From Macrostomum lignano (taxonomy: Eukaryota), in NCBI GenBank assembly GCA_002269645.1, contig NIVC01002404.1:113495-177494 (forward strand): a stretch of DNA of 64,000 bases. The letters are read 5' to 3'. Made by a program: the position numbers and the translations under genes. Below, piece by piece: positions 1-64,000 of the stretch (positions are counted from its first letter, which is position 1; each line of letters opens with the position of its first letter). The notes beneath the pieces are model-generated. The model had not been told where the DNA came from and did no database searches. It worked only from the letters and a program-made list of their open reading frames with translations.

Positions 1-377
1 TTAATTCCTATGTTACCTGTTTCTGCTCTATGCTAAAATTCTTGTATATGTAAGCTTGTTTTCAAGGATAATTTTTAGAATCTGCTTAAAAATTCGCGTT
101 TTATGCTACTCGCGGCCCATCTGGACAGTAGTGCACTTGACTTGTTGTGATCATTTCATAGTGTCCCCCTTTTTTTAAAGCAAACGTATATTTAATGAAT
201 TGGTGTACAGTTACTATATTAGTATGAATGTACGTTCAATATACCGATGCAAAATAATACTTTGCTATCAGATATATTCGAGTGTATTGCAATCTTTTGA
301 CCAACTATTATTTAATTCGAAATCTGTGTTAGTTGCAAAATTCATTAAAAAATAGTTAAGAATCTGCGCCCACAAAT

Positions 378-2133
378 TCAAGCCTTCGGAATGCCGGCCA
401 CAATGCTGCCCTCAATGCCGCACTCGTTTTTACCGCGCAAAATTTTAAAGAAGCCGTCCAGTCCCCAGTCGGGGTTCCAGGAGTTGGCAACCAGCCAGTA
501 CGGCGTGCTGTTCTCAACGCCCCAGCCCAGGATCTTCACCGCGTGTCCGCCTAGCTCGCCCCCGGTGGTGTGCTGGTACACGCCTGACTTGTAGGACGGA
601 AAGTCGGCATAGACGGTGAACGCGGCCTCCACTGGCCCGTTGGTCATGATCTCCTTGGCGATGTCGTCCTGCTTGGATGACACCGTGTACACTGAGGCGC
701 CTGTTGTGCGGTTTGTGGCGGTGAATAGCTCTTGAAAGCGATGGCTGTCTTGATAATAGGAGTCACGGAGCCTCCTATGGCTGCATGCACATAACCTTGG
801 TGTCACTGTAACAAGTCTCTTTATTATGACTCCTACTACATCAATTGGTTTCAGTCTCTGCTTTCAGTCAGTTTTGGTGCATATGGATTCAGTGTAGGTG
901 GATGGATGAATGGAATAAAGATTATCCTTGTAAGGTTTGCCGCAAACCAAGGTGACATTCGACCGGTAGCCAGAGGAGGGAAACAATGAGGTCACACTCA
1001 CTCAGAGTGTACGGTACAGCAGTCCTGACTTCTTGTCTTCCGGCAGTGTACACACTTTTGAGTCAGGTCTATTCCATGTACAGACCCCCCTGATAAGACT
1101 CAGATGGGTCATCTACTTGCTGCCGAACTCACCAAAGTGCTTGTCATTGTTGTAGGTCATGTTGTAGCCGGAGATGCAATCCCTCTTGCACTTGGGCGTT
1201 TTGGAGTCTCCGCTGCACGGCTGGTACTTGCCGGTGGTGTGGTGGTCGCAGTGCGGCAGGCTATAAGGTTGGCAGCCCTGCTTGGTGCCGTACTGCCCGC
1301 CGGTGACAATGCCGGACTTCTTCCAGTATTGCCAGGCCGACTCCAGGAAGCCGCCGTTGCAGCCCATGCCGCAGGAGAAGCCGCAGCAAGCCAGCAGATC
1401 CTCGGCGCTGAGGTGGACTTGCACCTGTTGTTTGGATAGTATCAGGGTTTTACTGGTTTAAGGCATCAACTTCGATCGAGATGGTTCCGAATGTTCTTTA
1501 ACTGGTTCCAACAGGATTCACTACTAATCAAGGCAAAAAATGTTTCTTCATCGATTCCGAGAAGGATTTCTCGATAATTATCAGCTGGACTGACCGAAAA
1601 TACCTTTAATGCGATTTAATTTGTTGAGGTTCCGAGATTTCTGCTCAAGTTTAGCAACGCATTGTCCCGGGGACTTCCTGTTCTTAAATATCGCTAACAA
1701 CTAGGCTCCAGGAGAGCCTCACCTTGCCGCCGCTGTGAATGCAGTGCCTGTCAGACATGGCCTCCACCGCTCCGAAGGCCCAGCAGGATCCGCAGTTGCT
1801 CTGGTCGCGGACCTCCTGAATAGTCGGACACTTTGGCCACTGGGTTCGCGCGTCGAATTCGGTCGGCAGGTCGCCAATGTCGGAGCCCGGGTAGCTGAGC
1901 ACGGGAATGTCGGGCTTGTTGGGATTGGCGATTACGCCCAGGACTCTGCGCACGTCCGACACGCTGTCGAACCGACTGGTCCGGCCGGCTTGCCAAGTTG
2001 TGCCAACTTTATTGACGTAGTCGATGAGCTCCTGGGTCAGCGGCTCGTGCATCGGCTTGACGGCCGTCGACTCTTCCCTGGGATAGGCGCTGGATGCCGC
2101 GGCCAGCAAGAGCACAGCAAACACTTTCAGCAT
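378..2133 (-). CDS. CTSB: Cathepsin B (papain family C1A); exons 1723-2133, 1133-1424, 378-700; ~341 aa
   Basis: Signal peptide [16 protein letters not shown] and propeptide. Catalytic [11 protein letters not shown], occluding loop CDHH, catalytic His [11 protein letters not shown] and Asn [13 protein letters not shown] introns with matching phases (0, 1) join three ORFs into one frame. Confidence 0.97.
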
Positions 2134-3195
2134 GGTGGCGCAATAGTTTCTATGGACTAGTGGACACGCTTAAAGCTTGATTATTCTTCACACAACCTTC
2201 CGAGAGTTGTCTTTTATGCGCCAGAATGTTTTGAAGTTTCTGAGCCACTGCTTTATCGGTATCGGGATTAGTCACTCTCGCTTTCTTGAATACTGAGCCC
2301 TCGCTGTGCCACCCTGGAGACGCGTCACGCCTGCACCAGCAGGGCCTCCTCGCGACTTGCCGATTGATAAGAGACTATCTGATTGATTGTGCTTTCATGG
2401 CAAGGCCATTGGGTGCCCACTTGGCCTGCCTGTATCGGCTTGGATCACATACAGATAAGCGAGATAGTGACCTCTGCCCCGGCCCTTTTCTTGATTTTCT
2501 CTTTCTCAAAGGTGGTAAAGCTCACAAAAATTGAAAAAGAAAAACTTTCTTGAACGGGAAATTTTTCTATCGTCGTAGTATAGAAGTATACTATAATTAA
2601 AAAAGCCTATAAAATTCGAATATCGACGTTGAACTGGCTCCCCCGGGGCCGCATGTCTCCGGTGGAGAATACGGGCGGAAAGTTGCGCTGTTCATCGGGC
2701 GCGCGCAAGGCGACCCCCCGCGCTGGGTGGCTCTTCGTATAGAAAGAAGGCTTAGCCTATTTCTGTTCGTTTTGCCACAAAAAATTCTCTCATGGCACGC
2801 ATCTGGGTCGTCGCCCTGTTCAGACTTGAACTGAATTCTCGCCAGCCCCCACGCGCCACTCGCTTTCTCTGTGAAAGTTGCAGGCCGCGCCTGCGCTGCG
2901 CTGCGAATCGCAGTTTCAACTTTGCTGTATTGCTGGGCGCCTGCATGCGAAAACTCCTAAGAAAGTCTTAGTTTAGCGCTCCCATTGATTATATAGACAT
3001 CCTTCACTACGCCAATATGGTTCGCTTCAACCTAAAGATGTGATAGTGTTGGCACAATGTCTATATCAATGCAAGTTGAATCAATCAGTTTTAGGAAATT
3101 TCATGTACTTATGTACCCAGTGTAAACTGCTTGAAGCACTGTTTCTTAGGATATGACATAGACAAGTAACAGTCACTTTCCACTGACAACTGCTT

Positions 3196-3786
3196 GCGCA
3201 TCTGAAGGCTGTGTATGGCTGTTCAGTCCAAGGACTGTAAGGTCGCCACAAACACCCACAATTACCCCAGCTAAAGCTAGCACCCGCCTAAGGTGGCGTC
3301 GCCATTGATTTTATGGTGGGGGGACAAAGCCAAGAATTCTACATTTACATGTACATGACTTTCAGAATCGGTGCCGTCAGCGCTCATTTTGGCGCCGCAG
3401 TCACTCATTCTGGCGCCGCAGTCTCTCATTTTAGCGCCACAGGCACTCATTTTGGCACCGCAGGCACTCATTTTAGCGCCGCAGGCACTCATTTTAGCGC
3501 CGCAGGCGCTATATTTTGTCACCCTTGAAGCAAAATTGCAAAATTATTGATTTCCATAACGGGTCACAAGGTTGCGTAGGGTGAACAAAGCATTGGCTTG
3601 TCCCCCCATAGCTTTTACTGGGGTGGGGGGACATGTCCCCCGTGTCCCTCCGGTGGCGACGCCCCTGGAAGCAATGCAGAGCCAAGTGTCCTGCTCAAGG
3701 ACACAAACTGTTCCGAGTTGAGTCGAGAATCGAACCCCCGACCTTTCAGTCGTGAGTCCGACGCCCTAACCACGAGGCTGCAACCG
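3196..3786 (-). mobile_element. tRNA-derived SINE, copy A, interrupted by a MITE
   Basis: Homologous to copies B-D (GCATCTGAAGGCTG..., GAAGCAATGCAGAG..GTGTC.TGCTCAAGGACAC, GAATCGAACCCCCGACCTTTCAGTCGTGAGTCCGACGC). Confidence 0.85.
3291..3667. mobile_element. MITE with TIR ~CAGGGGCGTCGCCA and internal 21-bp repeats
   Basis: Ends GGTGGCGTCGCCA...TGGCGACGCCCCTG. The body matches 35718-35974 in reverse orientation. About six GCGCCGCAGGCACTCATTTTA units. Confidence 0.8.
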
Positions 3787-5057
3787 AATGCAGATGCTCT
3801 CAATAGGTAATCGTAAACCAAATGGCCAAGTATTGACTTAAAGGCTTGCAGGAGTTTTTCCCCAACTACAAGCGTACTGCTTGGAGTCCGTCTTCGAACT
3901 GAGAAATCGACTCTGGCGTTTTGAATAATCCTGCTGTCAAGCTTGAACTTTGCATGACGTGGCCAAATAACTTGAAACTTGAACCAACTAATTTTTAATT
4001 AGCTCGCTCTCGTTCAACTTCATGGAAAGGCAAAAAAGCTCATTTAGCTTTGCGCAATTAGGATATTATAATTTTTAGTGAAATTGCACTTGAAAACAGG
4101 CATTTGCTGCTCGCTAGGGCTTGCGCCAATTTCGCATGGGTGGAAAGCAATTCCAATCGAAACGAGAACAACCCGAAAGACGCAATTCCTCAATGCAATC
4201 ATTCTGCAAAAAAGAGCGACCGAGCGAGGTATGCATCGGGTGCATGGGCCTTTTTTACCCCGCCCGCCCCCTTCGAATGTTGTCGGCCTGCATGAGCTGC
4301 AGTGGCTTGGGCTGTCTTGTAGCGATTTCGGTCGTCACCAAAAAATGAAGCCCCACCAACAAGCTATAGCTTTAGCATCAAGAAGCAGAGCTGGTGCGCC
4401 TGGATTGGCCTGAACAGACGCGCAGACGGACGGAGAACGCAGAGAGAGAGAGCGTTCGTTCTCTCTGCGCAGTTGGAATTTAGCTAGGCCAATTGGAAAC
4501 TCCCAGCTTGATTCCAGCATTTCTCATGAGAGGAGAGAAATAAAGAAAAGTCGAATATAGATACACAGCGCCGGGTGCCCATATAATGGGCCAATCTCTC
4601 CTACTTATAATACCAGGTCTATGGAGCTTTTTTGCGCCCCCACTCTGTGCGCGCTCGATTTCAAACTTAGCAACCTCCCTTCCTTCATAGTTTGCATTCC
4701 CATGCTTTCCATTCCTGCCTGGAAGAAAGGCAAACCAGCTAAGAGGCAATTAGAGCAGCAGAGGGACTGAGCTGGTTGGCTGCTCCCGGCGCAGCTTGGC
4801 TACACAAGGCGCCTTTTTAAAAGGCCGCCCCTTCCTCAGTCTGCTCGGCCACTTGCTGGTAAACCCACTCGCCTTGACGACCAGCCTTGTAGCTTCCCTA
4901 GCTAGTGCCCTGTAGGATTCGTGCTTGCAACTTTACCGCACTGGAGACGGCTGCTATTTTTATTTATTAAAATACAGCAGCCGGGCTGCAGATTGTAAGC
5001 CATTCTACAGTGTACAAGCGGGACGCTGAGCTCTTCGAACCTGACAACTGCCCAGCC

Positions 5058-5795
5058 CTGTGGGATCACTGTGAATCTGATCTTTGTGATCACTGTGACA
5101 GCCCACGTGTGATCACTGTGAATCTGATCTTTGTGATCACTGTGACAGCCCACGTGTGATCACTGTGAATCTGATCTTTGTGATCACTGTGACACAGCCC
5201 ATGTGTGATCAATGTGAATCTGATCTTTGTGATCACTGTGACACAGCCCATGTGTGATCAATGTGAATCTGATCTTTGTGATCACTGTGACACAGCCCAT
5301 GTGTGATCAATGTGAATCTGCTCTTTGGGATCACTGTGACACCGCTCATGTGTGATCAATGTGAATCCGATCTTTGTGATCACGGTGACACAGCCATTTG
5401 TGATCAATGTGAATCCGATCTTTGTGATCATAGTGACAGCTCATGTGTGATCAATGTGAATCCGCTCTTTGGGATCACTGTGACAGTCCATGTGTGATCA
5501 ATGTGAATCTGATCTTTGCGATCACTGTGACACAGCCCATGTGTGATCAATGTGAATCCGATCTTTGTGATCACGGTGACACAGCTCATTTGTTATCAAT
5601 GTGAATCCGCTCTTTGTGATCACGGTGACACAGCCAATGTGTGATCAATGTGAATCTGATCTTTGTGATAACTGTAACAGCCCACGTGTCATCAATGTGA
5701 ATCCGCTTTTTTATCACTATGACACAGCCCACGTGTGATCAATGAATCCGATCTTTGTGATCACTGTGACACAGCCTGTGTGATCCACTGTCACA
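5058..5795. repeat. Minisatellite, ~47-49 bp unit
   Basis: Unit ~TGTGATCA(C/A)TGTGAATCTGATCTTTGTGATCACTGTGACACAGCCCA(T/C)G, about 15 copies. Confidence 0.95.
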
Positions 5796-6840
5796 GTGCT
5801 GTTTGATCCGTGTCACTGTTCTGTGTGACCAATCTGACAGGAGATTTAAAAGAATCGGAGTTACCCTATTAGTCAGTTACTAAAGAATCACCATGAGGAC
5901 ATCAAACTAAAGAAAAATGGCAAACCATTCCCAAATACTTTTAAGTGCCATAACACAGGATTCAAAAACAATAATCTAAACGGACACATATATTTCAGAC
6001 AGGACAATACGGAAGAGACATTGCTAAGCGGTGAATTGAAGTTTTTCTACTGGATCGCGGCAGCAGCAACAGCAACAGACTAAAGCAACAAAAAAAGCGT
6101 CAAAAAACTTATCAATTGTTTAAAAAATAGGTTTAGTGGCTTATTGCAGTCTACTAGAACGCAAGTCTAGTCAGTAGTGATAATCGAATTGGAACTGCTA
6201 AATAGAAGGAATCCGTCGAAAAATGATAAAATCGATTGTGTAAAATAAATCTGATAAAAATCAAAGCAGTTGAAGACTCATTCAACTAATTAACTATTCG
6301 TTAGTGTCGGAAAGTAAAGCATTAAAGTTTGCTTGATTAGAACATTAAAATACCAAAATTAATAAGTTGAAGGTATTTAAAAACACGAATGACTAGCTAA
6401 TTATGTCGGATTGCACTGAGTCACTGAATTATTGATTTTTAAAACAACAAAAATACTAGATAATAGAAGAATGATGCGTTCAAAAAATAGAACGGAAAAA
6501 CAAAAAACGAGCTATGAAAACCATAAATTGCGCCCGCTAACAGTGCCTGGCAATGGGAGTCAGCTGGGCCGCTGTTACACCCTGTACAGGGAACTCGGGA
6601 GACATGGAGGTGACAGCAGGAAACTTTCTTGTGTTCCAACAAATTTGAAAGAAACTGATGCCATTTTAAAACTCATGTCAAGTCGTGACGGATTTATCCA
6701 GCTTTAAATTGAGTCCAAGCTTCTCAAATTAGTTCTTGTCTCCTGAGTTCCCTGCTCAGCGGGTCACCGCGGAATGGATCCGAAGGTTTCTCCAGTCAAG
6801 TAGCAAAATAGCCAACTAAATTGTAGACTCGTTCATTTTC

Positions 6841-7078
6841 TGGCTATGTTAAACATTTCTTACATAGCGAGATGGCTATGTTAAACATTTCTTACATAGC
6901 GAGATGGCTATGTTAAACATTTCTTACATAGCGAGATGGCTATGTTAAACATTTCTTACATAGCGAGATGGCTATGTTAAACATTTCTTACATAGCGAGA
7001 TGGCTATGTTAAACATTTCTTACATAGCGAGATGGCTATGTTAAACATTTCTTACATAGCGAGATGGCTATGTTAAAC
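6841..7078. repeat. Perfect 32-bp tandem repeat, 7 full copies plus a partial
   Basis: Unit TGGCTATGTTAAACATTTCTTACATAGCGAGA, with no spacers. Confidence 0.97.
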
Positions 7079-7467
7079 CTGAGTTAGATGTTGTGCTACT
7101 TGACTGGAGTTAACTTATAGAACCGATCAGTTTACACCTCTGTTATCTGGGCCTAGTTAATTATACAATCAAGACAAATAATTATTCCTTGTTAAATATT
7201 GAACAATTAGCTAAATTATTAAGAGAAACGCAGACACTGCACAATAGTCAAATTATCATTGTCTAAAAATTCACAATTCTACTGCATAAAAATTCCGTTT
7301 ATTAAAATCAAGAACCACGCGCACACTACTTGCCTAGTGAAATGTTTACAATTCAACTTCAACATGATATTTTTGCAACAAAAACCAGCTGCAATAACTT
7401 TGCAAAAAACTTCTTTTAGTTCAATCTCTTCTGTTAGATGCCTCTCGCACTGATTTATTCTGTCATC

Positions 7468-10400
7468 TCACTGCGACAGCGTTTTCAGCACATTGTGCAC
7501 CTCCTCGGCTATGGCGGACACCACAAACTCGAATTGATCCTGGAATGCATTGAAACATAACAAGGAGCTACAGTCAGGTGTCAGAGCTACAGTCAGGTGT
7601 CAGCTACAGTCAGGTGTCAGCTACAGTCAGGTGTCAGAGCTACAGTCAGTCAGGTGTCAGAGCTACAGTCAGGTGTCAGAGCTACAGTCAGGTGTCAGAG
7701 CTACAGTCAGGTGTCAGAGCTACAGTCAGGTGTCAGAGCTACAGTCAGTCAGGTGTCAGAGCTACAGTCAGGTGTCAGAGCTACAGTCAGGTGTCAGAGC
7801 TACAGTCAGGTGTCAGAGCTACAGTCAGGTGTCAGAGCTACAGTCAGTCAGGTGTCAGAGCTACAGTCAGGTGTCAGAGCTACAGTCAGGTGTCAGAGCT
7901 ACAGTCAGGTGTCAGAGCTACAGTCAGTCAGGTGTCAGAGCTACAGTCAGGTGTCAGAGCTACAGTCAGGTGTCAGAGCTACAGTCAGGTGTCAGAGCTA
8001 CAGTCAGTCAGGTGTCAGAGCTACAGTCAGGTGTCAGAGCTACAGTCAGGTGTCAGAGCTACAGTCAGGTGTCAGAGCTACAGTCAGGTGTCAGAGCTAC
8101 AGTCAGGTGTCAGAGCTACAGTCAGGTGTCAGAGCTACAGTCAGGTGTCAGAGCTACAGTCAGTCAGGTGTCAGAGCTGCAGACAGGTGTCAGAGCTACA
8201 GTCAGGTGTCAGAGCTACAGTCAGGTGTCAGAGCTACAGTCAGGTGTCAGAGCTACAGTCAGGTGTCAGAGCTACAGTCAGGTGTCAGAGCTACAGTCAG
8301 GTGTCAGAGCTACAGTCAGGTGTCAGAGCTACAGTCAGGTGTCAGAGCTACAGTCAGTCAGGTGTCAGAGCTACAGTCAGGTGTCAGCTACAGTCAGGTG
8401 TCAGCTACAGTCAGGTGTCAGAGCTACAGTCAGGTGTCAGAGCTACAGTCAGGTGTCAGAGCTACAGTCAGGTGTCAGAGCTACAGTCAGTCAGGTGTCA
8501 GAGCTACAGTCAGGTGTCAGAGCTACAGTCAGGTGTCAGCTACAGTCAGGTGTCAGAGCTACAGTCAGGTGTCAGAGCTACAGTCAGGTGTCAGAGCTAC
8601 AGTCAGGTGTCAGAGCTACAGTCAGGTGTCAGAGCTACAGTCAGTCAGGTGTCAGAGCTGCAGTCAGGTGTCAGAGCTACAGTCAGGTGTCAGAGCTACA
8701 GTCAGTCAGGTGTCAGAGCTACAGTCAGGTGTCAGCTACAGTCAGGTGTCAGCTACAGTCAGGTGTCAGAGCTACAGTCAGGTGTCAGAGCTACAGTCAG
8801 GTGTCAGAGCTACAGTCAGGTGTCAGAGCTACAGTCAGTCAGGTGTCAGAGCTACAGTCAGGTGTCAGAGCTACAGTCAGGTGTCAGAGCTACAGTCAGG
8901 TGTCAGAGCTACAGTCAGGTGTCAGAGCTACAGTCAGTCAGGTGTCAGAGCTACAGTCAGGTGTCAGAGCTACAGTCAGTCAGGTGTCAGAGCTACAGTC
9001 AGGTGTCAGAGCTACAGTCAGGTGTCAGAGCTACAGTCAGGTGTCAGAGCTACAGTCAGGTGTCAGAGCTACAGTCAGGTGTCAGAGCTACAGTCAGGTG
9101 TCAGAGCTACAGTCAGTCAGGTGTCAGAGCTACAGTCAGGTGTCAGCTACAGTCAGGTGTCAGAGCTACAGTCAGGTGTCAGGGCTACAGTCAGGTGTCA
9201 GAGCTACAGTCAGGTGTCAGAGCTGCAGTCAGGTGTGAGAGCTCACCCGAGTCTTGACCAGTCCCGCCCGCTGGTCCCGCAGGTGCTCCAGGCTGGCGGC
9301 CAGGTCGATCTCCTTGACGCCTTTGGCGATGCGGCCGAGTGCCAGGTCCAGCAGGCAGTAGGTGCCGGACCGGCCGCAGCCGTCGCTACAGTGAACCACT
9401 AGCGGGGTGGCCCGGCCCTTGTAGGACTTGTTCACCTTGCTGGCAAAGCCATTCGGGATAATGGGAAATAGAAATTTTCAAATCCTTTGTAACATAGAAA
9501 ACCATTTGAAAAAAGTAGAGAGCAATGGAAACTTGGAAATCATAGAAAATAATAAATATTTAATAACAAACATAGCATCGAACTCAAACTTAAATTATCA
9601 AACCATCAAACTGGGATTAATAAATCATGGCACTCGAATAATTATATCCACAAAATTGGATAATCATCTTTCTTACCAAGATTTGATAATCATATCATCA
9701 AAGCATATCATCACACTTGGAGTATCATAACATCACACTTATACAGTTAGACAGTTGTATCATCACACTTAGATAATCATGTCATCACACTTGGATAATC
9801 ATATCATCACACTTGGATAATCATATCATCACACTTAAATAATCATATCATCACACTTGGATAATCATATCATCACACTTGAATAATCATATCATCACAC
9901 TTGGATAATCATATCATCACACTTGGATAATCATATCATCACACTTGGATAATCATATCATCACACTTAAATAATCATATCATCACGCTTCGATAATCAT
10001 TTCATCAAGCTTGGATAATCATACCATCACACTTGGATAATCATGTCATCACACTTGGATAATCATACCATCACACTTAGATAATCATGTCATCACACTT
10101 GGATAATCATACCATCACACTTGGATAATCATATCATCACACTTAGATTAATCATATCATCACACTTGAACAATCACATCATCACGCTTGGACACTCAAA
10201 CAAGTCTCTCACCGCCGGAAGTCCAGCAAAGCCTTGGCGCTGCTCGGCAGGCCGGCCTCCTCCCAGGCCAGGAAGTGGAACATGGTCACGGTGCGGGCCT
10301 CCCCGGTGCCGACATTCTTCAGGTAGAAATTGCGAACAATGAAATCTTCGAACCAGACGTGCTCGGACACCAGATGGACCTGCAGCAGGTTGAGTGACAG

Positions 10401-13400
10401 ATTTTGTTTATTGCAAGCCTGTGACAAGGGACTGCTGAATAGAAGACTGTACATCAATAGATGGGAATGGTGAATCACTATCAGTGAATGGTGAATCACT
10501 ATCAGTGAATGGTTAATTACTATCAGTGAATGATGAGCCGCAATTAGTGAATAGTGAATGACTTATCAGTGAATGATGAGCCACAATTAGTGAAAAGTGA
10601 ATGACTATCAATGAATGGCAAATCACTATCAGTGAATATTGAATCACTATCAATGAATGGTGAATCACTATCAGTGAATGGTGAATCAATATCAATGAAT
10701 GGTGAATCACTATCAATGAATGGCAAATCACAATCAGTGAATGGTGAATCACTATCAGTGAATGGTGAATCACTATCAGTGAATGGTGAATCACTATCAG
10801 TGAATGGTGAATCACTATCAGTGAATGGTGAATCACTATCAATGAATGGTGAATCACTATCAATGAATGGCAAATCACTATCAGTGAATGTCCGTGAACA
10901 GCCCAGCAGCATCACAGTCACCTCACCTCGAACTTGTTGAACAGCCGGGACCCCTCGGCAGGCCAGTACATGGTGCACAGGTCGCCGCCACAGTCAGCCC
11001 CGCCCAGACCGGTGAGGTTAACAATGGCCACAGAGCCGCATTCCCACACCATCTGCCAGAAATCTGGCGCAGTGGACTCCATGGGGCCCTGGGTGAGAAT
11101 GTAGGCCTTGGTTTTGGGATCCGAGTCGTAGATATAGCTGGCGTTGATGTAGTCACCGCCTGAGGCGCTGTGCTCCGGGTTCAGCTTCACTCGCGAGTGA
11201 TCGTCTGAATGGGGTAGGGGTTCAAGCGATTGCGTAATCACATGAGCGGAATGAGTGACAGAGCCTGAAGCCTGAAGGCCTAAAATAGAAGTCCTGAAGA
11301 CCCAGATGGGAGCCTTAAAAGACCCCTTTCGAGCCAGCCCTGAACACCCCAGACTGATGCCAGCCTTGAAAACCCAAGACTGATGCCAGCCCTGAACGCC
11401 ACAGACTGATGCCAGCCCTGAACACCCAGACTGAAGCCAGCCCTGAACACCCCAGACTGATGCAAGCCCTGAACGCCCCAGACTGAAGCCAGCCCTGAAA
11501 ACCCAAGACTGATGCCAGCCCTGAACACCCCAGACTGAAGCCAGCCCTGAAAACCCAAGACTGATGCCAGCCCTGAACACCCCAGACTGAAGCCAGCCCT
11601 GAAAACCCAAGACTGATGCCAGCCCTGAACACCCCAGACTGAAGCCAGCCCTGAACACCCCAGGCTGAAGCTAGCCCTGAACACCCCAGACTGAAGCCAG
11701 CCCTGAACACCCCAGGCTAAAGCCAGCCCTGAACACCCCAGGCTGAAGCCAGCTCTCTAAGTATTCATACTGTAGCACTGAAGGATCACATTGAAACCCT
11801 GAGGCATCATACTAGAAGCTTGAATCCTGAGCATCCCAGACACAATTCGACTCACAGGGCAGCAGGTCCTGGTATCGATTCTTAGCCGCATTCTCGGGAG
11901 TAGCGCCAACGGCAGAAGACCTCTGCTCAGCCTCGTAGGAGCACAGGTCGGCCCACTCCTGCTCAAGTTTCTCCTTGTTATTGAGGTAGTTCTCCATGTA
12001 GTTCTGGTAATTTCAAATTTTGCTCAAGCGGTGAATAAACAATGAAACTTTTAACACTTGAAGCTATATATGAAAATTTAACCAACAGACTACTCACTAG
12101 AATCAGGTGGCCAGTAGTAATGTCCATGTCTGTAGTTATCGGATCGTCGCTCCTGTTAGTTTTTTATATATTAAAATCAAATATAATTAAATGATTGGCA
12201 GGTTAATTAACTAAATTACAAATTTCACGAATCTATTGAGAAATTATTGATTGAAAATCATCAAAGAAATTTGTTATTGCCGACAAATAAAACCAAACAT
12301 ATTGTTGTGTAATTATGTCTGATCATAAAAATGATAGAAAAACCAATTACCTGACAGGCTGTAATTATAATTTAGCTAACAGTCTATAATTGGACCAGAT
12401 TTACCTAGGCTGGATTATTATTTTGCCAACATTGGCTGGCGCTATGACATGTCCGAAGTTGAGAGCCTGCTGCTGATGACTAGGGCTGTAGGCGGTATTG
12501 ACAGATTTTTCATTACTAATATAATTAATTGAAGGAGGGCTCTGCCCATTCCGCTGACTGCTGGCCACACAAGCGAGCCGATACTCGCTCACACAGGGTC
12601 TGCATCTCGTACGACACGCTTCTTAGGCCAAGTTCCAATGCACACAGGCCTCACAAATGAATGTGCGGCCGCGCACATGCATCTTTATAAGTTCGAAACT
12701 CACCAGGAGCCTGTGGGGCTGTTCGGCGACCCTCCGACTGTCTTCTTCGCCGCTGCAGCCGCCGCGGCCAGTCGGGTCGACACGGGCTCGACGCCACCTC
12801 CGGACGCTTTCTCCGACATCCGCTGCCGGCACAGCTCCTTGTAGTCGCTGCTGTCCAACGCTCCAGTCGACGAGGTCATTTCGCGTAGTTTTCGTTTCGA
12901 CGAACGAAATCTTTGCACAATGAACAGGGCGAACAGAGCCAGGATCATCGCCAAGACAACCGCACACACCAGGAGGGTGCTGGTCACCCGCGTCTGCTGG
13001 CTCCAGCTGGAGCTCAGCTCGGACACTGCCGCCGGGTTGCGCTGGAAAAATCAGTGAACAAATCGAAATTTATGGACTGTACTACTGACAAGTAGAGGTT
13101 AAACACATGCGACGTCTTCTTTCCTAACTAACTGACTGACTGACTGACTGACTGACTGACTGACTGACTGACTGACTGACTGACTGACTGACTGACTGAC
13201 TGACTGACTGACTGACTGACTGACTGACTGACTGACTGACTGACTGACTGACTGACTGACTGACTGACTGACTGACTGACTGACTGACTGACTGACTGAC
13301 TGACTGACTGACTGACTGACTGACTGACTGACTGACTGACTGACTGACTGACTGACTGACTGACTGACTGACTGACTGACTGACTGACTGACTGACTGAC

Positions 13401-13675
13401 TGACTGACTGACTGACTGACTGACTGACTGACTGACTGACTGACTGACTGACTGACTGACTGACTGACTGACTGACTGACTGACTGACTGACTGACTGAC
13501 TGACTGACTGACTGACTGACTGACTGACTGACTGACTGACTGACTGACTGACTGACTGACTGACTGACTGACTGACTGACTGACTGACTGACTGACTGAC
13601 TGACTGACTGACTGACTGACTGACTGACTGACTGACTGACTGACTGACTGACTGACTAAATAACTAAATAACAAG

Positions 13676-13711
<36 letters not shown>

Positions 13712-16700
13712 CTAACTAACTAACTAACTATCTAACTATCTAACTAACTAACTAACTGACTGACTAACTAACTAACTTACTAACTATCTAACTAACTAAC
13801 TAACTAACTAACTTACTAACTATCTAACTAACTAACTTACTAACTATCTAACTAACTAACTAACTAACCAACTAACTGACTGACTAACTAACTAACTTAC
13901 TAACTAACTAACCTGGCAGAACCCATGAATATCCTGCCACATTGCTGAGAAGCTCACCTGACGGCCGAAGTCGTATTTTGTCCAGCTGAAAGTCTCACCG
14001 GAATCAGTTTTCAAAACGTAATTCAGTTTATCTGCGGGAAGGCAATTTTTTGTTTCTTTGAGATGATACAAATAGCACTTCACATATTGATGCAGATTAC
14101 AGCTGTTTTGTCTTTTATTTACTGTCTCATCTCTGACCTCACTCTCACTGTCTCATCTCTGACCTCACTCTCACTGTCTCATCTCTGACCTCACTCTCAC
14201 TGTCTCATCTTTAACCTCACTCTCACTGTCTCATCTCTGACCTCACTCTCACTGTCTCATCTTTAACCTCACTCTCACTGTCTCATCTTTAACCTCACTC
14301 TCACTGTCTCATCTCTGACCTCACTCTCACTGTCTCATCTTTAACCTCACTCTCACTGTCTCATCTCTGACCTCACTCTCACTGTCTCATCTCTGACCTC
14401 ACTCTCACTGTCTCATCTCTGACCTCACTCTCACTGTCTCATCTCTGACCTCACTCTCACTGTCTCATCTCTGACCTCACTCTCACTGTCTCATCTCTGA
14501 CCTCACTCTCACTGTCTCATCTCTGACCTCACTCTCACTGTCTCATCTCTGACCTCACTCTCACTGTCTCATCTCTGACCTCACTCTCACTGTGTCATTT
14601 CTGATCTCTCTCTCTCTCACTGTCTCATCTCTGACCTCACTCTCACTGTGTCATTTCTGATCTCTCTCTCTCTCACTGTCTCATTTCTGATCTCTCTCTC
14701 TCTCACTGTCTCATCTCTGATCTCTCTCTCTATTTCTCTCTCTGTGTGTGTGAGTGACTGTGTGTGTGTCCCCCATCTCTGATCTCTCTCTCACTGTCTA
14801 ATCTCTGATCTCTCACTGTCTCATCTGTGATCTCTCACCGTCATATTTGATATCTCTTACTGGGATGTCTTTCATTATTCTCATGTCTGATTTATCTCTT
14901 CTGTCTCTCTGTTTCCCTCTCTAATTTGTCTTTCCTATATTTTCCCTTGTTTCCCTAAATCCCAGAAAACTATACAGTATTTGCACCCAACTGTAACCAC
15001 CATTGCATTGTCTCTGTGGCATAATTTTCTCTAAAAGTCTACAAAAAGATGCAACTAACCCATTTCCACACAGAGTAAGCAAACGAAAGATAAGATATGA
15101 ATTTGCATCACAAGAAATGAAAATTAATGAAAATGCATAGGCCTCAGAGAACAAATTCAATACCCAGATATTGCTTGACGTCAGAGCGAGCAGCCGAGTC
15201 AGTCAGCTTGAACAGTACCTCGTTTCTGCTGCCATCGATGCTGCAATTAATTAAAGATTTTTTGTCGTTGCACAGAAAAGTACATCTCACATCTAAGAGG
15301 AACAGAGGATAAAAATTCTTCTTACCTAAAATTTTCGTCTAGAAGGCGTTTACCGAATACTTTATTGAACTCGGCTATGAACTGCTGGATCTGAGCCGGC
15401 TGCACATGCCTGCGAGACGGGGCGAGGGAGATGTCTGTGAGATTTGATTCGCATCGGCTGGGGCATAGGTGAAATAGGGTGAGATTGAGAGAGATAGGGT
15501 GAGACTGAGTGAGACTAAGATGAGATTTAGTGAGATAGGGTGAGATTGGGTGAAATAGGGTGAGATTTGGTGAGATAGGGTGAGATTTAGTGAGACTAAG
15601 GTGGGATTTAGTGAGATATGGTGATATTGAGTGAAATAGGGTGAGATTTGGTGAGATAGGGTGGGATTGAGTGAAAAAGGGTGAGATTTGGTAAGATTAG
15701 GTGGGATTGAGTGCAATAGGGTGAGATTTAGTGAGATGAGGGTGCGATTTAGTGAGATGAGGGTGCGATTTAGTGAGATGAGGGTGCGATTTAGTGAGAC
15801 TAGGGTGAGATTGAGTGAGATAGGGTGAGATTTAGTGAAATAGTGACAGTGAGACTGGGGGAGACTGGTTGAGACAGTGAGATTTGACGAGATTTTATGA
15901 GACTGGGTTAGCATGGGTGAGACAGGGTGAGGCTGAGCACTATTGAATCCGCTCCCATCAAACTATTGAATGACTCACTCAGGCCGGCTAAACTGAATCC
16001 GCAGGAAGCGGCCATCAACAAGCCGGTCAGATTCGGCGAGCCTCTTACTTAGCCGGTCGCCAATCATCGCAGAGTACTTTGATCTTGCCGCCAGATAAGA
16101 AGCGGCCGCACTATGGTCAGCCACAGAGCCGGTTGGCTTGTCGTGAAGGACGGCTCGAATGGCATCAGCCAGGGTGGAGCTCGGGGGCTGGCCTGAAGCG
16201 GGAAAGACCACGCAGTTCTGGAGCAGGCCTTATTGTTTAGCTGCTATCCCTGAAGCTTAGCTGCTATCCTTGAAGCTTAGCTGCTATCCCTGAAGCTTAG
16301 CTGCTATCCCTGTCCCTGAAGCTTAACTGCTATCCTTGAAGCTCAGCTGCTATCCCTGAAGCTTAGCTGCAATTCCTGAAGCTTAACTGCTATCCCTGAA
16401 GCTTAGCTGCTATCCCTGAAGCTTAGGTGCTATCCTTGAAGCTTAGCTGCTATCCCTGAAACTTAGCTGCTATCCCTGAAGCTTAGCTGCTATCCTTGAA
16501 GCTTAGCTGCTATCCCTGAAGCTTAGCTGCTATCCCTGAAGCATCACTCCAATCCCTGAAGCAGCACTCCAATCCCTGATGCATCACTCCAATCCCTGAA
16601 GCATCACTCCAATCCCTGAGGCATCACTCCAATCCCTGAAGCATCATTCCAATCTCTGAGGCATCACTCCAATCCCTGATGCATCACTCCAATCCCTGAA

Positions 16701-17846
16701 GCATCACTCCAATCCCTGAGGCATCACTCCATCCCTGAAGCATCATTCCAATCCCTGAAGCATCACTCCAATCCCTGAAGCATCACTCCAATCCCTGAAG
16801 CATCACTCCAATCCCTGAAGCATCACTCCAATCCCTGAAGCATCACTCCAATCCCTGAAGCATCACTCCAATCCCTGAAGCATCACTCCAATCCCTGAAG
16901 CATCACTCCAATCCCTGAAGCATCACTCCAATCCCTGAAGCATCACTCCAATCCCCGTCAACATTTCCCGTCAACAAGGAAAAGCCAAATAAAATCAAGC
17001 AAGCGCCATTAAATGAACAGTTAAAAGCAATGGCTGCTTTTGTAAGGAATTAAAAAACAACCAGCCTTTAAGTTCGGCTTTTATAACGCTAAGCTAAGCG
17101 TAAGCCAAAGCTGCGGAAACATGAGTGAATGCAAAAAATTCTGCTAAAAAACTTTTGCAACTGGGCCAAGAGACTGACGGATTGACGGGAAATCTGAGGC
17201 ACGCGCGATACAGGTATTTCTAAGGAGTCAGGAAGTGCGACAGCGTGGTTAGAGGCTGGGGAGAGAGGTCGGATTCTGGGCAAGGGGCGAAGAGGAAACG
17301 AGAGGAGAGAGAGGAAAATATATAGTAGAGGAGAGAAATAGAGGCGAAAGAGGAGAGAGAAAGAGAGGGGAGAGGAGAGGAGAGGGGGGAGAGACCGAAA
17401 GAGGGGAGAAAGAAAATATTCTAGACAAGGAAGAAGGGCCCATGCAGGGCAGAAGATTGCCACAAGCCAATGACCAATAAAACATGAAGGACCAGAGCAA
17501 TCCAGAACCACCTAAAATAGACCGAGCAATCACGAGGTCAGCAGACCGTCAGCTCATTTCAATCTCTGATATTGCCTGCCGGCTCTTCAAACTCCTATCG
17601 GGGCTACAGCGCATTTCTTCTCGTAATGAAAGAATTCTTTTTTTAGAAAAAAATTATTGGATCTTGTCTACTTTCTCAAAGAGAGTGAGCGGTTGGCGTG
17701 CAAAAAGACCAAGCAGCGAACGCGGATGAAATTTCGATATTCAAAAAGAGGAGATGCATTGAAGCGGCACAGACAGACAGACAGAGAGACAGAGAGACAG
17801 ACAAACAGACACTAAGACAAACAGACAGACAGACAGACAGACACTA

Positions 17847-17911
<65 letters not shown>

Positions 17912-17912
17912 T

Positions 17913-17967
<55 letters not shown>

Positions 17968-18120
17968 CTAAGACAGACAGACACTAAGACAGACAGACAC
18001 TAAGACAGACAGACACTAAGACAGACACTAAGACAGACAGACAGACAGACGCCCAGACAAGACAGACAAACACTAAGACAGACAGACAGACAGACACCCA
18101 GACAAGACAGACAAACACTA

Positions 18121-18172
<52 letters not shown>

Positions 18173-21100
18173 TCAAAGCTGTCTTTCAAGAAGCAGATCG
18201 GCCTTCCTGAAGGCCAGCTGAGCTGTTTAAATTACGAGTGCAAGAAGCATCCTCACAGCTACAGGAAGCCAACAAGGGTTTGCACTCAAAAAGCGAGATT
18301 GCAAAAGAAAAATCCGGAAACATTCAACGCACAGACTTGGGCTGAGAGCAGCAGAGATGCTGGTAGCGCTGAAAAGCTTCCTGTTTGCGGAAAAGAATGG
18401 GGGAGAGACGGGAGAGTGGAGCTCGGGGCAAGCGGGGGCGAAGAGAGGGAGAGAGAGGGAGCAGTGCGGAGGCGGGAAAGATGCACTTTTATTTGGAAAT
18501 ATTAGAGAAAGGTAAACAGGCTGTTTATAGCTGTCGCTGGCACTTGGCAAGCAGTGAGTAGACTCGATTATTTGCTCACTTAGCCAGACAAGTGGGCTCT
18601 CTGATGCGTTAGTTAAGCAATATTCACAAATCCTAAACCTGAAATCCAGTTCTGACTAAAGCACTGTCTGAAATCAGGATCTTAATCCCAACCCCAGAAT
18701 CCCAACCCCATAATCCCAACCCCAGACTCCCAACCCCAGAATCCCAACCCCAGAATCCCAACCTCATACTCCCAACCCCAGACTCCCAACCCCAGACTCC
18801 CAACCCCAGAATCCCAACCCCTGACTCCCAACCCCAGAATCCCAACCTCATACTCCCAACCCCAGAATCCCAACCCCAGACTCCCAACCCCAGAATCCCA
18901 ACCCCAGAATCCCAACCCCAGACTCCCAACCCCAGATTTCCAACCCTAGAATCCCAACATCAGAATCCCAACCCCAGAATCCCAACCCCAGAATCCCAAC
19001 CCCAGACTCCCAACCCCAGAATCCCAACCCCAGAATCCCAACCCCAGAATCCCAACCCCAGAATCCCAACCCCAGAATCCCAACCTCATACTCCCAACCC
19101 CAGACTCCCAACCCCAGAATCTCAACCCCAGAATCCCAACCTCAGACTCCCAACCCCAGAATCCCAACCCCAGAATCCCAACCCCAGAATCCCAACCCCA
19201 GATTTCCAACCCCAGAATTCCAACCCCAGAATCCCAACCCCAGAATCCCAACCCCAGAATCCCAACCCCAGATTTCCAACCCTAGAATCCCAACCCCAGA
19301 ATCCCAACCCCAGAATCCCAACCCCAGAATCCCAACCCCAGAATCCCAACCTCATACTCCCAACCCCAGACTCCCAACCCCAGAATCTCAACCCCAGAAT
19401 CCCAACCTCAGACTCCCAACCCCAGAATCCCAACCCCAGATTTCCAACCCCAGAATCCCAACCCTAGAATCCCAACCCCAGAATCCCAACCCCAGAATCC
19501 CAACCCCAGAATCCCAACCCCAGAATCCCAACCCCAGAATCCCAACCCCAGATTTCCAACCCTAGAATCCCAACCCTAGAATCGCAACCTCAGAATCCCA
19601 ACCCCAGAATCCTAACCTCAGAATCTCAAACGTCTGGAACATATTTAAGCATAAAACCCACCCCAGCCCAGGTCAAATCAAAACCCGCCTCAATCGAACG
19701 ACGAAAAGAAATTTCGGAGGGTTCATCGACTAAGTTATGAAATGAAGAAACGATTGGCAAGAATTCATCCTCCTGCCCGAGGTTTAATCCCCTGGACAAC
19801 CCAATGTCAAAAATGAAAGACGTCACAGGCAGCCACCTGGGTGACTCAATGCGTCATACCTCATCTCAGAAAAAAACAATAGGCTACAAAAGCTCTGGCA
19901 ACGTAAGTGCATGTTGAATGCTTTTGTACCCTATCCTAGAGCTGCTTCTTCTAGTGGAAATCCCACTCAAAGGCCAGGTAGCTGACACACACCTGCCAGG
20001 TTGATTACCATGGCTTGTTGGCAAGGGAAATGACTTTATTAGATTATTCAGACCGAATGCAGTGAATGCTGAGAGACGAGAGTGTCACAGCAGGGCAGCA
20101 CCGTATTGACCAGAATGTGATGGGAGAGGTCGTTGACGGGCACGTGAAAATGGTTGTTAGAAAGTGTGTTGTCATAGTAACAAGCGCAAATGAACAGGGA
20201 TAAAAGAATCCTGGTGGCTAGGGCTCATGCAACCATGGCAAGAAGCGAAAATGAACAGGGAAAAAAATAATTCTTGCTGGGGCTTGCTAGGTTGCTACGG
20301 CCCCTGTATCCATGGAAACAAGCAAAAATAAACATGGGATAGAAAGAATCCTAGTTGCTAAGGCCCATGTATCCATGGAAATAAGCGCAAATGAACATAT
20401 GATAGCTAGAACCCCGGTTGCTAGGGCCTATGTTGTCATGGTACCAAACTGAAAAAAAATACGCACTTAAAATTGGCATCATGGACACTAGTAAGCTAGT
20501 TACTAAGGATCTTGGTGACGTACAAAAACACGTTACATTGCTATAAATAAAATTTTAGGGAACACAGTTTGTCCAGATAAATCCCAGAATAAATTGCTCG
20601 CGACCCCTCATCTATTCGATAATCTATTCGAAGACTGGAGGGGCCCCGGCGGATCTTCTCAAAAGCCCCGGCCGAGTTAAGCTCCCCCTAGCAAGCCCAG
20701 CAACAGCTCAGAATGACACAATCTGCCAGCTGCATTTCGTATATGCCTCTGTTTGTACTTTAGTAACCCTAACAGTAATACGACTGCTGAATAGCCTGGA
20801 TCCGAAGTCTGACGGGAGTCGATTCAAATCTCACTCTACTCGTTACAGACAATCCAAATCTCACGCTACTCGTTGCAGACAATCCAAATCTCACTCTAAT
20901 CGTTGCATACAATCCAAATCTCACGCTACTCGTTGCAGACAATCCAAATCTCACTCTACTCGTTGCAGACAATCCAAATCTCACTCTACTCGTTGCAGAC
21001 AATCCAAATCTCACTCTACTCGTTGCAGACAATCCAAATCTCACTCTACTTGTTGCAGACAATCCAAATCTCACTCTACTCGTTCAGACAATCCAAATTT

Positions 21101-23537
21101 CACTCCAGTAGCAATCCAAATCTCACTCCAGTAGCAATCCAAATCTCACTCCAGTAGCAATCCAAATCTCACTCCAGTAGCAATCCAAATCTCACCCCAG
21201 TAGCAATCCAAATCTCACTCCAGTAGCAATCCAAATCTCACTCCAGTAGCAATCCAAATCTCACCCCAGTAGCAATCCAAATCTCACTCCAGTAGCAATC
21301 CAAATCTCACCCCAGTAGCAATCCAAATCTCACTCTATTCGTTACAGACAATCCAAATCTCACTCTATTCGTTGCAGACAATCCAAATCTCACTCTACTC
21401 GTTACAGACAATCCAAATCTCACTCTACTCGTTGCAGACAATCCAAATCTCACTCTATTCGTTGCAGACAATCCAAATCTCACTCCAGTAGCAATCCAAA
21501 TCTCACTCCAGTAGCAATCCAAATCTCACTCCAGTAGCAATCCAAATCTCACTCCAGTAGCAATCCAAATCTCACTCCAGTAGCAATCCAAATCTCACTC
21601 CAGTAGCAATCCAAATCTCACTCCAGTAGCAATCCAGATCTTACCCCAAAAGCAATCCAAATCTCACTCCAGTAGCAATCCAGATCTTACCCCAAAAGCA
21701 ATCCAAATCTCACTCCAGTAGCAATCCAGATCTTACCCCAAAAGCAATCCAAATCTCACTCCAATAGCAATCCAGATCTTACCCCAAAAGCAATCCAAAT
21801 CTCACGCTAAGGATAATCCTACTCCCCGATCTCCCTCAGTTCAATGGCCAACTCACTTGTCAGACTCTCTCCATCATTGCCATCATCCATAGCTGACTCA
21901 TCAAAGGTAGACTCTCCAATATCTCTCTCGGTCGCTGTCAGTTCGCTGGAACGCTTTCTACCGTGGCCACCCAGGCCATCGTCGATTGGCGGTCGGTGAA
22001 TCTGCCGCTGCAGTCGAATGCCGCCTTTGACGGCGAACTCGTCGCAAATGCTCAGGTCAGTTGGAATCTCGATGCTGGGAGAACGGGGACAATGAGAAAG
22101 AAATAAAAAAGAGCTGCTCAGACGTGGACCATGAGGGCCAACCCCCCCCCCCAAGGCACAGAGCCAGAGAGTGTACATGCCTCAAGATGAGAAGTCAGGG
22201 CTGCGCTGTAAGCGCTCCTCTCACATTGAAAGTGTGGAAACACTCATTTGAACTTTAGTCCCCAGCACCCCAACAACACAATGGTGTTTTAAGTCTCCAA
22301 GTTCAAGTTATCGAGTGGCCAAGATATTACTAGATACGGGAACTAGATACGGGAAATAACTTATCCAACCCCTGATCCGCATCCGTAACTTCCAGTAGCT
22401 AACAGCGGAACTTCACTTCATCATTTTCACTTGGATATTTTATGGCGGTCCCAAACCTCTCACCTGCAATTCGACTAATTTAAGCTATACAGGATTCTGC
22501 GCAAGCATTGCTCAATGGAATTAAGCTGTAAGCAGTTTCAATCTTTACCTGCTGCTAACCAGAGCAGCCCGAATGCTGCACTGAGTAAACAGGTCGTGCC
22601 AGGTATAATTCTGCTCAACCAGACTGCGCATAATTAGCTTCAATTCGTGGAGCAGCTGCCTTGGTATGCGATATTTGAAGTACATATTGTCAGCATAGTT
22701 GGCAACGCAGGTGCCAAACAGGTCATCTGATAAAAAATGTAATTTAATTCATTTTTATCACATTACTGATGAAGTTGCATTTATGTATTGATTTTTAAAG
22801 AAGTCAACTTACCATCTAAGCAGTTTTCAAATGGTGCACAGACACCCTTGTCAAATAAACACCCTAAAGTAAAGGTATGAGTATGGAAGGGCATGACACA
22901 TTTGTTAAATAACTATTGAGATTTTTATTGATACCACTTTTAGTGCAACATATTCATATCAGTATCACATAAAAATTGATAGTTTAACAGAATACATAAT
23001 TTACATAAACTATAGTCCTAAAAAACTATTTTTATAAGAGCATAATTGTTTGTTAATGTTAGATTTATGATAGTGATAGTGAAACTTTCAATTTTTAATA
23101 AAATATTAATAACATTTTAGGTATTGCTAACTTCATACATAAGACAGTTTTGAAGTTATTGTAAAATAAAATGATAGAAATAATAATAGTACAATAGGCC
23201 TATATAAAACACAATACTGTAAGACAGCCTTATCTCCTGTAGAGACTAGAATTGTTTTTATTTAAAAACAAAAAATATACATTCATACACATGTCAAAGG
23301 TCAATGAATTAAATGGCATTTTGGTTACTATATATTACACTGTAACTGCTTACCAATGCTTTGACTCTCAATGAGGCCAAGCTGTGAGGTGAATGCTTTA
23401 TTCAAAACTTCTCTACTCGTCTCATCCAGTCTATCAAATTCTTGTTCATCGCTGTAAACAAAATTGACTGAGATAGATAGGAAAACAAGTAGAAAAAGGG
23501 AACGAATGCACATAAAGTCAAACATCGTCATCGACAT
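7468..23537 (-). CDS. PTPRN: Receptor-type tyrosine phosphatase N (IA-2/phogrin-like). 16 exons: 23354-23537, 22813-22863, 22549-22726, 21823-22074, 19662-19836, 15979-16217, 15326-15409, 15164-15240, 13913-14031, 12704-13041, 12098-12152, 11856-12003, 10927-11204, 10213-10379, 9247-9439, 7468-7539; ~869 aa
   Basis: Signal peptide; RESP18-like N-terminus [23 protein letters not shown]...YTWHDLFTQ; [23 protein letters not shown]; [18 protein letters not shown]; [17 protein letters not shown]; DYINAS; YILTQGP; DFWQMVWE; [12 protein letters not shown]; C-terminus [23 protein letters not shown]. All junctions are GT-AG and phase-consistent (2610 nt). The 19662-19836 exon and the 21823 donor are the least certain parts. 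Confidence 0.93.
7563..9237. repeat. 19-bp minisatellite filling the last PTPRN intron
   Basis: Unit CAGTCAGGTGTCAGAGCTA, with 17-bp and 23-bp variants. Confidence 0.98.
9655..10190. repeat. 22-bp intronic minisatellite
   Basis: Unit GGATAATCATATCATCACACTT. Confidence 0.95.
10462..10890. repeat. 21-bp intronic minisatellite
   Basis: Unit AATGGTGAATCACTATCAGTG. Confidence 0.95.
11332..11753. repeat. 26-bp intronic minisatellite
   Basis: Unit GCCAGCCCTGAACACCCCAGACTGAA and variants. Confidence 0.95.
13125..13912. repeat. (CTGA)n then (CTAA)n microsatellite filling an intron up to the donor
   Basis: About 520 bp of perfect (CTGA)n followed by degenerate (CTAA)n. Confidence 0.98.
14122..14860. 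repeat. 26-bp intronic minisatellite decaying into (CT)n
   Basis: Unit CTCACTGTCTCATCTCTGACCTCACT. Confidence 0.95.
15470..15930. repeat. Degenerate ~20-bp intronic minisatellite
   Basis: Unit ~GAGATTTAGTGAGATAGGGT. Confidence 0.88.
16238..16955. repeat. Two adjacent related 20-bp arrays
   Basis: TTAGCTGCTATCCCTGAAGC (16238-16540) switches to ATCACTCCAATCCCTGAAGC (16540-16955). Confidence 0.95.
17770..18172. repeat. (AGAC)n microsatellite with ACTAAG interruptions
   Basis: Direct reading of the sequence. Confidence 0.97.
18688..19626. repeat. 14-bp G/C-skewed minisatellite
   Basis: Unit CCCAACCCCAGAAT, about 65 copies. Confidence 0.97.
20825..21806. repeat. Composite 30-bp/23-bp minisatellite in A-B-A-B blocks
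   Basis: AATCCAAATCTCACTCTACTCGTTGCAGAC (30 bp) and AATCCAAATCTCACTCCAGTAGC (23 bp). Confidence 0.95.
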
Positions 23538-24329
23538 CTATATAGGCCTATCACCGATCACTCATTGACTCGTGAACAGAGCCACTTGTCTAAAGTAAAT
23601 ATGATGAAAAAGTACCAGTTCAGACGTTCTATCTAATACAAAAAAACAAATTTAGAACTATAAGGCCTCGTATAGCAAAGCAGTTACATATATGAAGTAC
23701 TTAAAAAGTTCAGAATTATCAAATTCGAATCGAATGAAGCGAGTTCACGTTGCAAAAATTAGCGCGATTTCTATTCTTATCAGTAGTTTGTATTAGAAAC
23801 AAAAGAAATTCCGTACAAAACCTTTATCCACATCGTTAGCACAAAAAATTATAATACAATCATCTGCATTTGTTTATGATAATAAATATGCTAACTAGAT
23901 TCCTAATGGCATATAATTTGTTTAACTGAACCGAATTTCCGCTGCTTGTACCAGAATAAAAGAGTGAATGCGCTACGAAGTCAATAAAACTGAACACTTC
24001 CTAAAATTACTCCATAGTTTTAGGTGCTATGCGCTTTCCATGCATCGAAGTGTGCTAACTGAAAACTATATATATTTTTATAACTATATATAAGGAACAG
24101 AGAATGTTTTACTATGAAACCTTATCTTGACATTTTTACTCTCTTACAGTGGTTTCTGTCATACAATATCGTAAAATGATATTTTAGTTTTCAATTTAAC
24201 TGTATAAAAATTCTTACTTTGTAAATAGTGTTGATTGCAATTAAGGACTTATTTGTCATACTTGTCGGTCGATGTGTCGAACTTATGTACGTGTACCAGT
24301 TCGATTTCTAGTGCCCCCCCCCCTACAAC

Positions 24330-25510
24330 AACAACAACAAATTACGCAGCCCCGCATGTAAGATCACAGTTATAGCAGCGTGCGTCAGATGGCGCGCTGC
24401 AGAGCCTGATAGCGGACGAAGTCCGCCCCGTTGACAGTGTCGGGCGCCCCGGCGTCGCGTTGAAGGCAGTCCACGCATCGACCAAGGACTACTTAAGTAC
24501 ATACGTTACTTTAGTCGTCCTTGGTATCGACGGGTTTGGGCCCTGCAAGGTGAGCAGCAGGACGTCCTAAACAGGTTGGGGGCAGTAGCCCCCGGCCTGG
24601 ATCACGTGGCCCGCCAGTTGAAGTCGCCGATGGCGCAGGATGATGGACGGGCGCTGCAGCTTGGCCCGATCGTACAGGGCCTCGGTACCGACGCTCTCAT
24701 CAGCTTGAAAGGCCGCAAGACGCAGCCCTGAGTGCGCCGAGTCCAACTGCCGCTCTAGCGTAGCCGTCAGCGTCTATGTCTCGGCGGCGTTGTATCGGCG
24801 TGGACGGATTCGACCACCGCCTGCCAAAGCCGAGCCCTCTGGCGGTCGGGCAGCGCTTCGGACTGGACGACGGCCCAGATAGAACGGAAGACCGCCCAGG
24901 AAAGTCCGCTGGGATGTCCGCCGGCACAGTCAACACCTCTGTCTTCAGCGTGTTGACAACGAGACCGCGACGCTCGATGCCACCTCGACCAGCCTGTCGA
25001 TGGTGCTGGGCGCCTTCAACGGACGAGGACAGGAGGGCGAGGTCTTCGGCGTAGCCCAGCACTCTCAGGCGCTTTTCGCAGTGGCGGCGACCGATACGTC
25101 TGCGCCGAAGCCTTCGTCAGCCGAGGGGAGTGCGGTCCGAAGCACCCAGTCCAGCAGCAGCACGAAGAGGGACGGCACCAGCGTGTCGCCCTGCAGAACT
25201 CCTGATGAAGTGTCGAACAGGTCAGACAGGCAGTCCGCCGTCACCACAGCAGCTCGAGTGTCGCGATACAGCGCCATGACAGCGCGGCTCTCAACACCGA
25301 GTCAAACGCCTTTCGAAAGTCAACGAAGACAATGACTGGCGGATGCGCGCCTCCTCGATGACACGGCGGAGTGCGAGGATCTGTGTCATTATATACCGCG
25401 TTGCGGCCAGAATCCGTTCTGCTCGTACCGCAGGTACGGGTCCAGCATTGACTGCAGACGATAGAGCAGCAGCCGGTTTGAAGAACTTCGCGGTGCAGGA
25501 CATCAATGAG
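24330..25510 (-). mobile_element. 5'-truncated RTE-clade LINE fragment (reverse transcriptase), decayed
   Basis: VIVFVDFRKAFDSV, SSGVLQGDTLVPSLFVLLLDWVLR and LGYAEDLALL; frameshifts; (TTG)n tail at about 24330-24342. Confidence 0.9.
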
Positions 25511-27194
25511 ATCCCGCGGGGTCTTCTTTCCGACGTTCGAGTGCCCCCAATTGCACACTCTACCTCGTAAAAGTAAATTCCAATAAAAAAGCACCGAAAA
25601 GAAGATATTATTTTCATTTTTGTCTTTATTAAGTAGGAAAACTTTGCAATTTCAAAAAAGTTATACATTTATACAAAAGCTACGACTATATAGTAATATA
25701 GTACTACATGCATATGTATATGCACGTCGTGGTACTACAAAAATCGCTCGGAGTATTAATCAGCTTCTTGTTCGATCGTTGTTTGGACTTTGGGAGCATG
25801 TAAGGGTTACATGTATATTACAAACAACTGAGACGACATATGGTTGAATGTCTTTAGAAGTCGCATGATGGTTTTTAATCTCTAATTACGAGTTTAAACT
25901 GCTGTGCAGTCGAAGGAAAGATAAATAATAGAAAGAAAAGCGACTTATTAATAGGCAACCAAAAAATGCATCACAATTTTTGAACACAGCCGATTAAGCA
26001 TAAAAAATTAAAAAATTGCCGACACGTCAATTCTGCAGTTTGAGTTGTTTTTTGTTTGTCTCGATATGCACATCCAAAATTCTGTACAGAAGCTGCCGGC
26101 AAGTGGGTACAAAATTAGGCACGGAAACATTATTAAGAGAATTGTAATTTATGCAGAGTTTTTGCATAGATAGCTGTGAATAGCTGCCTTTTCAACCCAG
26201 TCAGCTATTGCAGGAAGCGAAAAAGCTATAACAATTTAGGAACCAGCTCGATCAATCCAGCCGCGCCTATAGAGAGCCCGCGCGGGACGCGATTCCGGCA
26301 GCTAAAAGTCATTCAGGGTGAGTCAAGGACACACCCCAGGATTAGTGCACAAATGGTTAGCGTATTAACTTGATCAAACAATGCGTCACCTTGACTATGC
26401 AGTACCCTTAAATCGTAGGTTCGCCGCTGCTTGTTTTGCTTCTAGGAGATCGGACAATACCCTGTACAGCAGGAGCAGGAGTTAGAAGACTGGCTGTAGA
26501 AGCCATGTGAGACAGCGCGGTTATCGTTAGCACGAGTGTATTGGGGGGGGGGGGGTAGGGGATATTTTGCGGTCGAGAAGCAATGCACAAATTCTGCGCC
26601 GCATGCCTCCAGTGCTAAATGCATAAGAGCTCCAGATCAGCTCTTGCGGCGTGGTCTGACAAGTCATTTTAGGGATTACCCTGTGCAGCGGGTAGAGATC
26701 TGGCTGCTATTGCTCACAGCTGGGTGGGGCTTCCGGCAGCAGTTCAGAGCCGGACTCTGGCGCTGATTCTCTGGCTACTCACAGTTAAATAGTCCACTAA
26801 ACCGGATACTTGGGAATATGTATAAGAGCAGCCTTTTGTTTAATTAATTAGCTGGCTAATTGGATTTAGCCACATGAATTTGAGTAGTTTTAGTTTCTCT
26901 CCTGTAGGAGAGCCTGCCCCATTAAAAATGCTATGACAACTGGAAAAATGGAGGAAATTTGTACTATTATGAAGCTACCGTAGTCAATAGATACGAGCGT
27001 AGGCTGCAGTTAAAGCAAACAGTTCGTGCATCAAGACTCGGTGTAGCGCGCATTGTCTCGCATCAGTTGCTGGGGTAAGCTCGGGGCTCTGCCGCCGTCA
27101 GTATGATAGTTGCCTATGAAGGAGCCCTCCTCTGCGTACTCACCTGAAATCCAGGTGGGAACAATTTACACGCATTTAGGCTTGACTCAATTAG

Positions 27195-29864
27195 TTAATT
27201 GTGCTCAAAATCAATATTTGAAAAGGGAATATTATTCTCACGATAGTCGATTTCCTCTACGCTAGCTCGAGCAGAGCTCTCCTCGGAGAGTCCGCTGACG
27301 AGGGAGAGCTTGTGCGCGTACTGGTTGGTCTCCCAGACTCCGTCATGACCGTCATGTTGCTGTTGATATTCGCTGAATACCTCAGCGCGAGCCTCCGCCT
27401 GGGGATTGTAGCCACGTCGGAGCTCCTGCTGGGCTACCTGGTAGGTGCGCTCGGATTCTCTGGTTGCCATGCGGATGCCGATAGCTAGGCCGACGAGCAG
27501 CAACAGCGATACAACAGTGACTGCCAAGATTTGAGCGCTAGCGCCAGCTAATTGATTCTGAGAGGCCTGAGGCTGTTTTAAGCTCAGCGCCACCGTGAGG
27601 TCCCGCAGCTGGTCATCGGCATCGAAGTCGGTGGAGTAGAAGCACAGAGAGTCCTGTCGGCAGTCGTAGGCGAGCACCGATTCCCCAGGAACCACTGGCG
27701 GCTTTCGCATCTCCAGGCTACCGAGACTCACGGATGGCGGATAGCGCAGGTTGAATACCGGGGTGACATTCTGACGGTCAGCGAGTTCCGGACCAAGAGA
27801 CGGGTGGATCCAGATGGCCACTCGGCCTCGAGAGTTGTCAGTTTCCAGGGTGCAGGCCGACCTGTCTTGCAGAAGAGGGGAGCGGGGGAACAACGGTCGC
27901 GAGCCCAGCTTGAGAAAGAGTTGCAGCTCAACGCCAACTCTGTTGAGATAACTGATTATTTCATCCGACAGACGGAACTCAAAAAATGTGCCGTTGTTTT
28001 GATTCCAGCCTTGTGCGGAGCAGATGTCAGTTATATTAATGATAAAATATTGTATTTTTAGACTTCTGATAAATACAACTTCACTGCCAGAACTTCTGAT
28101 ATAGTAATCTGAGGCGCCAATCCTTTGTGATTCGGAGGAGTTCACGGAAGCTTTGCACTCAAAATGGTGACTGAAGTTGGTGCCCAGTGATGGATTAGCT
28201 GGGGGAACGCGAATCACGTCCATTGACAAAGTTTTACTTGAAGTCGAAGTTGAGGTCGTAGTCACGCTCATCCAATTGTCTCCACTTGAAACCTTCTGGC
28301 GAAATGCCTCATCTGTTAGACGGTCCCACTTCACCTTGTCGTTACTAACAATAGGCATGTAGAACGTTGGCTCCAATGCGACCGACTTCAATCCAGAAAA
28401 CGTCACTGTACAGCTGTAGGACAGAGATCCACCCTCCATCGCGAACACCTTCTCAGGCAATAGACCGGAACTATCAGATTTTGGACTCCCGCCGTGGCCA
28501 AAATTCTGAGCGAAGTGCGGCATCGAGACCACAGTGATGTCAAACTCGAAGCGCTTTGATTCAGCCTCACATCTGTAGATCCCGGAATGAGCACCGGACA
28601 CCGAAGATGTAAACTCGATGATGTTGCCAGTCTTTGACACTCGAATGCCATCCAACAGATTCCATTCCTCCTGCTGCGACGGCATCAAGGGTTTTCCATT
28701 GCGATAAAACCGGTAGACCTCGCTCATGTCGCTACACAGAATGGGACAGACGATGGCATTGTTGTCCATGCCGGTCATCAGAGTCACTTTACTGGCAACG
28801 TTCGGCACTACTTCGCAGTTTCGAGACACCACAGTGCTGTTACAGCCCAGGTATGAAACTTCTCCTAGAGGAATTCTTAGTCTGACGGGACCAGTGCTCA
28901 CGTAGGGCTCTGAGTCCCCAGTGACGGATGCGATGGTACAAATTCCGATTGAATATTGAGGCTTGCAGTCTTGAAAGAAAAGCTGGATCTCTCTGCTTAG
29001 GCCGCATGTTGAAAACCAGAGCTTGCCGTCTCTCAAATTCAGGTATAGCAGCTTGGCGTGGTTTTTGTGCATCGAATCCATTTTTGAGTGATAATTAACG
29101 ATGAGAATGGACTTGCCCAGCTGGTAGGTGATGCAAGATGACGAATCGAAGTACAAAATCATGCCCAAATTGAGCTTCGCCCTGAGAAACTCCGGCGCTT
29201 CAGCAACCAGTCCGACGATCTCGGAGCTAAGAAAGTCGACGCTGGAAAAGGTATCATTGTTGCTGAAAATGTTGGTGGCGAATCTGGTTGCATCCCGGGT
29301 GAGAAAGCTGGGAGTGACCGAGTTCGCATCGACTAGCGCCCGCGAAGGGACAGCCGTGATGGGATCGAGGTTCCAGATGCGCAGCGGTCTGGACACGAGA
29401 AGGCCGGTGGAAAACTCTACTCGGACGAGCAGCTCCAGCGCTCCCTTGAACACGTCCTGCCGAGCAAGGCCGGACTGCCCGATGTACAGACTGTAGTCTA
29501 CGCGGCTTCTGTCGCTCAGCGATATCCTGAATGGTAGAGAATCTGGGCAGCGAGTTGCCGCAGTGACGGCCGCTCCAACCGAGCCAAGGTCGACCGTGTC
29601 CGAGACGGCGGACTTCGGACACCGGAAAATCAACAGGCGCCGCAGCCCGACGCCCGTGTCGCCGTGCACGCGCAGCCGGACGCCGATTTTGTTGCCGGCG
29701 CGAAGCACCGCCATAGCGTCGGAGTTGCCAACCTCCCAGACGTCGTCCCAGTTAAGTAGCAGCTTGGCAGATGAGGTGCACTCGAAATATGGCGCTCGAG
29801 ACCAGCTGTTAGCTGGGTAGGCTGCGAAGCAGAGCAATGCAATCAATAGCAGGCAGTTGTTCAT
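27195..29864 (-). CDS. Intronless type I membrane protein, paralogue 1 (~889 aa): signal peptide, unknown Cys-containing region, two Ig-like domains, TM, short tail
   Basis: Uninterrupted ORF 27195-29933. The likely start is Met24 (MNNCLLLIALLCFAAYPANS). Ig-like motifs IVCPILC...YRFYRNG...HSGIYRC and SLSYSC...HFEC; TM ILAVTVVSLLLLVGLAIGI. Colinear with two downstream paralogues. Confidence 0.92.
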   Translation of the reverse strand: MNNCLLLIALLCFAAYPANSWSRAPYFECTSSAKLLLNWDDVWEVGNSDAMAVLRAGNKIGVRLRVHGDTGVGLRRLLIFRCPKSAVSDTVDLGSVGAAVTAATRCPDSLPFRISLSDRSRVDYSLYIGQSGLARQDVFKGALELLVRVEFSTGLLVSRPLRIWNLDPITAVPSRALVDANSVTPSFLTRDATRFATNIFSNNDTFSSVDFLSSEIVGLVAEAPEFLRAKLNLGMILYFDSSSCITYQLGKSILIVNYHSKMDSMHKNHAKLLYLNLRDGKLWFSTCGLSREIQLFFQDCKPQYSIGICTIASVTGDSEPYVSTGPVRLRIPLGEVSYLGCNSTVVSRNCEVVPNVASKVTLMTGMDNNAIVCPILCSDMSEVYRFYRNGKPLMPSQQEEWNLLDGIRVSKTGNIIEFTSSVSGAHSGIYRCEAESKRFEFDITVVSMPHFAQNFGHGGSPKSDSSGLLPEKVFAMEGGSLSYSCTVTFSGLKSVALEPTFYMPIVSNDKVKWDRLTDEAFRQKVSSGDNWMSVTTTSTSTSSKTLSMDVIRVPPANPSLGTNFSHHFECKASVNSSESQRIGASDYYIRSSGSEVVFIRSLKIQYFIINITDICSAQGWNQNNGTFFEFRLSDEIISYLNRVGVELQLFLKLGSRPLFPRSPLLQDRSACTLETDNSRGRVAIWIHPSLGPELADRQNVTPVFNLRYPPSVSLGSLEMRKPPVVPGESVLAYDCRQDSLCFYSTDFDADDQLRDLTVALSLKQPQASQNQLAGASAQILAVTVVSLLLLVGLAIGIRMATRESERTYQVAQQELRRGYNPQAEARAEVFSEYQQQHDGHDGVWETNQYAHKLSLVSGLSEESSARASVEEIDYRENNIPFSNIDFEHN

Positions 29865-32800
29865 TTTTGACACTGAAATTGCAAACAACTGTTGCTCATT
29901 AGTAATTTGAAATAGTCGTGATTGCAACTGCATCAGACAATTTTAGGGTTAACCTAAATAACCTAAAATTGTCCTAAATATAGAACTGTACATGTTTTTA
30001 ATCATAATTGATTTAGCCAAATTTATAAACTTAAACATCTGATATGAGCCTGAATATAAAAGTGTTCATCGAGACTGTAAAAATACTAATTTGTTTATAA
30101 AAAAGACACAAATATTTTCCTATTTCATTCATAAGTATTTAAAAGTTTTTCGAATACGAAAATACATATTGTTGATAATTTTTTGTATTTCTAATCAAAT
30201 TATTTTTCATTATTCAATAGAAATGTGCTATTAAACTTATAACAAGTGAGTACTCTTAAAACAAAATTAAAATCCCTACGCGAAGGAAAACACATGACTT
30301 TATTGTAGCTTTATTAACAAAAATGTTAAAAACTTTCTATTAACTCATCATAAAATCTCTGTAATAGATGAAAATTAAAAAGTGTATATAACAGTTAATT
30401 TATATTTATTTAATGATTAATAAAATCGCTAAATAATCTGTAAATAAGGATGTAAAAACAGCAGAAAGGTATACAGGTTGTAACTGGACTCTTTTAAAAA
30501 ATTCTTTTTTTCACGTATAATACTTTAATACTTAATATAATATTTTAATAGTTCTATCCGATTCCTAAACTCTATTTCATTAAACGACTCAAATTAGTCC
30601 GAGTTGTTTTGAATTAGTTCCATTTCTTATTACGAGAAATCTTAACAAAACATCGTGTTATTTACATAAGTTAAATATTTATATAAAAAAATGTAGTCTT
30701 ATCTACTTATAATATTTATATCAGTTTTAGTCATATCTGCCATTTATACTTGCATACAAACACGCCCAACCAATAAATTACGGATGACCTCTGTAGAATA
30801 ACGTTTCAATGGTTTTTTTGATTGATTAAAAAGTACGAGAGTAATCATACGCGTTCTCTTCAGCTCCTTTTAGTAACTGACCCGCGTTGTAGTCAGCGGT
30901 AAACAGAGAGGACGTATTCGTATCTATGGCGGTGAGAGGGAATCTCAGCCATCCTGCTGTTTACGCTGATAATTTCAAGCAGCGTCGACTTAAGTTTCCT
31001 CCTGATCCAGACTTCAGATGCAAGAGGATTTGGATGCAAGAGAAGTCAGTAACCTGTATTTGTGCAGCTCATATTTGCAAGGCGGGAGCTTCATGTATGC
31101 GAAAAAATTGGAGAACTTATTCTTATTTCCGTATATTCCACCAGCTTAAACGTAGTTATAAGCTATTAAACAGGTTTTCTATAGCTTGTCCTCTCTCTGT
31201 TTCGCTTTGGATGTAGCATCATGATATCTCAGCTGTATTTTAAACGGGGGCAGTAACATATGCAGGAATTTTGCGCCCACTCAGCCCCCAGTGAATACGT
31301 CACTGTGATGGGTTCCGACCTTCGGGCTCCTTGTTAGGAAGCTGTGACGTTGTCAGTTTAAGGTGGTCCCGAAAAGGGCCGTTGGACTGCTGTTCTCCAT
31401 AGTCATTCAACCCTTCAGTTTCACCGTTTCAACTAAACTTTTCCATTCGTTTATTGCGACGTTTACTTGTAGTAGTGCCCAACGATTTTGTGGCAATTTC
31501 TAATTCACTGTATATTTTGCTATCCTCTCTCGCGACCGTATAAAATTGGCACGATCGATAATTTTAAGTTCTCTCGCCAGCCAATGAAATCACTCGTGTT
31601 CGCGCTACCCCCCTCTGCGCTCTTTTATTAAACCCCCCCCCGCCTGGCGGCGGCTCCCTCTCCTGTTCCTTGTTTCCTTCCCTGCGGCCTCTTAGCTGTC
31701 TTATCTGTTTGTCTGGCTGCCTCGAGCCTCCTTATTTCTCACCACGGCCCTTCTGTCTGGGCCAGCCTGCTCACACACTTACTTGACTGTTTCACGCCAC
31801 GACCGACGCCAAACTCGCCACTACGTTTCACTGCCTTCACTGTGCTCATAGCCACTGCTCACGTCACGTCGCCATTGTGTCATTCGCCTGCCACTTGACT
31901 TCATATCCAAATTATATTCAACCCATTGTTGCAGCCGCCAGTGCCCAGAAAGCTATAGTCTGTTTATTGCCAGTAACAACCAAACTTAATACTGATATTA
32001 ACAATAAAGACAACTACGGCAGTTCCTGCCTTTATCGCCAAGTGCTCCGCTACAAAATCCGCTTTACAAGAATTGACTTCAACTTATTTTGGGACTAAAA
32101 CGGCCCTTTTAAGGGTCACCGCATAGCTGGCCGCTACGCCAATAACGTGACAAAGCCTTCGGGCCTCAGGCCTCAGAAATAAATCAATTAGAGTCCTGGC
32201 CCCCCACTCCTGTCAGATGGTCAGCCCCATGGTAGCTTGATCGTGTGGCGAGCAGTCTAGGTCCTATAGCTAAGAGAGGGACAGCGAGAGACAAGCAGGG
32301 AGAATTTTGAAGGTAGAAATTAGCTCATCCGCAGACTAAGCTAACTCGCTGCCACCAGCCCGTGCGTCCTGGCTCACCACACCGGGACTCTCGAAATCGG
32401 GCTTCCGACTAGAAGGGGCTTTGCGCTTACCTGCCAACTAGTGTCTTTTTGCTGTCTATCTCGAAGTCATAGCCGATGATAAGGGACACTGCTGGGACTA
32501 GATCGCATTGGCCATGCAGGTACAGAGGGGACTTGTGCAGGGGATTCTTGCAGTGGCGAGTCTATGGGGTAGCTACATGTACTATTACATTGCTAAATAC
32601 GAAGATATGTACTTTTGGCCTTCAACGCGCCAACTAGCCTCTCATAGCGCTGATGTTAGACTAACTCGAACTTCAGAGACCTCGCATGATTCATTACCCG
32701 AGCCGCTTGGCTAACCTAGAGTGCACAGAGTACATCTCCGGAGCCGATTCTGCACTGCTGGCAGTTTTGCTCACTGATTTGATTGATTGATCGACTGAGA

Positions 32801-34333
32801 ACCACCTTGCCATTGGTCCACTGTGACCGGCGCCTACTAGCTTAGCTACTCATCTGAGCCATCGGTGAACAAAGAAACAAAACCGATAAAAATAAATGTT
32901 AGATTTAACCTTCTCCTAAGATCACTTCACACTTCAGATTGAATTGGAGTTTTAGACTACTAGCAGTATTATTGAATGATTTCTGCCTCAGTAACAGCAC
33001 TACTGAACAAAATGAGCAAAAGTGTGCGCCTAATCCAGCTACTGAAACCGGGGACAGATAGGGGATCACCCAATCAAGCAAGTCTAGGTAGCCTCTCACC
33101 CAACCAATCAGAAACTCAACAGCCGGAGACCAGGTAATCCACAGTGACCGAATCGGCTTGATGCTCTGTAGCTGTAGACTCAGGATGATGCTGATACAAT
33201 CTTCGCTAATAGCTAGCAGGTGATGATCTTCGCTTAATGTTCGCTGCTGACGACCGGGGGATTCGTCCTTGATGATGATGGGGGGAAGTCGCAATCCGGG
33301 GATCAAGAAACGACGGTCGCGCTCCGGGAACCAGAAGTTGCGTGCTGGACCCGAGCAAGTGGGAGTCCGAGCGGGCCAAAACTCCGGTTTAAATAGCCGC
33401 CAACTGGACCGCAGTTTGTTATAATGGAACACGTCGATTCTGATTGGCCGAGCCGTTTTGTTAAAATGAGCGCTGAATTTTCTGATTGGCTAAGCTTGTT
33501 GCCACCCAGAATCACGTGACCGAGAGATCCTATCAGTTCCCACAGGGTCGTAAAAAGATGACAGGTGCGGCCATAAATCACTCAAAATCGCAACAAAATG
33601 ATTTATGACTTTTCGCGTCGGATTGACAGAAATTAATGAAAAAATATACATTAGAAAGCTCTTATTAAATAGAAAGTGAAGATAATGAAGAGAAATTGCT
33701 AATCGTTAATCCCAAGGTACTTTTAGGGGTAAAACGCATAGCTGTCAAAGCTGTCACACGCTTGAGTGAATCCGAACAATAGGCTCTGACCTCATAAATC
33801 TTGATGGCCTGTCAAAATGATGAGAAAAAAGCTACCGCCCGCATCCTCTCAGACCATCTGGCGCCCGTCTCAACACTGAGTGAGGCGCAGGTGGCTGTCA
33901 GACCAGCTTCGAAAGCGATGATTTATGACCCAAAAAGCAATGCCTATGTTATTATGACTACTAGTATGGCCAGACATTATATCTAGTATAGATTCTATGA
34001 CAATTTGCAGAAAAAGGATAAAAATGCCCCTTGCCCACTGTTAGTAGGCAAGTAAGTTTAGAGCCCATGTGCTAGCGCGGGATTTGGGAAAAAGTGCGTC
34101 CTCATCAACTGCATGACAGCCTTAAATATATTGAAAAAAAATCTGAAGAAAATGGAATTGTTTTCATCAATTTCTATAAATGCTCTATTCTGCATGGTTT
34201 CATATTCTGCTACAAGACTTCTTAGACGAGGAGGAGACAGCATTATTATTCATTCACAGCTAATTCAGCTGTCAGAAGAATGAACACTGAACAGTGTCAG
34301 TTAGATAGGAAGGCGAAAATCAACATTAAATTT

Positions 34334-34376
34334 ATGGCGACGCGTTTCGCACGAAACTGTGCATCTTCAAGCTAGG
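34334..34376 (-). ncRNA. Penelope-type minimal hammerhead-ribozyme-like motif (degenerate)
   Basis: The minus strand reads CCTAGC TTGAAGA T GCAC-AGTTTC-GTGC GAAAC GCGTC GCCAT: core, stem II, GAAA, palindromic ACGCGT helix III and a GUC site. Core C3 is U and stem I is weak. Confidence 0.45.
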
Positions 34377-35469
34377 TTTATTTTTGAGCGAAAAAAAACG
34401 AGTGAGAACGGCAATAAATACAAAATTTTTGGGGTTGTAAATTCAATCAGTATTTAATATTTGATATTCAATGTACAGTGGTGATGATGATGTTCCTAGA
34501 ACGTCTTGATGATGTTCCTAGAAGTAGAACTCGCTGCTCCGGAAGTAGCTAGATAGTACCGTTGTACTACCTATCGATTTGCCTGAAAAAAACCTAAAAC
34601 GTTAGCCTTAGACTTGGTAGGGTTGCTGCCACCTTGGTGTGCGGACTCGACGCGTCGGCAGAGTTGTCTATCCGTCACCTGAAATGAAATAACGAAGTCG
34701 CTCGGAGCAAGGCAAATCTGAAAAATGTCTCGACAGTTGATTGTTTCAAAATTGCTGCTCGAACCTGAAGAACCTGAAAATCCTGAAATGAGAGAGGAGA
34801 GCTCGGAGGCAGAGAGACAGCTCCGAACGAGGCCAGGCAGGACGACTCGAGGCTCCGCGCTGCTCCACGAATCTGGAGAAAAATGGCTCCCAGATGCTCT
34901 GTGTTTATAGCCGAGCGGGCCCCCAAAAGTCACGTGAGTTTCATGCGGTGAGCGCGTGAAACTTCCTTATTTGGTCCTCTGAATCATGCGAGCGAACGTG
35001 ATCCAAGGCCAACTTCCAAATAAGGTAAGCCTGTCACGCTGCTGTGGCGTGATTCAAGGTCAGATGCCACGCAAAACTAGCGTGCACAGTCACGTGCTTT
35101 TCTGTGCTAAAAATAGACTTGGGCGGATGAGTCATCCTGTTATGCCTCCTCAGCGCGAGTGGGAAGACATTGAGTGGAGCTGCCCGCGCCTGCTCGGGCG
35201 ATGAGTCATCGGGCAGTAAACACTTCGGCCCAGCACAGGGTAACTCTCTCTCTAGATCAGGTGGACTGAGCTGCTGTGCAGCGGAACACAGAACTCTTAG
35301 GAAAAGCTAGTGAATGCTGCTGAATAGCCAGTTTGCAGCCAGTCACTACACTAGCGAGTAGCGACGCAGATAAACGTAGGAAACGTAGTGAAAATTTCTA
35401 ATTAACTTAGCTGTTTGTTAAAACTAAGGTATAAAATTAGTTTTACGTTAAATTAAATCAATAATAATA

Positions 35470-36047
35470 ATTGATTACACCTGCCCCGATTGGGCCAGAT
35501 GTGCAACCGACAGCTCAACCGCAGCTATTGCGCGGCGTATCTGAAGGCTGCGTACGGCTGTTCAGTCCAAGGACTGGGGGTCGCCACAGTCTTAATTACC
35601 TCACCCTCACCCTCAATTACCTCAGTTAATGCTGGCACCCATTTTACAGCTGGGTGAACTGAAGCAATGCAGAGTTACGAGTGTCTTGCTCAAGGACACG
35701 AACTGTTCCGATTAGATCAGGGGCGTTGCATGGGGCAAAAGGTATGGAGGACATGCCAATGCTTTGTGCCCCCCCACCCATCCTTGTGACCCGTTATAGA
35801 AATCAATAATTTTGCTTCAGGCGATAAAATACAGTATAGCTCCTGCGGTGCCAAAATGAGTATCTGCGGCGCCAAAATGACCGCTGACAACACGAAAACA
35901 ATGTACACGTACATGTAGACATGTAGAATTCTTGGCTTTGTCCCCCCCACCATAAATCCATGGCGACGCTCCTGGTGTGGATCGAGAATCGAACCCCCGA
36001 CCTTTCAGTCGTGAATCCGACGCTCTAACCAGTAGGCTACAATCCCC
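35470..36047 (-). mobile_element. tRNA-derived SINE, copy B, interrupted by a MITE
   Basis: Full SINE body and tail, with the tRNA-like head at 35975-36047. Confidence 0.85.
35718..35974. mobile_element. MITE, same family as 3291-3667
   Basis: CAGGGGCGTTGCA...TGGCGACGCTCCTG terminal inverted repeats; shared internal sequence AGAATTCTTGGCTTTGTCCCCCCCACCATAAA. Confidence 0.8.
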
Positions 36048-37199
36048 TCACATTAAATCAAATTATGCCAAGCCATTTCAACCATATGGCCTTGTGATGA
36101 TTTATGTAATCGCTTATGCACAAGCGGGCCCCTATACGTCTATGTGGGCGCACAGGCAACTCAGGTTCAATAGACGTCTATGCATGAATTCATAATCAGA
36201 CATTTGCGATCTAACTGTGTTAGAAAACGTAGAAGAGAAGCCAACACATAACTCGTAATAGCTGGAATAAGATTTTCAATTTTTGGCAGAATTTTCTTCG
36301 ACGGTGAAATATGTTAGCATACACTCGCTTCAGGATCAACAGGAAGAAGCACCTTAAGCAGATGCTTGATATAAACACTGCTTTTCTATCGTTCATAACT
36401 TTGGAGCGTCACAATAACACGTTCGTATCTTCGCGATTATCTTAAAAATAAATCTTCTGCAAGCAGCTAACCGAAGCATCTGTCCGCCTGGCTTGCAAAC
36501 TTTGGCTTGGTTGCATTTTCACTTAAAGCGATTTTTATCGAATCTCTGAATTTTCATAAATTCTCGACGCAAAAGCATTAAACAGGATTCGCATTGAATT
36601 AAGAAGTTCTGCTTTAGGACAGGTTGACAAATTGCTTCGAGAAAAAACATAAATAGAGGGAGAAGGTCAGCAGGTGATTCATAGATTTGGACTTTCTCCG
36701 TGGAAAGTTGATGGCAAAGTAATTTGAAAGGTTGTAAATGATATAGAAAATAATTATAGTGTGTAAGAACTCTTACCGTATATCTCATAATATAGTGTGC
36801 TTTGTATTTAAGCATTTAATTTTTAACAGTTGCGTGCATAGCGAAAGCTTAATATAATATTTAGATCATTGGCTGAATTAGTGATATCAATGCAGTAATA
36901 GTAAAAAAAACTGGGTGAATTTTATGGCCAATGGGTCAATTAACAGCAAACGTACTATATGTAACTAAATTGTGTAATCCAGTATGTCTTAAATTCGGTT
37001 TCTGATTGACTTTTTATAATAAAAGTAGGAAATTTCTGAGTACATGTAGCTATTTTAATTAAACCACCACGTCTAATCACTAAGCGATTTTTAACATCTT
37101 TGCACTGTCTCTCCTGACGTAAAGACTTGGATAAGAGTAACACTATCTACGACGCATGCACATTCTGTCTGTGCTGTCTGTCGATGTGTCATATCGCAA

Positions 37200-39821
37200 T
37201 CACGACAGCTCCAGGTCGTCCTTACTGTGAACGGACACAATGGAAGCGTTCAGCATCTGCTTCGTGCCCACCACCGACTGCACAGGCGCGTCCTCATTGT
37301 CGGCGGCACCGGCCCTGACGTAGTCTTTGAAGGTTTCGTTCTTGGCCTCAGCTTTCGGATTGTGTCCAAGACGAATCTCCTTCTCCTCAACTAGGTAAGC
37401 CCTTTCAGGCGTCCTAGTCATGAGGTAAGCTGCCACCAGGCCAACAATCAAAGCCACACTGGCAGCGATGGCCACTCCGACAATCACAACCGAAGTTGAA
37501 GCGACTCCAGGCTCGGGTAATGGTGTATCTAGAAAGGCCAGGTCAACTCGAAGAAATTCAAGCCCATTAGATAAATCAAAGTCGGTGGAGTAAAAGCATA
37601 ACTTGTCCGCCCGGCAGTCTCTTTGGCCGAGAGCGACGCTTGGACTGCCGTAAGCACTTTTGTCGTGTCGAAGGTTTGTCAAAGCCGTTTTTGGCTGATA
37701 GCGGAAATTGTAAACGGCTGTAAGGTTTTTCCGTTTCTGCAGCTCATTCAAAACGCCTTTCTGAGATATTGGAAAAACTTCGTAAGTCAGCGTAAAAGTT
37801 TTAGCGTCAAATTTGATGGCAGAAGCATCTTTCACAAACAAGGTCTTCACATCTTGAAGAAGAAGATCGTCCAGCATTAAGTAACCAGAAACATCAACCC
37901 CGACGTCCCGAAGGTAGGCTGCGGTGCTTTCCGAAAGAGCAAATTCGAACTTGGCGCCATTCGAGACGCTGCATTTCTGAACGCTACAATTGTTGTTTGG
38001 GTTAATGAGAAAACTGTCCTTCGTCAGACGCTTTAGAAAAAAGACATCGGCACCCGTTTGAGTACGATACTCTGACATGCCCACCTGTGAAACAGACTCA
38101 AACTGATTAAGAGAAGCATTGCATTCAAATCGGTGACTGAAGTTGGTGCCCAGTGACGGATTAGCTTGGGGAACGCGAATCACGTCCATTGTCAAAGTTT
38201 TACTTGAATTCGAAGTTGAGGTCGTAGTCACGCTCATCCAATTGTCTCCATTTGAAAACTTTTGACGAAATGCCTCATCTGTCAGACGGTCCCAGTTCAC
38301 CTTGCCGTTACTGACCATTGGCATGTAGAACGTTGGCTCCACTGTGACCGACTTCAATCCAGAGAACATCACTGTACAGCTGTAGGACAGAGATTCGCCC
38401 TCCATCGCGAACACCTTCTCAGGCAACAGACCCGAACTTTCAGAGCTTGGAATTCCACTGGCTGCAGAAGAGTAGGTCACAGCAAAGTGCGGCATCGAGA
38501 CCACAGTGACATTGAACTCAAAGTGTTCCGATCCAGCATCACATTTGTATATCCCGGAATGAGCACTTGAGACGGAAGGTGTAAACTCGATGATGTTACC
38601 AGTTCTCGACACCCGAATGCCATCTATGACTGTCCACTCCTCTAATTGGGACGCATAAAGTGGGTTGCCGTCTCTGAAAAATCGATACATCTGGCTTTTA
38701 TCGTTGCACAGAATGGGACAGACGAGGGCGGTGTTGTCTATGCCGGCCATTATGGTCAAAGTTTTCTTAGCATTTGGTGCCACTTTGCAGGCTATAGACA
38801 ACATGGGACATCCGGAGTAATGGACTTTATCAATTGAATAGCGCTGATCTGCTTCCTGAATTTTTAAGTAGGGTTCAGATTCTCCTGAGAACGAAATGAT
38901 GGTGCAGATTCCAATGGTATACTGCGACTTCTTTTCATGATAAAATGAGGTAATCTCCTTTTTTAAACCGCAAGCACAAAAGTCTAAATAGCCGCTCTCT
39001 ACATCAAGATGCATTATTTTTTGAAGCTTTTGATGTCGCAAGTCGAATTTCGAGTAGTAGCTTGTAAACAGCGTGGCCTTTCCCAGTTGATTGTGCAAGC
39101 AGGAGCCTGCATCAAAGTACAGGCTTGAGCCTAGTGTTATTTTGCTCCTGACGAACTGCGGTGCATTTTTGACAAAGCTTGAAATTGACGATTCAATGAA
39201 GGGTACAGCTGGAAACTGGTCGTCAAGTGGGCTGGAATAGTTCAACCTGGTCATCAGCTCAATCGCGGCAGGAGTAAGAAATTTTAAATCCAATGCTCCC
39301 ATCTTTCCAACGCTAAATGCACCAAGTGGGTCAAAGTTGTACAGAAAGAGCGGATTGGACTGGATTGCCCCGCCAGACCATTCGACCCGCACAACGAGTT
39401 TCACTCTCCTGCTAGCCACCTGGGTATAGTGCACCTCTGAGGCTTTCATCTTCAGTTGAAAATGGTTCTCGGAGTTGCCCGCCTGTACAGTGAATGGAAT
39501 GGTATTCGGGCATCGATGTTCGGGAGACAAGCTCGATTGGAGAGTGTCCATGTCAATCATTTGGGCCTGGGATTGCGGGCACTCGTAAATTAGAACTCTT
39601 TTTAGGCCGCTTCCGCCGCGATCGCCGCTCACGGACACCTGAATGTTGATGTGCTTGCCCTCGGTGAGAATCGACAGCATGTTGGACGATCCGACCTCCC
39701 AGGTGTCGCTCCAGGAAAGCAACACCTTGCTGGACGGTGAGAACTGGAACCGCGGCATCTGCTGGGTGGCGAGCGTGCAACCGGAGACCAGCGCCAGGAA
39801 GAGTAGCGCCAAGAAGGCCAT
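37200..39821 (-). CDS. Intronless type I membrane protein, paralogue 2 (~873 aa)
   Basis: ORF 37200-39872. The likely start is Met18 (MAFLALLFLALVSGCTLA). Same motif series: LVCPILC, HSGIYKC, KVFAMEGESLSYSC, LCFYSTDFD; TM VVIVGVAIAASVALIVGLVAAYLM. Confidence 0.92.
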   Translation of the reverse strand: MAFLALLFLALVSGCTLATQQMPRFQFSPSSKVLLSWSDTWEVGSSNMLSILTEGKHINIQVSVSGDRGGSGLKRVLIYECPQSQAQMIDMDTLQSSLSPEHRCPNTIPFTVQAGNSENHFQLKMKASEVHYTQVASRRVKLVVRVEWSGGAIQSNPLFLYNFDPLGAFSVGKMGALDLKFLTPAAIELMTRLNYSSPLDDQFPAVPFIESSISSFVKNAPQFVRSKITLGSSLYFDAGSCLHNQLGKATLFTSYYSKFDLRHQKLQKIMHLDVESGYLDFCACGLKKEITSFYHEKKSQYTIGICTIISFSGESEPYLKIQEADQRYSIDKVHYSGCPMLSIACKVAPNAKKTLTIMAGIDNTALVCPILCNDKSQMYRFFRDGNPLYASQLEEWTVIDGIRVSRTGNIIEFTPSVSSAHSGIYKCDAGSEHFEFNVTVVSMPHFAVTYSSAASGIPSSESSGLLPEKVFAMEGESLSYSCTVMFSGLKSVTVEPTFYMPMVSNGKVNWDRLTDEAFRQKFSNGDNWMSVTTTSTSNSSKTLTMDVIRVPQANPSLGTNFSHRFECNASLNQFESVSQVGMSEYRTQTGADVFFLKRLTKDSFLINPNNNCSVQKCSVSNGAKFEFALSESTAAYLRDVGVDVSGYLMLDDLLLQDVKTLFVKDASAIKFDAKTFTLTYEVFPISQKGVLNELQKRKNLTAVYNFRYQPKTALTNLRHDKSAYGSPSVALGQRDCRADKLCFYSTDFDLSNGLEFLRVDLAFLDTPLPEPGVASTSVVIVGVAIAASVALIVGLVAAYLMTRTPERAYLVEEKEIRLGHNPKAEAKNETFKDYVRAGAADNEDAPVQSVVGTKQMLNASIVSVHSKDDLELS

Positions 39822-40984
39822 GATCTGGACATTGGACGGACATGAGTGAAATATGCATTGAAATATTGGCACCCTATAATTCGATTATTGCAAGCTTAAT
39901 AGTAAAGCCAACTGCAGTTATTTCACTAATATTCGCTAATTAAAGTTTTTAATGAACTTAATTTTAGTTTGGCAATAGAATAACTATCTCTACAGCACAA
40001 ATATTGAGCTAAATATTTGCGTGCACGTTACATCTAAATTAATAATATATCGAAAAAAGAAACGTTTTTTACTTACAAATACCGTGACGAACTGCAGGTA
40101 GTTATAGAAGCAACTAAAGCAGAAGATTGATTCAGATTTCGACCGTTTTTGCTGCAACTACACGATTCGGGTCTAGCTACATAGCAGTGTGCCAAAGGCG
40201 CAAGCTTTAAATTCGTGCCGATGCATTTTTAAAATAAAAATGGAATGATGTCTTAGATTAAAAGAATTATTATAGAGAAAATATAACAAATGAAAATTCA
40301 CTTATATGATGTAAATGTCAGACTTCTTAGAAAATTTGTTATGCCAGAAGGAAGTTTATAAAACGATTTAAAACCGGTAACAGTATTTTACGTTACGAAA
40401 TGTTTTCCACAGTTGCATGACAAGCCACGGTATAGTGAAATAACATTTTCACTTTATTTCCATTACTTGAAATTAAAATGTCTTTTTAGCTACTTGAAAA
40501 AAGTCTTGAATGAAAATCCAAGTCCATGGTGAACAATTGTTGAAGCCAATGGCTCGACTACGTAAAATAGCTTACCTGGTATCTACAATAAAGACGATTA
40601 AATATTATACCATTCAATCGCTGACTCTAACTTTACATGTACAATTGTTGAAAAATTCTGTAGTGCAAGTACATTCCGTACACAATGTACCAATAGATGA
40701 AGTAGCATGCTTACAAGAATCTGCAAGGCACTAATCGACTCATTGATTCTTATTGTTCTTACAACACTGACAAGCTTGCGCGTGCAACACAGGCGATGAG
40801 CGAAATACATAGAGCGGCACTGCCATACAAAAAAAACGGCTTCCAACGTCTATATGGATGTCGCTGGCAAATGAGTACTTTTGCAGTGTACCACCGATCA
40901 CATTCGGCTGACGTAATACCCGTATAAACACTAACTTGACAGCGACGTCCTTCGACATACTGTCAGCACGGCACTGTAACGCCC

Positions 40985-41110
40985 CACCGGCCTGCTCAAC
41001 TGTCCAAGCGACCTGTTGCGCTATCGATCACATCAACTAACAACCGGTGCAACAGCTAGGTGCTACGGCTGACGACACGCGCGCACTCGGCCTTTCGTCG
41101 ACTGGCTGAC
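40985..41110 (+). mobile_element. Older decayed remnant of the same RTE 3' region
   Basis: GTCCAAGCGACCTGTTGCGC and GCGCGCACTCGGCCTTTCGTCGACTG match 42041-42200. Confidence 0.6.
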
Positions 41111-41644
41111 AATCATAACAATATGATTGCCGTAATTGTTCGTATCTCATTAGGGAGTCAGATCGAACACTTACAAAGAAGGCTGCCAGTAAGCCTTAAA
41201 GTTTCCTTCCAAATCTTGTGAAAGCTCAGTTTATAATCATATTTCGAATAGCGATGCAGTCAACAATAAATGCATATTATTTCCTATACGAGCGTATCTA
41301 CGAGATTTTTTCGTGGCTAAGATTGGCTTTACTGAATTTTTCGATGAGGAAGCGAAAAAATTGGTTGACTGCTATCATTACAAAAGTGCGGAGTATACTT
41401 CAAGTATTACAATTCGTCTGTATATTACACGTTGCTTATTTTCAGTTACCAAATTGCCGATTTCTCACCTGGGGGGGGGGTCTGCTCTAAACTGCTGTAA
41501 GTTCTATGGTGAGTTAAATTGCTGTGTAAGATCAGTATTACGCCAGTTTCTCTCTTTGTCGTAAGTACAGTTGGATCGAGAAAGAAATCGTCCATGGACA
41601 TAAAAGAGTGGAAGAACTTGAGGTCTTTATAGCTTATTAACGGA

Positions 41645-42320
41645 GAAGACCGTCGTGCTGTGCGTGCCGGACGACATCGAGGCTGCTATCCTATGCCGAG
41701 GCGCTGACGGACAGGCAACGGAACTTCCGCGATGTCAGCAGTTCGTCTACCTCGGTGGTCTGGTCCCTGATGTACGCAAGGATCTGCGTCGTCGCCGCGG
41801 GCTTGCCTGGGCTGCCTTCCGCTCTGTGAGGGCGGTCCTGCAGTCTGAGGCCCTTCCGGACCGCCAGAGGGCGGCGCTGTTCCAGGCGGTAGTCGAAACC
41901 GTCCTGCTTTACAACGCCGAGACTCGACTCGCTCGAACATCAAGTCGACGCGGCGCACGCTGGCCTGCTGCGCACCGCCTTCAAGATCAGCGACGAGCGA
42001 GTCACCAACGCGGCACTCTATCGCCGCGCCGGCCTGGCCCGTCCAAGTGACCTGCTGCGCCGTCGGCGACTCCAGCTGGCAGGTCATATCATCCGCGCCG
42101 AGTCGTACTGCCCACAGCCGGTGCAGGAGGTGCTGCTGCTCAGGCTGCAGGCACCCTACCGGCGAGGACAGGCGCGCACTCGGCGTTTCGTCGACTGCCT
42201 GCTGGCTGACGCCGGCGCCCCGGACTCTGACGGCGGAGCGGCCTATGTTTGCACTCTAGCCTTGAGACGCGCCCTGTGACACCAGAGACTATCCAGTGTA
42301 CTTTGTTGTTGTTGTTGTAA
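41645..42320 (+). mobile_element. RTE-clade LINE 3' fragment
   Basis: QQFVYLGG, AVVETVLLYNAET and RRRLQLAGHIIRAESYCPQPVQ; (TTG)n tail at about 42303-42317. Confidence 0.9.
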
Positions 42321-42362
42321 CGGAGAGAAGTTACTCCTCTAATTAATAATCAATATTGCAAC

Positions 42363-42626
42363 GGCCAGATGTGCATCTGTGCATCTGATGTGCAGGCGCA
42401 TCTGAAGGCTGCGTACGGCTGTTCAGCCCAAGGACTGGGGGGTCGCCACACACACAGCCTCAATTACCCCAGCTAATGCTGGCACCCATTTTACAGCTGG
42501 ATGAACTGAAGCAATGCAGAGTGAAGTGTCTTGCTCAAGGACACAAATTGTTTTGAGTTGGGTCAATAATCGAACCCCCGACCTTTCAGTCGTGAGTCCG
42601 ACGCTCGAACCACTGGGCTACAACCC
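42363..42626 (-). mobile_element. tRNA-derived SINE, copy C (uninterrupted)
   Basis: Same consensus as copies A, B and D. Confidence 0.85.
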
Positions 42627-43990
42627 TTTTCTTATCTCCAGACGAGAAGTTTGTCGACCCAGGAAACTATTCGACAATGCCAAAGGTAAAATGGGGATGA
42701 ATTGACGTAAGTAAGACCTCCAGGACTTACAACCATCATAAATTGAAACTTTAAACGAAGGAATATTTTTGCTAAGCTACAGGGTTCCATTCTTGCCAAA
42801 ACATCTTGAAGCGATTTGGGATTTCAAAAAAATATATAAAAATATTTTCAGAAGTTTGATGTCATTTACTGGACCAATGCTCCTTGATGAGCGCCGATAT
42901 GGCAAATTTATTTGATAATCCATGTAATATTTTCCGATTACAAATTTTAAGCATTGAATCCGGTTTAGGAAAAAAGGCACTTGAATATGAGTCATTTTAA
43001 TACTTGCTATAGACTATATCTAGACATATATCAGGTCAAAAATCAGGTACAGCCAATAGTTCAATTCAGTCAGTTTGTTAAAAAAATAGTGCGTTATATC
43101 AAATCTAAATCGTACTGATTGAGACTCATTGGTTAGTGAAGTTTGTGTATAAATAAGTAAAAAATACTTGATTTGAAATCGGGAATAACAAAAAGCAAAA
43201 AAGTGAGATTATCAAGATCAGCGTGATTTGAATTGTTTTTATTTAATCACAGTCCAACAATAAAACTGCATTTTAAAAATGCAGCCCAACAGGAAAGCTT
43301 TACACGACGGTTAGAAAATGAGCGCTTAAAGCCAAGGCAGAAAAATGATTGATCGATTGGACCCAACTGATACTGGCAAAGTGCCAGAGATCACATTGTA
43401 AGCTGTTGACATTCAGACCATAAAATTTTGGCAATTCAACAGAAAAGAGATTCATTCAAATATTTTAAATATCGAGTTAGGGCCATAGTAGAAACAAAAA
43501 CAACGAATTTGTTAAATACACAGCATTTCGGTAAAGGTTATAATTAATTAAAAAAACAACTAATTACAAATTATTCAATGTTAACAGCAGTATAATAGCA
43601 GCAGAAGTAATAAAAAGTTTGGTCAAGATTTGGAGAAAGCCACAGCCTTAGGCTGTACAAGAAGTGGAGTTCAATGCGATTTTTTGAAATTCTGAATTAA
43701 AAATGGAATGAAAGCATCTACAATATTAATAAGGCGACAAAAAATTAAATAGCTCGTAATTTAGGAACCAAGTCTGCAGCAAATGTTGATACACGTCAAG
43801 TCAAAGCTGAAATCACACCTGATCAGTCTGCTCCACCTGAATGTTCTCTGGGGCGGCCACTGCTTGGTCAGGTCCTACGCTCTCTGGAAATTAATTATTT
43901 TAGCCACGTCTAGCTGCGATTCTGTCTACTTATAAATTAATTTTAGTAGTAGAATACGAATATTAGGTTAACAAAACAGAGTAAAAGTTT

Positions 43991-46558
43991 TTACCCACCA
44001 TACATAAAACTGGAATTATCATAAGCTGTGCCGCGCATCTCAATGTCGTCTCCCCTCATCCCCGGAGCCTCTGACTGGCGCACATACTCTTTGAACTCTT
44101 CATCTTTAGCCTCCGCATTTGGATTGCGCCCCTGTTCCAGCTCCTTCTCCTCCAGGGCGTAACTCTTTGCCGGTTCGCGCTTGGCAAAGTAGACAACAAG
44201 TACAACCAAGACAATGATTAGCACAACACAAACGACAATAACCACTATCATTATTGTCATGTTGGCGGTCGACAGTGGCGGCTGCGGTTTGTTGAAGTCC
44301 AGAGTGACGGAAAGGAAGCTCAAGCTGCCAGAGACATCAAAGTCAGTCGAGTAAAAACACAACGGATCTGTGCGACAATCTTTTGAACCGAGAGCGACAG
44401 TCGGTGACCCGTAGCGACCCTTCTGAATTTTCGCATTGCCCATTTCGGACCCATTTCTATACCGAAAGTTGTACACCGGAGTCAGGCTGCTTCGCTTCTG
44501 CAGCTCAGTTCGAACTGCTTCATCCGTGATCGGCAATATCTCGTAACTGATGCTTGTCTTGTTCGACCTTATGATAGAAACGTTGCTGCTCATGAGAATC
44601 TTAACGTCAGTCAGTAGAAGATTGTCGATGCGAAGGAACAAATCCACATCCACTCCAATATAATTCAGGTAGGACAAGTACTCAAGACTAAGAGCGAAAT
44701 TGAACGTCGCACCGTTTCCAAGGTAACACTTTTGTGTTGCGCAATCATTATTTTCACCTAGAACGAAGCCCTCCTTTGTTGGTCGAGGGATGTACACAAT
44801 GTCACCGCCACTTTGTGTGCCATAGCTGGACATTCCCAAGTTTGCTGCATCGGTTCCTGACACTTTGGCATTGCACAGAAACCTGTGAGTAAAATTGTAC
44901 CCAAAGCTTGGCTGCTGAGGTGGTACACTTTGAATTGAGACATTCATCAGCTGAACTCCAGCTCCAACTGCTGGCGTGCTGATACTGACGGCTGAACTTC
45001 CACTGGGACTGACAAAATTATTAAAACTCGCCATACTTTGCTCAGTCCATGTCAAAACGCTACTGGACACGGAGGGCAGAAAGAACAGAGGCTGTAGCGA
45101 CACTGCTGAGATGAGACCCGAGTATGTTACTCCACAGCTGTAGGACAGACTCTCACCCTGCATGGCGAACACCTTTGAGGGTACAGTGGCGCTTTGACCA
45201 CCAATACTCGCTGAGAATGTTGGCATTGAGACAACCGAAACATAGTAGGTAAAGCTGGCGCTCCCAGCGATACACCTGTACTCACCGGCCTGGCTTGACG
45301 TGACATCTTTGGAAAACTCAATGATGTTCGAAGTTCTCGCAATCCGAACACCTTGCGCTCCAAAGTCGCTCCAGTCAGAAGAAGCTGGTGGTATCAGCTT
45401 CTGCCCATTTCGATAAAATGTGAACGGAGTTGCTGAATCAGCACAGACAATCGGACACACCAACGGAGTGTTGTCCATGCTTGAATAGATGGTGACGTTT
45501 TGCTCGGTGTCTGGCACTAGCATACAATTTCCACTCCGAGATTCAGAACAGGACGAATAAGAAAAATCTGAGCTAGGAATTCGTTCTCTTACGGCACTAA
45601 TTTTTTTATATGGCTCAACATCGCCTGAGAAGGAAACTGACAAGCAAATGCCGATTTCGGAAGGAGATCCTCTTTCTAAATATAACTGATGGACTGCATG
45701 GTGCAACTGACATCTCGAATACCAAAGCTGCCCAGTTTTTCGGTCGAGGTACATAGTCTTCATTCGAGTCATTTGGACACTAGTTATCTTGGAGTCGTAT
45801 GTGGTGAACATGTATGCACGGTCGTACTGAACATTTGAACAACCACTCGGATCAAGATATAAAATCGCGCCCAAATTCAGCTTCTGTCTGAAGAACACTG
45901 GAGCAGACTGGACTGCAGACACTAGCCGGCTGTCCATAAACTCGACGCTGTTGAACTCTCCCGATCCTAAATTCATTCGAGTCAGCAGAAGAATTGAGTT
46001 CTCTGTGAGAAAGCGCCGATCATATCCGCTAGGACTTGACGAACTTGCCGGAAAGTCACTGATAGGGTCCAAGTTCCACATTGTCAGGTTGTTGGACATC
46101 AAAACTCCACCAGAATATTCCACCTTTGCGGTCAGGATCACGTTAGATGAAAACACGGTGGAATAGGTTAGGTTAGAGTCATACATTTTCAGTTCGAATT
46201 CGTCACTTGTGGCTGTGGCCCTCAGTTTGAATGCGATGTCTGAGCTACATAGCGGTGATGTTGGACTAGTAGTCACAGATGCCAAGTCAATTGAATCCAC
46301 CGAGGTCTTTGTTGGGCAACCATACAGAAGAGTTCGCTTGAGACCGGATCCGCTGGCCACGCCATCAACTCGAATTCTGAGTGTGATTTTGCTGTTTGAG
46401 CTCAGAAGAACCATGGAGTTCTGTGTTCCAGCTTCCCAAACATCATTCCAGACAAGAAGCAGCTTGGCAGACTGAGAATAGACAAAACGTGGCATCTGTT
46501 CACCTGATGCAGAACAAATTAGAAGGCTTAGTAGCATCAACAATATAAGCTTCATCAT
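43991..46558 (-). CDS. Intronless type I membrane protein, paralogue 3 (855 aa)
   Basis: ORF with signal peptide MMKLILLMLLSLLICSASG, LVCPIVC, QAGEYRC, KVFAMQGESLSYSC, LCFYSTDFD and TM IMIVVIVVCVVLIIVLVVLVVYFA. Confidence 0.93.
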   Translation of the reverse strand: MMKLILLMLLSLLICSASGEQMPRFVYSQSAKLLLVWNDVWEAGTQNSMVLLSSNSKITLRIRVDGVASGSGLKRTLLYGCPTKTSVDSIDLASVTTSPTSPLCSSDIAFKLRATATSDEFELKMYDSNLTYSTVFSSNVILTAKVEYSGGVLMSNNLTMWNLDPISDFPASSSSPSGYDRRFLTENSILLLTRMNLGSGEFNSVEFMDSRLVSAVQSAPVFFRQKLNLGAILYLDPSGCSNVQYDRAYMFTTYDSKITSVQMTRMKTMYLDRKTGQLWYSRCQLHHAVHQLYLERGSPSEIGICLSVSFSGDVEPYKKISAVRERIPSSDFSYSSCSESRSGNCMLVPDTEQNVTIYSSMDNTPLVCPIVCADSATPFTFYRNGQKLIPPASSDWSDFGAQGVRIARTSNIIEFSKDVTSSQAGEYRCIAGSASFTYYVSVVSMPTFSASIGGQSATVPSKVFAMQGESLSYSCGVTYSGLISAVSLQPLFFLPSVSSSVLTWTEQSMASFNNFVSPSGSSAVSISTPAVGAGVQLMNVSIQSVPPQQPSFGYNFTHRFLCNAKVSGTDAANLGMSSYGTQSGGDIVYIPRPTKEGFVLGENNDCATQKCYLGNGATFNFALSLEYLSYLNYIGVDVDLFLRIDNLLLTDVKILMSSNVSIIRSNKTSISYEILPITDEAVRTELQKRSSLTPVYNFRYRNGSEMGNAKIQKGRYGSPTVALGSKDCRTDPLCFYSTDFDVSGSLSFLSVTLDFNKPQPPLSTANMTIMIVVIVVCVVLIIVLVVLVVYFAKREPAKSYALEEKELEQGRNPNAEAKDEEFKEYVRQSEAPGMRGDDIEMRGTAYDNSSFMYGG

Positions 46559-49500
46559 TAGTGAGATTCTTTATTGGTTAAGCATGAATTGGAAAAGTGT
46601 TCATTGAAATAATTTTTTAATAAAGCTAATAACGAGACAAAGTTTTGGTTTTAATGAAATCTACACTTTACTAAAGTGTAGAAATTCTAAAATCATTTTA
46701 ACTTGATATCTAAAAAATATTAAATACAATATGACTAGTCATAAATATTTTTCTGGATTGATTTAATTTATCAATTTCTAAGCTTTAAGTCAAGGGTCGT
46801 GATCTAGACAGGTCTTGCTTATTTTACTAATATGAAAAAGTTAGTCCTCTTTAGTTTTCAGTTTAACTTATATTATTTAGTTTTTTAATAATTTCCATTT
46901 AGTTAAGAAAAAAATACATTCTAATAAACATTTATGAGCATACAAGCATACAAACTTATTTATTGTATATCTAAATTCATACAACAATATTTAATATACA
47001 ATACAAGGTTTCTTACAAGGTTATATCTATTTCAATATAAGTATATCTACTTTATCTAATATAATTTTTATATTATACTCGTAGTTCTTATGGTTATTAT
47101 CCTTATATGCTACACGTACCTATTTGCCTATCTTTTGGAAGCCTAGCATAAGTATGACTATGATATTTTTCTAATTAAACATCAGTCTAACTGATGGGTT
47201 AGTCCTAGGCCTATTTATTTAGTTACAGCTATTAATATAAAAAGAGTAGGCCTATAGAAATTTGTTATCTAAATTTTTATACAATAATCTATATAAAAAA
47301 ACCTGAAATATTGATTAAACTCTAAGAGATAAATTTAACTTTGTGGAGTCTTGCTATTTTTTAATAATAGCAAGAGGGAAGGAAGTGTCTATTGTATGTG
47401 TAGGTCGAGCTAAACTATTGTAAAGGTATTGGTAGCGCAAAAATATTAGCAAACTGTAAGTAGCTAGATAAATAAAATACAATTTATGTTTATATTATAA
47501 ATAACAGCAACACCAGGTGCATATGGCCAGAAATTTCTTTTGGGGGGAATAAATTACTTTCACAATGGACATATACTTATTAAAAAAGCAAACTTCAAAA
47601 AATGGCTGTTTGGAGTGACACATACCCCATCCGATCCTCCTCCCTACACCCCTGACCCTGAACAGTAGAACACCACTATATAACCTAGAAAACTTAACAT
47701 ATGAATCTGTATAATTAAAGTATATTTTGCGACCTGGTTAGTCGAATATAGACAGAGAAAAGTTCGATTAAACTATATTTTACTTTGAACCAATAGATCC
47801 GGATCAACACGCAAATATTACATTCAGGATATCATTGGTATCGCGTACCGTACAGAATAGTTTAAATAGGAAGTATCGTGCATCAGTTAAAAAAGAAGGC
47901 GTAGCATAATATCGGATACAGAATACAGCATTAAATGTCTGAAAAATTAAAAGAAGTATGTATCTAACATTATCGCTGCTTTTTACAACCGCCTCTATAA
48001 ATATTAATTTTGCATAATCAGTAATTCAAGTAAGTATTGTTTTATGATACCACTTTTTTCGGCTTTATTAGCTGTTTTACTCTTCGATTCTGAATGTCTT
48101 TATTAATAGCATACAGTCTGTTTTGAAGGGACATACAGTCATACAGTTCGGGGCATTCAGCTTGGTATTCGTGACACAGCGCCCCCGATCAGTCTAATCC
48201 ACTCCCCTAGCTTACACAAGCATGCATGTTCCCCCACGCACTCGCGATGAACTGGATGATGTTCTGTCAGACAATTAATACGCAGGTGGAGCCAACGTCT
48301 ACTTCTCCACCCTTTTGAGTGCCCGAACTAACACTCGCAAACACTAACCAAAATACCATGGACTACTCAAGTAGAAGGACGGGAAACCTCGTTTCTTGAA
48401 AAATTTTAGGAAGCAGGTTTTCGGAAAAATACAGTTCGAGGAACCCTTTCTGTCTGACCACGCTTCATCGCCTTTAACATCGCGGTCACTAAGTCCCAGT
48501 CTTTGATTACCTGGAGGTGTAAAATCCGAAATACTGCAGATTAGACGCAGCCTAAAAGGCTACATGTACCTTTGATATATGCACCCTGCATGAATCGAAC
48601 TCAAGGTTGAAACCTGCGAGGAAGTCCATCAAATGGCCAAGACGCTTGAAGGGCTGCATCGCAGCCTGCCCTGTCTGTCCCTACAAAGACAAGACCGTGG
48701 TAGAACTCGGAGCTGGGGAATCTCAGGCGGAAGGCAAAAAGCCATCACCGAATTGATGCTATGAAAACCGGAATCCGGAGGGGCATGGAGCTTTTTCAAC
48801 AAGCCGCCCGCAACTCCATCTGAAGTGAGAAAGGCCAAGAAATGCAAGTGACACCGATTCTGCAATGAGTTGGATAAAAAAACCTACTTCTAGGCTTGTC
48901 AAGGCCCTTAATTACAATTGACAAAAATGTCCAAACTGCATGTAGTCATCATGATCAGAAAAAGATGATGGCTCTCTCAATATACTAAAACTGACGTGTT
49001 GTATGTATATCTGTATGACACTCATTCCCGGTCCTTAATAGAGGGATTCGCCAGTATTGATCTGCTCACATTTTCGGACAACGTTGACGTTCCCACGGTT
49101 TGCATGGCTTGAGACTCGTTTGAGCCGATAAATCAAACACTTTGGATACCGGTACTTGTCTTTTCTCCCGAACTTAAGGACGACAGGATCGTTAGCTCTT
49201 GAATTAACAGTTTTGTTTGCATACAGAAAAGGCTCGATAGCAGGACATTTTTAAATTTTCCAGTACAAACCACGTACTTTCGAATGTACTTTTAACAGTT
49301 ACAACAGAAAGATCCCCAGAACCATTTCGTAAACGTATTAGTTCTTAGAATTACAAAATAGTATGAGCATTCTTAGGCGTGATTTTGTAGCTTTTATGCA
49401 TAGCAGTGGTGAATAAAAGGAAAATTACAGAAAAAATGAGAAGTCTAGGGTGCATGGACTCAGGGCATTTGAGACCCTGTAAATAGAAACAATTGTCAAG

Positions 49501-49767
49501 GATTTTGTAAGTTTCAGACATTTGAATTGCGATCCCTGCTGACTTCATAGTTACAAATAAATCAAGTATGTATATCGTAAAACCCAATTTAACGTTATTC
49601 AAAAAGCGAATATTAGCGAGCTTTGTCTGGAGAACACAACAGTTTTTTTCCACATTGCCTGCTCCAAAAGCTCATTGTCAAACTTTAGATATGAGTGGTG
49701 AATGAGCCTATGCAAAACATAGCGTACTTGCTCGACTTCTAAAGCCTCAGTTGGCAATTGCAGTAGT

Positions 49768-52700
49768 TCATTTGGCTCGCCGAATTCTGGACACGAACAC
49801 GCCGCTAAGTACAAAGTACACCGCAGTCACGGAGAACAGGATGATGTAGCCAAGACCGGCGGCACAGTTCAGCCTCTCGAATGCGTCGAGAATGACCCCG
49901 CCAATTGGCACCGCCAGAGCCTGGGGCAGGACCAGCGCCTGAGGAAAGGGGGGATGCATTCAGGTTATCGAGTATGCAAATACTGGAATTGCATAGAGCA
50001 CGTATGCCCAATCGTCTAAAACTCTCTATGCGATTATTGAGCTTCGGCCATAGACAACTGCGAGTTTTGTCTCGCTTAATGAGGAAGAGGTAAGCTCGTA
50101 GATGCACAAGAAAATTCTCTATTGAACCCTCTATTTATGAGAACTAAAGGCGGCCATTTAAGAGTGACGAAGAAAATCGAGGAACCAACGAATAAAATTT
50201 TCATACATTCTTACTTATTCTCCAGACAAAACACACGGTTGGCTAGGGGTCACATTTCACTTAGCTACCTCCTAGTGGTTCTTAAAAATGTGTTTTTCAC
50301 GAAACATTTTGCAGGATCAGACAGATCAGCGCCCAACCTGCTGCCACACGGCAATGTCCCTAGACTTGTCGTTGTCATCCGGTAGCACGTCCATCAGCAG
50401 GGCGAAGTCCACGGCCTGGTAGGCCCCGAACGAGAATCCGAACACGACAGCCACCGCCGTGGCCACGTAGAAGGCCAGTTGGCCGCGGAGGCCGGCCAGC
50501 AAGGCCGAGCAGCAGCCCATCAGGACGGAGCCGGTCACGATCAGCGGCTTGCGACGGCCGATGCGGTCGGACAGGAGGCCGCAACATACGGAGCTGGCGG
50601 GGGGAGATCAGGGAGGGACACTACTGTCAATAGTAGTAGGCCTAATTTTTCTACCTAAGACATTGACTCAAACCAAGGATGACTTACGTACATGTACTTA
50701 AGTACAGGTGCTTTAATTTTATAAAGCAGTAACAAGTCGTTTTTTATTCTCTGATCTGGCATCTTTTTAACACGACTTGCTTGTTTTATTGCTTCCATGT
50801 GTTTTTTAATTTATGAACACTTTAGGATAAAATACATGATTTTGATTTGGTTCCTTCATTGAACCAGAGAACAGGGGTTGTAGTCTGCTGGTTAGAGCAT
50901 TGGACTCATGTCTAAAAGTTCGGGAGTTCGATTCTTGATCCCACTAGAACAATTTGTGTCCTTGAGCAAGACACTTAACTCTGCATTGCTTCAGTTCACC
51001 CAGCTGTAAAATGGGTGCCAGCATTAGCTGGGGTAATTGAGGGTGTGGGTGGTGACCTCCCAGTCTTTGGACTGAACAGCCGTAAGCAGCCTTCAGATGC
51101 GCCGCGCAATAGGTGCGGCTGAGCTGTCGGTTGCACATCTGGCCATTAAGGCAGGTGTAATAAATTATATTCAAAATATCTCCTAATTCTTCCTAACTTC
51201 CTCAATAAATTCTTCATTTACACGATGAAAAATCTTATAAAACCAAATAAGCAGGGAAAAGCATTTTACCTGCTTCCAAAAAACACAAAGCGTTATTTTT
51301 ATGCATGAAAATGAAATTTTCTGTATTTTTTGAGTATATCAAGCTTTCAACGATTTATTAAGAAATGAGGTCGATCTTAGTACAAGCCTAACTGGCCTCT
51401 ACATCGGGGGCCGGCCGAGAGCAGACCATTAAAGATAACTTACCAGATAACTGATTTATGATTTATGACTTACGACAAGGCTGCGGTGACCAGTAACGGA
51501 ATCAGCAGCATGGAGACGCCTTTGGTGGGGTTCCAGCACTGCGGCAGGTTGACCATGTCCGCCAGCCAGTACTCCAGGAAGCTGCGGGGTAGCAGTGTAG
51601 CGTGGCGTTTAGAAAGTTCAAAATCAAAGTCAATTTAAACAAAGTTGCCTACAATTGGAAATAAAGCATGTAGTTGGATGTTGGATGTTTTCAAGTTTAT
51701 CTAAATTTTCATTTTCACGGTTTTCAAGTCATTCTGCTACGAGTATCCTTCTCGTGTAGCCTAAACTAACTACATGAAATATACAAAGCGCTATATACGA
51801 GCGTACGTGTGTCGTATTAATTAACACCCGTTCCCATGTTCGAATTTTATATTAGTCGTAAGCAAGCTGCAACGTACCCCACGGTGGTTGACAATCCTTG
51901 TTGCATTAGGAAGCGCGTAATGAAGACCCATCGAAAGTCTGGCTCTGAATATTAAAAAAATGCGCAACAAGTTGTTAAGCCTGTATAGTCTCGGTAATTA
52001 TTTCTTTATTTCTTACCCTCCAGAGGTAACCAGAAGCCGACGAGCACGTCTTTGCAACCTAAAATTTAGAGCAATAAGGTTTCAACTCACTACTCATCCA
52101 GCAGTAGCAATTTCCCTAATTCGCACAGAACTCACGCAACGGCTCGTGGAAATCTTTCGACGGAGGCTCGTCGACTGACAGTACAGTGATGGCGACGCAC
52201 AGAACCAGGATGCAGATGATTATAAAGTAGATTCGGACAACGCCCAGGGACTAAAATTGTGTTAAAATTTCTTGGTTAATTCGTAGCAAATCGGAGGTGA
52301 CTGTGAGCACTCACAGTTAGAAATATTCCGATAGCAGCTCCGGAGATGTTGCCTAACAAAATCATTCCACCCATCACGCCAGAGCTGAGGCCTGTAGAAG
52401 TGAAGATAAGATTCGTGGGACATTGTAAGTGTTACACTGGTAAAGTTACTTACAAACTGTAAAACCCTGATTAGGCTCGTTAATTTATCAGTTTAAATCA
52501 ATCAAATCAAAAGACGAATGCACGAACGCCAGTTGCGTGCGAAAGAAAAATCTGACATCAATCGATGGCTTGATTGATGATTTCTGGATACTTTTGCTTA
52601 CCTCTCTGCGACGGGTGGGCCAAGTCCGCTATCAGCGCATTGTACGGAGTGATGGCGCACACGTAGGACACTGTGACCACGAAATAGAACGGTATAAAAA

Positions 52701-55700
52701 GACCTAAAAATTGGTGGAATAATTTCAATTACGATTTATCATTTAGATTCCTGTTTAAAAGAGCATCTGCAGACTATAAGAGCGGGGAAGCAGAGTAGAT
52801 CAGTTTTGACGCGTCTTACTCTACACCAAAATAATCTTACATAGTGTACTTGGGTTCAATTCCCGTCCGCAGCCATGCGATTCACACCTGAGGTCCAACC
52901 CTGCCACTCACCCAAACTTCCACTCAGCGTGTTGTCATCCACATCGACACTGGCGTCTTTGGCGTCCAACGACAGCTTCTTCTCGTGGAAGTCTTTCAGG
53001 TACGGATTCTGATATGACCCGTTGCCTTGGTAGTAAGGTCTGCACCTGGCAGCCACCAAGTCAACATTGCACTGCGGTTAAAGTTGAAATGGTCCATTGT
53101 AGAATGATGACACGAATATTTAAGACAAAATTCTCAATAATTTTTTTCTTAATTTTATGAGAAAACTAACCATTCCGTTTTCGTCCAAATTTTGACTTCC
53201 GTTCGTGCCCACAGAGATCTTTTTGCTGAAATTCGGAAGCCAAATTCAATACTGTTTTATTGCTTTTTAACGTTTTATACACAGAAAGTACTAGTAATGG
53301 TGTACTTACAAGTGAACTTGTGGCGCGCTAAACGCCATGCCAAGTAGACCGATACTGAAATAATCATTTTGTGACTGTTGCTATTAATCTCTGTTACTAG
53401 CATAAAACTATTTTTTTCCGGCAATGTGTCCGAGCAGCCTATAAGACGGTTGTTTTTTGCTTTTGTACCTCGTTCGCACATGGGTTCAATACTGTGTGCA
53501 ATTTTGTGCAAGGACACTACTTTTCACGTCCTTATGAGCTATGAGTCACCCTCCCTAGACAGATACAGTGTGTGTATGTACGAGCGTACGAGCACTGCCC
53601 TGATGATTATAAAGTCAGAGGCTGCCGTCCACCTTATTTGTGCGTGTGTACTTGTGCAAGTATCCGAGTGCTTGTGAGTGTTTAGGGAATTCTTAGCTCG
53701 TAATAACCTTAAAGGTCAAAGGATCAACTCTGAAGCATCACTTATCGTTCAGACTGCAAAGATCTTTTAATTTCTTCTGATCTCTTTGGCAATAACGTGG
53801 CAGTGACGTCAGCCCCATCTTACCACAAGCACAGAGTTGACACAACCATGATGGGACGCCGTCTGCCGAACCGGGTGGCCAGTCGGTCACTTTTCATTCC
53901 GACCAGAGGGCCGCAGAGCAGCGTTAGAAGGGCGCCGCCGGCCACCATGCCGCCAAGGACGCTGCCTTTGCTGCCTGAGCCGACCATCGACTGCACCTGC
54001 GCTGGGATCACTGCAGCGTTTTGATGAAGTTCAAAGGAATTTCTTCGATTATTTTTTCATTGCCTGGAAACCTAATTTTTCTATATTAGCCCGCATAGTT
54101 GTTCCTTTAGCATCTGATTCTACTGCGGTGCAATATTGTGTCTAACAAGCCTCGTGCCGTCTGCTTCTTTCCTTTATCTGATTTTGTTTAATATATTTCT
54201 GTGTTTGTCTGTTTTACATCTGCTTGTGTCCAGTTAGCTTCGTGAAGTCTGTGTCTTTTTTACATCTGCTTGTGTCCAGTTAGCTTCATGGTGTCTGTGT
54301 CTTTTTTACACATGCTTGTGTCCAGTTAGCTTCATGGTGTCTGTGTCTTTTTTACATCTGCTTGTGTCCAGTTAGCTTCGTGAAGTCTGTGTCTTTTTTA
54401 CATCTGCTTGTGTCCAGTTAGCTTCGTGGTGTCTGTGTCTTTTTTACACATGCTTGTGGCCAGTTAGCTTCGTGGTGTCTGTCTTTTTTACACATGCTTG
54501 TGGCCAGTTAGCTTCGTGGTGTCTGTCTTTTTTACACCTGCTTGTGGCCAGTTAGCTTCGTGGTGTCTGTGTCTTTTTTACATCTGCTTGTGTCCAGTTA
54601 GCTTCGTGAAGTCTGTGTCTTTTTTACATCTGCTTGTGTCCAGTTAGCTTCGTGGTGTCTGTGTCTTTTTTACACATGCTTGTGGCCAGTTAGCTTCGTG
54701 GTGTCTGTCTTTTTTACACATGCTTGTGTCCAGTTAGCTTCGTGAAGTCTGTGTCTTTTTTACATCTGCTTGTGTCCAGTTAGCTTCATGGTGTCTGTGT
54801 CTTTTTTACACATGCTTGTGTCCAGTTAGCTTCATGGTGTCTGTGTCTTTTTTACATCTGCTTGTGTCCAGTTAGCTTCGTGAAGTCTGTGTCTTTTTTA
54901 CATCTGCTTGTGTCCAGTTAGCTTCGTGGTGTCTGTGTCTTTTTTACACATGCTTGTGGCCAGTTAGCTTCGTGGTGTTTGTCTTTTTTACACATGCTTG
55001 TGGCCAGTTAGCTTCGTGGTGTCTGTCTTTTTTACACCTGCTTGTGGCCAGTTAGCTTCGTGGTGTCTGTGTCTTTTTTACATCTGCTTGTGTCCAGTTA
55101 GCTTCGTGAAGTCTGTGTCTTTTTTACATCTGCTTGTGTCCAGTTAGCTTCGTGGTGTCTGTGTCTTTTTTACACATGCTTGTGGCCAGTTAGCTTCGTG
55201 GTGTCTGTCTTTTTTACACATGCTTGTGTCCAGTTAGCTTCGTGAAGTCTGTGTCTTTTTTACATCTGCTTGTGTCCAGTTGGCTTCATGGTGTCTGTGT
55301 CTTTTTTACACATGCTTGTGGCCAGTTAGCTTCGTGGTGTCTGTCTTTTTTACACATGCTTGTGGCCAGTTAGCTTCGTGGTGTCTGTCTTTTTTACACC
55401 TGCTTGTGGCCAGTTAGCTTCGTGGTGTCTGTGTCTTTTTTACATCTGCTTGTGTCCAGTTAGCTTCGTGAAGTCTGTGTCTTTTTTACATCTGCTTGTG
55501 TCCAGTTAGCTTCGTGGTGTCTGTGTCTTTTTTACACATGCTTGTGTCCAGTTAGCTTCGTGGTGTCTGTGTCTTTTTTACATCTGCTTGTGTCCAGTTA
55601 GCTTCGTGAAGTCTGTGTCTTTTTTACATCTGCTTGTGTCCAGTTAGCTTCGTGGTGTCTGTGTCTTTTTTACACATGCTTGTGTCCAGTTAGCTTCGTG

Positions 55701-56740
55701 GTGTCTGTCTTTTTTACATCTGCTTGTGTCCAGTTAGCTTCGTGGTGTCTGTGTCCTTTTTACATCTGCTTGTGTCCAGTTAGCTTCGTGGTGTCTGTGT
55801 CTTTTTTACATCTGCTTGTTTCCAGTTAGCTTCGTGGTGTCTGTGTCTTTTTTACATCTGCTTGTTTCCAGTTAGCTTCGTGGTGTCTGTGTCTTTTTTA
55901 CATCTGCTTGTTTCCAGTTAGCTTCGTGGTGTCTGTGTCTTTTTTACATCTGCTTGTGTCCAGTTAGCTTCGTGGTGTCTGTGTCTTTTTTACATCGGAC
56001 TGTGTCCAGTTAGCTTCGTGGGGTCTGTGTCCTTTTTACATCGGACTGTGTCCAGTTAGCTTCGTGGTGTCTGTGTCCTTTTTACATCGGACTGTATCCA
56101 GTTAGCTTCGTGGGGTCTGTGTCCTTTTTACATCGGACTGTGTCCAGTTAGCTTCGTGGTGTCTGTGTCCTTTTTACATCGGACTGTGTCCAGTTAGCTT
56201 CGTGGTGTCTGTGTCCTTTTTACATCGGACTGTGTCCAGTAGCTACGTGGTGTCCACTATTTGTGTATTTTTATAGTTGATTGTTGCGGGTCTCTGGTTT
56301 AGTGGATCTGGTAGATTGTACTGTCTTGGAACGTAGTATACTTCAAGTTCTGACTGCAGCAAAAACTCTTTTACCTTCAACGGACAGCAGCAGGAACATG
56401 AGGTTCAACCCCAGAAAGGAGATGTTCAGCGGCAGAATCAGGCGCTTTGGCATCGGCTGAGTTGGTCGGCCACCTTCGAACTGAAATTCGTTGCCGTCAT
56501 CGTCAGGGTCGGGGTACGAGGGTTCAGCAGCGGAGTCTGCCACAGCGGAGGTTCTGAAAGAAGGCGCATAAAAGCGGACTCAATAGTCTCTGGTAAAACC
56601 ATCAGCTCAAGACCTTCCTATGGTCACCTTCGCTCCTCTGTGTACTTCTCAGGCTGCTGGGCACCTCTGACCTGCAGCTGATGTCGCTCATCGTCTCCCT
56701 CAGTTCGAGACTCGCCACTGACGGCATTCGATAGCTGCAT
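49768..56740 (-). CDS. Major facilitator superfamily transporter (SLC45/sucrose-transporter-like, bacterial-type). 14 exons: 56628-56740, 56375-56553, 53824-54010, 53310-53354, 53171-53225, 52888-53071, 52602-52703, 52315-52391, 52136-52250, 52017-52058, 51878-51944, 51474-51581, 50338-50593, 49768-49938; ~566 aa
   Basis: MFS motif A occurs twice (GMKSDRLATRFGRRRP; GLLSDRIGRRKP). Also PYNALIADLAHPSQRG, PDFRWVFITRFLMQQG and AYQAVDFALLMDVLP...DIAVWQQALVLPQ. All junctions are GT-AG with consistent phases (1701 nt). Confidence 0.9.
50874..51165 (+). mobile_element. tRNA-derived SINE, copy D (full length, in an MFS intron)
   Basis: Pol III A-box-like TAGTCTGCTGG and B-box GTTCGATTC. Central domain GTGTCCTTGAGCAAGACACTTAAC...CACCCAGCTGTAAAATGGGT resembles the conserved cores of V/Meta-type SINEs. 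AT-rich tail. Confidence 0.85.
54220..56240. repeat. 46-bp satellite (~2 kb) in MFS intron 2
   Basis: Unit TGCTTGTGTCCAGTTAGCTTCGTGGTGTCTGTGTCTTTTTTACATC, with 44-bp variants. Confidence 0.98.
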
Positions 56741-57448
56741 ACTCTGGGACTTAATTGTTGGCAAAACAATTATTTCAAAAGCGGATTTTCTTCTTTTGCA
56801 GAAATTTTTCTATTTGACGCAAAGAATCCCACCAGTTTTATTGTATCTCGGTTTTTTCTGCGTCCCACCCCCCCCCCCCCCGGATAAGGGATCGGACATG
56901 CAAATGGGGATTGCGGGGATTAAATCTTCTTCCGCTGTTGCCGCGTTCTCCCCTCTTGTTCTCCCAGCCCCAACCCCCTTTCTCCCACGCAGAGACGCAT
57001 AAAATTTCTGCTCTCACTGCTTCACTGCCTCCTTGCTTTTTGCTAGCAATTTTGCTGGGGGCGAGGGAAACCCCGGAAGAAGGGAAGGCTGAGGAAGAGA
57101 AATCCGGATTTTGAGAAGTCCCCAAGACTGCTCAAGAGCTGAGCTGGCAGAAATCTATCCTACTGTAGTATGGCAACGGCATGACTTAATTCCGAATAAT
57201 TTTAACCCAGCCCTTCCTAAATGCAATCTGCTTTTTAGGATTACATTTACTTTGTGATGGCTTAATGGGAGACCTCGTGTCGACAATTCTTCTAAATAAA
57301 TTAAAAATAGTAAAATTCTTGGCCAGATTTTATTTTTGATTTCGTTAGAGTTTTTAATGCTTGAATTACAAGTAATTTAGCATCGTTTTAACAAGTGTGC
57401 AAACATTTGTTAAATAGAAATCAGCGAAGACATCATTGAAGCCTGTTG

Positions 57449-59649
57449 TTAATGATCTGTTCCACTCTGAAACTGCCGTGCCTGCGACCGAGGCACGCTG
57501 GCCATCAGCGACGGCAGCTGGTCGTACAGCCGGTCGATCTCTCCTCGATCGAGGCTCACCATCGAGTTGTTGTGCGCTTGGCGCAGCTGCTGCTGCCGCT
57601 GCGACCCAGTCGGAGATTTTGTTGACGTCTCCGTTGATCTCGTCAGACGGAGGTCGCGCAGCTTCCTGCTGACGCTGCCCCGATAGACTCGACCAGCTGT
57701 TGGTTGCGGCTCGGGCTCGAACTGCTGCGGCTGCTCATGGAGCTGCTGATTCTGGAATTGCAGAGTGCCGGTGGCGTGAGCGCTGCGGTACAGGTGCACA
57801 TCGCGACTGACTGACATGGTGCCGCCGGCTGTCTCGGGCCCGTCAGGTCCCTGCTGCCTGGAGGCGGCCCTGGATGCCAGGTAGGCTCGGTCCAGCTGCA
57901 CCAGCGGCTGCTGTCCGGACGACTGACCGCCAACCATGGCCGCGCGTCGGGGCGGCGGCCTCCGCTTCATTGCGGCGGCGTCCGACCGGGCGCGCAGGAG
58001 TAGCAGGTGCTCGGCGTTGAGTCGGCTGGACTCAAGAACTTGCTGCAGGCGGCCGCTGCAGGCAGGCAGGGAGGGCAGGGAGAGCTGCGAGTCCGGGTGC
58101 GCGAACTCGGATCGGCGGATGCGCAGGGGGCTGAAGTAGACGTTGCCATGGTAACCAGCCCAGGCCTGCGGGAACGCCATTTAAGTCAGTAGAATAAATA
58201 TGGATAAAAAAGTCTTCAGCACTTTCAATCTAAGCGTGAATGTTTGAGTACTAACGAACGTCACGAACGTAACGAACCATAGTCCTTATGCATGTGCAAA
58301 TTCTGCTTCCGTTTTGTGTGAGCATACTAAACAACCGTAATTCAAAAGCACTGGCACAGAAGAAGTGCAATTTCTGCGCACACTTTTGGGTGCAATTGAG
58401 TCAGTGACAATTCTGAACTGACATACAACTTGAAAAGTAGACCGAATATTTTGCCAATTCTCCCCTTTCCTAAGTCACCTTCAGTGGAGTCATGGGCCTT
58501 GGCCGTTTCTGACGGATATAAAACACTCTCGGGCCACCAAATCCTGGCGGTGGATCGTCCGCGGGATCGCCTCCGCCGCTGCGTTGTCTCTGCCAGTTGG
58601 GCGAAACCAGCGGGTTCGTCACGCAACGAGCAGCGACCAGGTTCACCGCCTGCTCGTAGCAATTCCGACGCATGGTGGTGTTTGCCGTCTGCTGAGACGG
58701 TCTGAAAGTCGAGTTGGGCGTTAGGAAGTTGGTTTTGGTCGGAGTTGCAGCTGCTGTTCAGTGTTAAACTAGGATAGAAGCTGAGTGTCATTTTAGAATT
58801 GGAGCTGTTGCTGAGTGTCATTTTAGGATTGGAGCTGTTTCTGAGTGTCATTTTAGGATTGGAGCTGTTGCTGAGTGTCATTTTAGGATTGGAGCTGTTG
58901 CTGAGTGTCAAGTTGGGATTGGAGCTGTTGCTGAGTGTCAAGTTGGGATTGGAGCTGTTGCTGAGTGTCATTTTAGGATTGGAGCTGTTGCTGAGTGTCA
59001 TTTTAGGATTGGAGCTGTTTCTGAGTGTCATTTTAGGATTGGAGCTGTTGCTGAGTGTCAAGTTGGGATTGGAGCTGTTGCTGAGTGTCAAGTTGGGATT
59101 GGAGCTGTTGCTGAGTGTCATTTTAGGATTGGAGCTGTTGCTGAGTGTCAAGTTGGGATTGGAGCTAAATGTAAACCCACAGTTCCCTCTACCAACCCCC
59201 AAATCAAACCTGCTAACGCCAGGCCGCTTAGAGAAAACTGTACACGGTGTCGTTGGCGTGTTGGCTGGCTGACTTCTTGCCAGGAGCTCCCGATCAGCGG
59301 GTTGCAGCGCTGGAGACTCAATGTTCTCCTGCGAAGGTGTGTGCATCATCGGCGGCGGTGGCGGAGAAGTAGTCAGCGACGTGAATTCCTGTGGAGTTGA
59401 TGGCGCTGGCAGACGCTGTTCAGTAGCGTCGGTTGTCTCGACACCACCGACATCAACGTTGGCCTCCTCCTCATCGACCGAGGGGGCCGGTGCTGGCGTT
59501 GGCGCTCGGTCGGGCTCGGCTGGCTCGACGCCACCGCCCCGAACGCCGGGATCGCTTCTGGCGCTGCCGCCAGTGCCCGGCCTGACTTCATCGGCGACTG
59601 TGTTGAAATCGTTGACCTGTCGCCTTCCGGCGGCGGCTGAGTTCAGCAT
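57449..59649 (-). CDS. Uncharacterised, largely low-complexity protein; probable exons 59210-59649, 58479-58701, 57449-58165; ~459 aa
   Basis: GC-rich ORF segments joined by phase-compatible GT-AG sites (AG|GTTTGA...TTTCAG|A; AAG|GTGACT...CCGCAG|GCC). One conserved-looking island PMTPLKAWAGYHGNVYFSPLRIRRSEF. The start codon and first donor are uncertain. Confidence 0.6.
58790..59166. repeat. 30-bp minisatellite in the probable intron 1 of the orphan gene
   Basis: Unit GGAGCTGTTGCTGAGTGTCATTTTAGGATT or ...CAAGTTGGGATT, about 12 copies. Confidence 0.96.
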
Positions 59650-59899
59650 GCTTTCTGGAACTGTTGCTGCCGCTGTGGCTGCTGTTGCTCTATTGTATGT
59701 CTCTTTTAGCAGTGCAGGGAGGGGGCTGGCATCTTTTTTACTGCAGACGATGCCCCGTTACAGTTGCTTAACAAAATGGTAGTTGGAAGTGGCGAAGGGG
59801 TGGCGGTCTGTGCCCGCGAGATCGCACAGCTGCGTTTCGCCGTCTGTCTCTGTAGTTCAAGAGAATGCGAGGCCTCAACTGAAAGTGGCTGTCTCCAAG

Positions 59900-59913
59900 A
59901 GAGAGAGAGAGAG

Positions 59914-59953
<40 letters not shown>
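59900..59953. repeat. (GA)n microsatellite upstream of the orphan gene
   Basis: Direct reading of the sequence. Confidence 0.95.
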
Positions 59954-59959
<6 letters not shown>

Positions 59960-61319
59960 ATTACTGAGCTTGAGAGGCTGCACAATAAATGTAGTTACTG
60001 TTGTTGTTACTGTGGCCCAGCTAAGCTCTTAAAAGCTCTCAGGCAGTCGACGACAGATATTTCCAAGAACAATAGCGTCTGCGATATTTTTGTATGCCGA
60101 GTTGCTGTGCTAGTGCTTCGAAAATTGAAGGCGTTTAGAATGTTTCAAATATACTATACTGTTGCTATTGGAAACGACATTTCCGCTTAATAATCAAGCC
60201 AAAGTTGCCACCTGTTTTGAAATAGTTCGATCGCTAGCTACTATGTTTTTATTAGAGGCAGGGCGCTGTGTGAGAACCGGCGAGAGGCATTACTCTCACT
60301 CTGAGCAGGCACACAAGCGCGCGGATACGTACGCAGTCATACGCACAGGCACACACTCACACAGGAGTGTACAGCGGCCCTGACTTTATTTATCGTTAGG
60401 CATGTACACTTCACTGTGCCTTGGGGTTTGGCCTTCAAGGGCCTTAATTGCACGAGCAGATTTCAATTTGGTCACAAATTAATGTGACTGCACTTGGAAT
60501 CAAGCCTGGGCCCCCAAATTATTATAGCTACTAATAGTAGGAATAAAAAGTCTTATGCTTTTAATTTCTGCTGCAATCGAACTCCACTTAACTATCTGAA
60601 ATAGAATTCTCTAATAACTGTTGCAGTGAAATTTTTATGTTTTTCCGAGAAAGACTTGCGTATCCCAATCCCAGTTTAATCACGGAGCACAAATTGTTTC
60701 AGCATTGGGTCTGCCAAATCTATCTAGCAGAAAAGATTATTTACCGCGTCTCAGAGCCAAGAGCACTCAGCTAGATTAAAAATTCAGCTCCATGAGCTCG
60801 GGAAATCTTCTTAAATTGCAGGCTTCCGTCCTCCCTCAATGCTATTGTCATCCACTAGAATAAATATTGAGCTTCCCAGGGTTCATATCTATCTACTTTA
60901 GGACATTGTGAAGTGATAAAAAGCGCCCTCTCGTACTAAATGCAGTTCTCGCGACTCATAGTGGCGTACCGGAGTACTTTGGTACTCACAGGTTACCTGG
61001 TGGCCGATGCAGCAATCCGAGTGACGACCCTTATAAATCGATTTACCTGCGATTTCTGGCTCAGTGCACTTCAGCCTACAATTGGGAATTGGGTAGGCAG
61101 TGGAGAGTTGAAAGGAAAATGTAAGAGAAAGGTAAAGAAGATTAGAGGTGAGCCAATTCCTGTGTAAACGGATCTGATAATAATGGAAATTAGTACACAA
61201 GCTGCATGTAGAACTTCGTATTAAAATCCTGTCTCTAAACTATGTTGAAAATAACTGTTTGAAATAATTTGAGATTACACCTGAGCAGGTTAAGCTTATT
61301 TGGTAATTCGAGGTTAGTA

Positions 61320-61795
61320 CTTAATAATAATAATAATAATAGTTACGCCCCACGCCAGCCACAGAAGAGCCAAAAGGGGGGAGCGTCAAATCGCGCGTTT
61401 CAGAGCTAGGTCTCTAATGTGCTTCACACGGCCGCCTGGCTGGGTGCTCGCGCATCTTCAAAAAGGCGGTCGACGTAGCGGGCTGATCGTCCCTGGCCAC
61501 GCCTGCGCGGTCCCTGCGGTGTCCACAACAGGACGTCCTGCAGCGGCTCTGGGCAGTAAGCTTCGGCCCGGATGACATGTCCGGCCAGCCGCAGGCGCCG
61601 CTGACTCAGCAGGGCAGAAGGCCGCGTCAGGCCTGTGCGCTTGTACAGGGACTCGGTTGTCTCACTGCCAGGGCCGCGGCGGGCGCCGAGAGCGGCGCGG
61701 ACTAGGGCCGCATGTGCCGCGTCGAGCTGCGCCTCAAGCGCCCCGGTCAGCGTCCAGGTCTCAGCATTGTACTGCAGGGCGGTCTCAACAACAAC
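61320..61795 (-). mobile_element. RTE-clade LINE 3' fragment (another subfamily)
   Basis: VVETALQYNAETWTLT...RRLRLAGHVIRAEAYCPEPLQDVLLW; (TTA)n tail at about 61321-61341. Confidence 0.9.
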
Positions 61796-62682
61796 ATAAA
61801 CCCGCGGCTGCCTTCTGCTCGTAAGTTTATGCACTTTAGTCATACAAAAATAATGCTTTCTGCGAATCAATGGGTTTGCTAGTTTCAATGGACCACGATC
61901 GCTAACGTTTTTTTGGATTGAAACAAGATCATTGTTGTAAAAAATTCAGGGATATTCTTGAGCGTATCCCTGAAAGAGTTTGGTTGCTAAAAGCGAGTGT
62001 TTAAGTACCATTCACTATCGGGCTTGAGAGCTAATAGATCAGTAAAGCGGTTATATTTTTTTACAAAAGCAGATTCCCTATTGATTTCGCTTTTCGAAGG
62101 TGCCATTAAAACACGCCTTGCCCTGAGCTCACTCTATGACTAACGATCAGAAAAAAGAATCAGACGGCTTGGAAGCATCATCAAAGAATGGAAAGAGTGC
62201 AACTTTTGTTGGCGAAATGTCTAACTGGAAAAAAATCGTTTATTGTCACTCGCTTGTGGCCTGCTGTTGCCGCTCACTGGCACGTGGTGAAGAATCAGCA
62301 TCCGGCTGGTGTCTCCGCTGTACGTGACTGTGTGAATAAAATTATCACGTACAGTTCACGTCATTCACGATGGCTCTATACTGACTGCTTTGTGCTACTG
62401 AGTATTTGCTCTTGTCTGTTACCAGCGTTGCAAGCAGGCTCTCGTACTATATAAAATATATCGATAAACTTTTGTAAAAAATAATGCGTGCAACGAAGCG
62501 ATTTGATATGTTTAAATAGGACTACAGGCAATTAATTGGTCAGAAACACACGGAACCAAGGCTGCTGGCATTAGTTGATTAGGCAGGATTACGAAGGACT
62601 TTTATAGGGTTAGAAAACTTGTTCGATCAAAGATTACAGTAACTTCTGATGATGACGTCATGGCTAAAATAAGCTGCAGTTT

Positions 62683-63641
62683 TTAACCACGTCGTCGACG
62701 AAGCAGCTTCCGAACGGCAGCCTCACGCAGGCGCTGGTTGGTGGCGAGCATGAGCAGCGGATTGCAGGCGCTGTTGCTGACCGCCATGAGGAACAGCAGG
62801 CGGGTCATTGTGAGCAGCCGGGGCACCAGCAGGTTACACAGGGTCACCAGAATGATCGGGCCCCAGCGCTAGAAACAGGCACCAAGTGATGAAGAGGCTT
62901 CGAGCCAGCCTAGTTGCTGAGCTACGCGACTCTTTCGCCTTGCCGCCGACTCCGCTTCCGCCTGTCGTCGTAGCGACGGCTGGTGAGCTAGCGTCGCCTC
63001 CGACCGCCTTCTGCGACCGTCGGTAGGCCACGTAGATGCCGATGTAGCAGCCCAGAGAGACGCCGAGCGCTGGGAAGCCAACGGCCAGACAGCCGAAGCC
63101 CAGGATGTAGTAGTAGCTGGGCTGGTGGTTCGACAAGAACAGACAGGCGCCGAACGCTTCGTTCAGGCCGTAGCGGCCGAGCCCGAGCAGGGGCGGCAGG
63201 GCGAACAAGGCCGGCACCAGCCAGACGAGGACCAGGCTGATCGCCACGCCACGACGATTGAAGATTTTGTTGAACGTCGACTGCGAGCGAGCGATAAACA
63301 GTAGCGATTGGCCGCCACCAGGGCCATGTTGTAGAGGCTGGTCTCGAGTAACAGCATCCCGGCGTAGGCCAGCACCACGCAGCAGTGGACGCAGCACGCT
63401 GACATGTCGAAGTCGAACCTGGTCGACTGCCAGCGTAGTTCGCTAACAGACCCGGTGTGGTCACGGTCGAGACGAGAAAGTCTACCACAGCCTGGTTGGC
63501 CAAGTAGACGTTCGGGGTGATGTGCAGCTGGCGGTGGTGGCGATGGTGAGGGTGATGACGGCGTTGCCGGCGGCTCCAAAGCAGATGGCCAGAGCTGAGC
63601 GGGGGGGAGCGATTGCATTCAATAAGAGGCGGTTTCGGCAT
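62683..63641 (-). pseudogene. Class A (rhodopsin-like) GPCR, melatonin-receptor-like, intronless, with at least 4 frameshifts (pseudogene or assembly errors)
   Basis: TM1 GAAGNAVI; TM2 NVYLANQAVVDFLVS; TM3 SLYNMALVAANRYC; TM4 VLVWLVP; TM5 FPALGVSLGCYIGIY; TM6 CWGPIIL; TM7 SNSACNPLLM. These motifs are spread over three reading frames with no internal stop in the stitched frame. Confidence 0.85.
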
Positions 63642-64000
63642 CAGATCAGGGCGCTTCGATTAAGTCTGCATTGTTTTTTGGCTGCTTTTGCATGTAATTG
63701 TTTAAAGCTAATCTACGAGGGATGCTACAACATTTTCCGAAGTAATGCTAGCCATATGAGCAATTTAACATCAGAAATTCGAAAGTGACCAACAGTCAAT
63801 TATATTTATCATGCCATAAAATTTTGCAGAGTTCTGTGAATTTTAGGGACCAACGCTATGATGATAATTTTATGACTAGGATCGAATAATTACAAAATAC
63901 GATTTGAGACCATGCCACAGGAACTTGAGCCGTGACTTTTGAGCCGTGACTCTTGAGCCACGGTCACTAATTTTCCGCCAACATAATTACCGAACCCCCG

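Follow-up and report, generated by a model that had tools for sequence, protein, structure and literature searches.

Three tandem genes on the minus strand of a 64-kb stretch of Macrostomum lignano DNA (the window, analysed at its full length) are predicted to encode single-pass proteins whose transmembrane-proximal tail is, by profile comparison, the cytoplasmic domain of L1CAM, neurofascin and NrCAM (Bravo_FIGEY). The first-pass annotation had placed these genes in an unrecognised family. As judged from the tail, the family is instead a lineage-expanded offshoot of the known L1CAM family and not a wholly new type of receptor; the earlier description does hold for the architecture of the ectodomain, for which Pfam and PDB sequence searches find no family. 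Our preferred reading, which we consider probable, is that the cluster arose by old tandem duplications within a Macrostomum-expanded, L1-tailed group of the immunoglobulin superfamily (IgSF), its products serving most likely as cell-cell adhesion or recognition receptors.

Organisation of the cluster

The window matches M. lignano scaffold NIVC01002404.1 at 100% identity. Its list of open reading frames contains three co-oriented minus-strand frames of 912, 890 and 855 codons, here called g1, g2 and g3:

27195-29933, minus strand: g1 open reading frame, 912 aa
37200-39872, minus strand: g2 open reading frame, 890 aa as listed, from GTG
43991-46558, minus strand: g3 open reading frame, 855 aa

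They are the longest non-repeat frames of the window, the next longest measuring 435 aa. The gaps between them are 7.2 kb and 4.1 kb, and neighbouring genes, an MFS transporter among them, are multi-exon. Both g2 and g3 align colinearly with g1 over their whole length (45% and 35% identity, respectively), and each of the three has an N-terminal hydrophobic leader and, in a hydrophobic-window scan, one transmembrane (TM) segment after the motif DCRxDxLCFYSTDFD; all of them are thus predicted to have a signal peptide and to cross the membrane once in type-I orientation, a trait of the L1CAM family. Coordinates, colinearity, leader and single TM segment thus bear out the original description of three co-oriented, single-pass, Ig-containing paralogous frames in tandem. 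Its motif is likewise upheld by alignment of the three proteins (D757, C758, R759, D761, L763, C764, F765, Y766, S767, T768, D769, F770 and D771 are invariant), while the number of invariant cysteines is 15 instead of the roughly 14 given at first. Synonymous divergence (dS) is saturated between the cluster genes, which indicates that the duplications are old and do not represent a recent burst. Besides the tandem arrangement, paralogues are also dispersed elsewhere in M. lignano.

Gene structures and expression

Both g1 and g3 run past a 3' intron into a terminal exon, so that their open reading frames are not whole coding sequences. The features of g1 are as follows:

27242-29864, minus strand: g1 coding exon 1 (signal peptide, ~770-aa ectodomain, TM, proximal tail)
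28518-28814, minus strand: g1 central Ig domain (VCPILC ... GIYRCEA), from sub-threshold Pfam Ig_2/Ig_3 matches
28147-28786, minus strand: g1 side of the g1-g2 conversion tract, spanning the two Ig-like domains
27621-27665, minus strand: g1 membrane-proximal motif DCRxDxLCFYSTDFD, from alignment and motif scan
27483-27551, minus strand: g1 TM segment, from the hydrophobic-window scan
27144-27241, minus strand: g1 intron, 98 nt, GT..AG, phase 1
27031-27143, minus strand: g1 terminal exon, encoding (R)EYAEEGSFIGNYHTDGGRAPSLPQQLMRDNARYTES and the stop codon, from tblastn with paralogue and L1-like tails and a six-frame motif scan

Translation of g1 probably begins at 29864 with the Met of MNNCLLLIALLCF, the frame staying open to an ATG at 29933. 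A GTGAGA donor lies immediately after 27242, and both splice sites are kept at a duplicate locus (L001), where an 8-nt indel falls inside the intron and exon 2 carries one amino acid change. With the terminal exon added, the g1 tail comes to ~111 aa, beyond the 60-90 aa first assigned to the tails. EEGSFIGNY of this exon is the sole FIGQY-type motif found in the window by the six-frame scan. The gene is unannotated: none of four candidate forms occurs in the protein collection, which provides no evidence of its transcription.

The features of g2 and g3 are:

37200-39821, minus strand: g2 coding sequence, 873 aa, single coding exon, annotated start ATG 39821
38490-38786, minus strand: g2 central Ig domain, equivalent of the g1 central Ig domain
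38113-38758, minus strand: g2 side of the g1-g2 conversion tract, from blastn, codon identity and pS
37575-37619, minus strand: g2 DCRxDxLCFYSTDFD motif
37440-37508, minus strand: g2 TM segment
43999-46558, minus strand: g3 coding exon 1, 100% identical to an annotated M. lignano protein (P0002)
45221-45523, minus strand: g3 central Ig domain
44336-44380, minus strand: g3 DCRxDxLCFYSTDFD motif
44192-44260, minus strand: g3 TM segment; modelled helix at g3 residues 768-793
43884-43998, minus strand: g3 intron, 115 nt, GT..AG, phase 1, placed in the tail where g1 also has its intron
43814-43883, minus strand: g3 terminal exon, encoding ESVGPDQAVAAPENIQVEQTDQV and the stop codon, without a FIGQY motif

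The exact 873-aa g2 protein is present in NCBI from the same scaffold (P0057; gene call in L004), and the annotated g2 duplicate has an additional upstream 5' exon. The splice of g3 is the one used in its RNA-seq-derived GenBank model (P0002). The agreement of g2 and g3 with GenBank gene models supports their transcription, such models having been built by genome-guided assembly of RNA-seq data with a filter of RPKM >= 0.5 (PMC5730564). The g2 tail terminates at ...SKDDLELS and a stop codon, short of the FIGQY position, and neither tblastn nor a six-frame regular-expression search found a FIGQY exon 3' of g2 or g3. All three genes had been described as intronless, which is true of the coding sequence of g2 and not of g1 or g3, and all have intron numbers far below the average of 4.9 per gene for this species (PMC5730564).

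The cytoplasmic tail is of the L1CAM type

The spliced g1 tail matches Pfam PF13882 (Bravo_FIGEY) at 24.0 bits against a cut-off of 23.8, a margin of just 0.2 bits, over profile positions 6-84 of 86. Paralogues elsewhere, which carry GSFIGxY, match the same profile at E 5.9e-9 to 2.7e-16, and hhalign aligns the family tail to that of a canonical multi-Ig L1-like protein at Prob 99.3% and E 1.4e-20, with R, Y, E, G, P, E and F invariant in the tail alignment. Taken alone, g2 and g3 match the N-terminal half of Bravo_FIGEY only, below threshold (E 0.06-0.11). This juxtamembrane half, R..TY.V.EKE..G..P..EAK.E.FKEY, is present in all three cluster proteins, and the FIGQY-type motif near the C-terminus is found in g1 (as FIGNY) and in the paralogues P0003, P0005 and P0006, not in g2 or g3. 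Automatic UniProt labels of paralogues already name the L1/neurofascin/NrCAM C-terminal domain. That L1-type CAMs recruit ankyrin by way of their FIGQY region is established for neuroglian, L1 and LAD-1 (PMC2133023, PMC2173803, PMC2196473).

Sequence and predicted fold of the ectodomain

The ectodomain, of ~740-770 aa, is rich in Cys and N-glycan sites. Two Ig-like folds had been proposed for it, and two segments with Ig-type Cys spacing and context are indeed present (VCPI[LV]C...G.Y[RK]C.A and SYSC...H[RH]F.C.A), the first alone obtaining a Pfam Ig match, which is below threshold (E 0.0015-0.06). Pfam returned no fn3 match at E <= 1 in g1, g2 or g3, nor at E <= 0.1 in eleven family members; searches of PDB sequences with single sequences and profiles gave only TM noise and a contactin-5 Ig domain at E 0.47, and a BFVD fold search only generic Ig-like viral proteins. 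CATSPER auxiliary subunits, TMEM132, HAP2 and tectonic, considered as candidate families, are absent among the Pfam matches listed at E <= 1.

An AlphaFold2 model built from an 11-sequence alignment, with residues numbered by g3, reached a pLDDT of 78.7 and a pTM of 0.72; a model from the three window paralogues alone, at pLDDT 36.8, was unusable. The top Foldseek match in the PDB is contactin-2 Ig1-6-FN1-2 (E 2e-15), and the other best matches are the contactin-1/neurofascin-155 complex, axonin-1 Ig1-4, Sidekick Ig1-4 and DCC Ig1-4. The matches lie between E 1e-11 and 2e-15, with TM-scores normalised to target length of 0.47-0.54, at 8-12% identity and an rmsd of 8-20 Å, and may consequently reflect nothing more specific than a succession of Ig-like domains. 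The model shows an ectodomain predicted to consist mostly of beta-sandwich (Ig-like) domains, with mixed alpha/beta, non-Ig-like regions at ~180-330 and ~600-700 of g3, the membrane-proximal region included. As to a six-Ig ectodomain, what was found is one sub-threshold Pfam Ig domain, a second segment with Ig-type cysteines and a beta-sandwich-rich model with matches at 8-12% identity.

Relatives in M. lignano and other flatworms

All distant relatives come from an exhaustive HMMER search that covered 1.84 billion representatives. The ectodomain was found in M. lignano only, in six full-length cluster representatives and four divergent tail-less ones, in agreement with the lineage-specific expansion first suggested. 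At least one tail-less form has a hydrophobic end, possibly a signal for a GPI anchor. Word-indexed protein searches with g2, the 11-member alignment or the fluke and tapeworm ectodomains returned self or near-self clusters only.

The tail, by comparison, occurs in fluke (Opisthorchis, Clonorchis, Calicophoron) and tapeworm-like proteins of ~800-880 aa that have a weak Ig match at ~330-410 and a Bravo_FIGEY tail, for example Opisthorchis viverrini T265_05326 (881 aa) and proteins of Calicophoron daubneyi (883 aa) and Mesocestoides corti (804 aa). These Neurofascin/L1/NrCAM C-terminal domain-containing proteins resemble the Macrostomum family in length, leader, TM segment and tail, and in the succession of ~330 aa without a Pfam assignment, a weak central Ig and ~300 further unrecognised residues. 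In segment-wise hhalign the central Ig is the sole ectodomain segment to match them (Prob 94%, E 1e-7), the others staying at the level of reversed-sequence controls. Comparison of full profiles gives Prob 76% over 108 columns for the central Ig, and a greedy alignment keeps the two groups colinear through 630 columns at Prob 83%. N-terminal motifs that by eye seemed common to both groups (G.[IV].SN..., C..[DQE].C) were unsupported against reversed controls. Similarity to the Macrostomum family is significant in the central Ig and in the tail; segment by segment, the rest of the ectodomain has none, and there is apparently one or a few such genes per fluke or tapeworm species, judged from few database entries, against an expanded family in Macrostomum. 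No canonical long L1 of M. lignano is among the 25 tail matches listed, which is weak evidence of absence. We found no relevant literature on the gene identifiers, on L1CAM in Macrostomum or other flatworms, or on run SRR6291255.

Purifying selection and gene conversion

Measured against one ~96% identical duplicate locus, dN/dS is 0.31 for g1 and 0.40 for g2, and purifying selection acts on both genes. In this comparison 11 of 12 windows have a ratio under 0.65; in one 150-codon g1 window it is ~2, on very few changes (dS 0.010). The comparison, which is with a duplicate locus and not between individuals, gives no sign of diversifying selection, and the earlier suggestion of a self/non-self or gamete-recognition role is unsupported by it.

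Between g1 and g2, blastn detects 82.9% nucleotide identity over 649 nt (88-97% in the core) and no nucleotide similarity beyond. Within this stretch the proportion of synonymous differences (pS) falls to 0.19-0.44, from 0.6-0.9 elsewhere. Read from the sequence, these values show a gene-conversion tract over two Ig-like domains. The ectodomains had been described as strongly diverged; most of their length is, but not uniformly, given the 83% identity of g1 and g2 in the 649-nt stretch.

Discussion

According to the model that we propose, each protein would be a type-I membrane glycoprotein made up of a signal peptide, an ectodomain, a DCRxDxLCFYSTDFD stalk, a single TM helix and a cytoplasmic domain of the L1CAM family, and would be located at the cell surface, where the ectodomain may bind in trans or in cis by analogy with L1, neuroglian and LAD-1. 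The FIGNY sequence of g1, a variant of the canonical motif on its own terminal exon, would recruit ankyrin and hence the spectrin skeleton. Loss of the FIGQY-type motif would leave g2 and g3 uncoupled from ankyrin, and within this proposal the paralogues would therefore have diverged in function. Against an explanation in terms of L1-type adhesion, it should be said that sequence similarity of the ectodomain to its L1-family counterparts is confined to one Ig domain, that no Ig, fn3 or PDB sequence match rises above threshold, and that the sole copy in the cluster with an ankyrin motif, g1, is unannotated and has a tail that passes the cut-off by 0.2 bits.

With the L1CAM family (L1, CHL1, NrCAM and neurofascin of vertebrates, neuroglian of Drosophila and LAD-1/SAX-7 of C. 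elegans), the cluster proteins share type-I topology, a homologous Bravo_FIGEY tail with its conserved juxtamembrane block, a FIGQY-type motif in g1, P0003, P0005 and P0006, at least one Ig domain, and neurofascin and contactin-type Ig chains as best structural matches. They differ from it in an ectodomain of ~750 aa as against ~1100 aa in which six Ig and FN3 domains are not detected by sequence, in the mixed alpha/beta segments and family-specific stalk, in the missing FIGQY motif of g2 and g3, in a nearly single-exon coding sequence, and in the many paralogues of M. lignano, one gene being typical of invertebrates. Foldseek matches the model best to the N-terminal Ig1-4 regions of contactin, axonin-1, Sidekick and DCC (TM-score ~0.5), but contactins are GPI-anchored and lack an L1 tail.

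A possible but unlikely alternative is that these are the flatworm orthologues of L1CAM and neuroglian themselves, in which a six-Ig plus FN3 ectodomain has diverged, shortened and multiplied, the fluke and tapeworm proteins being their low-copy counterparts. The like layout of those proteins in length, weak Ig at ~330-410 and Bravo_FIGEY tail, the alignments of the central Ig (Prob 94%, E 1e-7) and of the 630 greedy columns (Prob 83%), the prominence of L1-relatives and contactins among the top fold matches, and the lack of a canonical long L1 among the 25 tail matches listed are all consistent with it. However, the non-Ig segments of the ectodomain do not exceed reversed controls and give no fn3 signal, a list of 25 matches says little about the absence of a canonical L1, and the tail may have been gained by exon or domain shuffling. 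A broader proposal, which we offer tentatively and rate no higher, is of a platyhelminth-wide L1-type branch with a new or remodelled ectodomain, low-copy in flukes and tapeworms, whose at least 10 Macrostomum paralogue types (tail-less, or with or without the ankyrin-binding exon) would form a combinatorial recognition repertoire partly homogenised by gene conversion.

We regard as improbable, more so than either of these, a fast-diversifying self/non-self, gamete or mate-recognition locus at which diversifying selection and conversion shuffle variants. An ectodomain detectable in M. lignano only, a tandem array with dispersed paralogues, strong divergence of most of the ectodomain together with a conversion tract, and the single g1 window with dN/dS ~2 would all suit such a locus, but the overall ratios of 0.31 and 0.40, with 11 of 12 windows below 0.65, the old duplications implied by saturated dS, and a tail of the L1 cytoskeleton-anchoring type instead of a signalling ITAM/ITIM type argue against it. 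The Hydractinia Alr cluster and the clustered protocadherins, with which the cluster had been compared, are likewise tandem, diverged, single-pass surface proteins with large exons. Unlike the clustered protocadherins, the cluster genes have no cadherin repeats or shared constant exons, each having a separate tail and stop codon, and the only protocadherin match in the Pfam scan falls on the TM region (E 0.04-0.06); unlike both kinds of locus, they have an L1-type tail and show no sign of diversifying selection in dN/dS against the duplicate locus.

A processed retrocopy is expected to have no introns. Retroposition followed by tandem duplication, assumed at first and suggested by an uninterrupted 2.6-kb coding exon in each gene where the genome averages 4.9 introns per gene and neighbours such as the MFS transporter are multi-exon, is largely refuted for the present gene structures and in our estimate very improbable, given the phase-1 intron at a matching tail position in g1 and g3, the intron just before the FIGQY exon in P0005, P0033 and P0006 (the last, with two more, being the most intron-rich paralogue found, at 3 coding introns) and the upstream 5' exon of the annotated g2 duplicate.

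On our preferred reading of old, L1-tailed adhesion or recognition paralogues, the cluster is no new kind of system, and nothing was found that points to allorecognition or gamete recognition. If the reading is correct, an L1-type ankyrin/spectrin module would have been kept while the adhesive ectodomain was replaced or remodelled and then multiplied in one lineage, and the possible fluke and tapeworm counterparts would be uncharacterised surface-type proteins of potential relevance to parasite biology. The family would then be a natural experiment on the evolution of adhesion specificity apart from cytoskeletal coupling, and, as M. lignano is transgenic and amenable to RNAi, paralogues with and without the FIGQY exon are directly testable.

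A tandem array of three paralogous genes

With tandem-repeat artefacts set aside, the longest ORFs of the window belong to g1, g2 and g3, three tandem minus-strand paralogues encoding Ig-containing type-I membrane proteins.

Features of the three genes
27195-29933, minus strand: g1 ORF, 912 aa
Donor GTGAGA after 27242, acceptor TTTCAG before 27143, minus strand: g1 intron, 98 nt, phase 1
27143-27031, minus strand: g1 terminal exon, placed from splice-site sequence
37200-39872, minus strand: g2 ORF, 890 aa as listed, 873 aa from the ATG at 39821
43991-46558, minus strand: g3 ORF, 855 aa
43998-43884, minus strand: g3 intron, 115 nt, phase 1, at the same tail position as in g1

A colinear alignment spans all three proteins in full, with the other two 45% and 35% identical to g1. 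They have 15 invariant cysteines and an invariant membrane-proximal DCRxDxLCFYSTDFD motif in common, and every one of them begins with a hydrophobic leader, carries 7-10 N-glycosylation sequons and ends in a single TM segment followed by a short tail. The feature is genuine, and the first-pass annotation described its ORFs, cysteines, motif, leader, TM segment and tail correctly.

From 33813 to 56099 the window matches M. lignano scaffold NIVC01002404.1 (assembly GCA_002269645.1) at 100% identity. The 873-aa form of g2 and the g3 protein match GenBank entries exactly, and since the GenBank models derive from an RNA-seq-guided transcriptome (PMC5730564), both genes are transcribed. Four candidate forms of g1 found no counterpart in the GenBank and UniProt protein sets. 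NIVC01001317.1 carries a second copy of the g2-g1 pair (locus L001), ~96% identical including intergenic DNA, in agreement with the 180 Mb of duplicated blocks of at least 95% identity in the M. lignano assembly (PMC5730564). The g1 duplicate there (L001 16916-19801) has no gene call; its ORF and splice sites are intact, as are those of the window copy (27031-29933). For the g2 duplicate, the 'partial' GenBank model P0001 splices an upstream exon to the main ORF (L001 10001-10120; window 40020-40177), so that g2-type transcripts probably have a 5' UTR intron. The g1-g2 spacer is ~7.2 kb in the window vs ~3.6 kb in L001 (window 31305-35359; L001 15129-15523); the two copies therefore differ by an indel, with several additional kb in the window.

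An L1-type tail on a lineage-restricted ectodomain

Pfam searches with the three proteins gave a sub-threshold Ig at about residues 380-460, matches near the TM segment and nothing else, and PDB sequence searches with the family returned no match. Of the 25 matches from an exhaustive HMMER search (1.84 billion representatives), ten cover the ectodomain, all of them from M. lignano. Six of these are full-length (E at most 1e-230), two being g2-like and g3 itself and four representing further paralogue groups of ~900 aa; the other four are divergent, 533-723 aa long and tailless. The remaining matches cover only the TM segment and tail, and include the canonical multi-Ig L1-like protein P0013 as well as proteins of flukes and tapeworms annotated as 'Neurofascin/L1/NrCAM C-terminal domain-containing'.

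Bravo_FIGEY, the Pfam domain of the L1CAM/neurofascin/NrCAM cytoplasmic tail, is found in the paralogues P0003, P0005 and P0006 (E 5.9e-9 to 2.7e-16) and matches the spliced g1 tail at 24.0 bits (cut-off 23.8) over profile positions 6-84 of 86, and aligning the family profile with the tail of P0013 in hhalign gave Prob 99.3% and E 1.4e-20. The aligned tails share the skeleton R..TY.V.EKE..G..P..E...F.EY ... DD.ELD.Y ... E.GSFIG.Y, complete in g1 and reduced to its proximal half in g2 and g3. Judged by these profile matches, the tail belongs to the L1-family cytoplasmic domains; what had been taken for an unrecognised receptor class is an L1-tailed IgSF family, probably of adhesion receptors, whose ectodomain is lineage-restricted.

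An AlphaFold2 model of g3, built from an 11-sequence family alignment, is confident (pLDDT 78.7, pTM 0.72).

Regions of the g3 model (AlphaFold2)
Residues ~22-165: all-beta N-terminal domain
Residues ~180-330: mixed alpha/beta region
Residues ~345-448 and 460-592: two Ig-like sandwiches bearing Ig-type cysteines
Residues ~598-700: second mixed alpha/beta region
Thereafter: stalk with the invariant DCRxDxLCFYSTDFD motif, then the TM helix

Its best Foldseek PDB matches were contactin-2 Ig1-6-FN1-2, the contactin-1/neurofascin-155 complex, axonin-1, Sidekick and DCC Ig1-4, and titin Ig tandems, with 8-12% identity for the top matches. The model predicts a string of Ig-like domains, which agrees with a relationship to L1 and contactin without proving it.

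The fluke and tapeworm proteins (788-883 aa) are laid out like the Macrostomum family, with leader, ~330 unrecognised residues, weak central Ig, ~300 further unrecognised residues, TM segment and Bravo_FIGEY tail. Comparison of ectodomain profiles with the family gave Prob 76% and E 2.3e-5 over 108 columns, which take in the central Ig and run into the following domain, and a greedy alignment was colinear (Prob 83%). When the segments were compared one at a time alongside reversed-sequence controls, significance was confined to the Ig pair (Prob 94%, E 1e-7). Because the other ectodomain segments remained at noise level, a flatworm-wide family is plausible but unproven. That these genes form a remodelled but true flatworm L1 orthologue group, a reading that overlaps with that of an adhesion receptor, we consider unlikely.

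Two divergent members, P0008 and P0048, also lie in tandem, at 10001-12255 and from 21488 onward in locus L005 (NIVC01000506.1). P0008 lacks the L1 tail and has a hydrophobic end (…LRLCAVLVLLSVSCTVLSDCFAC) that may serve as a GPI-anchor signal. The automatic UniProt name for one member of its 90% cluster, 'Macrophage-expressed gene 1 protein', is backed by no Pfam match to P0008.

Selection and gene conversion

Synonymous sites are saturated among the three genes, and the duplications are therefore old. Against the L001 copies, dN/dS is 0.40 for g2 (dS 0.056) and 0.31 for g1 (dS 0.037), which indicates purifying to mildly relaxed selection. A diversifying recognition locus would sit poorly with these values and seems quite improbable; dN/dS exceeds 1 in one 150-codon window only, where very few changes lie behind the value, and the earlier idea of self/non-self recognition is left without support.

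A 649-nt tract (28147-28786 in g1, 38113-38758 in g2) spanning both Ig-like domains is 82.9% identical between g1 and g2, with a core at 88-97%. The proportion of synonymous differences is 0.19-0.44 inside the tract vs 0.6-0.9 outside, and such closeness at synonymous sites speaks for gene conversion and not for constraint on the protein. L001 contains the tract too, which is thus older than the locus duplication.

Introns of the family

A tblastn search with paralogue tails located EYAEEGSFIGNY past the g1 stop, at ~27144-27106. The L001 copy of g1 keeps both splice sites and the terminal exon with a single amino acid change and has an 8-nt indel in the intron, as would be expected if the intron is real. 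The g3 terminal exon has 23 codons, and its splice is identical to the GenBank model. The g2 ORF stops just short of this intron position, and no FIGQY exon was found downstream of it; among the window copies only g1 has a FIGQY-type exon. The P0033/P0005 pair on NIVC01001207.1 is likewise tandem, each gene consisting of a giant exon and one intron directly ahead of the FIGQY exon, and P0006 has that intron and two further ones. Contrary to the first description, the genes are therefore not strictly intronless, although the family is intron-poor against the 4.9 introns that genes of this species have on average (PMC5730564). The family-wide recurrence of the intron argues against retroposition, so that the proposal that g1, g2 and g3 are retrogenes is without support and can be set aside as highly improbable.

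Other features of the region

Between g2 and g3 lies a 131-aa ORF (41655-42050, plus strand; …LFQAVVETVLLYNAETR…) without a Pfam match. By eye it resembles a non-LTR reverse transcriptase in its C-terminal part, and it probably represents the remnant of a decayed retroelement. Minisatellites (periods 4-99 bp) are densely packed at 3383-21805, where a 19-bp unit repeated 86 times (7565-9243) creates spurious ORFs of ~600 aa, and GC and AT skew is strong at ~16-22 kb. A 46-bp minisatellite (54206-56254, ~45 copies, 93% match) is presumably intronic, since it lies within the span of an annotated MFS-transporter gene (L004 1-6332, window 56099-49768, minus strand). An exon-sized ORF at 1684-2133 (minus strand) matches Pfam Propeptide_C1 (E 6e-12) and the start of Peptidase_C1 (7e-15), identifying it by homology as belonging to a cathepsin B-like cysteine protease gene. 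Adjacent minus-strand ORFs of 435 aa (58342-59649) and 243 aa (57449-58180) have no Pfam match, the former containing a 30-bp tandem repeat (x13, 58780-59166), and 62988-63641 has a weak 7tm_1 match (E 0.007).

Proposed function

In L1, neuroglian and LAD-1 the FIGQY region recruits ankyrin. We think it reasonably likely that g1, g2 and g3 are surface adhesion or recognition receptors comparable to these proteins. Because of this role of the FIGQY region, g1 would be linked through its FIGNY motif to the ankyrin-spectrin skeleton, and g2 and g3 would not.
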